Source: Antedon mediterranea | Lineage: Eukaryota > Animalia > Echinodermata | Assembly: GCF_964355755.1 (NCBI RefSeq) | Contig: NC_092678.1 | Location: forward strand, 8,944,422-9,008,421 | Direction: 5' to 3' | Length of the DNA: 64,000 nucleotides | Shown: positions 1 through 64,000 of the stretch, one piece after another | How the letters are laid out: each line of letters begins with the position of its first letter | Numbering within the stretch: the first letter of the stretch is position 1 | The notes under the pieces: model-generated | The model's input: only the letters and a program-made list of their open reading frames with translations | The model's database searches: none | Told to the model about the DNA's origin: nothing | Translations under genes and position numbers: made by a program

Positions 1-261
1 CGAATTCTCACAGTACTTGTAGAACTTAAAACGGAGTTGGAAAATAATGATTTGGCATTAACCGTTTTACAAGACATTAGGTCAAATCTGATAAACACAG
101 AGGTTTTTTTACTCAGTCGCTTGGGGGATCGACAAACTTGTATGGGATTGTGTTTATCTTTGCTGAGACATAGATGGGTAGATCATAAATTGCAATTTCT
201 TCATCAAAATCTTGATAGCTGTTTACTTAATATTCTCGTAATTCAATCACAAGCAAACAAA
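1..261 (+). CDS. Penultimate coding exon (5' truncated by window) of an unidentified Leu-rich helical protein
   Basis: Frame open from base 1 (RILTVLVELKTELENND...IQSQANK) to a consensus donor AAA|gtaagt at 262; phase 0 matches the exon at 918. Confidence 0.55.
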
Positions 262-917
262 GTAAGTTTTAATTTAAATAGAGCATGGATTAATGAATTC
301 ATTAATCCATGCTTTTAGGTATGGGTTAGTTATAGTGACTGAAATGTATAAATCTAGAAATTGAAATAAACTAAAAGAAATCAAAAGCAAAATACACAAT
401 GTACCGGAATAGTCTCAGTTAAACCTAACTAACAAATAAATAATAAGTTTTAATACGTTATTTTCTAATAGAAATGAATGCACTGGACATCTAGACACAT
501 GTTTTTGTCATGCTGTGTACTGTGCTTTATTTTATAGAATGTTCTAATTCGGTGTATAGAAGACGCAATACACAAACGAAATATACCTGAAAATAGGGAC
601 ATGTTCACACAAACAGGTTAGTACTGTATGTTAGCTTTGATCTAGAAATATGTAGGTCTATTGCGAGTATTTAATGAGGATCTATCTAAGCTTTGTGTTG
701 TTATTATATAAGCTTATTGAATCTGAAATTAAATGAAGGAAAGGAAAGATAATTCACACAGCTATGCAAATTATTTCACTTTGATCTGTCATGATAAATA
801 TAATCTGATACCGAAATCGGTCCGATGATAAGGCCTACTAATCGGTATATACGATTTGGGAATCCAAAATTTGTATCGAACATAACGCTTTAACGGTCTA
901 AATTTGTTTTCTGGCAG

Positions 918-965
918 ATACATCTGATCCTACGCCAACTGACAACGCATGAACGACATTCTTAA
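918..965 (+). CDS. Terminal coding exon of the same unidentified gene (IHLILRQLTTHERHS*)
   Basis: Acceptor tttgttttctggcag| at 917, phase 0, continues the amphipathic helix to TAA at 963-965. Confidence 0.5.
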   Translation: MHLILRQLTTHERHS

Positions 966-1558
966 ATGGAAAAGAAGAAGATAAAGTAGTATTATTGAGT
1001 TAGGAATTATAATAACAATAACAATTGTTATTAGCATAATATTTACGAATGCTATCATTTGTAAATATTATCAGCCTAAAATTGGTTTGAAAGGTATATC
1101 ATTCCCTGTTTAACGATACCGACTAGTCATGGCTGTAGGCCTATGACACTGTCGAGTATTTTCGTGAAACTGTAGAGTCTAGACAGACTCTTGTTGTTAT
1201 TTGTTTTCAAGAAACATAACTATGTAATGATGAGCTTTATTTCTTGAAAACTTTGCATAATGATTTTAATTGTTATCCCACGTCTTCTATTGATACATCA
1301 AATCGTGCCCGTTATTCGAGTCGAGCGGTCTCAATCAATAGTAAAGATTGCTTTTAATAACAGTTTAATATGTATCATTAGTTTATTCCTGCCTTTCAGA
1401 AGCTACAATCAAAAGTAATTTAATATTATACACAGCGTTTCGTAATTAATAATTAATTTAAGGAAATGAAATTGCATTTATATAGTCTTTTAATATGATT
1501 CCCAACGTTGAAACATTTTAAAATTTTGGGTTTTCAACTGATCCCGACTTATGTAGGC

Positions 1559-1580
1559 CCATGGAGAAATGTCTCCATGG
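1559..1580. mobile_element. 22-bp palindromic micro-insertion CCATGGAGA-aatg-TCTCCATGG
   Basis: 9-bp inverted ends, flanked by taggc/caggc (near 5-bp TSD); same ends at 62940. Confidence 0.45.
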
Positions 1581-2040
1581 CAGGCCTCGGAATTACCTGA
1601 GATTGTCATTTTGATGAATAAATAGAAATAACATCCATGAGTTGTGTATCTACTTTGGTTTGTGTTACGAATGCAAATATTAATTTTCTAAATAGCAAAA
1701 TAATACTGTATCTCAGTCTAACCAGGAGTACATGGAAACCCTGTATATAATAATGAGCATATTATATTATATAACACATTAGGAATTGTAAACAGGGCAA
1801 ACTTATATAAACGTGGATTCTTACAATTACGCCATTAAGTCATAATAGTGATTATTTTCTTCTAATAAACTGAACTAAACTACTGTATAACATCTAAATA
1901 ATCCGTATACTTTGAAACCTTCAGTGCATGTATAGGCACACTGAAAGCCTACGTATAGGCCTACTATGATTTATAAACAAAAGTGTCATCCTAAGTTTTG
2001 AATCCTTGAAAATAATGTAGGCCTACGGTAAATATTTAGA

Positions 2041-2280
2041 TCAGTTAACTTCAACGCGTGTCCACCCTGATTCATCTGGTTTATATACAATGTTATCATA
2101 AGCGTATACGTTTTTAATTTCATCATTTTTATCATCATCTGGTTTCTTTATACTACTCTGAATTTCTGTTAGTTCTGTAACCAACGTTTCAAGCTTTTGT
2201 TTCTGTCGTTCTTCTTTTCTTCTTTCTTTAAGTTCTTTTGCTTCGAAGTCAAACTTGTTTGTTGTGACAATGGCCCAACG
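2041..2280 (-). CDS. SLC6A1: SLC6 exon 11 (cytoplasmic C-terminus, stop)
   Basis: Acceptor ttgcag| at 2281, RWAIVTT...TRVEVN then TGA. Confidence 0.85.
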   Translation of the reverse strand, partial: RWAIVTTNKFDFEAKELKERRKEERQKQKLETLVTELTEIQSSIKKPDDDKNDEIKNVYAYDNIVYKPDESGWTRVEVN

Positions 2281-5200
2281 CTGCAAGTAATACATTTAAG
2301 TGATTAGTAGGCTAACAATTAAATTGATAAGTTCCGAACCCAAAATATCATAATAAAATATTATAAATCTAGATATAACAAATATTATGTAAATTGAAGC
2401 ATGGATTTTATCAATGATTAATCACACTACAACAATAAAAAATACTATACAACACATTATCATAAAAAATAATACATCTATCAAATTCAACAGTGTATTA
2501 AAACACATCACACCACGCATCATAGAAAAACACACACAACATATTTACAGTTGTATATTATTTTAAGAAACAAAAATCAAAATTACCAATTTTAAATAAG
2601 CCAAAATCCATATATATTTGTTTAAATATTTAGCGCTCAGTTAAGTTTTAAAACGGATATTGCTTTACTTCATAGAAAAACACACACAACATATTTACAG
2701 TTGTATATTATTTTAAGAAACAAAAATCAAAATTACCAATTTTAAATAAGCCAAAATCCATATATATTTGTTTAAATATTTAGCGCTCAGTTAAGTTTTA
2801 AAACGGATATTGCTTTACTTCATAGGCTATAATAATCTTGTCTTCATTAGGCCTATGTTAAATTAAAATAATTTAGAAACGACAGCGTAATAAATTAAAG
2901 TAACCAAAAAAATCAAGCCCGTCGTTGGATCTAACGATTTATTAAAGTTCCAAACACACATTTTTCGAATATCATAATTGAAAAATAAATAGTTACCAAG
3001 TTAAAAAAAATTATGATACAATTATTGTTCAATTTAATTACAGTTAATGTTTGTAACATACACAATAAGTTACAAAATCAAGTAAAGCATTAAGTTAATA
3101 TTATCTTTGATGTCGATCTAATTTTATTGAATTGTTTGTATCTATGTTTTACCTCAGACCAAGATCCTCGTGTCGTGAGTAATATGTATACGGCATAAGT
3201 GATGATCCAATGCATTGATGCTAGTGCCATAAACCAGCCTAAGATTTCGCCCCACACTGGATAGTAGTAGTTTTCTCCATATGTGGCGTGTTGGTAGTCA
3301 ACAAGAGCAAACACGAATATACCCTGAAATTACAATTTGTGTTATACTTATGTTCAATTTATTCTTTTAAAAATGTGTTTACCGTATACTTTGGCGTGTG
3401 GGTTTGGCATTTTTGCTAGCTGTTAACCTTCCCGTTAAAAATAAAATACCGTATAGGCCTAATGACAATATTTACGGTAATATTTTGAAACTTACTAAAC
3501 TAACAAATGGAGCCGTAACAGCCCAGCAGAATGGCCAGAAAAGTCCAGGAGAAAATCCTATCATAGTGCAGACAGCATGGAAGTATGTTTTTATTCCAAG
3601 ACCATATGATACAGCTACACATTCCCACATTGCTACCCACAGTAAGCACATTCCACTGACACCGTAGGAATTCATCAATTCAAAGAAGTACATACCGCCC
3701 TTTAACCAGAAGAGATAACATACAATTATTGAATTATTTATTTTCTAATCAAGTATACAGCGTAAAACCTCGAAAAGAAGCCCATGGACTAAAGGGGATG
3801 GGGGCTTCGTTTCGAAACAACTGTTGTAAATCTTTTTGCTACTACAAAATAGGATTTTCAAGACATTGTCTGCCAATTTTACATAATTATAATGTCATCA
3901 AAATACCATTTTAAATTGTAAAATAAATGTTTGATAAACTCGATAATATACATTATATCTGCATCACGAGTTATCTGGCATTATATCACCTTGTTCCTTC
4001 TTTAATATTCAAATAGTCTATCTTGAAAAAACGGGTTTCTTTTCGAGGTTTTACCGTATAACGTATTCTAAACTGTATTAATCCATCATCAAATAATTGT
4101 AATTATTATTGTGCATGATACTAAGTTGAAAAATATCAGGAACTTAGAGTTAGTTTGAAAGGTGTATATTATGGACAATGGGTTAAAATGATAATAATAT
4201 ATTTACCTCTGTAACACAAACTAACCCAAGAAGAAAATCTATGATGCAAGTTACCAGCAAAAACAGTGACCTGTTTTCTCTAAGTTTATATTCAGGCCAA
4301 TAATCCATTGTCGATGTTACAAAACCTTCAACAACACAGAACTGTAAAGTATATACACAAAAGTTATACAATGCAAAATAGTCTTTAATTTTAAATCCAT
4401 AATAAATAATAGATTTAAAGTTAACAAGAAATAAAAACATGAGTTATTATTTAACAAAGGCAGGAGCCTGTGTTGCAATGAAACAGGAACCAACATAACT
4501 AAAACGAAGGAACTGTGAAAGCTGACATTATGAATTATTATGAAATAGTAATTATATAAATGATTAGATTAAAACAATTACATTGCATATTGAAGCAACA
4601 AACATTTAGTAAACACTTTGAATTTTCTTTAACGATTTAGCAAGTTTGGCATAGTTGGGCAGAGAGCATTCCGAACATTTGGAAATGAGGAAAAAGTAGT
4701 TTGACTGTTGTTTGATTGGAATTAAGATATTACTGTATGTTTATTTCTAGCCTGGGTATTGTAATTATAGTTACGATGAATAGGCTGTAAAAAAAGTGAT
4801 TAAGTGCATATTGTAGCTTGATGTTTCTACGACAGAAACAACGTAAACCAAATCACAACAATTTGCCTTTAATGCTAAAAACGGTATGCTTGTCTATAGA
4901 TAATATCGACATCACTGCGTATAATCGGAAAATCAGTAATGATTTCTTTACAGTAACAATAGGCTTAAATAGTTATAAAATAGTTATAATACAAACCTGA
5001 CTATCCAAACCAAGCATTATCAGCATTAGGAAAAATACAACTGACCACAGTTGAGGAACGAGAGGCATTTGGTACACGGCCGTTGGATACGCAATAAAAG
5101 TAAGACCGGGGCCTAACAAAACAAGGCAATCAACTTTTTTTTAATACGTAAGAAAAATATTGTTATATTTTACAAAACGTTTCATTTTTTTTAATGGATG

Positions 5201-8200
5201 TTAGAAAGGCAGTGTGATTCCTTGTTATTTTACCTTTATAATTGATACCATAAACACTTAGGCCTATTACAACAAAATTATTTACTTGAAAAAAACTGTA
5301 CATTAAATTTTTTTTTTGTAAAATGCCAATGGGTTTTTGGTAGAATAACCGTCGTTTGTATTGTCTTTTTACAAGTGAGATCATTTTTTTTCTGCTGAAG
5401 TGATTAACTTTATTACAACTACAAAATGGCCTATTCAAAATCTGATTTTATTAATCTTAATTGTTCATGTTTTAGGGGGACAATACATATATATATATCA
5501 TTTTCATAGACAAATAATCCCCCAAAAGTCTGGTAATATTAAAACTTCATCATTGGTTTATATCCTACCCTCTGATACAACTTCAGAAACCGGAACTCCA
5601 AGTTCATTTGCCATAAAGCCTAGAATTGAAAAGATAACAAATCCGGCAAAAAGACTGGTTCCTGCATTAACCGTTCCCACAACAAGAGTATCACTGTAAG
5701 ATAAGTCACGTAGTATCCTTTTACAGTTAACTCTTTTAATAAGTTAAAAAAACATCGATAAAAATTATTGAATTTATTAAATTTACTAGCAAAAACCAGA
5801 TTGCACGCTCTCTATCTAATGTGTTGGACGACGATACTAAGGTGATAGCTGTTAATGATTTAAATGGTTTAGCCAGAAATTATTTCTGCCAAAACTTAAA
5901 CCACCTCCTCTAACTAATTAATGCCGACATAAACAGGGAAGCTATTTTTTTTGTAAAATGATCCAAATTATAGTAATTCATAACAAAAACGTTTTAAGGG
6001 TGACATGCTTACATTAAACTGTTGTTGCGGTATGGGTTATAGCTTCCAAGTGCGATCAAAGATCCGATACCTATACCGTAGGAAAAGAAGATTTGAGTAG
6101 CTGCATCGATCCAAACGGTTGGAGTTTTTAGACGTTCCCAATCTGGCGTAATGTAATAATCAATACCCTGTTGATGCCCTTCTAATGTCAACCCACGTAT
6201 AAGCAATGCTGTCAGAATACCATACGGAATTAATGCTGTGAACCACATAATCTGAAACGACAGTAACCATTGAGAAAATGATGAAAACTGAAATCTCAAT
6301 ATGGAATATGTGAACATTAAACATAATCAAGATACATTTAAAATAATTTGTGTGAAGGCTAATTTCAATACAAACTTTATACCTTTCCTGTTTGTTTAAC
6401 TCCTTTCCATAAACATGCATATGTCAGAATCCAGGCTAATAGAAGACATCCGACAAGTTCCCACTGGAGACTTCCGATCTCATCAATTCCAGAACTAATC
6501 TTCAAAACTCGTTTTCTGTATTACAACAATAAGAATAACCTCTAACTTCTGATTTAATTATAGGTTTTATGTGGGCATCTTACACTTTCTCATGAGTGCA
6601 TATGCCTCTCCAATTTCTAACAGACCATGTCATTTTAAGGGGTGCCACAAATTCATAAAGATGCATGTCAACTTACTCCCAGTACTGTTGAGCAGGAGAC
6701 TGTCCAAGCTCTACCGGATATAATGTTCCATTCGCTGCACGGAAATACCCTGAGCCACGGGTCTCATTTTGAAGTGATACGTCATTGCAATAAATCGTAT
6801 TCCATTCGTTGGTACACGTGCCCCAAGGAAGTTCACTTTGAAACGAGGCAAAGAGGTAGAAAAACGCCCACGATACAATTACAATGTAGTAAATATTAAG
6901 TATTGCTGAAATTGAAATAGCAGCAAATCCAACACCTACAGTTGAAAAAAAATTAAAAATTTCGTTTTTTTAAATCAAATCTTGACATATCTGACATTGA
7001 AATTTTCTGAACTCTAGCCTATATTAAAAGGATAAATTATTTATTTTATCGTACGTAAATAAAATACGATTTCTACCAAACAAACGTTATAAATAAAACT
7101 CATTCATATTGTTGTACAATATTGTTTTTGGCAGACTTACAATATCAATATGATATATAAATTATGCTTAATTCTGATATAGGCAATATTTCTATCTTAG
7201 GAAGATATTATAAAGCGTTTTAAAACAAAATGTCTTATTTCATCGGTAGATGTTCAACCGTATGCGGTAGAAGTAATTTCCGGGTTCACGTTGAGTCAAT
7301 CACCTTGCAACTTCCTGGTTTCAACTAAGTTGGCCGTTGGTGGCGATACCCATTTGAGTTTTTTATTTACACTACATTAGTTAGCATCAAATTAAATATA
7401 TTCGTAAAGCATCGGAGTATATTGTGGGGTATAGTATATAAAATTACATCGGGGGAACTGATGATAAGACCTTTTGTTTGAAATCGGTGAGTAAGCTGGC
7501 AGGACTATTATAAAACTGTTAGATATCTGCGTCCCTTTAAGACCCTGGAATACTTCTGCCCATGTTGCACGCCGTCTAAAACGTCTTTCGATCCTTGTCG
7601 CGGAATAATGTATTCATTATACCAATTAGAATGGTATTTATTTGAATAAACGCCCAGAACACCTCCCCAATAAAACATCACTTAAAATAATAATCGGTTT
7701 TTATTTAAAAAGATTAATTTAGATTGATTTTATCACTCTTCATTGAACTTTTTATTAGGAATTGAAATGGATACTACAAAAATAAATAATATACTTGTAC
7801 CACGAACTATTAAATATATATACAGTAGAAGGTGATGGGTATCAAATACAAACACGCTAATATTGTTTGATTAGTTCAGCTCAGATTGCAATGATATATT
7901 AAACGGTAGATTACTTATTTTAAACTCACCTTTCAGTAAAGGAAAAATATCCCAGGCACCAATACCGCCTGTCGTTAAAAGTTGTCCCATAGTTACTTCC
8001 ATCATAAACAGAGGAACGCCACATACGACTAACGCCATCATGTACGGAATTAGGAACGCACCTATATAATTTTAAAATAAGGCTACTGTTCTTGAAATAA
8101 AATTTTCCAACATTTAAAGAACAAAATTATCTAAATAAAAGTATACGTACTATGTTTCAATTTTACAAACCTGAAACATCAATGCATCTTTCTACCATTT

Positions 8201-10197
8201 CTTCACATTAAAATATTGGAATCAACCTCCAATTAAACTGACACCACCTAATTATTATTTTGACGTGGTAAGCGGCCATCTCTCTTAAATGACCACTATG
8301 ATCCCTTACGAGAGGTGGTGGTCCTTTAGAAAGAGGGGGTCGGTCGGTGATAACCTTTCCCTTATGAGGATATATTCGCTTACGAGTCGCTAACGATTCG
8401 CTTACGGAGTCATTTAAGAGAGACGGCCGCTTACCAGAGTCAGTCAATTATGAGAAGCGGTCCCTTAGCAGAGGTGGTGGTCAATTATAAAACGCGGTCC
8501 CTAACGAGAGGTGGTCGTTTAAAGATGTATTGTCCCTTTGACTAATTCCAAAAAAATAAAAAATAAAAGATTTTGGAAAAAGGTGGCTCATTTTGAAGTA
8601 TCATAATAATTATTTACTATCGCCAAAAATTTTTCGAAAAAAAAATCATTTAACTGAAATACAGACGTTTTTTTGTTAAAAAAATAACTTTGACTTCCAG
8701 TCAAAGTTTTCGATCAAAACATATCCCCTAATGAAACGCGCTTGTTTGGCTACTCTGTATGCATAATCATAAAACTTCTTATTATGATCTGTGTGAAAAT
8801 ACCTTCTCAACCGTGACGAGTTGTAAACAATCCTAATTAGCATATGCATAATGCATACTCATGGTTTGAAATCTTTGTTTACTTTCGCTCGCGACGATTT
8901 TCCATATGAAATGTAATCAAACTAATTTACCTGTTAATTACGTAAACTTCTTGTTTTTGGCTCGAATTTTCGACTTAAAGTGAATAACTTTAATATTACT
9001 TTGATATGGCCACTTTAAATTTAGAATATTTTGACCTTCATTTTTTTGTGTTTCAAGGGACAATACATCTTTAAGAAAGGTGGTCGATAATGAGAAGCTG
9101 TTCCTTAAGAGAGACATAACACATTGCAGGATAAACAGACAAACGTTGTGAGTATATTAGAGGTAGTGGTTGTTGAGAGGTGGTCGATTATGAAAGGTGG
9201 TCGATTATAACCTTCCCTTTCCCTGAGAGGATATGGTCACTTACGAGAGGTGGTCGATTGTAAGACGCGGTCCCTTACGAGAGGTGGTCGATTGTAAGAC
9301 GCGGTCCCTTACGAGAGGTGGTCTATTATGTCAAGAAACGGTCCCATAAGAGGTGGTCACTTACGAGATGGCTGTTTTTAAAAGTCGATCGTTTTACGAA
9401 AGGTGGATACTGATAGCTATAGTATAAGTAAAGAGATGCATTTGCACAAATGTAAGCGTAATGTCTGTAAAAACCACAGGATTAAAACTGAACTGAAAGT
9501 CCAAGATTTCCAACTTACAAGAAATTTTCCACCAAAAAATACAGAATATTTTCTAAATTCAAACATATCTCAACATTTTCTACTGTTGTTACGTTAGTGG
9601 TTACACTTTGTTACGTTAGTGATTGATTTTTTTTACGTTAGTGGTTAATGTTACATTCGTGGTTGATTTTGGTTGCATTAGTCACGTCACTGTCACGTTA
9701 ATGGGTGATACAGACGCAACGCAAGGATAACACAACATAAGTGATTTGACCAATTACAATTGATGGATTATTCGAACAGTGGCTTGTCATTGGCCAACTC
9801 GCTTGCGTTGCGCGTACGTCTTTGTGTTGCGTCTCTAGTGGAAACCACGCTTTAGTGGGTTATACATGGCCTACCCAATCGTCAACAACATTGAAATGTA
9901 CAGTACTGTATATTGAAGTAGCAAATACAATAACATACCGCCTCCGTTTTTGTAGACTAGGTAAGGGAACCGCCAAACATTACCAAGACCAACTGCATAT
10001 CCAATACAAGTTATGATAAAGTCCATTTTACTCCCCCATCCTTCTCTTTCCTCTTCTTCATCTTCGTCTTCATAATATTCATCCTTCGTTTTATCGTCTG
10101 TTGAATTATTACCTTTCAAATTATTTTCCATGGGAAACTCTGACATAACAATTCCGTTTGTTGATTCGTCATGCTTTGATGGAGCTATCGAAAGCAT
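2041..10197 (-). CDS. SLC6A1: Sodium- and chloride-dependent GABA transporter 1-like (SLC6), 11 coding exons, 670 aa (gene span)
   Basis: Exons 10197-9939, 8061-7930, 6935-6677, 6515-6383, 6251-6013, 5693-5569, 5112-4997, 4341-4207, 3699-3496, 3323-3153, 2280-2041 all have GT-AG boundaries and sum to 2013 nt in frame. Motifs [63 protein letters not shown] are SLC6/GAT1-type. Confidence 0.92.
2521..2820. repeat. Perfect 150-bp tandem duplication in the last SLC6 intron
   Basis: 2521-2670 equals 2671-2820; tcatag microhomology at all three junctions. Confidence 0.95.
3153..3323 (-). CDS. SLC6A1: SLC6 exon 10 (TM12)
   Basis: [10 protein letters not shown]...[22 protein letters not shown]...GSWSE. 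Confidence 0.92.
3496..3699 (-). CDS. SLC6A1: SLC6 exon 9 (TM10-TM11)
   Basis: [35 protein letters not shown]...[15 protein letters not shown]. Confidence 0.92.
3758..4056. mobile_element. Tc1/mariner-pogo-type MITE
   Basis: TIRs cagcgtaaaacctcgaaaagaagccc / gggtttcttttcgaggttttaccg, TA on both sides. Confidence 0.75.
4207..4341 (-). CDS. SLC6A1: SLC6 exon 8 (TM8-TM9)
   Basis: [16 protein letters not shown]...LGLVCVTE. Confidence 0.92.
4997..5112 (-). CDS. SLC6A1: SLC6 exon 7 (EL4-TM8)
   Basis: [38 protein letters not shown]. Confidence 0.92.
5215..5490 (+). mobile_element. Degenerate Kolobok-like MITE fragment (same family as 58900-59247)
   Basis: Colinear similarity to 58900-59247 ending in gggggacaatacat. 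Confidence 0.6.
5569..5693 (-). CDS. SLC6A1: SLC6 exon 6 (TM7)
   Basis: [42 protein letters not shown]. Confidence 0.92.
6013..6251 (-). CDS. SLC6A1: SLC6 exon 5 (TM5-TM6)
   Basis: [10 protein letters not shown]...[27 protein letters not shown]. Confidence 0.93.
6383..6515 (-). CDS. SLC6A1: SLC6 exon 4 (TM4)
   Basis: [43 protein letters not shown]. Confidence 0.92.
6677..6935 (-). CDS. SLC6A1: SLC6 exon 3 (TM3, EL2)
   Basis: [49 protein letters not shown]...SPAQQYW; EL2 Cys pair present. Confidence 0.92.
7930..8061 (-). CDS. SLC6A1: SLC6 exon 2 (TM2)
   Basis: [27 protein letters not shown]...WDIFPLLKG; ag/gtgag boundaries. Confidence 0.92.
8265..9410. repeat. Degenerate minisatellite-type element built of cccttacgagaggtggtc units, split by a Kolobok-like insertion
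   Basis: Many copies of gagaggtggtc at 8300-8520 and 9075-9405. Confidence 0.7.
8523..9070. mobile_element. Non-autonomous Kolobok-like DNA transposon
   Basis: TTAA target duplication (8519-8522, 9071-9074) and TIRs AGATGTATTGTCCCT / AGGGACAATACATCT; AG termini with TTAA TSD fit Kolobok rather than piggyBac (CCC termini). Confidence 0.8.
9711..9853. mobile_element. Partial palindromic MITE (Harbinger-N-like end ctagtggaaaccacgcttta)
   Basis: gacgcaacgcaag / cttgcgttgcg inverted repeats and a TTA-flanked right end. Confidence 0.45.
9939..10197 (-). CDS. SLC6A1: SLC6 transporter exon 1 (N-terminus, TM1)
   Basis: gccATG at 10197; [36 protein letters not shown]; donor G|gtatgt; an acceptor at 10208-10209 implies an upstream non-coding exon. 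Confidence 0.92.
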
Positions 10198-10453
10198 GGC
10201 AGTAAACCTACACTTTTAAAACAATGAAAAGCTTTGAAAAATAAAGGTTTTAATTGAAACTACAGGCTGTCGGGTTATTAAATGGGTGTTGCTTATTCAA
10301 GATACAACGTTCAATGAAAAAACTTGAATTTGACTAATGATTAGAGGTCAACTGATACGGAATTCATTGATTAAATAATGACCTTTAGCGATAGTTAGAT
10401 AAACTGAATCAATAACTTCCGCAATATAGTTTTCTAGAGTAGAAAACCACGCA

Positions 10454-10780
10454 TTTTTTTTTTTTTTTTTAATGTCTTTAGGCACTGTGGCCAAGGATTA
10501 CCAATAGTGAATTAATCACTGTCCTATCAGATAGGTGGTAATCCCCCCGATACAGAGGCTATTGTGTGAACCAGTTCACCGGGGTAACCCCCTACTCTTT
10601 TTCGAATAATGAACTGGGTTCTTTAAAGTACACACAGGTTATAACTGTGTACACTGGACCTACGGTTTATAGTCCTTATCCGAGAAGACTTGTTCCACCA
10701 CCAGAACTAGGAGCCAGTCGGCCTCGAACCCTTGCCGATGTTGTTGTTGACTACAAATGCTCTAATTTGGGAGATTACAC
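10454..10780 (-). mobile_element. tRNA-derived SINE with Nin/Deu-type central domain and poly(A) tail
   Basis: B-box GGTTCGAGGCC (10720-10730); core CTTCTCGGATAAGGACTATAAACCGTAGGTCC...AAAGAACCC...AAGAGTAGGGGGTTACCCCGGTG resembles the AmnSINE1/Nin domain; A17 tail. Confidence 0.75.
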
Positions 10781-13001
10781 TGAATAAAGAAAGTTACTGT
10801 CAGCGAATCTTTTCAGTAGCATGCAGACAATCATCACTATCATTTCGTTTAAGTTTCACAATTGCTTATCAACAGTGTGAAGTTTCTCACTACGTTTTTT
10901 TAAAGCGTATTAAGAAATATTAAATAATTTTGTATAATCATTACTGTATAGTGAAAGAGAATTTTATATTGTTGTTGATTGAAATGGTAGGCCTAAATAT
11001 GCGATATCGTATTTTATAGTTTTATAAATCGTACATTTTCTGGAACTTGTTCACTGCCAACTGTAATCTTTTATTTGTATTCTAAATTGTTTGTCAAATT
11101 GGCCTTCAAACGATAGCACCAACTTCTCTTGAACATACTAAATATTTCTTACAAAAACGCCGCTCGACTTTTTGACAGTTTTGATTATTGTTTTTCTTCG
11201 GTAATTCTGCTTTTTTTAATTGATATTCTATTTAAAAACATATTCAATTCAATTATTTTTGTTTAACAGAAGTAAACATGCTGTGTAACGTAAATATAGT
11301 CTGAAATGAACAAAGTCCGTGGCCTACTGTACAGAACAAAAATATCAGATAAACTTCTGTATAGTACTGTATTCCGGGGTGGGGTCGTTACTCCGACCCA
11401 CATAGCCCAACATCTAAGTAAACACATTTTTTTTTATTTTCCAGCCGTCGACAATTGTACTCACTAATCAAACAATTCTTCATCTATAAGCTTCCACGTG
11501 ATACAGTTGAGTTAACTAATGATTCCGTCGTCCTCTTAAATATAACTACCTAGGGCGGTGCAAAAACATCCCATTATTAATTACGTCAATGACGAGCACG
11601 TTATTAAAACGATATATAGTTTTTTTTTTGTATTTTAAAGTATTACAGTCAATACTATCTATATATAAATTTACGTAAGAGCAAAATTCGGTAAATCGCG
11701 CGTTTTTTCTAGAATGTTTACTCGATGGTATATACAGTTGGTTAGAATCTCGGTACTGATTTTAACCACCTGATGTAACCCTGTTTACTAATTAAATTGA
11801 GTTAGATAATTAGTTATTGACAATTAAAACGAATTTAGGTTCAACGATTTGCCCCAAATAGGGGTGTTTTTCGATCGTGGTATACACTGTCTAATGGATG
11901 TCCGGTTGAACAGCTCGAGTACAGCATCATAATGTTGAAGACAGGCCGCTTTTCTTTAAAAAATACTATTTTGATAGATTTAATATACGTTTATACAAAT
12001 GTATTGATTTGCGATGAATGGAACATTCCAATCTCTGTTCCACAAGTGTCTATTCCCTCAGGCGTCGTAAAGGCAAGTAGGCCTACTGTATACTCATAAC
12101 AGAAATTCGATCCATTTTTTTTCAATCTGTGCTGCAGAGGTTGGATATAATTTTTTTTTAACGGATAATGAGCTAGCGTTTTCAGTCGCCGTATATTATG
12201 TACAAATCTTTATTATTGCATTTAAACCACCCACATCATCACCCTTCCCTCACTGGCATGAGTAGCGTTGTAAAGCCAGTAGAGGATAGGCCTACGGTAC
12301 ATCACATCCCCTAAACGCAGAACAACTTTGGTGGGTAGGGTAACCAACTTAAGTATGAATTGGCTCTAAGAAACAATTGAAAACCATTACGCCTACTAAT
12401 AAAGTTGAGTTAGATAATTTAATTTTTATTCGATTTTAAATCGATTTTATGATTTACATTATATAAACATACACGTCGTAGTGATGTATCGTTACATGTA
12501 CTGTACTATTTCAATCGACTAGGACGGTGATAGTTTCAACAAAGTATTACATAGCAATGTTTTACTGTGTTTAGTGATATATTATTTGTAAAACATGAAA
12601 ACAGTTAATATTTCGTTACTAAATGGATAAAGAATATATTTAATATATTTAAAAATTGTTCCTCTTTGCACCCATCCTCTTCCCCATCCCTCACCCCTAA
12701 TGTTACATACAAAACACAAATTAAGTTTGTTTAAATTTGACTTAAACAATTGGTCTCATTTTGTGACAAGGTTCTCTTTCCAGAAGTAATTCTCAGGGTG
12801 CTAATTTTAGTTGAGTACATAAATCAGTGTCTATTTATTCGTTCCTGTAAACGACATGTATTATTGTACGTACATTTGAAATCGCCAGTTTTTTAACGCT
12901 GAAATTATTATGTATTCGAGAACCACAGACACAGAACATTAGTAGACCTAGTTCTAAACCGGTGAAATACTAAACATTAATCAATTAATAATTAATTTTA
13001 T

Positions 13002-13352
13002 TTAGGCCGTATAAAACAGTTCCACCGTACAACTCTTGCGTTTGATTGAGAGGAAGTCATCACAGGAGTAAGGGCGGTAACATACGCATGCGTAAAGGCA
13101 AGTAGACAAGACAATTGATTCTTGTGCCGTATAAAACAGTTCAAAGGTACAACCCATGTTTGATTGAGAGGAAGCCATCACAGGAGTAAGGGTTGTAAGA
13201 TATCCATGCGTAAAGGCAAGCAGACAAGACAATTGATTCTTGTGCCGTATAAAACGGTTCAACGATACAATCCATGTTTAATTGAGAGGGAGCCATCAGG
13301 GTGGGTGGTAAGATACCCATGCGCAGAGGCAAGTAGACAAGACAATTGATTC
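13002..13352. repeat. Three diverged ~120-bp tandem units
   Basis: gccgtataaaac at 13006, 13126, 13245; agacaagacaattgattct ends each unit. Confidence 0.9.
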
Positions 13353-14117
13353 TACAAAAAAAAAGTTTTATTTAAAAGATAATAATTTTCAGACAACATA
13401 ACAATGTTATACACACGAGATAAAACAATACGCTCAATGAATGGTGATAGTCTATACACACCACGTAAACAAATACAGTATATTTACAGAAATAAAAAAA
13501 AACATTTTCTCAATGGTTTTTTATAACAACTTAAGTACGACAATTGTATTATAAGGGAGAAGAGTGAGATTAACATACTCACTCTTGTCTGATACTATAC
13601 GCTAGCTACACCACTGTCTGGAATACAGCAACTTGGTCAATTAAACTGCAAATGTCTGGGAAATATGAATTTGTGGATAATTTTACAGAGCAGTGGATAA
13701 TTTTACAGAGCATTGGATAATGCATAAACTATTATGTTTGAAGCATAATTGCAATACCGGTACGGCATGCAAACGTAACCATAACCATAAACAAAAGAAA
13801 ATGAATGTAATCAAATTAAATTAAACAATAACAGTACTGTTTATTGTGTTGTTGTGCAAGTCATTTACAAGTTTGACAAAAAAAGAAGGAAGCCCTAGTG
13901 ATATTTAACGCTTTGTTCATCTTTAAGAAAAAATATACTGTACCGATAAACCTTATGAACAGAATATAATTTGAAACAATCAATCACTTGCGCTTACATC
14001 TCTTGTTCGGAGTTTGTCTTTTATAATATTTATTATTAATGTTATTGATAAATAATTATCGTTATAAATATAATAATATACTAGTGGCCATTTCATCGCA
14101 ATCTATTATAACCATGG

Positions 14118-17100
14118 TTAATATGCATGTCGCCATGTTGATGGACCATACGTTGCAAGATTTTGACTTTGTTGATTGTTATCATGCATGTCTTGGTCAA
14201 AATAAAGATTCTGCTGGTTTGGTTGACAATTTGAAATATTTTGTGGAATCTCTAAATTGTGTTGGTTACCATACCATGGAGTATTCAGATGGTTGTTGGG
14301 TATATCAAGTTCATTGTTGTTTTCCTGCTTCGTGTTAGGTTCATTGCATCGGATATTTGTTTGATTATGCATTTCACTTATTTGGTGGTTGTCATTGTTT
14401 AAAATCAGTTCAACATTCTGCTGCCGGAGTTCTACGTTCTCAATAACTATTCTTCCATTTTGATATAAGACATGTTTTTCCACATTTCGTTTATTACACA
14501 TTATATGTTGATTGTTGTGAAGTTCAGTATGTGGATGAATCTGTTGGGGGATATTAGACCCATTCGGTGTATTATTCATCATTCCACCACATTGGTTAGC
14601 TGGCACCTCAAATTGTTGATGGTTGTCGATCATCGACATTTCCGGGTTATTGTTTATTAGCATTCTCTGTTGATTGTTGTTAATTATTGCTGTCAGTTCT
14701 TGTTTTAAAAGGATCTCAATTTTCTGTTGAGTTCTTAGTATTCCTGTTTCAAGTTGATCTCTATTTACTGATATAAACTCATTCATCACTGGTATACATT
14801 GTTGGCTGCTGACAGGTTGATCCATAATATGAAAGTTTCTAATACCTCTTTCTATTTGCTGGTTACCATGTATTGACATATTTTGTTGGCTTCTTGGATC
14901 ACCCGTGAAGGTGTGTTGGTTGATAGGTATTGACATACACTGTTGGTTTCTTGGATCTCCACCCATTTTTTGCTGGTTGCCATGCATTGGTATACACTGA
15001 TGGCTTCTTGGATCTCCGGCCATGTGTTGCTGGTTGTAATGCATTGCCACACATGGTTGGTTTCTTAAATCTCCACCCATTTGTTGCTGGTTGCCATGCA
15101 TTGGCATAAACTGTTGGTTTCTTGGATCTCCACCCATTTGTTGCTGGTTGCCATGCATTGGCACAAATGGTTGGTTTCTTGGATCTCCACCCATTTGTTG
15201 CTGGTTGCCATGCATTGGCACACATGGTTGGTTTCTTGGATCTCCACCCATTTGTTGCTGGTTGACATGCATTGGCGCACATGGTTGGTTTCTTGAATCT
15301 CCACCCATTTGTTGCTGGTTGCCATGCATTTGCATACACTGTGGGTTTCTTGGATCTCCACCCATTTGTTGCTGGTTGCCGTGCATTGTCACACATGGTT
15401 GGTTTCTTGGATCAACACCAATGTGTTGCTGGTTGCCATGCATTGGCGCACATGGTTGGTTTCTTAAATCTCCACCCATTTGTTGCTGGTTTCCGTGCAT
15501 TGGCACACATGGTTGATTTCTTGGATCTCCACCCATTTGTTGCTGGTTGACATGCATTGGCGCACATGGTTGGTTTCTTGGATCTCCACCTATTTGTTGC
15601 TGGTTGACATGCATTGGCACACATGGTTGGTTTCTTGGATCTCCACCCATTTGTTGCTGGTTGCCATGCACTGGCACACATGGTTGATTTCTTGGATCTC
15701 CACCCATTTGTTGCTGGTTGACATGCATTGGCGCACATGGTTGGTTTCTTGAATCTCCACCCATTTGTTGCTGGTTGACATGCATTGGCATACACTGTTG
15801 GCGTCTTGGATCTGCACCCCTTTGTTGCTGGTTGGTATGCATTGGCAAACATGGTTGGTTTCTTGGATCTTCACCACTGTTTTGCTGGTTGACATGCATT
15901 GGCGCACATGGTTGGTTTCTTGAATCTCCACCCATTGGTTGCTGGTTGCCATGCATTGGCACACATGGTTGGTTTCTTGGATCTTCACCAATGTGTTGCT
16001 GGTTGCCATGCGTTGGCACACATGGTTGGTTTCTTGGATCTGCACCCATTTGCTGCTGGTTTCCATTCATTGGCATACATTGTTGGCTTCTTAGATCTGC
16101 ACCCCTTTGTTGCTGGTTGCCATGCATTGGCACACGTGGTTGGTTTCTTGGATCTTCACCAATGTGTTGCTGGTTGCCATGCGTTGGCACACATGGTTGG
16201 TTTCTTGGATCTCCACCCATTTGTTGCTGGTTGCCATGCATTGGCAAACATTGTTGGCTTCTGGGATTTCCACCCATTCGTTGTTGGTTGCCATGAATTG
16301 GCACACATGGCTGGTTTCTTGGATCTCCACCAATTTGTTGCTGTTTGCCATGCATTGGCACACATGGTTGGTTTCTTGGATCTCCACCCATTTGTTGCTG
16401 GTTGCCATGCATTGGCATACACTGTTGGCTTCTTGGATCTTTACCCACACTTTGATGGTTACTATGCATGTTATGTTGCATAAGTTGCTGGTTACCATTT
16501 TCCGCAAAGCGCAGTCGATTGCCTGCTCGAATGTGGCTCTTTTGTATGTTATGTCTTTTGTATATAGATCTTAACCTGGAGAACTTCCATGTTTTATATT
16601 TATCTTGTACAGATTTAGAATGACGAGACCTATCAATGGTGTGACGTACTTGGGCACTATTATGATGTCGATACTTATTCTGTCTATCATAATTAATCCT
16701 TGTTGCTCTAATTTTGTGTTCACTACGTCTGTCTTTAGTGTCATGACCTTCTTTATAATTACTCTTTTCTTTCATTGAATCAACAATTGGTTTGCTTTTT
16801 TCCTTGAATCTGTAAGCCTTATCACTTCTCAAATTTGAAACCTTTTGTTTTTTTATCTCGTATCTATTTTTATCATTACGTGGATGGTGTTTTGTTGATG
16901 TCATGTCATCTTTTTTTGTGATTTCATCATATCTTCTAAAATTTCTTGTTTTAAAGTTATTTTCTTTTTTAACTATGACACTTCTTAACACATCTTGTGT
17001 TTTCTTTCTAGCTTTTTCACTAACTTCAACTTTTCTAATTGGAATATCATTAGGTCCCTTTGTAATTTTAATTTGAATATCTTCAATATGTCTACGTCTG

Positions 17101-18372
17101 TGATCACTTTCATTACTTGCTTCTTGTTTTCTGTTGTGCAGTTTCTCACCAGCATCATCAACTTTTCCACTTTCTTCAATATCATGCCTCCTTTTAGTAA
17201 CAAGTTTATTTTTATCCTTACTTTCAATGTTGCTCATTACATCGGTCTCCTTTTTTATTTCTCTTACCATAGTGCGGACATCAATATTCACTTTTCTAGT
17301 CTCAGCTTTGCTGTGCATATTTGTAAGTTTAACGTGAATATCTTCAATATGTCTACGTCTGTGATCACTTTCATTACTTGCTTCTTGTTTTCTGTTGTGC
17401 AGTTTTTTACCAGCATCATCAACTTTTCCACTTTCTTCAATGTCATTCCTCCTTTTAGTAACATGTTTATTTTGATCCTTACTTTCAATGTTGTTCATTA
17501 GCTTAATCTCATTTTTCATTTCTCTTACCATGGCGCTGTCTTCCATATTTACTTTTCTAGTCTCAGCTTTGGTGTGCATGTTTGTAACTTTAACTTGAAT
17601 ATCTTCAATATGTCTCCATCTACATTTTTGATCACCACCTTCACTAGAACTTCCTGTTTCCTTTTTTCCATCAAGCAGTTTTTTCTTTCCTTGTTCGTTT
17701 TGCTTCTTAGCATTGTATTTATCTTCATTTTCACAATAACTTTTGCATGCACCATCATTGCTGTCATTTGGTAAACATGTTTCATTCTTGATGTAAACAT
17801 TTTTAACATCTAATACTTGCTCTTTGTCTCTTTTGATTTCTTTTTTAATTATTTCTTTACAGTCGGTTTTGCATCTGCCATGCATGGTTCGCTTTTGGTC
17901 TTCTTGAAAAATCATTTCAGTGTTATTATTTTCTGTACCTTTGCATACAGTTTTATTACTGTCAGCTGGTAAAGATGGTTCAGTTTTGATTTCTTTTTTC
18001 ATATCAATTTCCTTGCCTACCCTCTTTTTTATAAAATTACACTGTGGACTAGGATTTGTTATCAGATCTATACATTCAGTTTTGCGCCTACCTAATATCT
18101 GTATGATTCGGTCACATTTTTGGTCTTCTTGAACAGCAATGAAACCATCTATTGTTTCAGTATTGCCGTTTTCTGCAACATGGCTTGATTTGTTAAAGAT
18201 TGTGACTTCTACTTGGCATTGTTCTGTTTTAACCAAGTTTTTGTCAATTAAATTTGCAGACTTCAATTGTGTTCTTGATAATTTACCATTTTCACTTTGT
18301 TCCCACTGAGAGTGCTCTGTTTTCAAGTCGGATACACATGCCTTAGTGTTTTTTTCTGCTTCACCATTGTTA
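14118..18372 (-). CDS. TASOR: TASOR-like terminal exon 19 (4.25 kb; charged region, 87-aa duplication, 19-aa DPR repeat array, Q/N-rich end)
   Basis: 1402-aa ORF with no initial Met, extended in frame to acceptor tttttcag| at 18373; stop TAA 14120-14118. Confidence 0.8.
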
Positions 18373-21300
18373 CTGAAAAATCAGTGAAAAATCATGTTAA
18401 TCGGCATAATTATTTTTTTTAACATAACATAATAATCAAAAAATATTTTTGCATACTCAAGCAACTAAAATTATCACTATTCCTTCAAAAAGAAAATAAA
18501 TGTTAAATTCCAATATGATGTATAGCTTCTTAAAGTGTTAATTCTTTAATACATACTTCTTTATAGCTAATCAATGAATCTTTGTGATAAAAAGTGTGAT
18601 TACTTCCAAAATTATGTTGAATAATTATTCTGAAATATTCTAATTTAGTACAGATTCTCAATGCTTTTAATTTGTTATGCACTTAAAGTAAAAGAGAATT
18701 TGATAGTTAACATTTAACATGGCTTCAAGGATGTAGCCAATCAAACGCGGTGAAATGAGTCACGTGTGCGCTCTTTATTTTTTCACTATCATGCACGGGA
18801 GTGTAAGAAGTGCGCAGCAAAAAGCATAACAGCACGACTGCAGGCAAATCGTATACCGATCACGCTGCACGATTTACGAGTACGAACCAGGTCCTGCATG
18901 ACGGCTCAATTAAAAAACAAACACACACCAATCTTCTACATTCTGCTCTAGACTAGACATAGGCAGACAGTGATTTGGTCACTGAGCAGTGGTGCTTGCC
19001 GTGTATAAGGTATAAGAAAAAATAGTTCATAAAACCATGTTATAAAACAAGTAATGCACAAGTCTAAATTCGTACGTTAATGCACTCTCAGGTATTCACA
19101 ATGTCGTGCAACATGCACATGTCGCAACCTGACTTGTGAATTATTTGTATACTACTGTTTAGGGTATGTAATTACAACTGACTTACTTAAAATCTATAGT
19201 GGTAATTAAATTTTGTAGAATGTTTCTATTAGCATGTCACTTTAAAATATAAAAAATATTGTTTATAATTAACCTTAACACAGAAAAGACACCATCGTGT
19301 TTGATAAAATTCTGAAATAATTTAATAGTATGAAATTTCAAGAACGAATTCTGAAATATGAAATGAATAATACAAGCACAGTACTACTACTATAACAACA
19401 TAACATACACATGTAAAATACTGATGCAGAACATGCAGAAGTGAAATATTGAAGAAATAATAATACAAACATAAGTAAACATTCATAAACAGCAAAATGA
19501 TTTTTTTTTAAAGCTATGCAAAACATAAATGGAATGTTTATAAAGGGAAACATGTTATTGGTAAACATGTAAATGTATGGTAGATGTTAATTAGTATATG
19601 TTAATGATGTAAATGGTAACACTATCAGATGAATTATCAGCTGGTAATTATGGTAAACAAAATATATATTTTTGCTGGATTCTGTAAAAAGTACTTAAAC
19701 AGGTTCATCTGCAATTTGTGCAGTGAAAAACAAAACAAACTGTAAAAATTGTGCATGCCCTAATAACAAATATTTAAAATTATATTAGACAGGTCCAAGC
19801 CAAGAAAAAACTACCATTGTCAGTGGATTTGTCATCCCAACACTATACTTTATGAAATGAGCTTGGGGGCCACCCCGATTTTTGCCCCAAATTCAAGATG
19901 GCGGCCAAAATCCAAAAATGGCTGCCAATTTGATCTAAATTGTATTGTAATGCGTATTCAATGCCCTTTTCCTTTTTAGACACGATATGTCATCCTAAGA
20001 ATATTACCTATAAATGAGTATTTCACTTCCGACTCAAAATCCAGATGGCCGACATAATTTAAGATGGCTGCCAATTTGATCTAAATTGTATTTACAATGC
20101 CTGCTAAAAAAATGCCCTTTAAAAACTTTTTAGAGTGGATATGTCATCCTCAGCACACATAATATTGAGAAGTTATAGTAGGGTCTCTGAGACACCACTA
20201 TAAAGAACAAAATATTTTGAAGTTTTAGTAGAGTCTCTGAGACACCACTATCAAGAACACAATATTGAGAAGTTTTAGTAAGGTCTTTGAGACACCGCTA
20301 TTATAGTTCCTAGTTCATTTTATTTGTCAAAAAGGAAATTCATGTTGACACACAAATGCTCAAAATTAGTCGAAGATTAGTAACATAGAAAATGACAATA
20401 ATATTTGAAGAAAAATAACACAGGTACAAAATTACTCTGATAAACAATGAATGAACGTAGTTGATTAAACAGCCTGATTGAATGTGTGGAATAAAATATT
20501 AAATTAAGGAAGCGTTTGTTCTACCTCGGGGAATCGCCTTCCAGATCTTAACCATTGATAATTACTATGAGTGGATGGGCCTTGTCTTTCATTATGATAC
20601 TAACTTTATCATAAACTTTAACATTATCAATCATGATTAAAATTGTCTGATTAATAATTCTACATGCCTTATTTACTAAACATTGTACATTCTTTAGGTC
20701 TGATTTCCTTAAGCTACTGAACCATATCAAACAGCTATAATCCAAAACACTTTGCATAACCGACTTATAAAACAGACCTAGTATTTGTCAACATTAAATG
20801 AGTTTAATTTTCTTAAAAAGTATAATCTGGTGTTACCTAGACCTAATTAAATTGCATTGTTCTCTCCAATTAAGTTTGTCGTCAATTACCATACCTAGAT
20901 ATTTATACTTGGATACAATATTGAGAAGTTGTAATCAACTTTCTGTTTGTTGAAAAGAGAGATCTTATTTATCTTCTCGATATTGTGGGCGGTCTCTTTA
21001 TTTCATAAAGTATAGTGTTGGGATGACAAATCCACTGAGAAAACCTTGAAAGCAGTTTTTCCTGGTTTGGATCTGTCTATGTGATGAAACATTAACACAA
21101 GGCTTTTGCATTAGAAACAAAGATAAACTTAATCCATTAATCAACAACATACTGTTTATTACAAAACACAATCTGTTTTTTCATTTGGCTTTTTAAAGAA
21201 CACATTAGTAACAAACATCACAGAACCATGCAGAAAACCATCAATACATTATTAAAGTGCGGATGTCTGCAATTTACATCTACATTACAATACAGAACAG

Positions 21301-24300
21301 ATCAAAATGCGCTCAATCAAAGTTGTATACCTTCAACAAAACTAAGCGTTTGCAACCTTTAAAACATTCTTCTGTAAAAATAAGGTATGTAGTTTTAAAG
21401 AGTTTCTTCATATAATAATAATAATTAATAATCATGCACATATCATTAAATAAAACAATATAAGAACCCTTTTAGTTTGTAAAGCCCAGCCTGTTATATA
21501 TGAACAAAGAAATTATATAATAATTATAATAGTGTGTTAATTGCAGACCGATAATTCGTATTCCTAATAAAATTCCTCCAAAAGTTTGATAAAGCAAGAT
21601 CCAGGGTTGGCACAATCATCACTAACATTTGAATGTGCACAGATCTGTATTTTTTCCATAATTCCAGGCAATGCTGCCTGCATTTAGGCCATAGACATAT
21701 AGATCGAAAATATTTTACTTTTTGAACATAGTGCATTTTTTTATACAAATCTGTATGTACACGTACTTCATACAAAATTGGTGAAAAAAAACTGTATACT
21801 ATCAATAAAATAATTTTTTCATCAAGGATAAAAATGAATTCTTTCATTAACATTGATAAGTTTTTTATCCTCTAGTAGATATACAATTGAGTACAGTATA
21901 CTGTGTGCAAAAGGATTACCAAAATTTAATTCCAAATTATTATGTCATCATCCATTACGAGAGAGTTTTACCTTCACCAAAAACTTATTAAATTGTTTAT
22001 GAAGTTGAACATAATTTGCATTTTTTTAAATGATTTTGAATGCTGTAAATGTAAAATTTACAGAACGTGGTATAATTTAGATATAAATATATTTTAATAC
22101 TTAAAACACTAAAGAAAAGCATTGAGAACCTTTTGTTTTTTCTAAATTGATTATTTAAAATAAACATTTTTGTTGGAACAAGAGCTGTTAAATCTGTTCA
22201 TGCCTATGCCTATTGTTTGCTCCTAGCAAGATGCTTAATATGCCAAATAAATATTATTATTATTATTAAGTTGTTCAAGATTATATAATTAATGTATTGC
22301 ATTGTTGGCAAAAACTTAAAAATATGAAATTGTAAGTATAGCAAGGAAATGAACAGTTTACTTTGAATAGTGGTATTATCATGTGATCTGAGCAAGCAAG
22401 AACAAATCCTCACCTTGTATCTTGGATATTACTTGTGTTTATGCGGCCCTGGACACCGAGACTACTATCTAACCCGAGAATTACAGATGTAACCTTTATT
22501 AAGAAAAATATTTTTAAAAATAAATTATGTACATGAATCATACTACTGTAATTTGTAAAAAGAATATACTGTATATTACTGTTTTCCGTAACCACAAATA
22601 GATGTAGGCACTACCTTAATTTAGTAAAAAACTAAAGTGTATGTTATTTGTCATACGGAAAAATGTTAAAAAGCTTCATTTTTTAAAAGCTTATATTTGT
22701 TAGATCTGCTCACACATGGTATTACATAAACATGCGACATTATCAAAGTTGAGGTACTCAAAAACAACAATTAAAGCCTAACGTTTAAAATCAAAGGTAC
22801 ATCACCAGCGATTTCAATCATGTATTGGACAGCATCAAAATCACTAATGCATCAGCAAGATCTGGATTTGACTGCTTACGTATCCAGAGATAAAAACAAC
22901 TCAACACAATGCTAAACTGTAAACACCAAAAATGTGTATGCCTTATTGATATGAGTTCAGTTCCTTAACATATTGCTTTATTTGAATAGTCATTCCATGC
23001 ATTTTAAACAATGTAATGATGAACTCTAAATCATCATTTTTACACCTGGGTGGAAAGAGGCAAACATAAGTGTCTTGCATATCGATACAAGCATGCGCTG
23101 ATAGTTGGATTCAAACTCACAATCTCACAATCAGTAATCCAACATCCAACACACTGCACCATACGCAGTTAACATAGATATGAAGATGATTTACCTTTTG
23201 AACTGATCTGGCAGGACTTGCAATTGTTTGATCTCCGTTTAAACTTATTGATAATTTACATTGATCATCCATTTGGTGACAACTTCCCAAATTAAGAGAG
23301 GTGGGATCCTTTGGAAAAATACCAATCATTTGTTGTGGTTTTGATCTTGACTGTGGTTTATTAGACCAACCATCAATCTCTTCTTGTTCTGGTGGATGAA
23401 TAGAACAATTTGGTACATCAGCAACAAGGTTCAAGTTACACTTTACATTGTTTACTTCCTTCGATTGAACAGATTCAAGACTATCTAATTGTTTACCACT
23501 TTTTAATATAGATGCAGGTTCCTTTAAAGTAACATCGACCACATTCCGAGTTTCTGATCTTGATTCTTGTTTGGTATCCGAATAACTATCAAGCTTTTCT
23601 TGTTTTGATGGATGTAAAGAAGGAGTCTGAGTAGTTTGTATGTCAGAAACAAGTTTCAAGTTACAATGGACGTTGTTAACTTCTTTTGATCGAACTAACA
23701 TTGGACGATTTGAGATACGACTTTCAATTTGCTTCACATTAGTCTTCAAACTCTTACACGCTGCAGCTCCAATAACAGGAATAGGTGCTCCTTCGGCAAC
23801 AACATTTTTATTACAAGTAATATCATGCACCATTGGTTTTTGCGGTATCGCTTTTTCCTTGCTAATAAATATTGAACTTGATTTTGTCAAATTCAGTTTG
23901 ATGGGCTTAATCTTTGGCAGCTTCTTGGTAGCTACGTTATCTTCATCTTTCACGGTGCAACCTTTTCTCTCTGGTCCATCTTTTAAGTCAACATTCTCAT
24001 GGTCAGATAATGTTTTTGAATCAACTTCATGAAATGTTTTTACAAATGATTTGAGATCTCCTTGTCTATGAGACATAATTTCATCCTGAATATCATTTGA
24101 AATATTTGGTTTAAATTCCACTGCACTTGCTTTAGTAAAAGGAACAGCAGGTACATCATAATTATACAATTCGTACAATTTTTTACATTTTTCTCGGAAT
24201 GAACCAGACTCAAACGTTTTCTTACATCCAATCTTCTCTACTTCTTCAAAAAGTAGCTTATCTTCTATATCCGAGACGGACACTGTATCTGACGTTGTTT

Positions 24301-27300
24301 CGGTTGAACAAATTTCAACAACCTAGTTTTAAGATTAAATAGTTTTTTGTTAGTCAATTTTTATAATTGCTAGTATAGTTCAAAATAGCACAACCAGATC
24401 AGTTCACTAGTTGTAATGATTAAACTTAATGCAAATGGTCAGGAAGATCATTCGCAGTCACAGCCTTAAGTGAGCAAAATCGAGCAATTTCATATAATTC
24501 TATATTTTGTACCTGTGTTTGAGTCATTGGTATTTTGCATGTTGTGTAATAGCAACGGTTAAATGTATGTTTGTATATGTTCAAATATTGCTCCTTTTTG
24601 GAGGTGAGCGGGGAAGAGGAATAACGCCTAAAGTGTTAAACAAAAAATAAAATGTCTAACAATATATTAATTAAGGATGTATTGTTCCCCGAAAACATGA
24701 AAAATGAAGATTTAAATAATCAGATTTTGGATAGAAGACAAGCGATCGGCATAACATTGCCGACAGACAATTGGCCGACTGGATAATTCTCCCAAAATCG
24801 TCTTACACTTATTATAAAATACAAGTTTTTAACCGACATTATGAAAAGTGACCTGCATTACAGCATTGCTATAAGAACGTGTTACTATTATTGTAATTTT
24901 AACATTCTATGGACAACAAAATTTTCACTGCAATTTTTTAGTCCTGTATCTAAGATTCATTCAATGTCATTGTAGCTGTAATGTTTAATCTCTCTATTTA
25001 TACTAGTTTTAGTTACGGAATATCTGTAAAAAAATTATTAACAAAGGTTTTTTGCAGATTCATACTCTATCAAATACCAATATACACCAAAAAATTCCTC
25101 CAGACATCAGATAGAGAAAGTGGTTAAATTTGACATTTGACCTTACAAGGCATATGACACTGCAACTCGGTAACCATTGGTCCGAGAGACTTAGTTTTGG
25201 CACCAAAATGTTCCTTATATACATATTTATATTTACTATAACAAAGTATTTTTTTTTTTAATTCATTAGAAATGGTGGAAAATGACCTTTGACCTTTTAA
25301 GCATACAACAGGTGTATCTCAGTGATCCTTGATCCTAGAGACTTACTTTTGTCACCAAAATGTTCCTTATATACATATTTATATTTCCTATAATTAAGTA
25401 TTTTTTCAAAAATTCATGAGAAATGGTGGAAAATGACCTTTAATTAACCTTTTAAGGCATATAACACATGTATATCGGCGGTCCTTGGTCCTAGAGACTT
25501 ACTTTTGGCATCAAAATGTTTCTTATATACATATTTATACAGTATTTCTTGTAATAAAGTATTTTATAAAAAATGAATTAGAAATGGTGGAAAATCATGC
25601 TCTTATATGGTCATGAAGCTGTATTCTGAAGACCATTGGTTGTAGTAGAGATTCTAATTGGCATATTCATATATATTAAGTAATAAAGTATTCTTTATCT
25701 CCTATATCATATATTGCATTCTTGTATAATAAATTAAAATTCAAAATAAACATTTATTTCTTTCAATTGCAGAATAGAAACATAATAAAGAACAACAATG
25801 AAACGTAATAATAAGATTTAAAAAAATAAAATGTAACATACAAATCATAACTTTCATCAGAGAATCATTAAAAGAATGTCAAAATTTCAATTCTGTGTAA
25901 TAAAAAATAGAAAGCAAAAGAAGGTGGCAAAGTCCAAAGGGAGAGTCTGAGTGGGAGGAGTCATATATTAACAAAGGTTTGAAACAAAACGTGATTACAC
26001 ACACAAAACAAACACACACCCATAATGTATCCCTATCCCAAAAAGTTAATTATGTCTTCTAACCTCACATATTTTGTTCTTGTATAATCATGTATCCCTC
26101 TCCGAAAAACTTAATGTCTCCTCCTAATCTCATATGTTACATATATGGGATGCTTATGGGATCGGATCTTTTCTGTTCTCTATGGGCCATACCGGCTCTG
26201 TATTGGAAATGGGAAAAATATTTGGTCCCATGTCTGACCCATAACAGGAAAAACTTAACTTAACCTATATGGATTTGCCTGAATGAACCCTCTAAGGACC
26301 CTTTTGGGATCTCTATGTGGTGCGCTACATAAGGCCCTGTATTACTATTAATAATTAATATGGGGTAAAGAGTTCATAGATTGGACCATATAATTATAAT
26401 AAAACTAAATGTGCACCCTTGATCTTGATTATAGATTTTCCCAAATGAACCCCAGGCCGATCTTCCATGAACCCTTCTGGGTTCTCCATGTGGGGCTACA
26501 AGAGGCCCTATATTGGAAATACTGTATGTAGGATGAAAATGTGGGTTCATATAGATATGTCCATGAAATAAATCTGCCTGTGCACCCTCGATCCTTAAGG
26601 AACATTTATTGATTTACCCAAATTAAACCCACGGTCCTCCATGGATCTCTTCAGGGTTCAATATTCGTTCCAATTCTCAGAATCGTCTCCTGCTAAAGTG
26701 AAGACCATCTCATATGGTCACCATGCATTATCTTATGCAGCTCCTATGATTTGGAATTCTCTTCCAAACTGCATTAAAGATGCACAGTCGGTGGCTTTTT
26801 TTAAGAGGCTTCTTAAGACATATTTTTTAAGATATATTGTTTAATAAAGCATATTAATCCCATTTTTTATCCTTTTCCATGCCACCTAGGTTGTTTTAGA
26901 TCTAGTTTAAGTAGGCTAGGAGGCACTTGAGTCCGGGATGACCGAGCCACAACTGGTGCTGACTGAGGTTTGGTTTTTTTTTTTGGCTTTTTTAACACTG
27001 TATTATGTTGTCCAATAACTTCTGACCATTCTGGTTCACTATTGCTATCAATTTTTCTGATTTTCTGATGGGTGATTCAGTAACTTTTTCCAAAATATGT
27101 TGCATTATGCCAAGTATAAACATATGAATTGTGAACAATTTGACACCAAAATTGGCTCCATACGACAAATATTTATAAATTTATATTATTAAAATAATAG
27201 AAATTAGAATAAATAAACTTATAAATTTTTGTCAAAGGTCAATAACCACACTTCCGGTCATTTTCAAGCAAGATCTTCTGTTAAACTCAATATAAATATA

Positions 27301-30300
27301 TATCTTGGGAACAATTTGCTCCTAGTTTTAATTCCCTCCGACCTGCCGTTACTTAGATATGGCAAAAAGAGGTCAAAGGTCAATAACCACACTTCCGGTC
27401 ATTTTCAAGCAAGATCTTCTGTTAAACTAAATATAAATATATATCTTGGGAACAATTTGCTCCTAGTTTTATTTCTCTCCGACCTGCCGTTACTTTTAGA
27501 TATGGCGAAAAGAGGTCAAAGGTCAAAATTGCTGAAAATGGGGTTTCCGGTAAATTTTACAAAAAAAATTTCTATTATAACTAATATTAACATATACATT
27601 GTAAACAATTTGACACCAAAATTAATTCAATAAAATATAGCATGTTTGTATGCAAATAGTGGCCATTTTGTTTACATGATAAACAGTGAGTGTTGACAAA
27701 GTGCGAGGCAGCAAGGCACGCGAGGCAAGCGAGGCATGCCAAATATTTGTGCGAGGCATCATTTTATCATTTCCAAAAGTGCGAGGCATGCGAGGCATAT
27801 AGTTTACAATTTCAAAAAGGTGCGAGGCATATCTTAACGTGCTATTATGCTATATTATAGGCCTAATAATCAATCGATACAAGCGTATCTAAATAGATTC
27901 GTGTATACACTCATCATGTTGTTTATTTTTATGTAACGATTGTTTTTTCATTCAAGTCATATCGTGTCAAATTTTACTTTTACAAAAGTGCCCAAACTAC
28001 GTTTCAAAAATCTGAACGACAGTCTTCAACTTTCGATAAACAATAATTGTTATAGCGACACACTCATCAAATGACTGCAATGTTTGTTGGCATTTCGAGC
28101 GTGTTCACTCACATGTCTCTCGAACATAGCAGAGTGAAAATAATATTTTGTCACACCCCTGCGCCTAGATCCGGTAGACCCGAGAGATGGAAAATCCCTC
28201 TGTACTATTTAGCAGGTAGCGGAATGATTCAGCCCTCAGCTCAGAGGATTGTGGTGCATTCCCCTCCTATAGCACGTGGTTTCAGCAGCAACGCACAGAC
28301 TTCTCTCTGAGCGGCGTGCCAAAGACATTTTTGACATTCCATTCTCTAGGAACAACACGTGTACCTCTCTCGCAAATAAGGTGAACAGCGATTGCCAGGA
28401 CAAGTTCAATAACTGGCGGTGAATAAAAGGTAACTGATATGGCGATCCAATAACATGCCGCAAAGAAAAAAATTGCGACAGAATTCTGGAGCGCGTGTGA
28501 AAAAAGACTTACGTCCGACAATTGTAATACTAGGCCTAAAATTAAACTTTAGCTAATATGCTTAGCCCTAACCTAGATAAGAGGCCTATGTAGAAAATAA
28601 TTTAATCAATTTTGATATAATAATAATTGGTGTAATATTTAATAATGATACACTATTCCTGTTTTAGTAAGCTAGGTATATTACGAACGATTTTTATTTA
28701 TTGTTGTTCATGTCGTACACACTAATAAACCTGGCGCTAGTTTCCTTCGCTTGTATTTTTACTCCAAATTTGATAACTAACTTTATCGTGTGAATACCAC
28801 ACCTTAGAAGTATACCTCATGAGTACTTTAATGAAAGAATCACATAAAAAGTAACAAATAAATCCTTAAATTAATGATTTTACAGGCGTATTTCTCGCAC
28901 ACTGTTCGCGAATTTCACTTATTCAATGTTCAATATTTTTGTTTCTATGGAGCGCCAAAAGAGCAACGATAATAGAGGACTAAAACTCAGTGGAATGCGT
29001 CAATTTCTCATGCATTTATTGGTGAAAAACACGTTTTATTTCAATATATTTGTTAATTTGTCAATAAAAATGCTGTAATATGTTACTGCTGATACTGTTC
29101 TGTTTTCAAAGAATAATAATCGATCCTAAATCAACATCACTACCTAGTCTAGACCTAGGACATCCTACTAAGGATATTATGATGAATTTTTCTATTTTAT
29201 TCTTTAAAAGGTTACCGAAACCGTGTACATTATCAACAGTACACCGGTGAACAGTAACATTTTTCCTTACTGACAGTGACAAAATCTATTGAAATTGTAC
29301 TTGATTTTCACCAAATAATGCGTTAAATATAAATGGATTCCACAGAGTTTTTAGCCCTCTAATTAATTTTGCTCTTTTGGCGTTCCATAGAAACCAAAAT
29401 ATTGAACATTGAGTGTGCGAAATGCGAGAAAAACAACGTCTGTAAAATCACCAATTTAATGGATTTATTGTTACTTTTATGTGATTTTTCTTCATTAAAG
29501 TAGGCCTACTAATTCTAAGCTGTGGTATTCAGGATAAAGTTGGTTAAAATACAAGGCAGGTGCAAAAGGAAACTAGCCTAGCGGGCCTAGGCCTAGGCTA
29601 CTTCAATTTTGATGATTTCCTGCCTTGCAATTTTGAGAAATGATAAAATGATGCCTCGCATTTTTTGATGATGGTAAAATGATGCCTCGCATACATTTCT
29701 GACTTGCCTCGCATGCCTTCCCTGCCTCGCATGCCTCGCTGCCTCGCACTTTGTTACTACCCATAAACAGTACAGAGTACATGATAAACATGATATTTCT
29801 CAGTTTTAGTCTCAATAACTTCAATCTACACCTATGTCCACAATCAACTATCAAATGATTCAAATTTTTTTACACATGATCATTATATTGGAAAGATATT
29901 TTTAGAGAAGTTTCGATACCATTGCGTGCTACCTGTACCTTTTTTTTTTTTTGGTGTAAAAAATATAATTTTGTTGTTTTTTTGGAAAAAATGCTTATAA
30001 ATTAGTATTAATTGACCAAAATTCATACTATAACCCAATATACACCTGCATAACTATATATCAAAATAAAGATAATTTAATAAGCTATCATTTGGTACTA
30101 AATAAAACGGGGTACATTTAAAATTCACAACGTTATTAAAACAATAACAGGCGTATCTCTAATTTGACACCAAATGACCTTTGACCTCAAAATTACCCCC
30201 TTTCCCCAGCTCAAAATTCATGGAGGAATTTTTTGGAATGACTTGGGATGCATTAGAACATGAATCCACTGAAAAACCTTTGTTAATAATTATTTCACAG

Positions 30301-33300
30301 ATTTGTATTTTTTTTACCTAAAATTCCCTAACTATTTGGTATGGAGTATGAATTATGTTACCTTATTTTTTGATTTCATCTTTTTCCTGTGGACTGTAGA
30401 CAGTATTCCATCAATCAAAGATTGACTCATATCATCACCATCTATGCTCACATTTCTAACAAAGTAAACAAAATGCAATCATTTAACAAATGTACTGATG
30501 GATACAGCATCAAGTATTGCACCACCGAAGAAACCAAATGAGTTGAGGACAAGGAAATAGAGAAATTAGAAAATAATAATAAAGATTTCATACAATAACA
30601 ATTCTAAATGGTCAGCTAATTACCTCAGCTCACCTCAGGTTATGTGCGGTATAAAATTTCGCAAAGATTTCGTTGCGCAATTTGAGAAGCAAATCTTCAC
30701 AATTCAAGATTATTTCAGCCTGTATTATTAGTTATCCGCTTGGTAGAGCAGATAACTCCTTGTTATTGTATGAGATCAATATTTTTTTTTTGTATTATAC
30801 TTCTTTCCATCCTTCCTTTTTGTGGATCGCGTTTCTCTAAAATGTGTAAACATAACATTTCATAACTTTGACAACATATGGGCATTTACGTGAAGTTGTG
30901 CACCTCCTATTTTTGAATGACGTCATAGTTGCGCAACGGAACTTACGCGCAATTTTATGAATTTCAATGATTGATCATAGATTAAAAACCAAAAGTCATT
31001 TAGTATTGACACTTTGACAAAATTTAAGTCATATCAGGGGAAAACTTTCTACGGATTAAAAATGGCATGTTTCACAAGAAGTTACGCGCGCACGCGCATT
31101 TAAAATTTCAAAATGCGCAAAATTAACTTCTAATCAACTTTTTATGCGTTTCTTGTCATTTTGAGCTTGTCAAAAATTCCCATATTTTTTTCTCTTGAAT
31201 TATATTTTTCAAGCCTTTCCTAGTAATTTTAAAAACAATTTAGACCTTTTCCAGTTTAAATAACGCCACACGAACACGTTGAATTAGACAATTTGTGCGC
31301 GTTTTTTATAAAAAAGCTTTAAAAATCGTCAAAATAATGTCTTTCTTTAAACAGTCATAATTTCTAAAGTAAACCGTGAACCGTTTATTTTTATTACAAA
31401 ATCTAGAAGTTGATGAGTTGTAGATATGGGATCATCCATCGATAAGGCTAAAAAAAACATTTTGACGTCATCGTATGGCCACACAAATGTAAAATATAGG
31501 ATTTTTGTCTCTTTCGTTATTGCTCATCACATTCAATGCAGCGCATCACGCTTAACAGTATTCCTTTTTCTCCTACATTTATATATTGTCTAGGTCAATC
31601 AACTTTCTTTAGCATGAGATAAAAATATTTTAATTTTTATGACGTCATCATGCCTAAAAATGTTAATTACGTGGGTCATTAATTTCATCTTTACAGTAAA
31701 TTTTAATCTGTAATAGCTCGTAAGAATAAAATGTGATAATCACGATTAAAACGTTTTCTGGAAGCTATTGGATTGTAGATACGAATTCATGTAAACATTT
31801 TGCCAATCGGATGTTGTGACGTCATCATAATGGCCAGTTGAATAAAAAAAGTTGTATTTTCATATTTTGCGTAATAGTTCATCACATTTAAAAGGGTGCG
31901 CATCTATATTTTACGTATTCAAATTTCTTCTACACGTTAATGTGTTGTTCCTGAGATAATTTCCTTCTGAAATGGCTATCTAAGTGTTTCATTTTGATAC
32001 CGTCGCCATGTTAAAAATTGGAATAAATGGCGGGTCCCGTAATTTCACCTATTCTACACTGTATGTAATATGTATACAGATTATACTGTTTGCATGTATA
32101 TACTATATATCACACAAAACTGACAGAATTCAGCACTAACAGCATATCATATTCTTCAGTTCTTGTCATAATGCCATAATCTTCATCTGTGTGCAATATT
32201 CCAACGTATGACGTGCACGTGGCGTTTGTCGTGGTGCGGATAACTAACTCGTCAAAGTGACGAGTTTCATGTCTAGTTACAATTAAATACACAAGTGGCT
32301 ATTATATTGAAATATGTATATTTAGAATTAGATTATTACATCAATTTTAACTAAACTGATTTTGGTTGAAGAAAATGATTTGCACATTTGTAAAATATCT
32401 GTTGAACATTTAACGTGAAAACTGTTTTATTTTTTATTTTTATAGATTTGAGGGTTCTATTTTTGCACAAATGTGGTTGAGAGGAAGCATAAGAGAAGAT
32501 GGAGAGATGAAATAACCAAATACACAAACGCGGCAACCTAGACGAGAATGGCATATGATAGAAGAAAATGGAAATTGCTAGGCGAGGGCTATACCCAACA
32601 TGGATGAACACAGCCTGATGATGACAAACAAACCTTTTGACTTTAAACAAAATGCAATCTCAAATTAGGGATACTTTACTACTTTGTTTTAAACTTTAAT
32701 TAAATTGCACTATTATCATACCTGTTCATATGTAAGCTATGGAGAACACATTTAACAAGTTCATCCTCTTTAGATGTAGCATTGGCCCACCAGTCTGTAC
32801 GGTTGATACCACAAATAACTTGTATGGTTAAATCATTTCTTCCTTTGCGTTTTACAATCATGTTAGGCCTTGATTGACACAAGGTCTTTATAAAACTCTT
32901 CTGGCCTTCTACATCATTGCTACTAGAGTCTTCATTAATACTGCGGTTTTGAGGCTTCTTTATTCTATGTACATTGTTATAGAAATGTAGTATATTCTCT
33001 TCACTGGAGTCAAAATCTCTGTCGGTCAAGGTATCTCTTTTTAACTTTTTATCCTTTTTCTCAGAAAAATAAGATGGTGCAATGAGCTTTCTTTTAGAGA
33101 GCAAATCTGTTTTGTGAGTTGTCACAGAATGTATATGTGTTTCAGATGATTGACAATGGAGGGTTTGAAACATTTTTCCACTTGACTCATCCGACCACTT
33201 CATATGTGATTCTTCAGATGAATGTTCATGTTTAATTGGTAGTTCATATGATTGTCTAACTAGTTCTTTAGTTGATTGCTTCTCGTTCTTGGATGATGGT

Positions 33301-36300
33301 TGAACATCTACCTCAAACATCATTTTGTTTTGTTTCTCATACAAATGATGTCCTTCAGATAACTGTCTGATTTGATCTGAACATAATCTATTTTCCTCGT
33401 TACATGATTGATAGCTGTTTACACAAGACCATGGTTTAATAGGTTCAGATAAATGTGTAGTGTTCACCTCTGATGCCTGCCTGATTGGATCTAGAGATGA
33501 TATACTTCCCTCCTTAAATGATTTCTGACTTTCCTCCTTAGACAATAGTTTATTTTGTTCGTCAGATAAATGTTGAATGTGTACACTAGATGATTTCAGA
33601 TCTGAACATAATGTAGTTTTTTCATTTCTTGATCGTTGATTTTTAATTTCAAACAATTGTTTGCTTTGTTCCTCAGATAAATCTTGACTGGGTGCATCAG
33701 ATGATTGCTTTAATAGATCTACACAAAATCCATTTTCATTCTTACATGTACTTGGTCTTTCTACCTCAGGTTCTTGTTCTTTAGCTACAAGTATACTGTG
33801 TACAATTGACGATTGTCGGAAATTACCTGTTTTAAGTGATCTACTTGCATCCTTTGATGATTGTTCAGTTTGTACTTCTTCAGCAGAATGAGTAACTGTA
33901 TTCTCAAATGAATTACACATAGATGGTAGTTCAATGCTTTGCTTATCAATTTCATGTGTATGTTTACTATTGTATGTTTCATCAATATTGTTCTGCAATT
34001 CTTTATACTTGAAGACGGATTGATCTGTACAGTTTGTTTCTGTATCCTTCTTTTGTCCATCAGAGACTTGCCAACTTATATTACTAGTGATTCCTTCAAA
34101 TTTTGAATCTGCAGTCTGGTCTTCAGAATTTGTGATTTGTTCATTTTCATGTTGAATTTTCTGGGGAATTGTGGATTTCAATAACTCCTTTTCTGTTACT
34201 GACTCATTGACTTTTGACCTTTCAACATGTTTCTCAAGGTATTGACTATCTTCAATAGTATTTGAGATGTCCTCATTCTTGATAGCTATGGTTTTGGAAA
34301 TTTGAGTTTCTTTATTTTCTTCAATTTCTACCTTTGTGATGTTTGAATTATTTGCAGATTTACTGTTTGCATCGAAGCAAAGGTATTTTGAATCGGCTTC
34401 AGCTTTTTTTGAGTTGTTCCTCCTCTTAGACTTGGACAATCCTACACCAGCATTCAGTAAACCTTTAATGAAAGAATATAGGCAACATTACAAACTATAG
34501 TTTCTGTAATACTGTTTACTGTATGTGTATATTTTTCTGTACAATTCTAACCTTTTAGTTTTGATGATAAAATAGTAATTCAATGTATTTTTGCAATGAG
34601 TAAAAATGAAGCCAGAATTTTAAAGAATATATGTTTTATTTATTTTTCCTTAGTCCAAGTCCTCAAAAGTACTTACATTTATGTTTTCCTCTATTAGAGT
34701 TTTTAGTCTTCAATTTTCCATGTTTTGATTTTTGCTTGGATTTTATTGTGTAGGAATTTAAAAACTCTTTCATTTTGTCTACCTCACTAAGTTTATGACT
34801 TGAATGTTTTAAGGCAGTATTCAAGTATGCTTTCATATCTGAGGCTGCAGAAATAGTCTGACAAACTTCAAATGAACTTTTTTCTGAATCATCTTCAGAC
34901 ATCATTTTTACATTTTTTACTTTGTTCTCCTTGGATTTGCAAAATGATTTCACCTGCAAAGTTTCTTTAGAATAAATTTGCTTAGAAAGTTTCTTTAAAT
35001 CATTTTCTGGTAAGTGCCTTCTTCTTTTACCTTTTATAGTGTTTTTGGAAATGTGTGGTTTATTATCTTTAGATTTACATGCACTAGGATTATTCTTACA
35101 TTTTGATTTGCCTTTCACATTATTTCTTACATGCTGAAACTTGCACCTTTTGTTTAAAGGTTCTTGACCACTGGTTGAAATGTGGATTTGTTTCTTTTCA
35201 TTTTCTATTTCTGGAATAACTGTTCTCTTATCTTTCCCTTCATTTAGTTTTGTAAGAGGATACGAAACAACAAGGTTTGGTAGGCAAATACTGTGTTCTG
35301 TAATGTTTAGATCTGGAACACTTGCAGGAGTGAGTTGCATATACTCAGGACCAAAATTGTGGTTTGGCATTTCAGTTGTGTTTACTGGAACAGTTGAAAG
35401 AGTATCCTTATCTAATGAAAAACATGTAACATCTGATTTTGTTTGACAGGCAAATGACTGTCTAGCACTCTGTGATTTGCTAGGTTTCTGTGAACAATCA
35501 TTTAATGTTTCTGACACCTCAGAATCTGATAGAAACTCATAGTCCATGCCAACTGATGTGTAGTCATCAAAAGTATCGGTTGAATAATGTTGGCCACTTG
35601 AAGCTTTATTTGGTGGTGGGAAGGTAAACCTCTCATAGGTAGTACAAAAAGAGTCACCATAACTGACATCAGAATTATTTACAACAGTTGATATAGAATT
35701 ATCTCTCGAACCAATATCAATACCGCAAGTACCATATGGACCATTAAGCTGACTAGGATCAAGTCTATAAGTTTGTGAATGACTGCCTGCAGGTCTGCAA
35801 TGTAAAGCATTTACTGTTACATCCATGGATTTGGCTTTTTCTGTTATATCTGTAATTTCTTTTAATTTTGTAAAGACATTGTCAGGAAGCTTCACTTTAT
35901 CTAGTGCAAATGTGTTGGATGCATTTATTGCTAAAAATCCAATATTCTCAATAGTTGGCTCTGGGCTTGCTGGTGAAAGGAATTCATCCTGTTGTGGATG
36001 TGTAGGTGTGGTGATATAATCTCTACTTGACATCATTTCTTCCTTCTTCATTTGATGTGCAATGTGTATACTTGGTGTGCTTGAATGAAATACAGGCTTG
36101 CCATTCTATGAATTTAGAAAAGTAAAAGAAAAAATAAAATTGATTTTCAAAATCTTTAGTATTCTGTGCCTCCTTCTAGATAAAATATATAAGATATATA
36201 AATATGTATATGCAGAGACAAAAGAAATATTAAAAATAGTGGAGACATTAAAAAAAATGTTGTTCTTTCACATTTTGTAAATGTGTTACTGTTAAAGAAA

Positions 36301-39300
36301 TAAAAGATGAATATTGTTTGTTTCACATGGCAGATGTGTGTTTTGGACCATTTTTTTTTCTTTTTGCATTGCATTGCATTGTATATAGTGGTATTTAAAT
36401 GTATAACATTTTGAAAAATGGAACTGAAGGTCACCGGAAATTGCACTTACTACATTCCGAAATATGAAACAAAATATGTAAGTCTCCAGAACCAGCCCTA
36501 CCAAAGTTGTAGCTGAGCTAAGACAATTTTGAAAAATAGAGCTGCTAGGTCCTCGATAATGCACTTATAATTTGAAATATGAAACAAAATATAGAATTTT
36601 TGTTCCTTTCGTTATTGCTCATCACATTCAATAGAGCGCATCTCGCTCATACGTATTCAATTTCCCCCGAGATTTTAATAAGTCATATTTCCACCTCTTG
36701 CGTAAAAATTCATTGCGTTTAAACAAGAGCACATCTCAATTTTACGTCCCCAAAATTCTTAGATAATTATCTTCTAAAATTGTTATTTTTATATGTCCAT
36801 TTGATGATGTCATCGTGTTAATAATTGGATTTAAAAGATGGATCTCGTAATTCCATCTATGCTACACTGTATAACATATACAGTGTATTCTGTAAATACT
36901 GTAATTATGATGTATGCTACAAAATAGGTACAATTCAGCACTGTAAACATATTTATTTCATGTCATAGGATGCCATAATAATTGTCGAGGTTCATATAGT
37001 ATGTGCATGTTGCGTATGCACGGATAACCCGAACTCGTCAAAGTAACGAGTTCAAATCTAGTTTTTCTATGTAATTCTTCTGTCTTTCCCCGAATTATGT
37101 TGGCAGCGTATCTCTAATTCTGGCCAACATAAGATTGTGTAACTTTGTCATAAGAAATTGACCTGTAGCTGTAGATGTGCAGGACGTTTCATTTTTTGAC
37201 TTTAGAGTCGCGCAGCGTAACTTACGCGCGATTTTATGAATTTCGCGTATTTAACATAGATCGAAAACCTTAAACAATTTAAATTGAAACTTGACAAAAA
37301 TGTAATTTATATTAAGCGCTAACTTTCTATGTATTAAAATGGCATATTTCACAGAAAGTTTCAAAATGCGAAAAATCAACTTCTAATCAACTTTCTACGC
37401 GTTTCATGTCATTTTGAGCATGTCAAAAATTCCCAAGCGCGCGCATTTTTCTTGCGCGCATGTACGCATGTACCGCAAAAACAACTTTTTTTTGCTTGAT
37501 TTTTGTTTTTCCAGCCTTTTCTAGTAATTTTACCAACTTTCAAACAATTTCGACTTAAAATCACGTCATACGAGCACGTAGAATTGGACAATTTGCGCAC
37601 GTTTTTGATGAAAAAGTTCAAAATTTCGTGAAAATTATGCCTTTTTTAAAGTCATAGATTCTAAACTACGTGGTGAACTTTTTAAAATTACAGATTCTGG
37701 AAGTTGATAAGTTGTAGATATCGAATCATGAATCAATATGGCTAACCGGACACTGTGACGTCATCGTATGGCCACTCGAATATAAAATATAGGATTTTTG
37801 TCTCTTTCGTCATAGCTGATCACATTTAATAAAGCGCATCTCCACTTATCCGTATTCCTTTTCCCCCTATTTTTTTATATTGATTAAGTCAATCAATTAC
37901 CTTTCGCATGATTTACCATTTTTAAAATTGCGATGACGTCATCATGGTCAAAAGCGTCAATAACTTGGGTCACTTATTTTCACCTATTCTGCACTGTATG
38001 TACAGTACGTATACAGTAAATGGTGTATACTGTATATACTTAGACGTGACACAAAATAGAGAGCACACTAAAATGTTTTTAATGGCATAATCGTTTTTCT
38101 GTGCGCAACGTATGACGTGCATGTGGCATTTGTGCTGCGGATAACCTAACTCGTCCGTAGTGACGAGTTCAAATTTAGCTTAATAACTATTTTCAAAAGT
38201 ATCAGAAGTCATATAATGTTTTTCTGATACTACTTATTATTTTCTAGACCCAATATATATTTTTTTACAAATATTTAAAGTATTTTGAAATAATACTAAA
38301 GCGATGAGTGATCGTGTGAGGATGACCTTTTGACCTAAAACACTGGAGTTTTTGCTGTTGGTACCTTTTCACACCAAAACACCGGGGTGTCCCCGCAGTT
38401 CGCTCTCCGGAGAATGTTCAGCTGTTCAACCCGCAGTTTTAAACTCAGGAGTTGTTTGATTTTACCTTTCACACCACAACTCTGGGGCGTCAACTCCGGA
38501 GTGTCTCCGGAGTTTTGCTTTTGGTGTGAAAGGGGTATAAGTTGTGTTGTGATTTTAAAAAAAATAGAATTTGTAATTTACAGATTTTGTATTTCCAATT
38601 ATAGTATCAATTTCAACTTATATGTTCTAAAAAATGTCAACGATATATCTTCTCAAAATTCGAATAATTATTATACAAGATCAATGGGAAAATTAATACA
38701 ATGGAATTTTTATTTACAGCTTAGCAATTAAAAAGTGGAGATTTAGCTTGGTGGTTAAGTTGCTTGGCTACCAATCTCAGAGTCTTTGGTTCTAATCCTG
38801 TATTTTTCATGACAATGACACTTTCTTTATGTTGAGTGATTTTTGAAGAAATTGATATTTGACAATTTTCCTCAATAATATCAATTAAAACAAACCTGAA
38901 GAGAATGTGGTGATTTTTGTTTGTTTGCTTTTAGTTGAGTAGTATTCTCAAGCTCCTCTCTTGCCCTATGCAATGCAAACAGCTGCTCTTGCAGTTGGCG
39001 CAGTTTTCTTCCTTGAGACTTAATCATTTCGGTGTCATTAGAAACATCAACATTCTGTTCCTGTTCTTCTTCCCTAATGTACATTAATCAAACAACTATA
39101 TTAGATATAAATTTAATAAACATGATAAATGTGTGATAAAGAGGACACCACATCGTTCCTAATGAGCATCATAAAGAACAATGATTGAATATAATTAATA
39201 AAATTAGGCCTAAAATGTTTAAAATTGCTAAAAGGCTAAGGAATTTTTCTAGCCTAGAGGGCGGTAAAAAAATTATTAATGTTTGCAATTTAAATTTTAA

Positions 39301-42300
39301 AAAGATTTTGACTGAAAGATGCTTACAGTAAGCCGGGCAGTGCAAGCTAAGTAGTTGATTAGGAAATGATCAAGAAAATTGCTTTTTAATTTTAAATGTG
39401 CTTTTCAAACAGTTTCTACCTAAATACCCAAAAAAAGACAGCACTACATAACAAATATGTTTAGGCCTTACGGCAATTATAATAGCAATACAGTAAAATA
39501 ATTTAATGACATCAAATAATTTTTAGAATAACAAAATGTCAGGTCTGAATAATTTAATACTGTAGTACAGCACATGTCTTCCCATGGTACATTACAGTAT
39601 TAATGATAACAAACAGTGGTTGAATATAAAATAACATTGTTTTTTCCTTCTAAAATATAGTTATGGTAATGTATTATATATAATACAATACATAGTGTTT
39701 TACTATTTAAATCATTGATTATTACCATTCTGAAGTTTATTTATGTTCATTATAATATTACCCATTTTGACACATAATCACTGTAGTGTAGTGAACAATA
39801 TGATTCAATAAGTCACTCTCTGTTTATAGGAGTTGTTACCTGCTGTTTGCGTTATTGCTCTTTTATTAAAATAATGCCTTAATTACTTATAAACTAATGC
39901 AGTAAATAAATTTTAAAAATCTGTAAAATATATTTTGTAAGATTGTAGAATGCAAAATGTTGCAAAATTAAAACTGACTTCTGATCTGTATTATCATTGT
40001 AACCATCCCATACAATTTTGTTGAGAAAAGGAGATTTAGAAAGACACCAATTTCAGGTCACATGACCACATAATTATGATCAATAAAAACCACTCCAAAC
40101 AAAAATATTAGTAATTTCTAAAATTATAATTTTTTTTATGTATTTAAAATCAAATATTTTCTTTCAACAAATCTTCAGAATAGAGGTGAGAATAACAGTG
40201 AAAGGTTTACGAATATGACTTTTGATTTCAATACACTTCAACAAACTAAAGTATGCAGTTATTTGAAGAATAATTTTTCCCATGCTCACATATTTCTGAG
40301 TGTACATAAAATGACATATAGTCTAGACTCTGAAATACTGTCAACTACAACATGCTGTTGTTTAATATCAGACAATAAAGAAACTTACGGTGGTGCCCAT
40401 CCACTCCCAAATGTACCATAATCAGAAGTGTCAAGAACAGGTGGAATAATAGGGGGCGACTTCATTTGAGGCTTGGGCGATAGTGATGGCCAAGACTCAA
40501 CTGGACTAAGCTGAGGAGAAATTTCAGACACATTTTCTGATGGAATTGGATGTACTCTGTTAATTGGAGCATCAGAAGTTGACAATGACAAGGCTGTTGG
40601 GTTGTTCTTCAACAGCCTGGGATCTTTTGTACTTTGTGTAGCCTCGCTTTGGTTTTGATTATTAGCTGGCTTCTTCAATTGTTTCACAAGTTGTTTTAAC
40701 AACTCTGTTTTTGCTTGCATTTCCTCGATATGTTTACATTGCTCAGTGAAAATCTTAACTAAGCGTTCTTGGGCGAATGGTATCTCCTTTCGACATGGTA
40801 ACGAACCATCTGCTTTATCATCAGATACATCTATAGATACAAATAAACTATGTGACCATTTCATTGAGATAATGTTTTACATTTTGTTAAACAATTAAAA
40901 AGAACCAGAGGACCAAATCTGTCTACCAAACCCCTTGGTTTAATTCTATTTCCTTATTCCTTGCCCTTGATTTTTTTTTTTTTTTTTTTTTTTAACTTGT
41001 TAAATGTTAGAATATGATAACACAGCTAGCATTTGATGCTTCATGTTATTGCATATTTCATATTCTGATTTATTTTTCCTTACGGAAATATAAAAATTCA
41101 TGTCAGACTCAAGATTACAAAAAACAAACAAAATTAAAGTAAATATAAATAAAAAGAAATTAAACATTAACAAATATACAGATATAAAAAGACAAAACTT
41201 TATCAAATTTTAGCAATAAAAAGGTCTTCATTTAATGCATGAATGAGGAATGAATGTTATCAAATAATGATTCATTTTGCATTTCAAATATTTGAACTTA
41301 TAACACTTGCCTGACCGTAACCAGATAAATTCATTTTACAGAGGGGAATCAATGTTAAGCAATATTAAACATATACTTTACCTTTCAAATTGCTCATCAT
41401 CTTTGTCTTTGAAGAAAAGAGACAATAAAGAGCATCAGATGCTTTTTCAGAGGAATAGAAGAACAATTCGTATGTCCCTGGCAATTTAACAACAGACACC
41501 TGTAAGAATAAAATAGTAATGAGTGAAATGAACATTAAAACACTGGGTATATCCCTATATATCTGATAAAATTAACCCTTTCACTTCATATACCCGTTAC
41601 TACTGGCTTTATACAAATGTTACGAAAATGTGTATACCGGGTATTACGGAGTATAGGACAAATACATAATTGTTTCCTCCACTGTAACTCTCTATAGTTT
41701 ACATATTTTGAAATTCATTCTTGTGTAGTAAAAATATCTTAAACTTGATGTGTCCACTATTGATTTATACATCAAACATCACACTTCCATACCCCGGGGA
41801 TGGGTTCCGATACTAAGTACATGAGTAACAGCCCCACCATGGTTGGGGATGTGGCGAAGCGATTTTTGGTAATTGACACCCTAGATGGCCGGAAATGGTT
41901 CTTTTGCACATAACATTCATATTGAATGACACCTCTTCTAGTTGGCCTAAGTTATAAAACGATAAAAATAATTCAAACTTGCGATAGTTTTATTCATTTT
42001 ATGTATCTTCCGTCAGCCTTCTTTACCCAGTGTAAAAAAACATAATTATTCCATAAGAATTTCATTGGGGGAAAAACGTCTTTTTCATAAAGAGTAAAAA
42101 ATGGGAAATCTAATGCAGAGGTCCTAAGTTGAAAAAACAAAGTTTTGGGTAAACAATAGAGGGCATGCTGTAATAATTATATAGAGGGGGTGCTATATAA
42201 GCTAATATTAGGTTATACTGTACAACAAATCGTGAGTGTACAACATCTGGGATATCCAATACCAAATTTATAGCCTGCCACCTAGGCCTACGATACTTTT

Positions 42301-45300
42301 GTTAATAACTAGACTTTGTCTCCACTAAACTAAATAGTGTTCACTGACATTTGCATGTAAAAAAATCTTTTTTAAAATTTATAAAAGTAAAGTCCTTTTT
42401 CACCTTGTGGGGTGGACACCGTCTGACTCTATTGACACATATTGTTGCATGTGACATCAATACAATGTCACATGTGTGCTTGGCTTGCAGTAGAATTTGT
42501 GAAACAAAGGCCTAAGAAATGCTCTTGTATAAATATTGGGCGTCATTATAAACAGTGACAAAAGAGTGTTAATTGTAAAATAACATGAAAAATCTCTAGA
42601 CTGGGCCTAGCTAGCATAGGCTTAAATCGTCCAGATTTTCGGAGGAAAATAATCAATTTTCAGGGGAAAATAACCAATTTTCAGGAAGCGGATCTGTGGA
42701 AAAATGGGAAAACCCCACAAATTTTTGGGAACTTGGGACCTCTGCTATTGTCAAGTCACATGATGATCACAAATTATTCTAATTTACCTCCACCAAGGAG
42801 GTATATGTAGTCGATCTTGTGTGTTAATGTCTGTTTGTTTGTTTGTAGGTTTACTCAGAAAGATCTGTACCAAAATGAAAATGCAGATAGATATGTGGTC
42901 AAGGGCAATTGTGTATGAAAATTGTAGAGAAGGCGGAGGTATGCATCTGGGAGTGGCTTTCTAGTTTTGTTTGCATTGCATTGAAAGCCTGACAGTTGAA
43001 CTCAATCATCCCATCCAAACATTCAATATTCGTATACTACACCACCATCTTAAATGTTTAGTGCAATTTATCAAAATACTGATATTACTACACGGCCATT
43101 CCAAGGCAAAACCACGTATCTTGCATTTTTGTAAATTTTGAGATTTTTACATTTGGGAAATTATTACAAATTTATGAACAACCTGTAAAAATGTCAGGTT
43201 TCAGAGATATTTTTAGAGATAGTACCACGTTTCTTTAACTATATTTACAAAAAAGTTCAGGCAAGCTTGAAACTACGCTAGGCTATTATTTTTGACAGAC
43301 CTACCTAATCTAGCCTAGTACCCCAGCAGTACTGTCATTGGAACTAGGCTAGGCCCAGCCTAGTACGATGGCTGTTTTTACATTGTTTGTACGTAGGCAT
43401 TGTAGCAGGCTACTGTAGTAGGTAGGCTTTAACATAATAATGCAAGTAAGTATATCCTAAATAGTAGATCCAAATGGCTAAGCCTAGCTTCAAATGCACT
43501 CTTTGTTAAGCCAACTAAGTTCGTAGGCAGCATAATTAGTGATCTCAGCCCTCCCTGTACAAAAAGAGTTTCAATCCACTTTTTTTTAAATCATCACAGT
43601 TACGTTGTTTTACCATGGAATGACCACAGTTATGTTGTTTTGCCACAGAATATCGCAGTGACGTTGTTTTGCCACAGAATATCGCAGTGACATTGTTTTG
43701 ACTCAGAAATGACTTTCATTTCACAAAGTATCTGTTAAAAGTGGTAATAACTTTTGATTGTAAATATATTATATAACATTTTGTATTTAATAATAATTAT
43801 TATTTATATATACTCATGCAAAATTTCACATCATTACGATAATTTGTTGCTGAAATGCAAACACTCAAACTTCAATTCAATTTTTCTCGACAAGCAACAT
43901 TTTGTAGTTCTGTTGTTTTGCCTTGGAACGGCCGTACTTTTCGCAACAGTATCACTTTTATTGGATTTGAGAACAATCTACAATTTTGGCCGTAATAACC
44001 TATTAAAAAGCATGCATGAATTAACACTAAACTATCAATTGCTACACCACATGGATGAGCATACAAGTTATAATACAACAAGAATCAAGACAATCTTAAT
44101 AACACTATGCACAACTATTTCTTACTCTCAGTAAAACAAAATAAAGCTTACAATTCTGTGTTTTTGAAGGTATGAAACTAGGTTTTGTATCTTTGTTTTG
44201 TCACCAAAGCTGGATTTGCAGATACAGTTCAAGTAGTATCTGCCATTCAATTGTACTGAAGAAAAAAAAAGAGTATGTATAAATTCACAAATGATAGGCT
44301 GCATAAAATGTAAATAATTTTGATGATTCTTTCTAATCCTTTCATTTTATTTTACTGATTTGTGTACAATGCATAATCTTTGCACCAACAAGATAACTGC
44401 TACAACAAAGTAGTGACAATTATTTAGCATGTATTACCAATATCAGTCAAATTTAAATTTGAAACCTAATTTAACAAGAGATACTAACGAAATAAATACC
44501 TTCCAATAAGTTCTCTGCTGATGCGTTGAAGAGTCGTTCAGGCAACTGAGTTTTTAACCGTTCAATTGGCACTTTCATAGTCAAATCTAGGTAATTTGGT
44601 CTAAAATAAAATTTTGAAATAAGGACATCAATACTGATATTATTTAAAAAAACTATTTCTTTTAATAAGTCAGTCAAGTAATTAAGTGTAGGTTAACTAG
44701 GTTTCGCAAAGTTACAAATACGATAACAAAATCGATACGTCATACATTTTAAGCTTTATTAAAGTGTATACTCTCACACGTATGATTAATAAATAAAAAT
44801 AATAACAACAACATATTTTCTCATATCGGTCCACATGGTCGTTTTGCTGATCAACCGCGCAAATAAACAGCATGCTTTGAGGGTTGCCCATACTCACGAG
44901 TTGACCAGGTCAAAATATGGTCACAATAATCACTATGTTGCACCTAAAAACTGTTCCACGATAATTGGTTATTTGCCGTTAAAACACGCATTTGATTGAG
45001 TGTTTTTAATGGGTTATTTTTGTTTGTGCCATTTGTGCTGCCCAAAAATAATCAATTTAAAAAATGATCAGTTAATAACAGATTATTTCTCCTCAGCAGA
45101 AACAGGCCCATAACAATAATGATGCGAAACCTCACTATTATACCAATGATTTGAAAGATCAGTTTTGGCCAAAAGTGTTTTGAAAAATATAATTAAAACA
45201 CGTTCACAAGATAGGTTAGTTCATAAGAATCTGTTTAAGCAAAATAACTTTTACTATAATATGTAGATTTAAAACATAAACTAATTTAAACAAAGTGCTC

Positions 45301-48300
45301 ACAACTATTCAAATAACTTACAACTTGAAAGGAATTATAGGAACTCCTTTTGAAATTAGTTCAACAGTGAAAAGAGGATTCTTCTTATTGGTCAGCTTGC
45401 CTTTCCAAATAGTGTAACTGTCAATCATACCTGCTAAAGACAGAAATCCTTCAATTAAATTCAATCAGTAATTTTTCATGTACATATAAATATATATATT
45501 ATTTGCAAATGCAAATGTTAAAACATGTTAAGATTTATATTAGGAGGAGAGTCTGTTCCTTTTTCTAATAGGGTAAATCATATAACTCATTTGATAAATT
45601 TTGTAAACAATATTTAAGTTCTGCATGGGAGAAACGATCCTTTTTAAAGTAATATTAATTGATTGTATTGTTGCTTGTAAATACTGTAGTTTCTAGTTAA
45701 TTTTGTTTTTGTTTGCTTAGTTTAGTTATTCATGTCTTTTTTATTTTTCTATAATGTTCTGCATTGTTTGCAGGACCGCACCGCATATTGTGTGAGTACC
45801 TGATACAAAGGTGTATATGATCAACAAATAAATAAAATAAATATACAGTATTGTACCCCAAATTTAGAGTTTGAATTTACTATTTTACCACATTGTGTCT
45901 TTTGTATTTTTGTTTCTAACGAAGTGAATATTTAAATAAGAATTTATCAGACTATGACATAATGGTAGAACATGGTAGTTGTCGATTGTTATGTTCAAAA
46001 AGAAAAAAAGAACATTGTTAAAATAATTAAAATAGAAATACAAATGAATACTATTGAATGAATAAAACATTTATTTTATGATTTCTAGGGCGGATTGCTA
46101 TAAACAGTCTTAACTCCATGATTGAAGCCGGCTTTATCAGATAGACGATCTAAGGAAGCCCACCTTAACAAAATAACGCTAATTCTAATAGACTACGAGT
46201 ATCACCATAGTGATCAATTGAAATGCCCTTTTCGTAGTAAACGCAAAGTCCTGATTGTAAGCTTATGTTTCAGACTATATTTCTTTTCAATATAAGGAAA
46301 TACATTATTGTGCCTTTTGTTTTGTATTATACTACTCGATTAGTAATGAAATCAGTCAAGTGGAACGATCTACACGACAAAGTTGTTTTAGTGACCGTAC
46401 GTACAACTCCCTGGTACGTGTAATGCGTGTGTGTTTTGTGCGTAGTTTTGTAGGCCTAGCTGTTAAACATCGGTAATGTACGAACCTCGTACGCTAGCTA
46501 TATGCGTGTAACATACGCTAGCTTCCCCTAATTTGTATCAACGCATTCTGCCAAAAACAGAAAGACAATTAATACAGAAACTATACGTCGGGCTAGGCCG
46601 GTATTTTCGCTCAAAAGTTAAGAGTCTTCCATTTTTTTTGGCCTCACAATCGATTGAAAAGTGGGTGAATTACAAAAGAAAAACAAAAATATCAATCTTT
46701 GCGTAATGCATGTTGGAATTTATAGCGGGCCACTTCAATTATTAGAATCAGCTTATTTTTCACATTTTTTACCGTTTAGAGACAAAAAAAATTAGTTCAA
46801 TAGGACCATAGTATTTATTTTTACATTAAATGTAGTTTGTGACCTGAAATTATACAAAAATGTAGGGAATGGGACATTATACTCGTTCAATCGATTGTTT
46901 TTCTTGACCAATTATACGTATGCAACAAGACTCCTTTGAGTAGGCTTTAATTTTAAAGACTGCTTACAGGTTAGACTGCGGTATAGCAATGGTCTATAAT
47001 ATACTACTGGTTATATCACGAATTACAGCGCTAGGACCTTGTATAGGCCGCTTATAGCAATCCGTTCCTGATACTGTCTAGCATTTTAACATATACCTGA
47101 CTTCTTGGTAAGGGTCTTTTCTTCAATTACTGGTTTTTTCACATTCACAGTTGATTGAGTCTTGGCCACTGCGTTATCTGAGGAAGAACTTGTAGACGGC
47201 AAAGGGTTTGTGACAGTGGATGGCACGATTACTGTCTTTGGCAAGTCTTTTTTAACCTCTTTAAAGTTGAATTTTACAACTGCATATGGATATGCATGTC
47301 TTGGTCTGGCAACCATATCTTCATCCCCATACTCGTACAAATATATCTTTAAAAACAAATTTACATGTTAGGTACATCCCGATATTAGTAAGTCATGATT
47401 TACTAGTCAATACAATGGGAAACACTTAAATTGTTTGAATGGTTAAATACATGCCGTTCAGTATTAGTTACTGAATGGAAAATCTATATTTTGGCGATAT
47501 TAAATGGTCCTAGCTGTTAAACATTGAAAATGTTTAGTAAACATTATGAGAATTGTGTGAGGCATTTGAAAATGAACCTAAAGTGTAACTGTCATACTCA
47601 GCGTCCAAAATCAGAGTGCTGCCTTTTTAAATTACCTAGTTGGGCCACAGACTCCTGCATGCCTGTTGATTGATCATTATCTGAAAATAATATCAAATTC
47701 ATAGATAGTGCCACTATTTACCTGATTGACATCATAATTTGTCTTCTGTTTTGCATTTTTTGAGATATGACAGTCATAGTTTGGGGTTGGTTCTAGAGTA
47801 ACTGTATTTGAGTAGCTTTCCTGAATTGACTTTACCTTTCCCTATTAAAAATTAAAAATGTAATAACAAAATTAATAACAAGATCTCTGAGTGTTATTGT
47901 TTATATTTATTTGGTATTAAAATAGTACCGTATTGTGTCTAATAAATAGTACCGTATTGTGTCTAATAAATAGTACCGTATTGTGTCTAATAAATAGTAC
48001 CGTATTGTGTCTAATAAATAGTACCGTATTGTGTCTAATAAATAGTACCGTATTGTGTCTAATAAATAGTACCGTATTGTGTCTAATAAATAGTACCGTA
48101 TTGTGTCTAATAAATAGTACCGTATTGTGTCTAATAAATAGTACCGTATTGTGTCTAATAAATAGTACCGTATTGTGTCTAATAAATAGTACCGTATTGT
48201 GTCTAATAAATAGTACCGTATTGTGTCTAATAAATAGTACCGTATTGTGTCTAATAAATAGTACCGTATTGTGTCTAATAAATAGTACCGTATTGTGTCT

Positions 48301-51300
48301 AATAAATAGTACCGTATTGTGTCTAATAAATAGTACCGTATTGTGTCTAATAAATAGTACCGTATTGTGTCTAATAAATAGTACCGTATTGTGTCTAATA
48401 AATAGTACCGTATTGTGTCTAATAAATAGTACCGTATTGTGTCTAATAAATAGTACCGTATTGTGTCTAATAAATAGTACCGTATTGTGTCTAATAAATA
48501 GTACCGTATTGTGTCTAATAAATAGTACCGTATTGTGTCTAATAAATAGTACCGTATTGTGTCTAATAAATAGTACCGTATTGTGTCTAATAAATAGTAC
48601 CATATTGTGTCTAATAAATAGTACCGTATTGTGTCTAATAAATAGTACCGTATTGTGTCTAATAAACGCCCCATTTATGTTATAAATGTATTGTCAATTT
48701 TACTATGTAATGTTGTTTTTAAAACTTAAATTAGGAAGTTGCAATGTTTTTAATGTGTTCTTTTTGTATTTGGGGACTTCCCAATGGAAAAAAGTTTTTC
48801 ATTATCCTCAGTTCATTCAAGTTGATATAGTTTTCTTGTACCTTTTCTTTTAAAAAATTGTTTGTCTGTTTGTAAAATTGAATGAACTGAAATAAAATGA
48901 AATGAAAAGGCCCTTTACAAACATCACCAGGCGAGTAAATCATTGTGAAATTAATATTTTCTCTTACTAATTTAAGTTCGCCAGGCTCCAATGCACTGAA
49001 TACACATGCTATTCTATTGAGCACTCACTCACTCACAAAAAGTCACAGAGGAGGCATTTATTAGAAGCAATAAGGTAAGTATTTACTATTTTATTTTTTT
49101 TTAATTTAATGTTGTATTACTTAAACATATTACCTTTATTATTCTAAAAATAACCAAGAAATGTTCTTGAGAATTTGGTACAAACAAAGCAGGTCTTACA
49201 ATATCAGAATGACGGCTAACATACACACCTGAAAACAACAAATGTTAGTAAAGCAATTCCATAGAATGTTTACTTCTAAGGCTGTACATTATATTTAGGT
49301 TAGTCCTCTTAAAAAATACACTCTGAAAAGACTAAACAAACAGATGGGGAAAATAAGCAAGTTTAGTTTAACCCTCCATCCTCTTTAAAATGATTACTAC
49401 CTGTATTGGAATTTAAGTAAATCTCACTTACAAAGTAAAAAAGTAAACAGACGTCAATCGGGAAAGAGATTCTCCGGATATAAAAAAATATATATATACT
49501 GTATATCTACTTGTGCAATAAGATTTATTTTTTAAATGATGACTATATTTTCTTCAATAATTTTTAACTTTAATTTAAAACCATGTGGATACTATTTTCT
49601 GACATTGAAATCATCATACTATTGTACGCTCCTGAAGGTCGCTAACATCATAACTTGATCGCTCTATGCAACAAGCACATGGCGTGAAAATAAAAACAGG
49701 GAATAGACGATGGGGTTATTAGTTATTTGGGCCTAGCTCATTTACATCCAAATTTTTATGAGAGGAAAATCATTTTTAGTGTGTTAGACCAAGTTTTATT
49801 TAGGTGGTAAGTTGATTATTAAGATGTTACTGTTAGATCTAAAATTAAGTGTGTTATTAATTGGCCTCCAATCGGCCTGCATGATTGAATCATGACATTC
49901 CCTGACGTATGAATTTTTTATTCAGACATTTTATATACCAAACACTGCATTTATGGCTGTTTTTAGGCCTACAGCTTTGACCTGTCTACACTGCCTATGG
50001 GATGATAGCTGAAATCTATGTAACCTCAATTTCACAAATATTTTGAATGATGAACAGCAGCAGGCCCATACCAATTGTTAACTGTACTATACTTACCCAT
50101 GGATGGATTTCCTAAGCATTTTATCAACGATGTTTTAATTCTTAAGCCTCTTGCAGCAATTTCTTTTGCCTATAAACAGAAAAAGAAAGAATAATGATGT
50201 AAAGATCAGCTGTTCAACTAACTTTTTGTATGTAGCACTATTTATAAACCAACTAGAACTTACTTAGTAGTACATTTTGGTCGTGTTCGTACGGTGGTTA
50301 AAATAAGCGCTTAATTTCACCCATGCCTCGGGTTATAAATTGAGCGTTCGTTCGTACTTGAAATATTTAACCGCTTAAATGCTTAATCGACGAATCACAA
50401 ACCGGAAATTACGTTTTAAGGTCAGTTGTCTTTACAACCTACAACCCCATTTTCGCACGCTAGTTTCGTGTTGTATATTTTTTACACGCGATCTTTCTTT
50501 ACAATAACAATTATTTGCTACCTTTTACACTGCTTATCCTTGCGACAAACCTTATGCCTCTTAACGCCGATAATCCTGCCGAAATATGCCTTCTCCTGAC
50601 GACCATTATTTTACTCATTGACGAAGAATTTGAGCCCAATGTTACACGACGGAAACACCACCGACCAGCTAGGCCTACTAAGCGGTCTACACCAACAAGG
50701 ACAGCACCAGCTGACGATCGCTCTCGAAGCGTGTAGGAGAAATGACGGGCCTAGGCAGCGGAGCGAACGTTTGTCAAAATTTGACACATTGCCTCTATCG
50801 GAGATTTATTAATCCTCGAAGGCCGAGTATAATTGGATTATCGCTGAAATAACCTGCAAATTTGGTGAACATTTTGCCTCAAATTTTTTGTAGCCTGAGG
50901 CAAAAGTTAATTGGATCACGCGAACGGAAATCGGGAATAAGCTGGTATTTTCAACCCCTACGAACGGGCCCTTTGATTCAGGTTCGCAGTATTTAATCAA
51001 TAACATTTACAGGGTTCGTACACATGTAAGCTAGTAAAATATCAGGACATTTCAAGGACATTTAATGTCAAAAGTTTAGAGTTTCAAGGACATATATAAC
51101 CTCAATATTATTAAGTTCAAGAACAGAATAACAATTTTTAATTCTTAGAATTTAAAATTCCGTAGTTATGAATGTTTGTCAGAAAATTCAAGTAATTAAA
51201 GTCCAAATGAATACGTATTGTCGAATGGCCTAGAAAAAAAAATCGGTAGCTATGTACATATATTTATACGCTATATACTTCATAGCCGACTTTACATAAG

Positions 51301-54300
51301 TACTGTCTCGGTATGGTATCCAAAAATTGGTAGTCAAAATCACTAATAACCAATATGATGATAATGAAGGCACCAGTAATATTAAAGTACCTGCCAAGCC
51401 TACACAGTATTAAACCTACTGTGCGCCGTGGTCTCAATAACTAGACCCCTACAAAAATTGACATTTGAGGCGGATGTACATAATAATATTTACATATTAA
51501 AATAAAGAATATTTAAAGCCTGATAACATGCAACATGCAAAAATTGCTCCACCACCTATTATGGCTGCCGTGCGATCGTGTTTTGACAATGGGTAGGTGT
51601 TTTCCAAAGTTATTTTTAGTGCGTGGATTTCGGCTCGCCTGCTTTTGTACCTCCTTTTCAACTTGCGTTTTCTACTAAAATATTTAATAAACATAGATTA
51701 AAATATATATATATAAATAAACCCTTAAACAAGATCTTTCCAGACATATAATTTTGTCATTCTTATCCAATGTTTGCAAATCGATTTTCTATGCGCGTCT
51801 TTATTTTTAGACAAAAATCGACTAAAATAAAAAAGACAATAACTACTGTACAGACTTGGGGCAAGTGTAGTATAGTGCATGGTTGTTGTCTAAAAAGGTA
51901 ATTGTCCGGGATAGAAATTGTTGAGGCATTCTCTGTAGTAGTAGTAGTAGTAGTAGTAGTAGTGCTGCAATCACTTACTGTAGAAAGTATTGGACAGTAG
52001 TAGAAGCCATAACTATCTTTTAGTTCTTTATCATTCCTTCCTTCTTCTTTCATTTCCCTTTTCTTGTCCAAGAACTAAAACAAAGTGATTCAATAGATGA
52101 GTGTTATCCAACATTACCGACGGACACTTTTCCAAAACATTTGACTTTTATCAATTTATAAAACTATTCTGGTGGGAGGTTTAAATTCTTTGTATGTTTT
52201 TTATGCAAGTATTTAGTTATTTATCTTTTTTTTTTATTACACCTTATTTATAGAGGGTGACCCTAAACAGCGTATGCTGACAATCAAGGGGCCCTCTTGA
52301 TGAGTGACAGTGGCTGTGTATACTAGTACACCGGGGTAACCCCCTACTCGTTTCGAAAGATGTACTAGGTTCTTTAAAGTGCACATGAGCCAGATGTGTA
52401 CACTGGACCTACGGTTTATAGTCCTTATCCGAGAAGACTCATTCTACCACCAGAACCGTGCATACATAATTCTATTGCTAAAGTAAATTTAGTCATATGG
52501 TTGCAAAATACCTCAACTAAAAAAAAAAGTGAAATAATCCAAAAACGAAATTGTTATGGACGGACACTTTTTTGAGTTACGGACGGACACTTTTGCTCCT
52601 TCAAATGACTACAGTAATTGGCTACAAAAAACATGGTAATACCTATTCATTAACAATCATAGTAAAAAGTTTAAAAGTTGTTATATGATATCCTATTAAA
52701 CAGTGTAAAGTATAAAATCTCATTATGATTCTCATTAGCATTGGTAGTTACACTTTTACAGGAAAAATAAACTTTTTTTGTTGGTGCTTAGATAATTATT
52801 TTTGTTGACCCAATTAAAAAATGCCTATAGTGTGTAATATGTCCATCCATAACAAAAATGTTACGGATGGACATACATTGTAAATGGGTCTTTTAATTGG
52901 ATTTTTTATTTAATTGGATTTTTTACTAACCTCTGTCAAAAGCTGTTGGTTATTCACAATGTAAGCTGTGACATAAGCAAATCTGTTCTTTGACATCTGA
53001 TCTCTATAATTCTGCATTAATATTGGGTGGATTTCTTTCAGATACTCTCTTGAATCTAGTTTCACCTCTTGGAGTAGCTCTAAAAGTATATAATTCAACT
53101 TAATTAAAATAAAGGGATTGAAGAAAAAAGTTGAAAAGATAATAATTATATAAGTAAAGATAAAGATAACATAAAATTGCAACATATATTATAAAACCTT
53201 CAAAATCTTGAAGGATCCAATCAGCAACACAGCTCTTCAATACTTTTGCAATGTTAGGGAAATTGGCCTTTTTAAGGATTGGCGGTTAGTTTAGGTAAGG
53301 GGTACATCTACAGTACTGAATCCACACCAAAACCATGCTCATTTTTGTTATCTTTGACAGAGTTGGATAACATGCACTGGATTATTTAACTCAATAGGGA
53401 AATATGAATTTATCACATCAATACACGTTTCGTACTCGCGAGGTCACCGTCAGTTTGACCTTTTAGTGGGTATACAATGGTAAACAAACACAGCGAGAGG
53501 TATGTTAAAGCATAGGAGAACTGAGAGATGATCATCTTAAAAAGCAATCGTCAAAACTAGCCTTTTGATGGAATGGCATGGTAAGGATGTTATTTATTTT
53601 CTAAACTTATGTTTTATATTCACTGTAGAATTATTTGGGCATTTGGTTCGGAATCATCGACTTTATTTATGTATTGTCATTTTTGGTTTGACACATATAT
53701 ATTACGGTGCATTTAATACATGTTAACTGTTGATTTTATTTACAAATGTTGCGTAAATATATTAATTATTATCTTTCATTCTTCTTCATGCTCCTATTGC
53801 ATCTTCCATGTATTATGTGATGTTCTTCGGCGCTTAAACAGACACCCAAGCCTCGTAGGCCTAGTAGACGAAGTACCGCATCAGGCAACGCCACCGGGCA
53901 GGCGGAGAGACACGAGCACATCGTGGACGTACCTTTCCTTGAAAAATTTCCAAGATTTTGCGCCACTCTCCTTCGGAGCCGACGCAAACCACTCAGCAAG
54001 TGTTTGAACATTAAAAACAGGAATATTATTCAGTGATTTTGTGTAGTTAAATTCACGATTTATCCAACATGTACAACATTTATGATGCACCTTGCAACAA
54101 AAGCACTCGACAGTCGCCATTTCGCTATGCTTCAACACGCACTAGGCGAGAGGTGTTCGGTTTGTTTACAAATCTATACCCACTATTTCTGATTGGTCGC
54201 GAGCGAGAAACGTGTCTATAGAAAAGAAAAGCCAACTTAACCATTTTCATCAAGAAAAATCCTAAAGCCATTGTGGGAAATGGAACAAACCAACCCATGA

Positions 54301-57129
54301 TCGCAAAGTCACCCCTGCAGTCACCCCATTACAAAGTCGTTCCTCCGCACCCACCCCATTGCAAGTTTCCACCATTTAAATGTTAAAACAATTAAATTTC
54401 AAACATTATGTGCGATTTGCGCAATGATATTCTAGCACAATTTGAACACAAAAAAAACAGTTTGTGGCATAAGCATAAGGAGAAAGCCCTGCCATGTAGT
54501 CTCAGGTTGCACTATCTCGGCAACGCTCCCATGAGGGGAAGCCCTGCTGTAATTACTCTGCGGTTGTACTACTAACATGCTAGTTTACCAGGGGGAAACC
54601 CCGTAATTATTCCATGGTCGGACTACCAACGTGATAGTTCACCAATAGAAGGGGAAACCCTGCCGTAGTTACTCCAGTTTTTATTTTTTTGGTCACGATA
54701 AAATGATAAAGATGTTAGGATCTAAATTATTTATTTTACCGTGTGGATATTTTTTATTTGGTCGATGAATATTTATAATAAATAATTACATTGTTTTATT
54801 TTACAGGTCTAGGAGAAAGATGTGTGCCTTCAAAAATGACAATTTGTAAATTAAGAATTATAATATTCGGCACACAGTATGTTAACAGTACATATATTAT
54901 TAATTAATGTCTTTACAGACACTCAGGGAAGGTAGACTAAATATGTGTCTTTTATTTTATATGCAACAACATATAAACAATTATTGATAAACATTTATTT
55001 TATTTTACTATTAGTATTAGTATTATTAATGAACATTAATAAGCCTGAATAAAGCAATCCATGATAAAATTGCACCATATTCCAAATCCATGGTGTTAAA
55101 AATGTATTCTATCAATTAATTTCAGTTATATGCATTATCATGCATGTAACCTTATTGATTCTGTCAGAATCTTTATTTATTTATTCTTTCCTTAGCACTA
55201 TTTTGTCCATCAATTATCTTGATATCAGTTTCATCTAGCAGAGTCAATTTTTCAGAGTATATTCCTTATGGCCAGGAATCGATGTGGTTATGTTTTCATG
55301 GTGTGCAATAAAAAATTACATGGTCTACAAATTTAACAAATCATGTTTGTAATCATATCTTCACAAGCAATTTGGTAGGCCTACTCATAAATTTCAGGTC
55401 AGAACGCATGCGTAGCGCATATAACGCATGCATACACGCGCTTAAAATTGTTTTAATTGCCATGCGCAGATTTTTGCACTCTCAATGCGCATCAAACGTT
55501 AATGTGTGTACTCTTTTTGCTCGATCTCTGTTTTACAACCTTTCTTTAGTAATATATGATCATATTTGATTCACTTTTCAACTCCAAATTGCGTTATACG
55601 AGCACGTCAAAAGGTCTATGCACGTGTAAGTTAACAAAATAGTGAAAATATGCTAAATTTGAAAATTAATATACAGTAGATCGTCAGAATGCTCGAGAAC
55701 ATCTATTTTTCATTTCATTTTCTTGAAGTGTATGTATATGTATGATTTATTATGAAATTTTTAATTAATTTCATCAAAAAAATTATGACATTTTCTAAAT
55801 ATACAAACTTAACATTAACTTTCTTCCTTAAAGTTAAAAGTTATATATACAGTAGTTTGACAGTTGCATCATTTTTTGTAATTTTTTACCTCCGCCAAGA
55901 AGGTACAGTATATGTGATCGATCGTGTGTGTTTGTTTGTTTGTCTGTCTGTTTGTTTGTCTGTTTGTTTGGTTGTTAGCAGGATTATTCAAAAAGTAATT
56001 AAAAGATCTTTACCAAAATGAATATACAGATAGTGTGGTCAAGGACCATTCCATTAAATTTAATGTGGAAGAATTTCCATCAATTTCGCTTGTCATTTCA
56101 ACCAATAGTTAATTATAACAACAAAATAAAATTAATGTTTCAATAATATAATAATAACATCACTCGCGGGAGAGAGAGGGGCGACTTGTGCGATTCTTAC
56201 GCATGCGCAAAATAACTCTGTGTATCTAGCAAGATAGGCATGTGGCTATGTGACTTACCTTTTGGTGACCATGACGCACCCATTTTGACGCACTGTGACC
56301 ATGTTTTTTATGATATTTTGGGTGGTAAAGTGACAGACAATGACACACCATTGGTCATTGATTTGACGTACCATCTAGGTTTTTTGACGCATGTCTGCGT
56401 CAATAATTTTGTGTAAATGACGCACCCCTCCCGGAGGTCGTATAGTGGGTCATACAATTGACAAGTGCATAAAGATCAAAAGAATTAAGTTTACCTACTT
56501 CAGTATCAATCGGCCAAAAGCTTTACAACAACTTTACAGCATCTCACTCACTCACAAACAATGTAAATACATAATAATAAAATGTTTATACTAAACTTAC
56601 CCTTGTCATTTTTATGTTTGCGTGGAATAACAAAAGGTTTTTTCAAAGGTGCATAAGGTTGTCGTTTTTTTACATTTTCCAATAGTTTTGTAGTCAATGT
56701 TCTCTTTTTAACTGAAACAACTTCAACATCGCTTCCGGACCCAGTTGCATCAAAGGAAGGCGATTTTCTTGAAAAAGTTGAGTCAGACTCAGGTTCAGAG
56801 GCATTTGTCCTAATTTGGTTGGTCTCCATGTTTAAATTTTGAACGTTAGCATTTTCAATTTCTGTTGATTCACAACACGATCTGGGAGTTTCATCACAAT
56901 TTATAGACCTAGGCAGCAACAATTTAGTCCTAGGCCTATCAATCAAGGAAGTGGCGATAGGCCTATCCCCTGTCTTTCTGTTGCAGCAGGTTTTGCCATC
57001 GACATCTCCCGCGATCAAATCATGTGCAGAACCTCTTTCGAAATTTTCACCACTCTCAATATTCTGTGAATCTTTACTGAGGTCACATTTCAAATGTTTA
57101 CTTACTAGCCTATCAAAAACATTTGCCAT
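14118..57129 (-). CDS. TASOR: TASOR-like (FAM208A/HUSH core) protein: DUF3715 pseudo-PARP + SPOC + long low-complexity tail; 19 exons, ~3,697 aa (gene span)
   Basis: Motifs FVIPRK, DSREY, VNNQQLLTEFLDKKREMKEEGRNDKELKDSYGF, LGNPSMGVYVSRHSD, IFRIIKGKVKSI, LEPTPNYDCHISKNA, YLYEYGDEDMVARPRHAYPYAVVKF match human TASOR DUF3715 as remembered; WKGKLTNK...PFKLPNYLDL matches its SPOC start. All 19 exons join in phase (11,094 nt). Joining of exons 12-19 rests on phase continuity only. Confidence 0.8.
14853..16448 (-). repeat. Coding minisatellite: 28 x 57 bp (MGGDPRNQPCVPMHGNQQQ)
   Basis: 57-bp period (cttggatctcc at 15121 and 15178); 28 units counted in the translation, no indels. Confidence 0.95.
17075..17690 (-). 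repeat. Coding 261-bp (87-aa) tandem duplication, about 2.3 copies
   Basis: gaatatcttcaatatgtc at 17075, 17336, 17597; RRHIEDI repeats. Confidence 0.92.
19786..21079. mobile_element. Non-autonomous TIR element with TAG...CTA termini (Academ-like)
   Basis: tagacaggtccaagccaagaaaaaact...cagtggatttgtcatcccaacactatactttatgaaat is inverted at 21000-21079; internal ~50-bp tandem units at 20160-20300. Confidence 0.7.
20460..20915 (-). mobile_element. 3' fragment of a LINE ORF2 (Rex1/Babar-like), decayed
   Basis: YKYLGMVIDDKLNW...FYKSVMQSVLDYSCLIWFSSL...NKACRII...HPL...SGRRF, with stops and frameshifts. Confidence 0.7.
22414..22493 (-). CDS. TASOR: TASOR-like exon 18
   Basis: VTSVILGLDSSLGVQGRINTSNIQDT; phase 0 to 2, donor AG|gtgag. 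Confidence 0.62.
23025..23168 (-). mobile_element. Old CORE-type (MIR-like) tRNA SINE fragment
   Basis: catttttacacctgggtggaaagaggc...aagtgtcttgc resembles the CORE domain; reverse B-box ggattcaaactc. Confidence 0.55.
23195..24322 (-). CDS. TASOR: TASOR-like exon 17 (1.1 kb)
   Basis: 388-aa ORF, acceptor 24323-24324, donor AAG|gtaaat. Confidence 0.75.
24675..24732 (+). mobile_element. Solo terminus of the Kolobok-like family
   Basis: ttaa|ggatgtattgttccccgaaaacatgaaaaatgaagatttaaataatcagattttg is the reverse complement of the 59190-59247 end. Confidence 0.55.
25135..25600. repeat. ~153-bp tandem repeat x3 inside the Academ-like element
   Basis: caccaaaatgttccttatatacatatttata at about 25201, 25353, 25509. 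Confidence 0.9.
26680..26850 (+). mobile_element. 3' end fragment of an L2/CR1-group LINE ORF2
   Basis: YGHHALSYAAPMIWNSLPNCIKDAQSVAFFKRLLKTYF is the typical L2/CR1 ORF2 C-terminal motif. Confidence 0.75.
27231..27521. repeat. 141-bp tandem duplication
   Basis: gtcaaaggtcaataaccacacttccggtc at 27231 and 27372. Confidence 0.92.
27688..29762. mobile_element. Non-autonomous Mutator/MULE-like element
   Basis: Perfect 9-bp TSD ataaacagt (27679-27687, 29763-29771); G-starting TIRs with subterminal gcgaggca repeats. Confidence 0.82.
28737..29576. repeat. Foldback: ~290-bp diverged inverted arms inside the MULE
   Basis: 28737-29030 is the reverse complement of 29298-29576 (e.g. tttctatggagcgccaaaagagcaa / ttgctcttttggcgttccatagaaa). 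Confidence 0.85.
30362..30455 (-). CDS. TASOR: TASOR-like exon 16
   Basis: NVSIDGDDMSQSLIDGILSTVHRKKMKSKNK; phase 2 to 0 bridges exons 15 and 17. Confidence 0.68.
30729..32278 (+). mobile_element. Non-autonomous Helentron/HINE-type rolling-circle element
   Basis: 5' subTIR agttatccgc with nearby inverted gcagataact; 3' gcggataact, hairpin ctcgtcaaagtgacgag, then ctagtt; T-rich target. Confidence 0.75.
32722..34462 (-). CDS. TASOR: TASOR-like exon 15 (1.7 kb)
   Basis: 579-aa ORF; acceptor 34463-34464, donor AG|gtatga. Confidence 0.78.
34677..36105 (-). CDS. TASOR: TASOR-like exon 14 (1.4-kb low-complexity, Lys-rich)
   Basis: 462-aa ORF extended to acceptor 36106-36107; donor T|gtaagt. Confidence 0.78.
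36590..38180 (+). mobile_element. Two head-to-tail diverged copies of the same Helentron/HINE family
   Basis: 3' ends cggataacc...ctcgtcaaagtaacgag...ctagtt (37020-37063) and gcggataacc...ctcgtccgtagtgacgag (38137-38180); internal colinearity with 30729-32278. Confidence 0.72.
38362..38538. mobile_element. Short palindromic MITE
   Basis: taccttttcacaccaaaa / ttttggtgtgaaaggggta with internal ctccggag palindromes. Confidence 0.65.
38734..38800 (+). pseudogene. Decayed tRNA-derived / SINE head
   Basis: A-box tagcttggtgg and B-box ggttctaatcc at tRNA spacing; no intact cloverleaf. Confidence 0.45.
38896..39073 (-). CDS. TASOR: TASOR-like exon 13 (second coiled coil)
   Basis: EEEQEQ...GRKLRQLQEQLFALHRAREELE...HSLQ; phase 2 to 0. 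Confidence 0.75.
40389..40830 (-). CDS. TASOR: TASOR-like exon 12 (coiled coil, KDPRL, Pro/Ser-rich)
   Basis: Open frame, ag/gtaagt boundaries, phase 1 to 2. Confidence 0.78.
41382..41499 (-). CDS. TASOR: TASOR-like exon 11 (SPOC end)
   Basis: VSVVKLPGTYELFFYSSEKASDALYCLFSSK; in phase. Confidence 0.8.
42116..42744. mobile_element. hAT-like MITE
   Basis: TIRs cagaggtcctaagtt / aacttgggacctctg; flanks ctaatg/ctattg. Confidence 0.6.
42783..42966 (+). mobile_element. Short DINE-1/HINE-like element with GTTT/GTCT microsatellite
   Basis: ttacctccaccaaggagg...gtttgtttg...ggcggaggtatgc...ttctagtt; sibling at 55885. Confidence 0.7.
43093..43700. mobile_element. MITE with ggccattcca-type TIRs and 29-bp terminal tandem repeats
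   Basis: cggccattccaaggcaaaaccacgta / tacgttgttttaccatggaatgacc, followed by repeats of gttgttttgccacagaatatcgcagt. Confidence 0.55.
44152..44255 (-). CDS. TASOR: TASOR-like exon 10 (SPOC)
   Basis: VQLNGRYYLNCICKSSFGDKTKIQNLVSYLQKHRI; in phase. Confidence 0.82.
44500..44600 (-). CDS. TASOR: TASOR-like exon 9 (SPOC)
   Basis: PNYLDLTMKVPIERLKTQLPERLFNASAENLLE. Confidence 0.85.
45322..45433 (-). CDS. TASOR: TASOR-like exon 8 (SPOC start)
   Basis: YTIWKGKLTNKKNPLFTVELISKGVPIIPFKL; NAGNAG acceptor, donor gtaagt. Confidence 0.85.
46086..47070. mobile_element. Non-autonomous TIR element (hAT-like termini)
   Basis: tagggcggattgctataa / ttatagcaatccgttcctg; TSD not recognisable. Confidence 0.55.
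47097..47346 (-). CDS. TASOR: TASOR-like exon 7 (end of DUF3715, linker)
   Basis: IYLYEYGDEDMVARPRHAYPYAVVKFNFK. Confidence 0.9.
47722..47841 (-). CDS. TASOR: TASOR-like exon 6 (DUF3715)
   Basis: GKVKSIQESYSNTVTLEPTPNYDCHISKNAKQKTNYDVNQ. Confidence 0.9.
47920..48666. repeat. 24-bp minisatellite, ~31 near-identical copies (aaatagtaccgtattgtgtctaat)
   Basis: Direct reading; one variant unit near 48601. Confidence 0.97.
48646..49077. mobile_element. Tc1/mariner-type MITE whose left TIR seeds the minisatellite
   Basis: taccgtattgtgtctaataaacgcc / ggcatttattagaagcaataaggta. Confidence 0.65.
49134..49228 (-). CDS. TASOR: TASOR-like exon 5 (DUF3715)
   Basis: VYVSRHSDIVRPALFVPNSQEHFLVIFRIIK. Confidence 0.9.
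50097..50169 (-). CDS. TASOR: TASOR-like exon 4 (DUF3715)
   Basis: AKEIAARGLRIKTSLIKCLGNPSMG. Confidence 0.9.
50278..50972. mobile_element. Harbinger-like non-autonomous element
   Basis: ggtcgtgttcgtacggtggttaaaata / tattttcaacccctacgaacgggccc inverted ends. Confidence 0.5.
51010..51095 (+). mobile_element. Left terminus of a hAT-like element
   Basis: cagggttcgtacac followed by subterminal ttcaaggaca repeats; right end not found. Confidence 0.4.
51934..51963. repeat. (GTA)n microsatellite just inside intron 3
   Basis: Direct reading. Confidence 0.95.
51979..52074 (-). CDS. TASOR: TASOR-like exon 3 (DUF3715)
   Basis: FLDKKREMKEEGRNDKELKDSYGFYYCPILST; donor gtaagt. Confidence 0.9.
52224..52460 (-). 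mobile_element. Second Nin/Deu-domain SINE, 5'-truncated, different 3' tail
   Basis: Core nearly identical to 10577-10706; tail unrelated; A-rich end. Confidence 0.75.
52931..53079 (-). CDS. TASOR: TASOR-like exon 2 (DUF3715)
   Basis: ELLQEVKLDSREYLKEIHPILMQNYRD...AYIVNNQQLLTE; ag/gttagt. Confidence 0.88.
53421..54217 (-). mobile_element. Internally deleted ISL2EU-like DNA transposon with relic of its SWIM/YqaJ-type second ORF
   Basis: Inverted ends acacgtttcgtactcgcga / tcgcgagcgagaaacgtgt plus agtgggtata...gtaaacaaac; AT flank on right; relic KSWKFFKERYVHDV...IIHGRCNRSMKKNE. Confidence 0.5.
55885..56062 (+). mobile_element. DINE-1/HINE-like element, 5' part
   Basis: ttacctccgccaagaagg...(gttt/gtct)n...gttagcaggattattcaaaaagt; colinear with 42783. 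Confidence 0.7.
56601..57129 (-). CDS. TASOR: TASOR-like exon 1 (disordered N-terminus to FVIPRK)
   Basis: ATG 57129, ORF to KPFVIPRKHKNDK, donor G|gtaagt. Confidence 0.85.
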
Positions 57130-57222
57130 AGTTTTTTTTATAATATCTGAATCTTACAATTTAAGCTTCATTTCCTTATACCATCAAGCTTGCTAGCTCC
57201 TAGGCCTAGCTAGTAGTTTTTT

Positions 57223-57236
57223 AAAACGCCATTTTT
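57223..57236 (-). promoter_or_regulatory. YY1-like AAAATGGCG motif ~100 bp upstream of the TASOR-like ATG (likely near the TSS)
   Basis: aaaaatggcg on -; YY1 sites commonly lie just downstream of metazoan TSSs (inference). Confidence 0.35.
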
Positions 57237-57260
57237 GTTCATTGAGAGAATGGAGATGTA

Positions 57261-57713
57261 CGGGGCGCAGTTTGGTACACTAAATTGTGTGACAGAAATA
57301 ATTCAATTCGGACACATAACACTATCAACAAACCAATGTAAAATATACAGAGATGGTCATGACTTCAAAGTAAATAATTTTACTATAATTAACTCTTGTC
57401 ATACATAATAGTTGAGAACGGTACAGAAATAATTAGGCTAGGTGTTAATAGTATATTAATTATGTACTACATAATTAATTCTGTTCTAAAAAATGCATAA
57501 TTGCTTATCGTGGACTTCAATTCATTTTATATCGACAAAATTAATTTTATACGCAGATAATTCATTATATATGGACAGAATTAATTCTGTGTGGACAGAA
57601 ATCATTATATTATAGAGAGAGACAGAATAATTTATGTGTCACACATGATCGTTGTGCCGAGGTCTTGGGTGTCACAAGCCTGTGTTTTAAATAGTGTTCC
57701 AAACTGCACCCCG
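57261..57713. mobile_element. TA-flanked MITE in the TASOR-like promoter region
   Basis: TIRs cggggcgcagtttggtacacta / tagtgttccaaactgcaccccg, TA on both sides. Confidence 0.78.
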
Positions 57714-57735
57714 TAGTGGTGTACATGCGCGGGAG

Positions 57736-58610
57736 GCGATTTTTTTTTTCGTACATAAGTTGGGGACCCCTCATGAAACGTCACAAAATAAACATGAATA
57801 ATTCATCAGTTAAATTTGTTGTTCCGTGTGCACCCAAGCGTATAGCAACAAGAAGTGATTACACAACTGCGATACGATACTTTCTACAGTAGGCCTAGGA
57901 TTCTAAAGTCAATTCACGTGATTGCCTTCGCGCACTCTTCTTCACACAAAATGTGTCGAGTCGAGGCTAATCGACAGCTAGGCAAGACATTAAACTAAGT
58001 AGTAATTCATTGGAACATAGCCCAAAGAAAGCTTAGACCCACAAGAAAGAATGTGTATAATTTGTGTACTGTATTTTTTTAATTCTGCTATTTTATTATC
58101 AAACAATATACATGTACTCAAAGGAACTTTAAAAATGTCCGTATATGAACACATGAGATGGGAAGATTAGACCCACGAGAATAAAAAATGTATTTTTGTG
58201 TAATGTTTATTGTTTAATTTTGCTGACTTATTACTCGATTGTGTCATACCTAACACACACACGTCACACACACCCACACAGCTACTACTAGGCCTAGAAT
58301 TATAGACATGGGTTTAGAGACTAATAATTAGGCCTAATAGTATTAATAGAAACTATAATTTTAACACGTAATTCTTTAGTAATAAATTATATTAAAAACA
58401 CCATAAACTAAAGGCTGATTATTTCGACAATCCACACAAAACGCCGCTATTCTGCTATGAAATCGCACGCCGCAACAGCGGAGATAGGCCTCTTGTTGCT
58501 ATACGCTTGGGTGCACACGGAACACGAAAATTTAACTGATGAATTATTCATGTTTATTTTGTGACGTTTCATGAGGGAGTCCCCAACTTATGTACGAAAA
58601 AAAAAATCGC
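57736..58610. mobile_element. Young Mutator/MULE-like MITE
   Basis: ~115-bp near-perfect TIRs; perfect 9-bp TSD gcgcgggag (57727-57735, 58611-58619). Confidence 0.88.
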
Positions 58611-58899
58611 GCGCGGGAGTGACTGCATGTGTGTCCTCCTCTTTCGGGTCGGCTCCGCATCGTGTGCTCGTCCGAATCCGGGACGATTCGACCATGAGAC
58701 GATTCGAGGTATACAGAGCGTCATTCTGACGATAGAGCATTCTCTACGGAGCGCCATGTATGCGCGCCTTTACGGTATTATTTTACTTCCGAAATATAGT
58801 ACTACGGTAACCGGTCCAGTGGATCAAATTTGGCACCGGTGGAGAACAGTGATATAGAATAGCAATAAGTCACTAATTTAAATATATTTCATATTTTAA

Positions 58900-59247
58900 A
58901 GATGTAATGTCAGCCTGAAAAAATAAATCTTAACACAATTTTTCTTGAATTTGCCATTTTAATGTAGGCCTAACATAATAGTTATCCACTTTGACCAAAA
59001 ATTGGATCGAAAAAAATGTATTTACCTGAATAAACTATAATTTAAAGCACAAAAATGGTCTAATTGGCTGCCAGCCAATGGTTTTTGGTTGAATTTAACC
59101 ATAGGCCTACATTTTGTGATTTTATAAGTTAAAATAATTTGTTTGTTTTCTACGGAAGTGATTAACTTGATTAAAACTACAAAACACATATTCAAAGTCT
59201 GATTTAATTAATCTTTAGTTTTCATGTTTTTGGGGGACAATACATCT
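58900..59247. mobile_element. Kolobok-like MITE inserted in a ~100-bp tandem repeat
   Basis: TTAA|AGATGTAATGTC...GACAATACATCT|TTAA; flanks repeat gtgga.caaatttggcacc.gtggag. Confidence 0.72.
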
Positions 59248-59630
59248 TTAATACACTGTGCTCAAGTGGACCAAATTTGGCACCAGTGGAGCACATTGAT
59301 ATAAAATAGAAATAAGTCACTGCATTTTAATATCTTTTCATATGTTAAATACAATACACTGTTCAGCTTAATTGAACCCAATTTGCCACCCGGGGGAGTA
59401 TATAGAAACAACAATATCTTTAGCAGAGTCAATGTTCTTAAAAATGGTTACATCAGTAGATTAAGTTTATCTTATAATAGTTTAGTCCAGGACCATCCCC
59501 ATATCGACATTTTTAATTCCAATCTTTATCTGTTTCGTCGTAATTTAAGTGTTTGAGCTAGTCCCCCAGTCGACAGATATAATTCCATATGTAGGTCTAA
59601 TGAACTTTTGTATGGAGTGAGTTCGTAATT

Positions 59631-60125
59631 GGTTATCCGCACTTGGCATATAACCCCTTGTTATTGTCAGGATCTTTTTTTTCTATCTTATTCTTCTTTC
59701 TTTCCACAAATTTTTTTCTTTTCAACATAAAATTAAATAATATCAAAGATTGAAATCTATCTGAAGATGTCGTAATAAGGTTTTCGGTGCTGTCCAAGTT
59801 GTACGCATGATTATACGATTTTTAAAAATTTTTCTTAAATTCAGAACCAAAAGACATTTCTTATTGAAACTTAAGAAAATGATAATTCATATCAAGGGTA
59901 AAATTTCTATGGAGTAAAAATGGCGTGTTGCACACCAAATTACGCGCGCACGCGTGTTTAAAATGTTTAAATGCGAAAAATCAAATTCTAATCAACTTTC
60001 TACGCGTTTCATGTCATTTTAAGCAATGTAAACGCACGTACCGGTAAAAAACATATTTTTTTCGCGTCAATTTTGTTTTTCCATATTTCCAAATTTTGCG
60101 CATCGTATGCTGTGACGTCATCATA
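59631..60125 (+). mobile_element. 5' part of Helentron/HINE family element upstream of a tRNA-Ala fragment
   Basis: ggttatccgc...ataacc-cttgttattg end and internal similarity to 30729-31150. Confidence 0.65.
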
Positions 60126-60606
60126 TGATGAATTCCGGTCCGGTCCTCTGGTTTATATTATAGCAAGGTTAAAACTAGATTCCTCAAAATAACGTCATGA
60201 ATATGCAAATTTATGACGTAACGATTAGAATGACGTAATATGAAGCACGTATAAAACTATACTATTGTCAACTTTTATTACTCGTGTACATTGCGGCATA
60301 ACGGATAGTGCTCTACTAACTATCGTTGGAATTCTCTCAGCTCTACTAGCTGGGGTTCGAATCTCTACGGATTTCTTTATTTTTTAATAAATATAAAATC
60401 TTTTTCTTTTATTTTGAAAGAGAGATATTTAGAGAGTTAAGTTAATTTAGGATAATATAATGAAAAAGATTAACAACATCAAAATTCAACAGGATGGCGT
60501 GTTGACAATTTAATGTCAGCCTTTTCTAGTAATTTTACCAACTTTTAAACAATTTGATAATGGAAACAAATTTCGGCTACGTCTTTCCGTATTTCCACAT
60601 TAGGAA

Positions 60607-60654
60607 TACCTCTCACATGCTAAGCGACCGCTCTACCATTTGATCTAGTCCCCC
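60607..60654 (-). pseudogene. 5' half fragment of tRNA-Ala(AGC)
   Basis: Matches the 5' 48 nt of the copy at 60865-60937; T-arm missing. Confidence 0.75.
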
Positions 60655-60864
60655 AGACGACAGATATAATTTAGGTGTATATGTAGGTCTAATGTGATGA
60701 GCTGACAATGAACTGTTGTATGGAGTGGGTTCGCAATTAAAAACAATTTCGTCAGGCCTAACGCTACATCTTTCCATATTAGGAATAGCCTATACGATAA
60801 TATTTTTAAAAATCGAAATTATTTTGTTATGTTATAATTATACCGTAATTAAAAATAAATTAAT

Positions 60865-60937
60865 TGGAAGACCCGGGCATTGATCCCGGTACCTCTCACA
60901 TGCTAAGCGAGCGCTCTACCATTTGAGCTAGTCCCCC
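60865..60937 (-). tRNA. trnA-AGC: tRNA-Ala(AGC), apparently intact
   Basis: GGGGGACTAGCTCAAATGGTAGAGCGCTCGCTTAGCATGTGAGAGGTACCGGGATCAATGCCCGGGTCTTCCA: 73 nt, full cloverleaf, G3:U70 Ala identity pair, A73, downstream T5 terminator. Confidence 0.85.
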
Positions 60938-61014
60938 AATCGACAGCTATAATTCCATGTAGGTCTAATGTGAGGAGCTCACAATGAACTTTTATATGGA
61001 GTGAGTTCGTAATT

Positions 61015-61392
61015 GGTTATCCGCACTTGGCGGATAACCGCTTGTTATTGTCAAGATCTTTTTTTTTCTTTCTTATTCTTCTTTCTTTCCACGAATTTCT
61101 TTCTCTCAACATAACATTGAATAACTATATCAGAAGATTGACCTCTATCTGAAGATGTCATAATAAGGTTTTCGGTGCTGTCCAAGTTGCGCAGCGTAAC
61201 ATACGCATGATTATACGATTTTTAAAAAATTATCTTAAATTCAGAACCAAAAGACATTTGTTATTGAAACTTAAGAAAATGATAATTTATATCAAGGGTC
61301 ACATTTCTACTGAGTGAAAATGGCGGGTTTGTACACAAAATTACGCGAGCACGCGTGTTTAAAATTTTAAAATTCGAAAAGTCAAATTCTAA
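61015..61392 (+). mobile_element. 5' part of Helentron/HINE family element upstream of the intact tRNA-Ala
   Basis: Perfect hairpin ggttatccgc-acttg-gcggataacc then cttgttattg; duplicate of 59631. Confidence 0.65.
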
Positions 61393-61870
61393 ACTATGAC
61401 ATAACGATTAGAATGACGTAATATGAAGCGCGTATAAGACTATACTATTGTCACCTTTCTTTACTCGTGTACATTGTAGCATAACGTGTAGTGCTCTAAT
61501 AACTATCGTTTGGATTCTCTCAGCTATACAAACTGAGGTTCGAATCTGTATGGATTTTTTTTTGTAATAAATATAAAATGTTTTTCTTTCATTTTGAAAG
61601 AGAGATATTTAGAGTCAAGTTAATTTAGGATAATATAATGTAAAAGATTAACAACATCAAAAATTCAACAAGGTGGTGTGTTTAATGTCAGCTTTTTCTA
61701 GTAATTTCACCAACTTTTAAACAATTTGATAATGGAAAACAATTTCAGCCACGTCTTTCCGTATTTCCACATTAGGAATAATAATACACAGTAATATTTT
61801 AAAAAAAATCGAAATTATTTAAATTTAAATGTTAAGTTTTAATATACCTATAAATTAAAAAAAAATAGAT

Positions 61871-61943
61871 TGGAAGACCCGTGCATTGATCCCGGTACCT
61901 CTCACATGCAAAGCGAGCGCTTTACCATTTGAGCTAGTCCCCC
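61871..61943 (-). pseudogene. tRNA-Ala copy with TGC anticodon and stem mutations (probable pseudogene)
   Basis: Anticodon loop TTTGCAT; G1 lost, D-stem GAGC to AAGC, T-stem CCCGG to CACGG. Confidence 0.72.
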
Positions 61944-62404
61944 AGACGACATATATAATTGCATGTAGGTCACGTCTAATGTGATGATCTGACAATGAAC
62001 TGTTGTATGGAGTGGGTTCGTAATTAAAAACAATTTCGTCAGGCCTAATATTCCATATTAGGAATAGCCTACACGATAATATTTTAAAAAAACTAAAAAA
62101 CATTACTCGTATACATTGTGGCATAACGTGTAGTGCTCTACTAACTATCGTTTGGACTCTCAGCTATACTAACTCGGGTTCGAATCTGTATGGATTTATT
62201 TTTTTAAATAAATATAAAATGTTTTTCTTTTATTTTGAAAGAAAGATATTTAGAGAGTCAAGTTAATTTAGGATAATATAATGTAAAATATTAACAACAT
62301 CAAAATTCAACAGGATGGCGTGTTGACTAACAATTTAATGTCAGAAAAATGGAATTATAATTCTCTTCGTTACGTGTTTAGAAAAGAATTTATATCTCAT
62401 CGTA

Positions 62405-62895
62405 GTTTGTGGTATGTCGGCGTTGTTATGAAAATGAATTTGTGCAGGTGTAGTGGGAAAGATGGTATTGTTAGTCATTCGCGGTCAACACGCCACACTG
62501 TTAAATTTTGATTTTTGTGCTAAACATAACATTTACAATATCAAAAATCGGGTGGCGAAAGCCACAGAAAAATAAAAGATGTTATGGTGTGCTCTCCCTG
62601 CCTCAGCATTAAGGCCAATTGAAGCCAAATGCTCCTTAATTTGTTAGTACTCTTGGGTGGGCTTCTTTTCCAGATGGACTTCTTTTCGAGATTACTTTCA
62701 AACTAAATGAGGGGATCTGCATGCTAGGTTCCCGCTCTGAGAAATTGGTTTTTTTTTACATGATTTGAATAATCTTCTAATGTAAAGATTATCAACATTC
62801 AACAGTGTGGCGTGTTGACCGCAATGACTAACAATACCATCTTCCCCACTACACCTGCACCAACTAATTTGCATAATAACGCACGGCATACCAAC
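62405..62895. repeat. ~105-bp inverted repeat pair
   Basis: gtgcaggtgtagtgggaaagatggtattgttagtcatt (62442) vs aatgactaacaataccatcttccccactacacctgcac (62823). Confidence 0.85.
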
Positions 62896-62939
62896 TGTTC
62901 AATATTTGTATGGGGGTCGCAAACAATGGGTTGGTTGGA

Positions 62940-62967
62940 TCATGGAGAAATAATTATTTCTCCATGG
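62940..62967. mobile_element. 28-bp palindromic micro-insertion with 5-bp TSD
   Basis: ttgga|TCATGGAGAAATAATTATTTCTCCATGG|ttgga. Confidence 0.6.
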
Positions 62968-63776
62968 TTGGATGGATGGCCATGCTTATTCAGTCTGCTA
63001 TTGTTCATCATTGAATTCATTGTATCAGTTGTTTTGATTTCTCATTATCAATTATTCACTTAATTCATTTCATTTATTTATGCTCAAACACAGTAAAATG
63101 TAGTACATGGTTTAAAATAATTTTCGTTTGTTTAAAGTTAAAAATTCACACACAAACTGTGAAATTATTTATTACAATAATGCATATGTATTTAAATAAA
63201 TAGAGATAGGCTAATACACTAGTCAGGTTAGGGCATCTTTACACATTTCTATTTATTTGTTCTTAATTTTAGGTTTTTTTAAAATTGAGGGCGCCAAACA
63301 TAAAATTTACAAGATCAGAAAGAGGTGGGAAGCCAAAAAAAAATTGATGACTATTGTCAACTTTCATTACTCCTGAACATTTTGGCATAACGTGTAGTGC
63401 TCTACTAACTATCGTTTGAATTCTCTCAGCTCTACTAGCTGGGGTTCGAATCTCTACGGATTTCTTTTTTTTTTAAATAAATATCAAATGTTTTTTCTTT
63501 TATTTTCAAAGAGAGATATTTAGAGAGTCAAGTTAATTTAGGATAATATTATGTAAAAGATTAACAACATCAACATTCAACAGGGTGGCGTGTTTAATGT
63601 CAGCCTTTTCTAGTAATTTTACCAACTTTTAAACAATTTGATAATGGAAAACAATTTCGGCCACGTATTTCCGTATTTCCAAATTAGGAATAGTACACAG
63701 TAATATTTAGAAAAATCGAAATTATTTAAATTTAAATGTTAAATTTTAATATACCTATAAATTAAAAAAAATAGAT

Positions 63777-63849
63777 TGTAAGACCTGGGCATTGATCCCG
63801 GTACCTCTCACATGCTAAGCGAGCGCTCTACAATTTGAGCTAGTCCCCC
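63777..63849 (-). pseudogene. tRNA-Ala(AGC) copy, probable pseudogene
   Basis: 73 nt; D-loop GG to TG, T-stem mismatch, C71 to A. Confidence 0.72.
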
Positions 63850-64000
63850 AGTCGGAAGATCTAATTCCATGTTATGAGCTCACAATGAACTGTTGTATGG
63901 AGTGGGTTCGTAATTAACAAGCACGAGGGGTACAGCAAAAGAAGCTGCAATGACGTCATAAGACGTAACGTAACGTCAAATACACATCAATAACCTCGCT

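What the first reader, a model, noticed from the sequence alone, without database searches (positions are those of the whole stretch)
14118..57129. Giant invertebrate TASOR-like (HUSH core) gene with a replaced C-terminus
Seen: eleven small exons, mostly missed or fragmented by the ORF track, spell a TASOR-type DUF3715 plus SPOC module (~580 aa). This continues in phase through eight more exons to ~3,700 aa, more than twice human TASOR. Established: TASOR scaffolds HUSH (with MPP8 and periphilin) to silence L1 and other intronless invading DNA; DUF3715 is shared with TASOR2 and TEX15, and TASOR-like genes have been reported outside vertebrates but are essentially uncharacterised. I see no DomII/PIN-like region. 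Inference: a lineage-specific transposon-silencing scaffold with new effector modules, in a genome crowded with DNA transposons.
Basis: partly seen in the sequence, partly recalled or inferred. Interest (0 to 1): 0.8.

Follow-up and report, generated by a model that had tools for sequence, protein, structure and literature searches.

The report
Giant feather-star TASOR-like scaffold gene
This feather-star gene encodes a 3,696-residue relative of the human transposon-silencing scaffold TASOR that keeps the two front domains, lacks the usual rear domains as its echinoderm and mollusc relatives do, and carries a short DPR motif, once near the front and 21 more times in a tail repeat, that likely docks it on the transcription-termination factor WDR82.

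Summary
The gene is real: 19 GT-AG exons on the minus strand give a protein identical to RefSeq XP_071961501.1 of the crinoid Antedon mediterranea (3,696 aa); Anneissia has a 3,706-aa orthologue. DUF3715 (Pfam 5.7e-28; PDB 6TL1 2.9e-40) and a SPOC fold (Z 12.6 to PHF3) are confirmed; DomII/PIN is absent. The 'replaced C-terminus' is not special: 0 of 14 echinoderm and mollusc homologues have DomII/PIN, several are as long, while 3 of 3 cnidarian homologues (2.5-4.1 kaa) do, so DomII/PIN is ancestral and was lost. No folded effector module was found in the tail, only crinoid-conserved islands and a 19-aa repeat. The MPP8-binding DomI is not recognisable. New: DPR, a known WDR82-binding motif, follows SPOC in 10 of 15 homologues (shuffles 1.8), is amplified in brittle star, scallop and oyster, and fills 21 of 28 Antedon repeats (none in the Anneissia repeats). 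Best reading: a TASOR-like co-transcriptional scaffold likely tied to WDR82 termination machinery, perhaps without canonical HUSH; function untested. This scan had not noted it on other DNA.

The parts
56601..57129 (-). Exon 1 (aa 1-176): low-complexity N-terminus ending in the conserved F-x-I-P-R/K-K stretch before DUF3715
52931..53079 (-). Exon 2, DUF3715 start (L197 aligns to human L130)
51979..52074 (-). Exon 3, DUF3715 (Y251 at the place of the PARP His; Leu184 in human TASOR)
   Evidence: human numbers counted along the alignment
50097..50169 (-). Exon 4, DUF3715
49134..49228 (-). Exon 5, DUF3715 (Y285 = human Y217)
47722..47841 (-). Exon 6, DUF3715 core; passes the Pfam cut-off alone
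47097..47346 (-). Exon 7: end of DUF3715 with the 14-residue beta8-beta9 loop (aa 358-371, Y360 = human Y305), then linker
45322..45430 (-). Exon 8, SPOC start; isoforms X1/X2 differ by one residue at this acceptor
44500..44600 (-). Exon 9, SPOC
44152..44255 (-). Exon 10, SPOC
41382..41499 (-). Exon 11, SPOC end (domain about aa 443-572)
40389..40830 (-). Exon 12: one 34-residue helix (aa 600-633, 40678-40777) where human TASOR has DomI; DPR motif at aa 651-653 shared with Anneissia; crinoid-conserved motif at aa 716-727
40616..40624 (-). DPR motif (aa 651-653), candidate WDR82-binding site, 76 residues after SPOC
   Evidence: motif meaning from PMC13710762, PMC9911701
38896..39073 (-). Exon 13: short helix-like stretch conserved in Anneissia
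34677..36105 (-). Exon 14: mostly low complexity; crinoid islands at aa 826-875, 1060-1075, 1203-1235; RefSeq isoform X4 lacks aa 1123-1263
32722..34462 (-). Exon 15: S/E/K-rich, 12-24% identity to Anneissia over most of it; its end starts the crinoid island aa 1755-1935
30362..30455 (-). Exon 16, inside the crinoid island
23195..24322 (-). Exon 17: end of the island; motifs at aa 2015-2085; a contig of run X1 covers this exon to within 2 letters of both borders
22414..22493 (-). Exon 18 (80 nt, from the RefSeq model)
   Evidence: length fits the 78 loose letters of X1 contig 7 plus 2 shared letters
14118..18372 (-). Exon 19 (4,255 nt): K/E-rich, then R/K/H-rich, then Q/N-rich repeat and N-rich end; stop at 14118
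14850..16445 (-). 28 tandem 19-aa units (57-bp repeat, 87% matches), 21 with DPR; the homologous Anneissia array keeps the C-x-P-x-H-x-N core but no DPR

Best explanation
This is a crinoid TASOR-family gene whose product keeps the DUF3715 pseudo-PARP and a SPOC domain, lacks DomII/PIN, shows no recognisable DomI, and likely acts as a co-transcriptional silencing scaffold that would dock on RNA polymerase II termination machinery through DPR motifs binding WDR82. Shown: gene structure, DUF3715, SPOC fold, absence of DomII/PIN, DPR enrichment after SPOC across animal homologues. Inferred from human TASOR: the pseudo-PARP is catalytically dead (no His at the first triad position) and, with its intact 14-residue loop, engages nascent RNA or chromatin at slow, long, A-rich transcripts such as transposons; WDR82 brings it to polymerase. 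Inferred, weaker: the 3,100-aa tail is mainly a disordered spacer with short binding motifs, the Q/N repeat adds self-association and possibly extra DPR valency, and silencing may not run through canonical MPP8 binding.
For: Gene equals RefSeq model with 4 isoforms, and an orthologue of the same size exists in a second crinoid. DUF3715; residues matching human L130, Y217, Y295, Y305 and the 14-residue loop that Douse et al. show is needed for silencing are kept. SPOC: AlphaFold pLDDT mostly 80-97, best matches PHF3 SPOC Z 12.6, rmsd 2.7, 120 aligned; FPA SPOC Foldseek E 1.7e-6. DPR within 500 aa after SPOC in 10 of 15 SPOC-bearing proteins, shuffle mean 1.76, max 7 of 1,000; eight control triplets not enriched; rest of the tails not enriched (2 vs 4.4); 36 DPR vs 8.4 expected in 17 proteins with the arrays removed; clusters of 11 in brittle star, 6 in scallop, 5 in octopus, 3 in oyster. 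DPR is a structurally defined WDR82-binding motif, and the paper notes that human TASOR has one (PMC13710762); HUSH binds WDR82 and needs it for chromatin occupancy and L1 silencing (PMC10915761). DomII/PIN is dispensable for reporter silencing by human TASOR.
Against: No binding or function was tested. 5 of 15 proteins (sea urchin, mussel, two snails, Nematostella) have no DPR in that window; the 500-aa window was chosen after seeing the data, three pairs of rows are close relatives, and no set of unrelated disordered nuclear proteins was used as control. The Anneissia array has 0 DPR, and in the Antedon array the Pro of DPR is changed in 6 of 28 units, as often as another Pro (5 of 28), so the 21 extra copies may be an accident of repeat expansion. 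No WPL-like motif was found in either crinoid. One paper reads the human WDR82 link as running through MPP8 (PMC7618375). The DomI test is weak: a profile from only two fish sequences that also misses cnidarians, and DomI is predicted to fold only on MPP8. In human cells DomI is required for silencing, so a DomI-less protein cannot work exactly like HUSH.
Confidence: 0.5

Rival explanations
1. It is the ordinary TASOR orthologue of a canonical invertebrate HUSH: the helix at aa 600-633 and nearby stretches are a diverged DomI that binds MPP8, one of the crinoid islands binds periphilin, and the tail is neutral expansion.
For: Best DUF3715+SPOC tree follows the species tree, echinoderms with fish TASOR (support 80/84). 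A short helix motif after SPOC aligns among echinoderms and weakly with one snail. Schoepp et al. report DUF3715-SPOC-DomI proteins in invertebrates. DomII/PIN is dispensable in reporter assays.
Against: The model shows one long helix, not the four-helix DomI; the fish DomI profile scores nothing in crinoids; the published invertebrate 'SPOC-DomI' calls came from one joint profile, so SPOC alone could have scored; two papers describe HUSH as vertebrate-specific.
Confidence: 0.25
2. It belongs to a separate PIN-less DUF3715-SPOC paralogue lineage of bilaterians, and the genome holds a second, canonical TASOR; this copy would then have its own job, for example a germline role like TEX15's.
For: Lancelet has two DUF3715 paralogues, one with a SPOC domain and one assigned to the TASOR family (PMC10111866). 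A single PIN-less clade is not rejected (p-AU 0.069). PIN-less brittle star, sea urchin, oyster and mussel proteins share a ~60-aa R-x-HPY-plus-helix tail module (cross-hit E 2.9e-5) absent from the PIN-bearing rows, with a trace in Anneissia (E 0.007).
Against: No PIN-bearing echinoderm or mollusc protein appeared among 20 non-self hits, though one search was crowded out and missed even mammalian TASOR. The free tree prefers echinoderms with fish. Antedon itself has lost the HPY module. No TEX15 domain.
Confidence: 0.2
3. The distal ORFs (exons 16-19) belong to another gene and the giant model is an annotation merge.
For: No spliced read or joint was seen directly at any junction; both long models are automatic annotations.
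Against: All junctions are in phase GT-AG; two species give the same collinear giant protein with a conserved island that spans exons 15-17; four RefSeq isoforms differ by splice details; a contig of run X1 stops at both borders of exon 17 with loose ends of fitting length.
Confidence: 0.04

Closest known systems
Human TASOR (FAM208A), HUSH core; PDB 6TL1
   Same: DUF3715 pseudo-PARP with key residues and the 14-residue loop, followed by SPOC; a DPR motif in the linker (reported for human in PMC13710762; seen in both fish TASORs)
   Different: 3,696 vs 1,670 aa; no DomII/PIN; no recognisable DomI or periphilin-binding segment; 28-unit Q/N repeat
Invertebrate 'TASOR-like' proteins (Schoepp et al. 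2023, PMC10578480)
   Same: N-terminal DUF3715 + SPOC; this gene is a member by those two features
   Different: DomI, part of the published definition, could not be shown; the main text does not discuss tail length, DPR motifs or PIN in cnidarians (its supplements could not be read)
Cnidarian TASOR-like proteins (Oculina XP_078369524.1, Nematostella XP_048589759.1, P0018)
   Same: Giant size (2.5-4.1 kaa), DUF3715 + SPOC; DPR after SPOC in 2 of 3
   Different: They end in DomII (PF23314) + PIN (PF24630); the crinoid protein does not
TEX15
   Same: DUF3715; very long, low-complexity body; the one frog TEX15 seen also has a DPR after DUF3715
   Different: No TEX15 domain (PF15326) here; TEX15 hit shows no SPOC
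DPR-motif WDR82 partners (SET1A, ZC3H4, S. pombe Symplekin)
   Same: The DPR tripeptide in a flexible stretch
   Different: Binding is shown for those, only inferred here; 21 copies in a tandem array were not described in the passages read

Membership tests
TASOR / HUSH core | N-terminal DUF3715 (PF12509) | tested here: met
   Pfam 5.7e-28; PDB 6TL1 2.9e-40 over aa 177-384
TASOR / HUSH core | Degenerate PARP site and 14-residue beta8-beta9 loop with Tyr305 | tested here: met
   Tyr251 at the His position, Y285, Y350 and loop 358-371 with Y360, read off the alignment with positions; human numbers counted by me from the anchors. Lack of activity itself is inferred
TASOR / HUSH core | SPOC domain next to DUF3715 | tested here: met
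TASOR / HUSH core | DomI (four helices, binds MPP8) | tested here: inconclusive
   One 34-residue helix instead; two-sequence fish profile scores nothing outside fish; DomI folds on MPP8. Leans absent
TASOR / HUSH core | Periphilin-binding segment (human 1014-1095) | tested here: inconclusive
   PDB sequence search of the whole protein at E up to 1 gave only 6TL1; a short diverged motif could be missed
TASOR / HUSH core | C-terminal DomII (PF23314) and PIN (PF24630) | tested here: not met
   No Pfam hit while cnidarian homologues score 1e-12 to 1e-28; own five-sequence profile best i-E 16
TASOR / HUSH core | Partners MPP8, periphilin, MORC2 in the genome, and complex formation | not testable with these tools
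   No genome held; homologue searches spent on the gene itself
TASOR / HUSH core | Silences transposons through H3K9me3 | not testable with these tools
   Needs experiment
Invertebrate TASOR-like (Schoepp 2023) | DUF3715 followed by SPOC | tested here: met
Invertebrate TASOR-like (Schoepp 2023) | DomI after SPOC | tested here: inconclusive
   the published call used a joint SPOC-DomI profile
TEX15 | TEX15 domain (PF15326) | tested here: not met
   the frog TEX15 control scores 4.4e-67
WDR82 DPR-motif partners | DPR motif kept beyond chance in a flexible region | tested here: met
   region around aa 651 has pLDDT under 50
WDR82 DPR-motif partners | DPR-dependent binding to WDR82 | not tested
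   No WDR82 sequence was in hand for a complex prediction

The most novel reading that the evidence does not exclude
TASOR's oldest conserved partner is WDR82, not MPP8: echinoderms and molluscs run a stripped, MPP8-independent 'proto-HUSH' (pseudo-PARP + SPOC + DPR) that has twice lost the ancestral DomII/PIN, and several lineages have independently multiplied the DPR motif, up to a 21-copy array in this feather star that works as a multivalent WDR82 trap on long intron-poor transcripts.
Probability: 0.22. Interest if true: 0.78.

Novelty: new variant of a known kind. Interest (0 to 1): 0.48.

Why it matters
HUSH is described as vertebrate-specific and how it is recruited to WDR82 is open. 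The comparison shows that the full DUF3715-SPOC...DomII-PIN layout already exists in cnidarians, that echinoderms and molluscs lost the rear part, and that what they tend to keep or amplify after SPOC is the DPR motif. That gives a cheap, direct test in human cells (mutate TASOR's DPR) and points to invertebrate models for a HUSH-like pathway without clear MPP8 binding. The gene itself is an annotated but unnamed member of a family already reported in invertebrates, so its size and lack of PIN are not a surprise.

Tried and rejected
Splice-score choice of exon 18 at 19311-19274: replaced by the RefSeq exon 22493-22414. Pfam on 18 single exons: only exon 6 hit. Word-based homologue search with exon 6 found nothing; exon 2 against PDB gave only chance hits. 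No RNA holder was on record for the locus; three of the four runs laid behave as DNA, and no joint at an exon border was among the 15 rows shown of 166; junctions upstream of exon 16 were not examined with reads. Folding the crinoid island aa 1750-1942 from two sequences gave pLDDT 38, no verdict; it has no Pfam or PDB match. Profiles of four crinoid tail islands found no convincing match in other phyla (best outside hit i-E 0.0016 in Oculina for one basic stretch). The Atlas could be asked only with a chiton homologue, and returned TASOR clusters. 'New folded effector modules' rejected for lack of any hit; 'unusually large' rejected because brittle star (4,558 aa) and coral (4,074 aa) are larger. 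'Selection on DPR inside the array' not supported. A DUF3715-only tree joined octopus with TEX15 on long branches and was not used. No complex prediction was run. Paper searches for an invertebrate HUSH study and for TASOR with DPR showed only the survey by Schoepp et al., one paragraph in Appel et al. and one sentence in PMC13710762; subscription journals are largely missing from that library. Supplements of PMC10578480 (species lists, Fig. 2 data) could not be read and may already show cnidarian DomII/PIN.

Full report
Observation. Six-frame reading of the window shows five large minus-strand ORFs and, between 57.1 and 41.4 kb, a series of small exons. Joined at GT-AG borders, exons 1-15 read open for 1,844 aa. 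A search of 1.84 billion representatives with exon 6 gave 3 hits, one a 3,696-aa protein 100% identical at the same position: RefSeq XP_071961501.1 of the feather star Antedon mediterranea, with four isoforms; the second hit is a 3,706-aa protein of Anneissia japonica; the third is an unrelated chance hit. With RefSeq's 80-nt exon 18, the 19-exon model equals that protein letter for letter and all 18 introns are GT-AG. The isoforms differ by one residue at the exon 8 acceptor and by internal deletions in exons 14 and 17, which suggests transcript support behind the annotation (inference). In run X1, whose RNA status is only the tool's guess, one contig lies on exon 17 to within 2 letters of both borders, at depth 27 against 4-13 for the intronic contigs listed, with 30 and 78 letters left over; 78 plus 2 shared letters is the length of exon 18; another contig stops at the exon 19 acceptor. 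The loose letters were not shown, so this is indirect. No genome is held.

Front half. DUF3715 scores 5.7e-28 in Pfam and 2.9e-40 against human TASOR's crystal structure over aa 177-384. Reading that alignment, the PARP His position holds Tyr251, and residues matching L130, Y217, Y295 and the 14-residue loop with Y305 are kept (meaning of these residues from passages of Douse et al., bioRxiv 2020.03.09.974832). Residues 436-665, folded with 14 homologue stretches, give a confident barrel at about 443-572 and then one 34-residue helix; the barrel matches SPOC domains of PHF3 (Z 12.6, rmsd 2.7, 120 aligned), FPA, SHARP, SPOCD1 and RBM15. Human DomI is a four-helix unit of about 110 residues that binds MPP8 (passages of PMC7618375). 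Nothing like it is seen here, and a profile of the two fish DomI stretches scores only in fish; the test is weak.

Is the tail special? Two searches with aa 165-590 gave 20 non-self hits: 4 echinoderm, 10 mollusc, 3 cnidarian (one unnamed, clustered with coral proteins), 2 fish TASOR, 1 frog TEX15. One search covered only 2,032-6,468 aa and one search was crowded out, so the sample is thin and biased to long proteins. DomII and PIN are present in 3 of 3 cnidarian and 2 of 2 fish proteins and in 0 of 14 echinoderm and mollusc proteins (Pfam run on 18 of the 20, precomputed for the other two; own profile). Lengths reach 4,558 aa in a brittle star and 4,074 aa, with PIN, in a coral. So DomII/PIN is ancestral to animals with TASOR and was lost; giant size is common. 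Schoepp et al. (PMC10578480; abstract, introduction, results and phylogeny methods read; supplements not available) report TASOR-like proteins throughout metazoa and place the full layout in vertebrates; their invertebrate DomI calls rest on a joint SPOC-DomI profile. A tree of DUF3715+SPOC (15 rows; octopus, TEX15 and near-duplicates left out) rooted on cnidarians groups echinoderms with fish at 80/84, implying two losses, but does not reject one PIN-less clade (p-AU 0.069). A shared R-x-HPY-plus-helix tail module in brittle star, sea urchins, oyster and mussels and two lancelet paralogues (passage of PMC10111866) keep the paralogue reading alive.

What the tail holds. Between the two crinoids identity falls to 12-30% over most of the tail, with islands of 40-60% at about aa 716-775, 826-875, 1203-1235, 1755-1935, 2015-2085 and the repeat. 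None has a Pfam or PDB match or a convincing match in other phyla; the largest island did not fold from two sequences (pLDDT 38). Composition is low in hydrophobic residues, as expected of disordered chains (inference). Exon 19 holds 28 units of 19 aa, Q/N/M-rich with a C-x-P-x-H core shared with Anneissia.

DPR. Antedon has 22 DPR tripeptides: one at 651, shared with Anneissia, and 21 in the array. With both arrays removed, 17 proteins hold 36 DPR against 8.4 in local shuffles (max 18 of 1,000), in 13 of 17 proteins. In the 15 SPOC-bearing proteins, 10 have DPR within 500 aa after SPOC (shuffle mean 1.76, max 7), eight control triplets are not enriched, and the rest of the tails is not enriched. 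Brittle star has 11, scallop 6, octopus 5, oyster 3. DPR is required for WDR82 binding by SET1A (passages of PMC9911701) and by fission-yeast Symplekin, with a crystal structure, and that paper remarks that TASOR has a DPR motif that could mediate WDR82 binding (passages of PMC13710762). HUSH co-purifies with WDR82 and needs it for chromatin binding and L1 silencing (passages of PMC10915761). Against: five of 15 lack the motif there, the window was chosen after the fact, rows are related, no outside control set was used, the Anneissia array has no DPR, and DPR is not specially protected inside the Antedon array.

Mechanism. Shown: an intact TASOR-type pseudo-PARP and SPOC, no DomII/PIN, no recognisable DomI, a family-wide DPR after SPOC. 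Inferred: the protein rides with polymerase II through WDR82, uses the pseudo-PARP as human TASOR does on transposon-like nascent transcripts, and recruits partners through short tail motifs; whether MPP8 and H3K9me3 follow is open. Confidence 0.5; canonical HUSH with a diverged DomI 0.25; separate paralogue 0.2; mis-merged gene 0.04.

Novelty. Invertebrate TASOR-like genes are in print and this one is annotated as uncharacterised. I found no paper on their tails, DPR content or cnidarian PIN (searches; listings and the passages named). Other papers: PMC7619638, PMC11532391, PMC12294990 and bioRxiv 2026.09.07.749791 were seen as passages only. Earlier notes of this scan held only two fungal Chp1-like proteins and nothing on this sequence. 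Verdict: a new variant of a known kind, interest 0.48.

Noticed in passing
window 6012-10215, minus strand: Exons of a sodium:neurotransmitter symporter (SLC6) gene downstream on the same strand (Pfam SNF 3.7e-18 and 1.4e-33).
   Followed up: partly
window 47920-48666: 31 copies of a 24-bp unit at 99% identity inside intron 5, giving spurious 255-aa ORFs.
   Followed up: no
window 19817-21041: 1.2-kb element in intron 18 bounded by 42-nt inverted repeats at 98%; inner ORF scraps at 20551-20934 look like a reverse-transcriptase C-terminus by recall, but Pfam gave no hit.
   Followed up: partly
window 27500-32400: Introns 15 and 16 hold very high-copy repeats (summed contig depth thousands of times the single-copy level) and nested inverted repeats at 27687-29763 and 28824-29502, like non-autonomous DNA transposons.
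   Followed up: partly
window 17059-17615: A 261-bp (87-aa) tandem duplication inside exon 19.
   Followed up: no
P0016, P0018, P0022: Cnidarian TASOR-like proteins of 2.5-4.1 kaa carry DomII + PIN and a further conserved ~110-aa stretch after PIN that matches nothing in the other homologues.
   Followed up: partly
P0009, P0010, P0011, P0012, P0013, P0021: Shared C-terminal R-x-HPY motif plus helix (about 60 aa) in PIN-less echinoderm and bivalve proteins; the HPY part resembles a PY-type nuclear import signal (recalled label).
   Followed up: partly
P0024 aa 372; P0023: Frog TEX15 has a DPR after DUF3715 in a context like Antedon's; the octopus DUF3715 protein shows no SPOC but five DPR.
   Followed up: no
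window exons 14, 15, 17, 19: The gene's own long exons are A-rich on the coding strand (37-42% A; exon 19 is 4.3 kb), the kind of exon human HUSH targets; an autoregulatory loop is conceivable but untested.
   Followed up: no

Follow-up and report, generated by a model that had tools for sequence, protein, structure and literature searches.

Introduction

Vertebrate TASOR is the scaffold of HUSH, with the domain order DUF3715/RDTS-SPOC-DomI-DomII-PIN, and TEX15, an executor of the piRNA pathway, consists of DUF3715 plus TEX15 domains. A DPR motif in ZC3H4 has reportedly been treated by Estell et al. 2023. In the SET1A N-terminal domain, mutation of DPR to AAA abolishes WDR82 binding, according to the accessible text of PMC9911701, and the DPR proteins named as WDR82 binders there and in the accessible part of PMC13710762 are SET1A/B, ZC3H4 and S. 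pombe Symplekin, with PCF11 and Pti1 predicted. The DPR pocket of WDR82 and the grooves that it offers to PNUTS do not overlap (PMC13710762). In mouse cells, WDR82 co-immunoprecipitates with TASOR in an RNase-resistant manner, as given in the available portions of PMC10915761 and of a review (PMC7619638). The same portions of the respective papers call HUSH vertebrate-specific (PMC10915761), state that MPP8 binding needs DomI (PMC7618375), and describe invertebrate TASOR-like proteins, defined as DUF3715-SPOC-DomI (Schopp et al. 2023, PMC10578480).

A reading made from sequence alone (the sequence-only reading) had proposed that an array of DPR-bearing repeats in a protein of the crinoid Antedon mediterranea docks WDR82 and termination factors, making of it a HUSH-Restrictor hybrid. 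The background on which it drew stands for DPR as a WDR82-binding motif of SET1A (and of S. pombe Symplekin) and for the tie between mammalian HUSH and WDR82, which the mouse co-immunoprecipitation provides, but not for PNUTS, which we ruled out as a DPR user because its grooves are distinct from the DPR pocket. Nor was the idea undescribed, since a TASOR-DPR-WDR82 link had already been offered as speculation (PMC13710762). That paper and its preprint were all that our literature search returned for TASOR with a DPR repeat. For TEX15 with WDR82 the search gave HUSH papers only, WDR82 being absent from the readable text and supplement of the TEX15 paper, and no published report of TEX15 with DPR was found in a search that most subscription literature lies outside. 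New relative to the literature found are the family-wide conservation of DPR, the TEX15 motif and the DPR arrays. Our main reading, to which we give roughly even odds (about 0.5), is that the Antedon gene encodes a TASOR-lineage protein that likely docks on WDR82 through a single KDPRL motif, and that a repeat tail shared between crinoids gained DPR, adding candidate sites that are probably weaker.

The gene encodes a TASOR-lineage protein

The window (the whole 64,000-nucleotide stretch of Antedon DNA that was analysed) carries on its minus strand a gene whose product is the RefSeq protein XP_071961501 of this species (100% identity in the homology search, which also gave three further RefSeq isoforms). 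The introns of the model have GT/AG at or beside their ends. The gene and its two recognizable domains are placed as follows.

14118..57129, minus strand: whole gene; 19 coding exons, mapped from 57129 to 14121, RefSeq XP_071961501, 3696 aa
47257..53080, minus strand: DUF3715/RDTS pseudo-PARP-type domain; six exons, residues 177-384
41398..45428, minus strand: TASOR-type SPOC domain; four exons, residues about 439-576

The DUF3715 domain is recognized by Pfam PF12509 (E 6e-28, 98.3 bits against a cut-off of 28.5) and aligns to residues 2-211 of the TASOR structure 6TL1 in the PDB (E 3e-40). The SPOC domain that follows it is detected by a vertebrate TASOR HMM (iE 1e-16) and by hhalign (99.5%, E 4e-23, 138 columns), the Pfam SPOC model alone giving a weak match (E 0.025). 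The local hhalign alignment to the TASOR profile ends where SPOC ends, leaving DomI unaligned; past SPOC, ambulacrarian proteins have one amphipathic stretch that might represent the first helix of DomI in diverged form. Pfam gave no match to the alpha/beta (DomII) and PIN domains in the Antedon protein, and the C-termini of amphioxus, fish and abalone homologues, which would cover DomII/PIN, had no tblastn or blastp match in the window or in eight ambulacrarian-group proteins. Both domains are present in the amphioxus homologue. The TEX15 domain PF15326 is absent from the Antedon protein in Pfam, and a whole-protein Pfam scan to E 1 contained no zinc-finger family.

A DUF3715 tree (FastTree, midpoint root) was built from 155 of 158 domains, P0132, P0140 and P0160 being dropped as too short, and its clades took their labels from members with a name or a Pfam type. 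Hemichordate, amphioxus and other echinoderm sequences form a group with the Antedon domain, and the sister of this group is vertebrate TASOR plus TASOR2 (0.86). The TEX15 group stands apart, with 31 members and a support of 1.00; this placement and the absent TEX15 domain together ruled out a TEX15 orthologue. The molluscs are split in the tree between the TASOR and TEX15 sides, with Argopecten P0143 and Octopus P0035, for example, falling with TEX15. Given its DUF3715, its TASOR-type SPOC and its place in the tree, the Antedon protein is a member of the TASOR lineage, which bears out the earlier description of it as TASOR-like. Since DomI is unaligned and neither the alpha/beta domain nor PIN was detected, we call it a TASOR-lineage protein and not a demonstrated HUSH scaffold, and for the same reason the proposed HUSH-Restrictor hybrid is unsupported.

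Elsewhere in the window, a multi-exon SLC6 sodium:neurotransmitter symporter gene (PF00209; about 2044-10215, minus strand) lies downstream on the same strand. An intronic 24-nt minisatellite between two DUF3715 exons (47920-48666, 31 copies, 99% identity) gives rise to spurious 255-codon ORFs, and intronic stretches at about 27300-32300 reach a very high depth in the contigs of each of the four runs, as high-copy interspersed repeats would.

A KDPRL motif follows SPOC, and DPR is enriched across the DUF3715 family

One DPR of the protein, absent from the sequence-only reading, stands alone in the linker after SPOC.

40613..40627, minus strand: single KDPRL motif after SPOC; residues 650-654, DPR at 651

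The crinoid Anneissia japonica has RDPRL (682) at the aligned place, with flanks that are otherwise divergent. At the end of the same exon, a DTS-YGTFGSGW motif (window 40388-40440, minus strand) is kept in both crinoids between divergent flanks and is possibly a second binding motif.

We counted tripeptides in 153 proteins with Antedon excluded (149 of the best 150 of 318 homologues, taken at E 0.001 as 50%-cluster representatives, and four others). There are 164 occurrences of DPR where 56 are expected, a 2.9-fold excess uncorrected for shared descent, and its five permutations occur 47-68 times each (0.84-1.21 fold). When clusters are collapsed, 134 DPR sites compare with 47-61. Among 4020 tripeptides DPR ranks 10th for enrichment, and first for the number of proteins with three or more enriched copies (10 proteins).

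The counts by clade, which ignore kinship, use windows chosen after inspection and proteins long enough to be scored. DPR is found at a conserved linker site in 30 of 44 vertebrate TASOR proteins (3.0 expected), and within the window of the respective clade in 14 of 27 invertebrate TASOR-like proteins (1.9 expected), in 15 of 19 members of the vertebrate TEX15-side group and in 7 of 8 TEX15-side invertebrates (0.3 expected in each), and at the window in 3 of 34 TASOR2 proteins (1.8 expected). Throughout the 38 proteins of the TASOR2 clade there are 10 DPR versus 14.6 expected, with no conserved one. The motif is present in 12 of 13 Pfam-confirmed TEX15 proteins, 115-196 residues past DUF3715 and mostly as KDPRL; in vertebrate TEX15 it reads (I/M)KDPRL, for example at residue 430 of P0148, 412 of P0138 and 448 of P0177. 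Orthologues such as Mytilus P0009 and Diadema P0041 have no DPR, and several molluscs of the tree carry 3-5 scattered DPRL-type motifs each.

The isolated DPRs of the family are followed by a hydrophobic residue in 82 of 120 cases, and KDPRL, which matches this pattern, is the most likely docking site of the Antedon protein. On the side of the putative partner, the motifs that match the two pocket phenylalanines of S. pombe WDR82 are conserved in 104 and 109 of the 120 WDR82 matches from animals in our alignment; none of the 120 matches listed is named as Antedon. The TEX15 KDPRL is a candidate WDR82 site that may link piRNA-directed silencing to termination, and a DPR-less TASOR2 would set HUSH2 apart from HUSH in its coupling to WDR82.

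The exon 19 array matches its description and is probably young

The remaining 21 of the 22 DPR in the protein lie in a minisatellite of the last exon; by chance about 0.56 DPR would be expected in a protein of Antedon composition.

14118..18372, minus strand: last coding exon (exon 19); about 1418 codons plus stop
14853..16448, minus strand: 57-nt coding minisatellite of 28 units; residues 2921-3452 of XP_071961501, 19-aa unit rich in Q/N/P/G/M
17059..17615, minus strand: tandem pair of 261-nt (87-aa) copies; DPR-free, where exon 19 is rich in Lys/Arg/Glu

The array sits within a 1420-codon minus-strand ORF (14118-18380), and exon 19 has no significant Pfam match. TRF reports a 57-nt array at 14942-16447 with 26.4 copies, 87% matches and 0% indels. 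Read in register from 16448 to 14853, it gives 28 units of 19 aa with 21 DPR, three DSR, three DLR and one NPR (unit 4), so the array had been described exactly, down to its consensus and its DPR count. The motifs have G-G ahead and N-Q behind, and the residue next to DPR is N or S in 20 of 21 copies and R in one; Ser makes up 2% of the array and Thr 1%. AlphaFold2 run on the array alone from a single sequence, a weak test, returned no confident fold (mean pLDDT 40.6), and the array is a predicted disordered, Q/N-rich tail. Run X1 has an in-frame 6-nt deletion at window 16446, at the start of the array, a length polymorphism at the array edge.

The Arg of the unit is invariant (28/28), as had been claimed. 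Its codon, however, is AGA in all 28 units with no synonymous change, and Gln17 is equally invariant (28/28), so this invariance mostly reflects a young array, and we ruled it out as a sign of selection.

The DPR array is likely a lineage-specific addition

The alternative closest to the sequence-only reading sees in the array a multivalent dock for WDR82, kept by selection, which would concentrate WDR82-PNUTS-PP1 on target transcripts and drive premature termination. We regard this as unlikely, although it survives better than the other alternatives. The Anneissia protein XP_033120052 has the same architecture as Antedon and a homologous repeat tail, in frame; the Antedon unit profile matches 21 stretches of it and none of any other homologue in the set. 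Units of this tail, registered by hand, have no DPR and no D in the slot (0 of 25 for each), which reads NPS, TPS, NSR, THN and similar. N7, Q8, H14 and N16 each persist in 21-25 of the 25 units (18-25 when C10 and P12 are included). Conservation of DPR across orthologous arrays, as a dock of this kind was supposed to have, is thus contradicted in the one crinoid orthologue compared. Since the repeat is shared and DPR is absent from Anneissia, either the repeat is older than its DPR or DPR was lost in Anneissia; two species do not fix the direction, and gain in the Antedon line is likely from the comparison of the units.

Within Antedon, seven of the 28 units have lost DPR, and two of the three units with DSR are identical in DNA. 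Pairwise pN/pS between units is 0.95, and the array has 13 synonymous alleles versus 13.8 expected under neutrality. This near-neutral divergence, with no overall purifying selection on the array, also goes against a conserved dock. The DPR codons themselves hold three nonsynonymous alleles versus 7.4 expected (P 0.018), as a selected dock would have it, for a motif chosen after sight; some three-codon window is as low in 25% of simulations (P 0.25).

A selected dock is better served by the rest of the family. We detected 50 tandem arrays, 44 of them with no DPR cluster, and DPR clusters occur elsewhere in Amphiura (11 DPR in two clusters), Megalops (9), Mizuhopecten (6) and Lampris (4), at different positions and with different periods and spacers. 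DPR clusters are present in 5 of 49 non-Antedon arrays, in four proteins versus 0.46 expected (P 0.001), and the expectation that DPR arrays would recur in relatives with other spacers is supported by the enrichment of DPR and by its amplification in these four other species. The clustered DPRs elsewhere likewise mostly have a non-hydrophobic next residue (32 of 44), and the DPR pocket of WDR82 lies apart from its PNUTS grooves (PMC13710762). However, SET1A shows that binding to WDR82 can work against termination too (PMC9911701, accessible text). Taken together, the under-mutated DPR codons and the recurrent DPR arrays give hints that the array might be selected and no mere add-on. Because the matching repeats of the nearest relative have no DPR, it is likely a lineage-specific add-on and not a conserved dock.

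It is also possible, though we consider it less probable than a selected dock, that the tail is a Q/N-rich low-complexity region acting in self-association or Cys/His metal binding, with accidental DPRs that do not bind WDR82, whatever KDPRL does. The core common to both crinoids is N-Q-x-C-x-P-x-H-x-N, few parts are less conserved than the DPR slot, and both arrays are Q 20%, N 10-15% and H 6-12%, all of which would suit such a tail, as would the near-neutral divergence of the units. A single transition turns N into D, and NPR is still present in unit 4. What this account leaves unexplained is that DPR is the tripeptide most often amplified in the family.

A 41-nt stop exon would remove the tail

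Ahead of exon 19 lies a short exon that is absent from four RefSeq isoforms (P0001, P0003, P0004 and P0005).

21331..21371, minus strand: cassette exon of 41 nt, bounded by AG and GT; X1 and X5 contigs carry its joints 18372-21331 and 21371-22414

Contigs from X1 and X5, which belong to two studies (X1 is presumed to be an RNA run, and the kind of X5 is unrecorded), have GT-AG joints 24320-30360, 22491-23193, 21371-22414 and 18372-21331 among the joints listed; none of these four X1/X5 joints is among those listed for X2 and X3. The exon 19 acceptor is used in contigs of both X1 and X5. The supposed splicing of exon 19 to the DUF3715 exons thus holds, by contig joints, as far as the three preceding exons, and upstream of exon 16 the linkage is predicted by the RefSeq model, its GT/AG ends and the Anneissia architecture.

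When the 41-nt exon is included, translation ends in R-R-M-F-stop, giving a protein of about 2282 aa and leaving exon 19 untranslated. The stop is 28 nt ahead of the last junction. Under the 50-55 nt rule for decay, a transcript with this stop would escape decay. A joint that skips the 41-nt exon is not among the joints listed. In X1, the exon 19 contig extends a single base past the shared AG, and a skip/include branch between the two upstream exons would fit this end. A further alternative is that exon 19 is mostly untranslated, as the 3' UTR of an isoform with the stop exon, and that its array has little protein function. The main X5 contig, which includes the 41-nt exon, and the joints listed, none of which skips it directly, would agree with this. 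It is very improbable in view of a frame that stays open for 1420 codons at about 33-47% GC, the homologous and in-frame Anneissia tail, the four isoforms that skip the exon, and an X1 contig end such as the skip/include branch would probably give.

Discussion

Our main reading, of docking through KDPRL with a tail of added sites, would work as follows. The protein would follow nascent transcripts, and its KDPRL would dock on the WDR82 pocket in the way that the DPR of SET1A and Symplekin does. By analogy with mammalian HUSH, this could tie the protein to the Pol II termination machinery on those transcripts. DPR would have arisen in the Antedon line within an older Q/N-rich repeat, and minisatellite expansion would have brought it to 21 copies, so that the array might act as an optional avidity booster made of probably weaker WDR82 sites. 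Inclusion of the 41-nt stop exon would remove the tail and leave KDPRL in place. A role in transposon silencing may be supposed from the family only. We ascribe less to the array than was done before because it fails the orthologue test and because the HUSH architecture is incomplete.

The stronger and testable result is the family comparison, with a conserved DPR in TASOR, TEX15 and invertebrate relatives and its repeated amplification. It gives sites at which the HUSH-WDR82 contact and the mechanism of TEX15 could be examined (the linker DPR of vertebrate TASOR and the KDPRL of TEX15, with no such site conserved in TASOR2). A wider view, which we put forward tentatively and think rather doubtful, is that the DUF3715/RDTS family are ancient WDR82-docking silencers, that TASOR2 lost its DPR, and that arrays tune the link, Antedon being an extreme case with a switchable tail. 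If true, DPR would tie both HUSH-type and piRNA-type silencing to the Pol II termination machinery. The Antedon array, with its DPR, DSR, DLR and NPR units, is a natural series for the effect of flanks and copy number on WDR82 binding; should it be inert, the array is just another coding minisatellite, and what stands is the result for the family.

Comparison with known systems

Like Pol II CTD-type arrays, the Antedon array has short, evenly spaced repeats in a predicted disordered tail, but it is not conserved between the two crinoids, its divergence is near neutral, and it has almost no Ser/Thr/Tyr for a phospho-code. The zinc-finger RNA-binding subunit that is a feature of Restrictor (ZC3H4/Su(s)-WDR82) is missing from the Antedon protein. 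With the WDR82-binding DPR proteins it shares the tripeptide in an extended or disordered context, which makes it a candidate binder. It differs from them in its 21 evenly spaced copies, in having neither a zinc finger nor a SET domain, and in its one WP dipeptide (695), absent in Anneissia.

TEX15 resembles the Antedon protein in having DUF3715 followed by a KDPRL motif, but it belongs to a separate clade, shows no SPOC in Pfam scans and has the TEX15 domain that Antedon lacks. Compared with the invertebrate TASOR-like proteins, the Antedon protein differs in its unaligned DomI and in its long C-terminal DPR array, none such being found described in the accessible text of PMC10578480; it is like them in being an invertebrate protein with an N-terminal DUF3715 and then SPOC. 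Vertebrate TASOR mostly has one DPR, versus 22 in Antedon, whose protein is 3696 aa long, has a stop-exon isoform and has no detectable DomI, alpha/beta or PIN domain. What the two share is DUF3715, a TASOR-type SPOC, their side of the tree and a DPR in the linker after SPOC.
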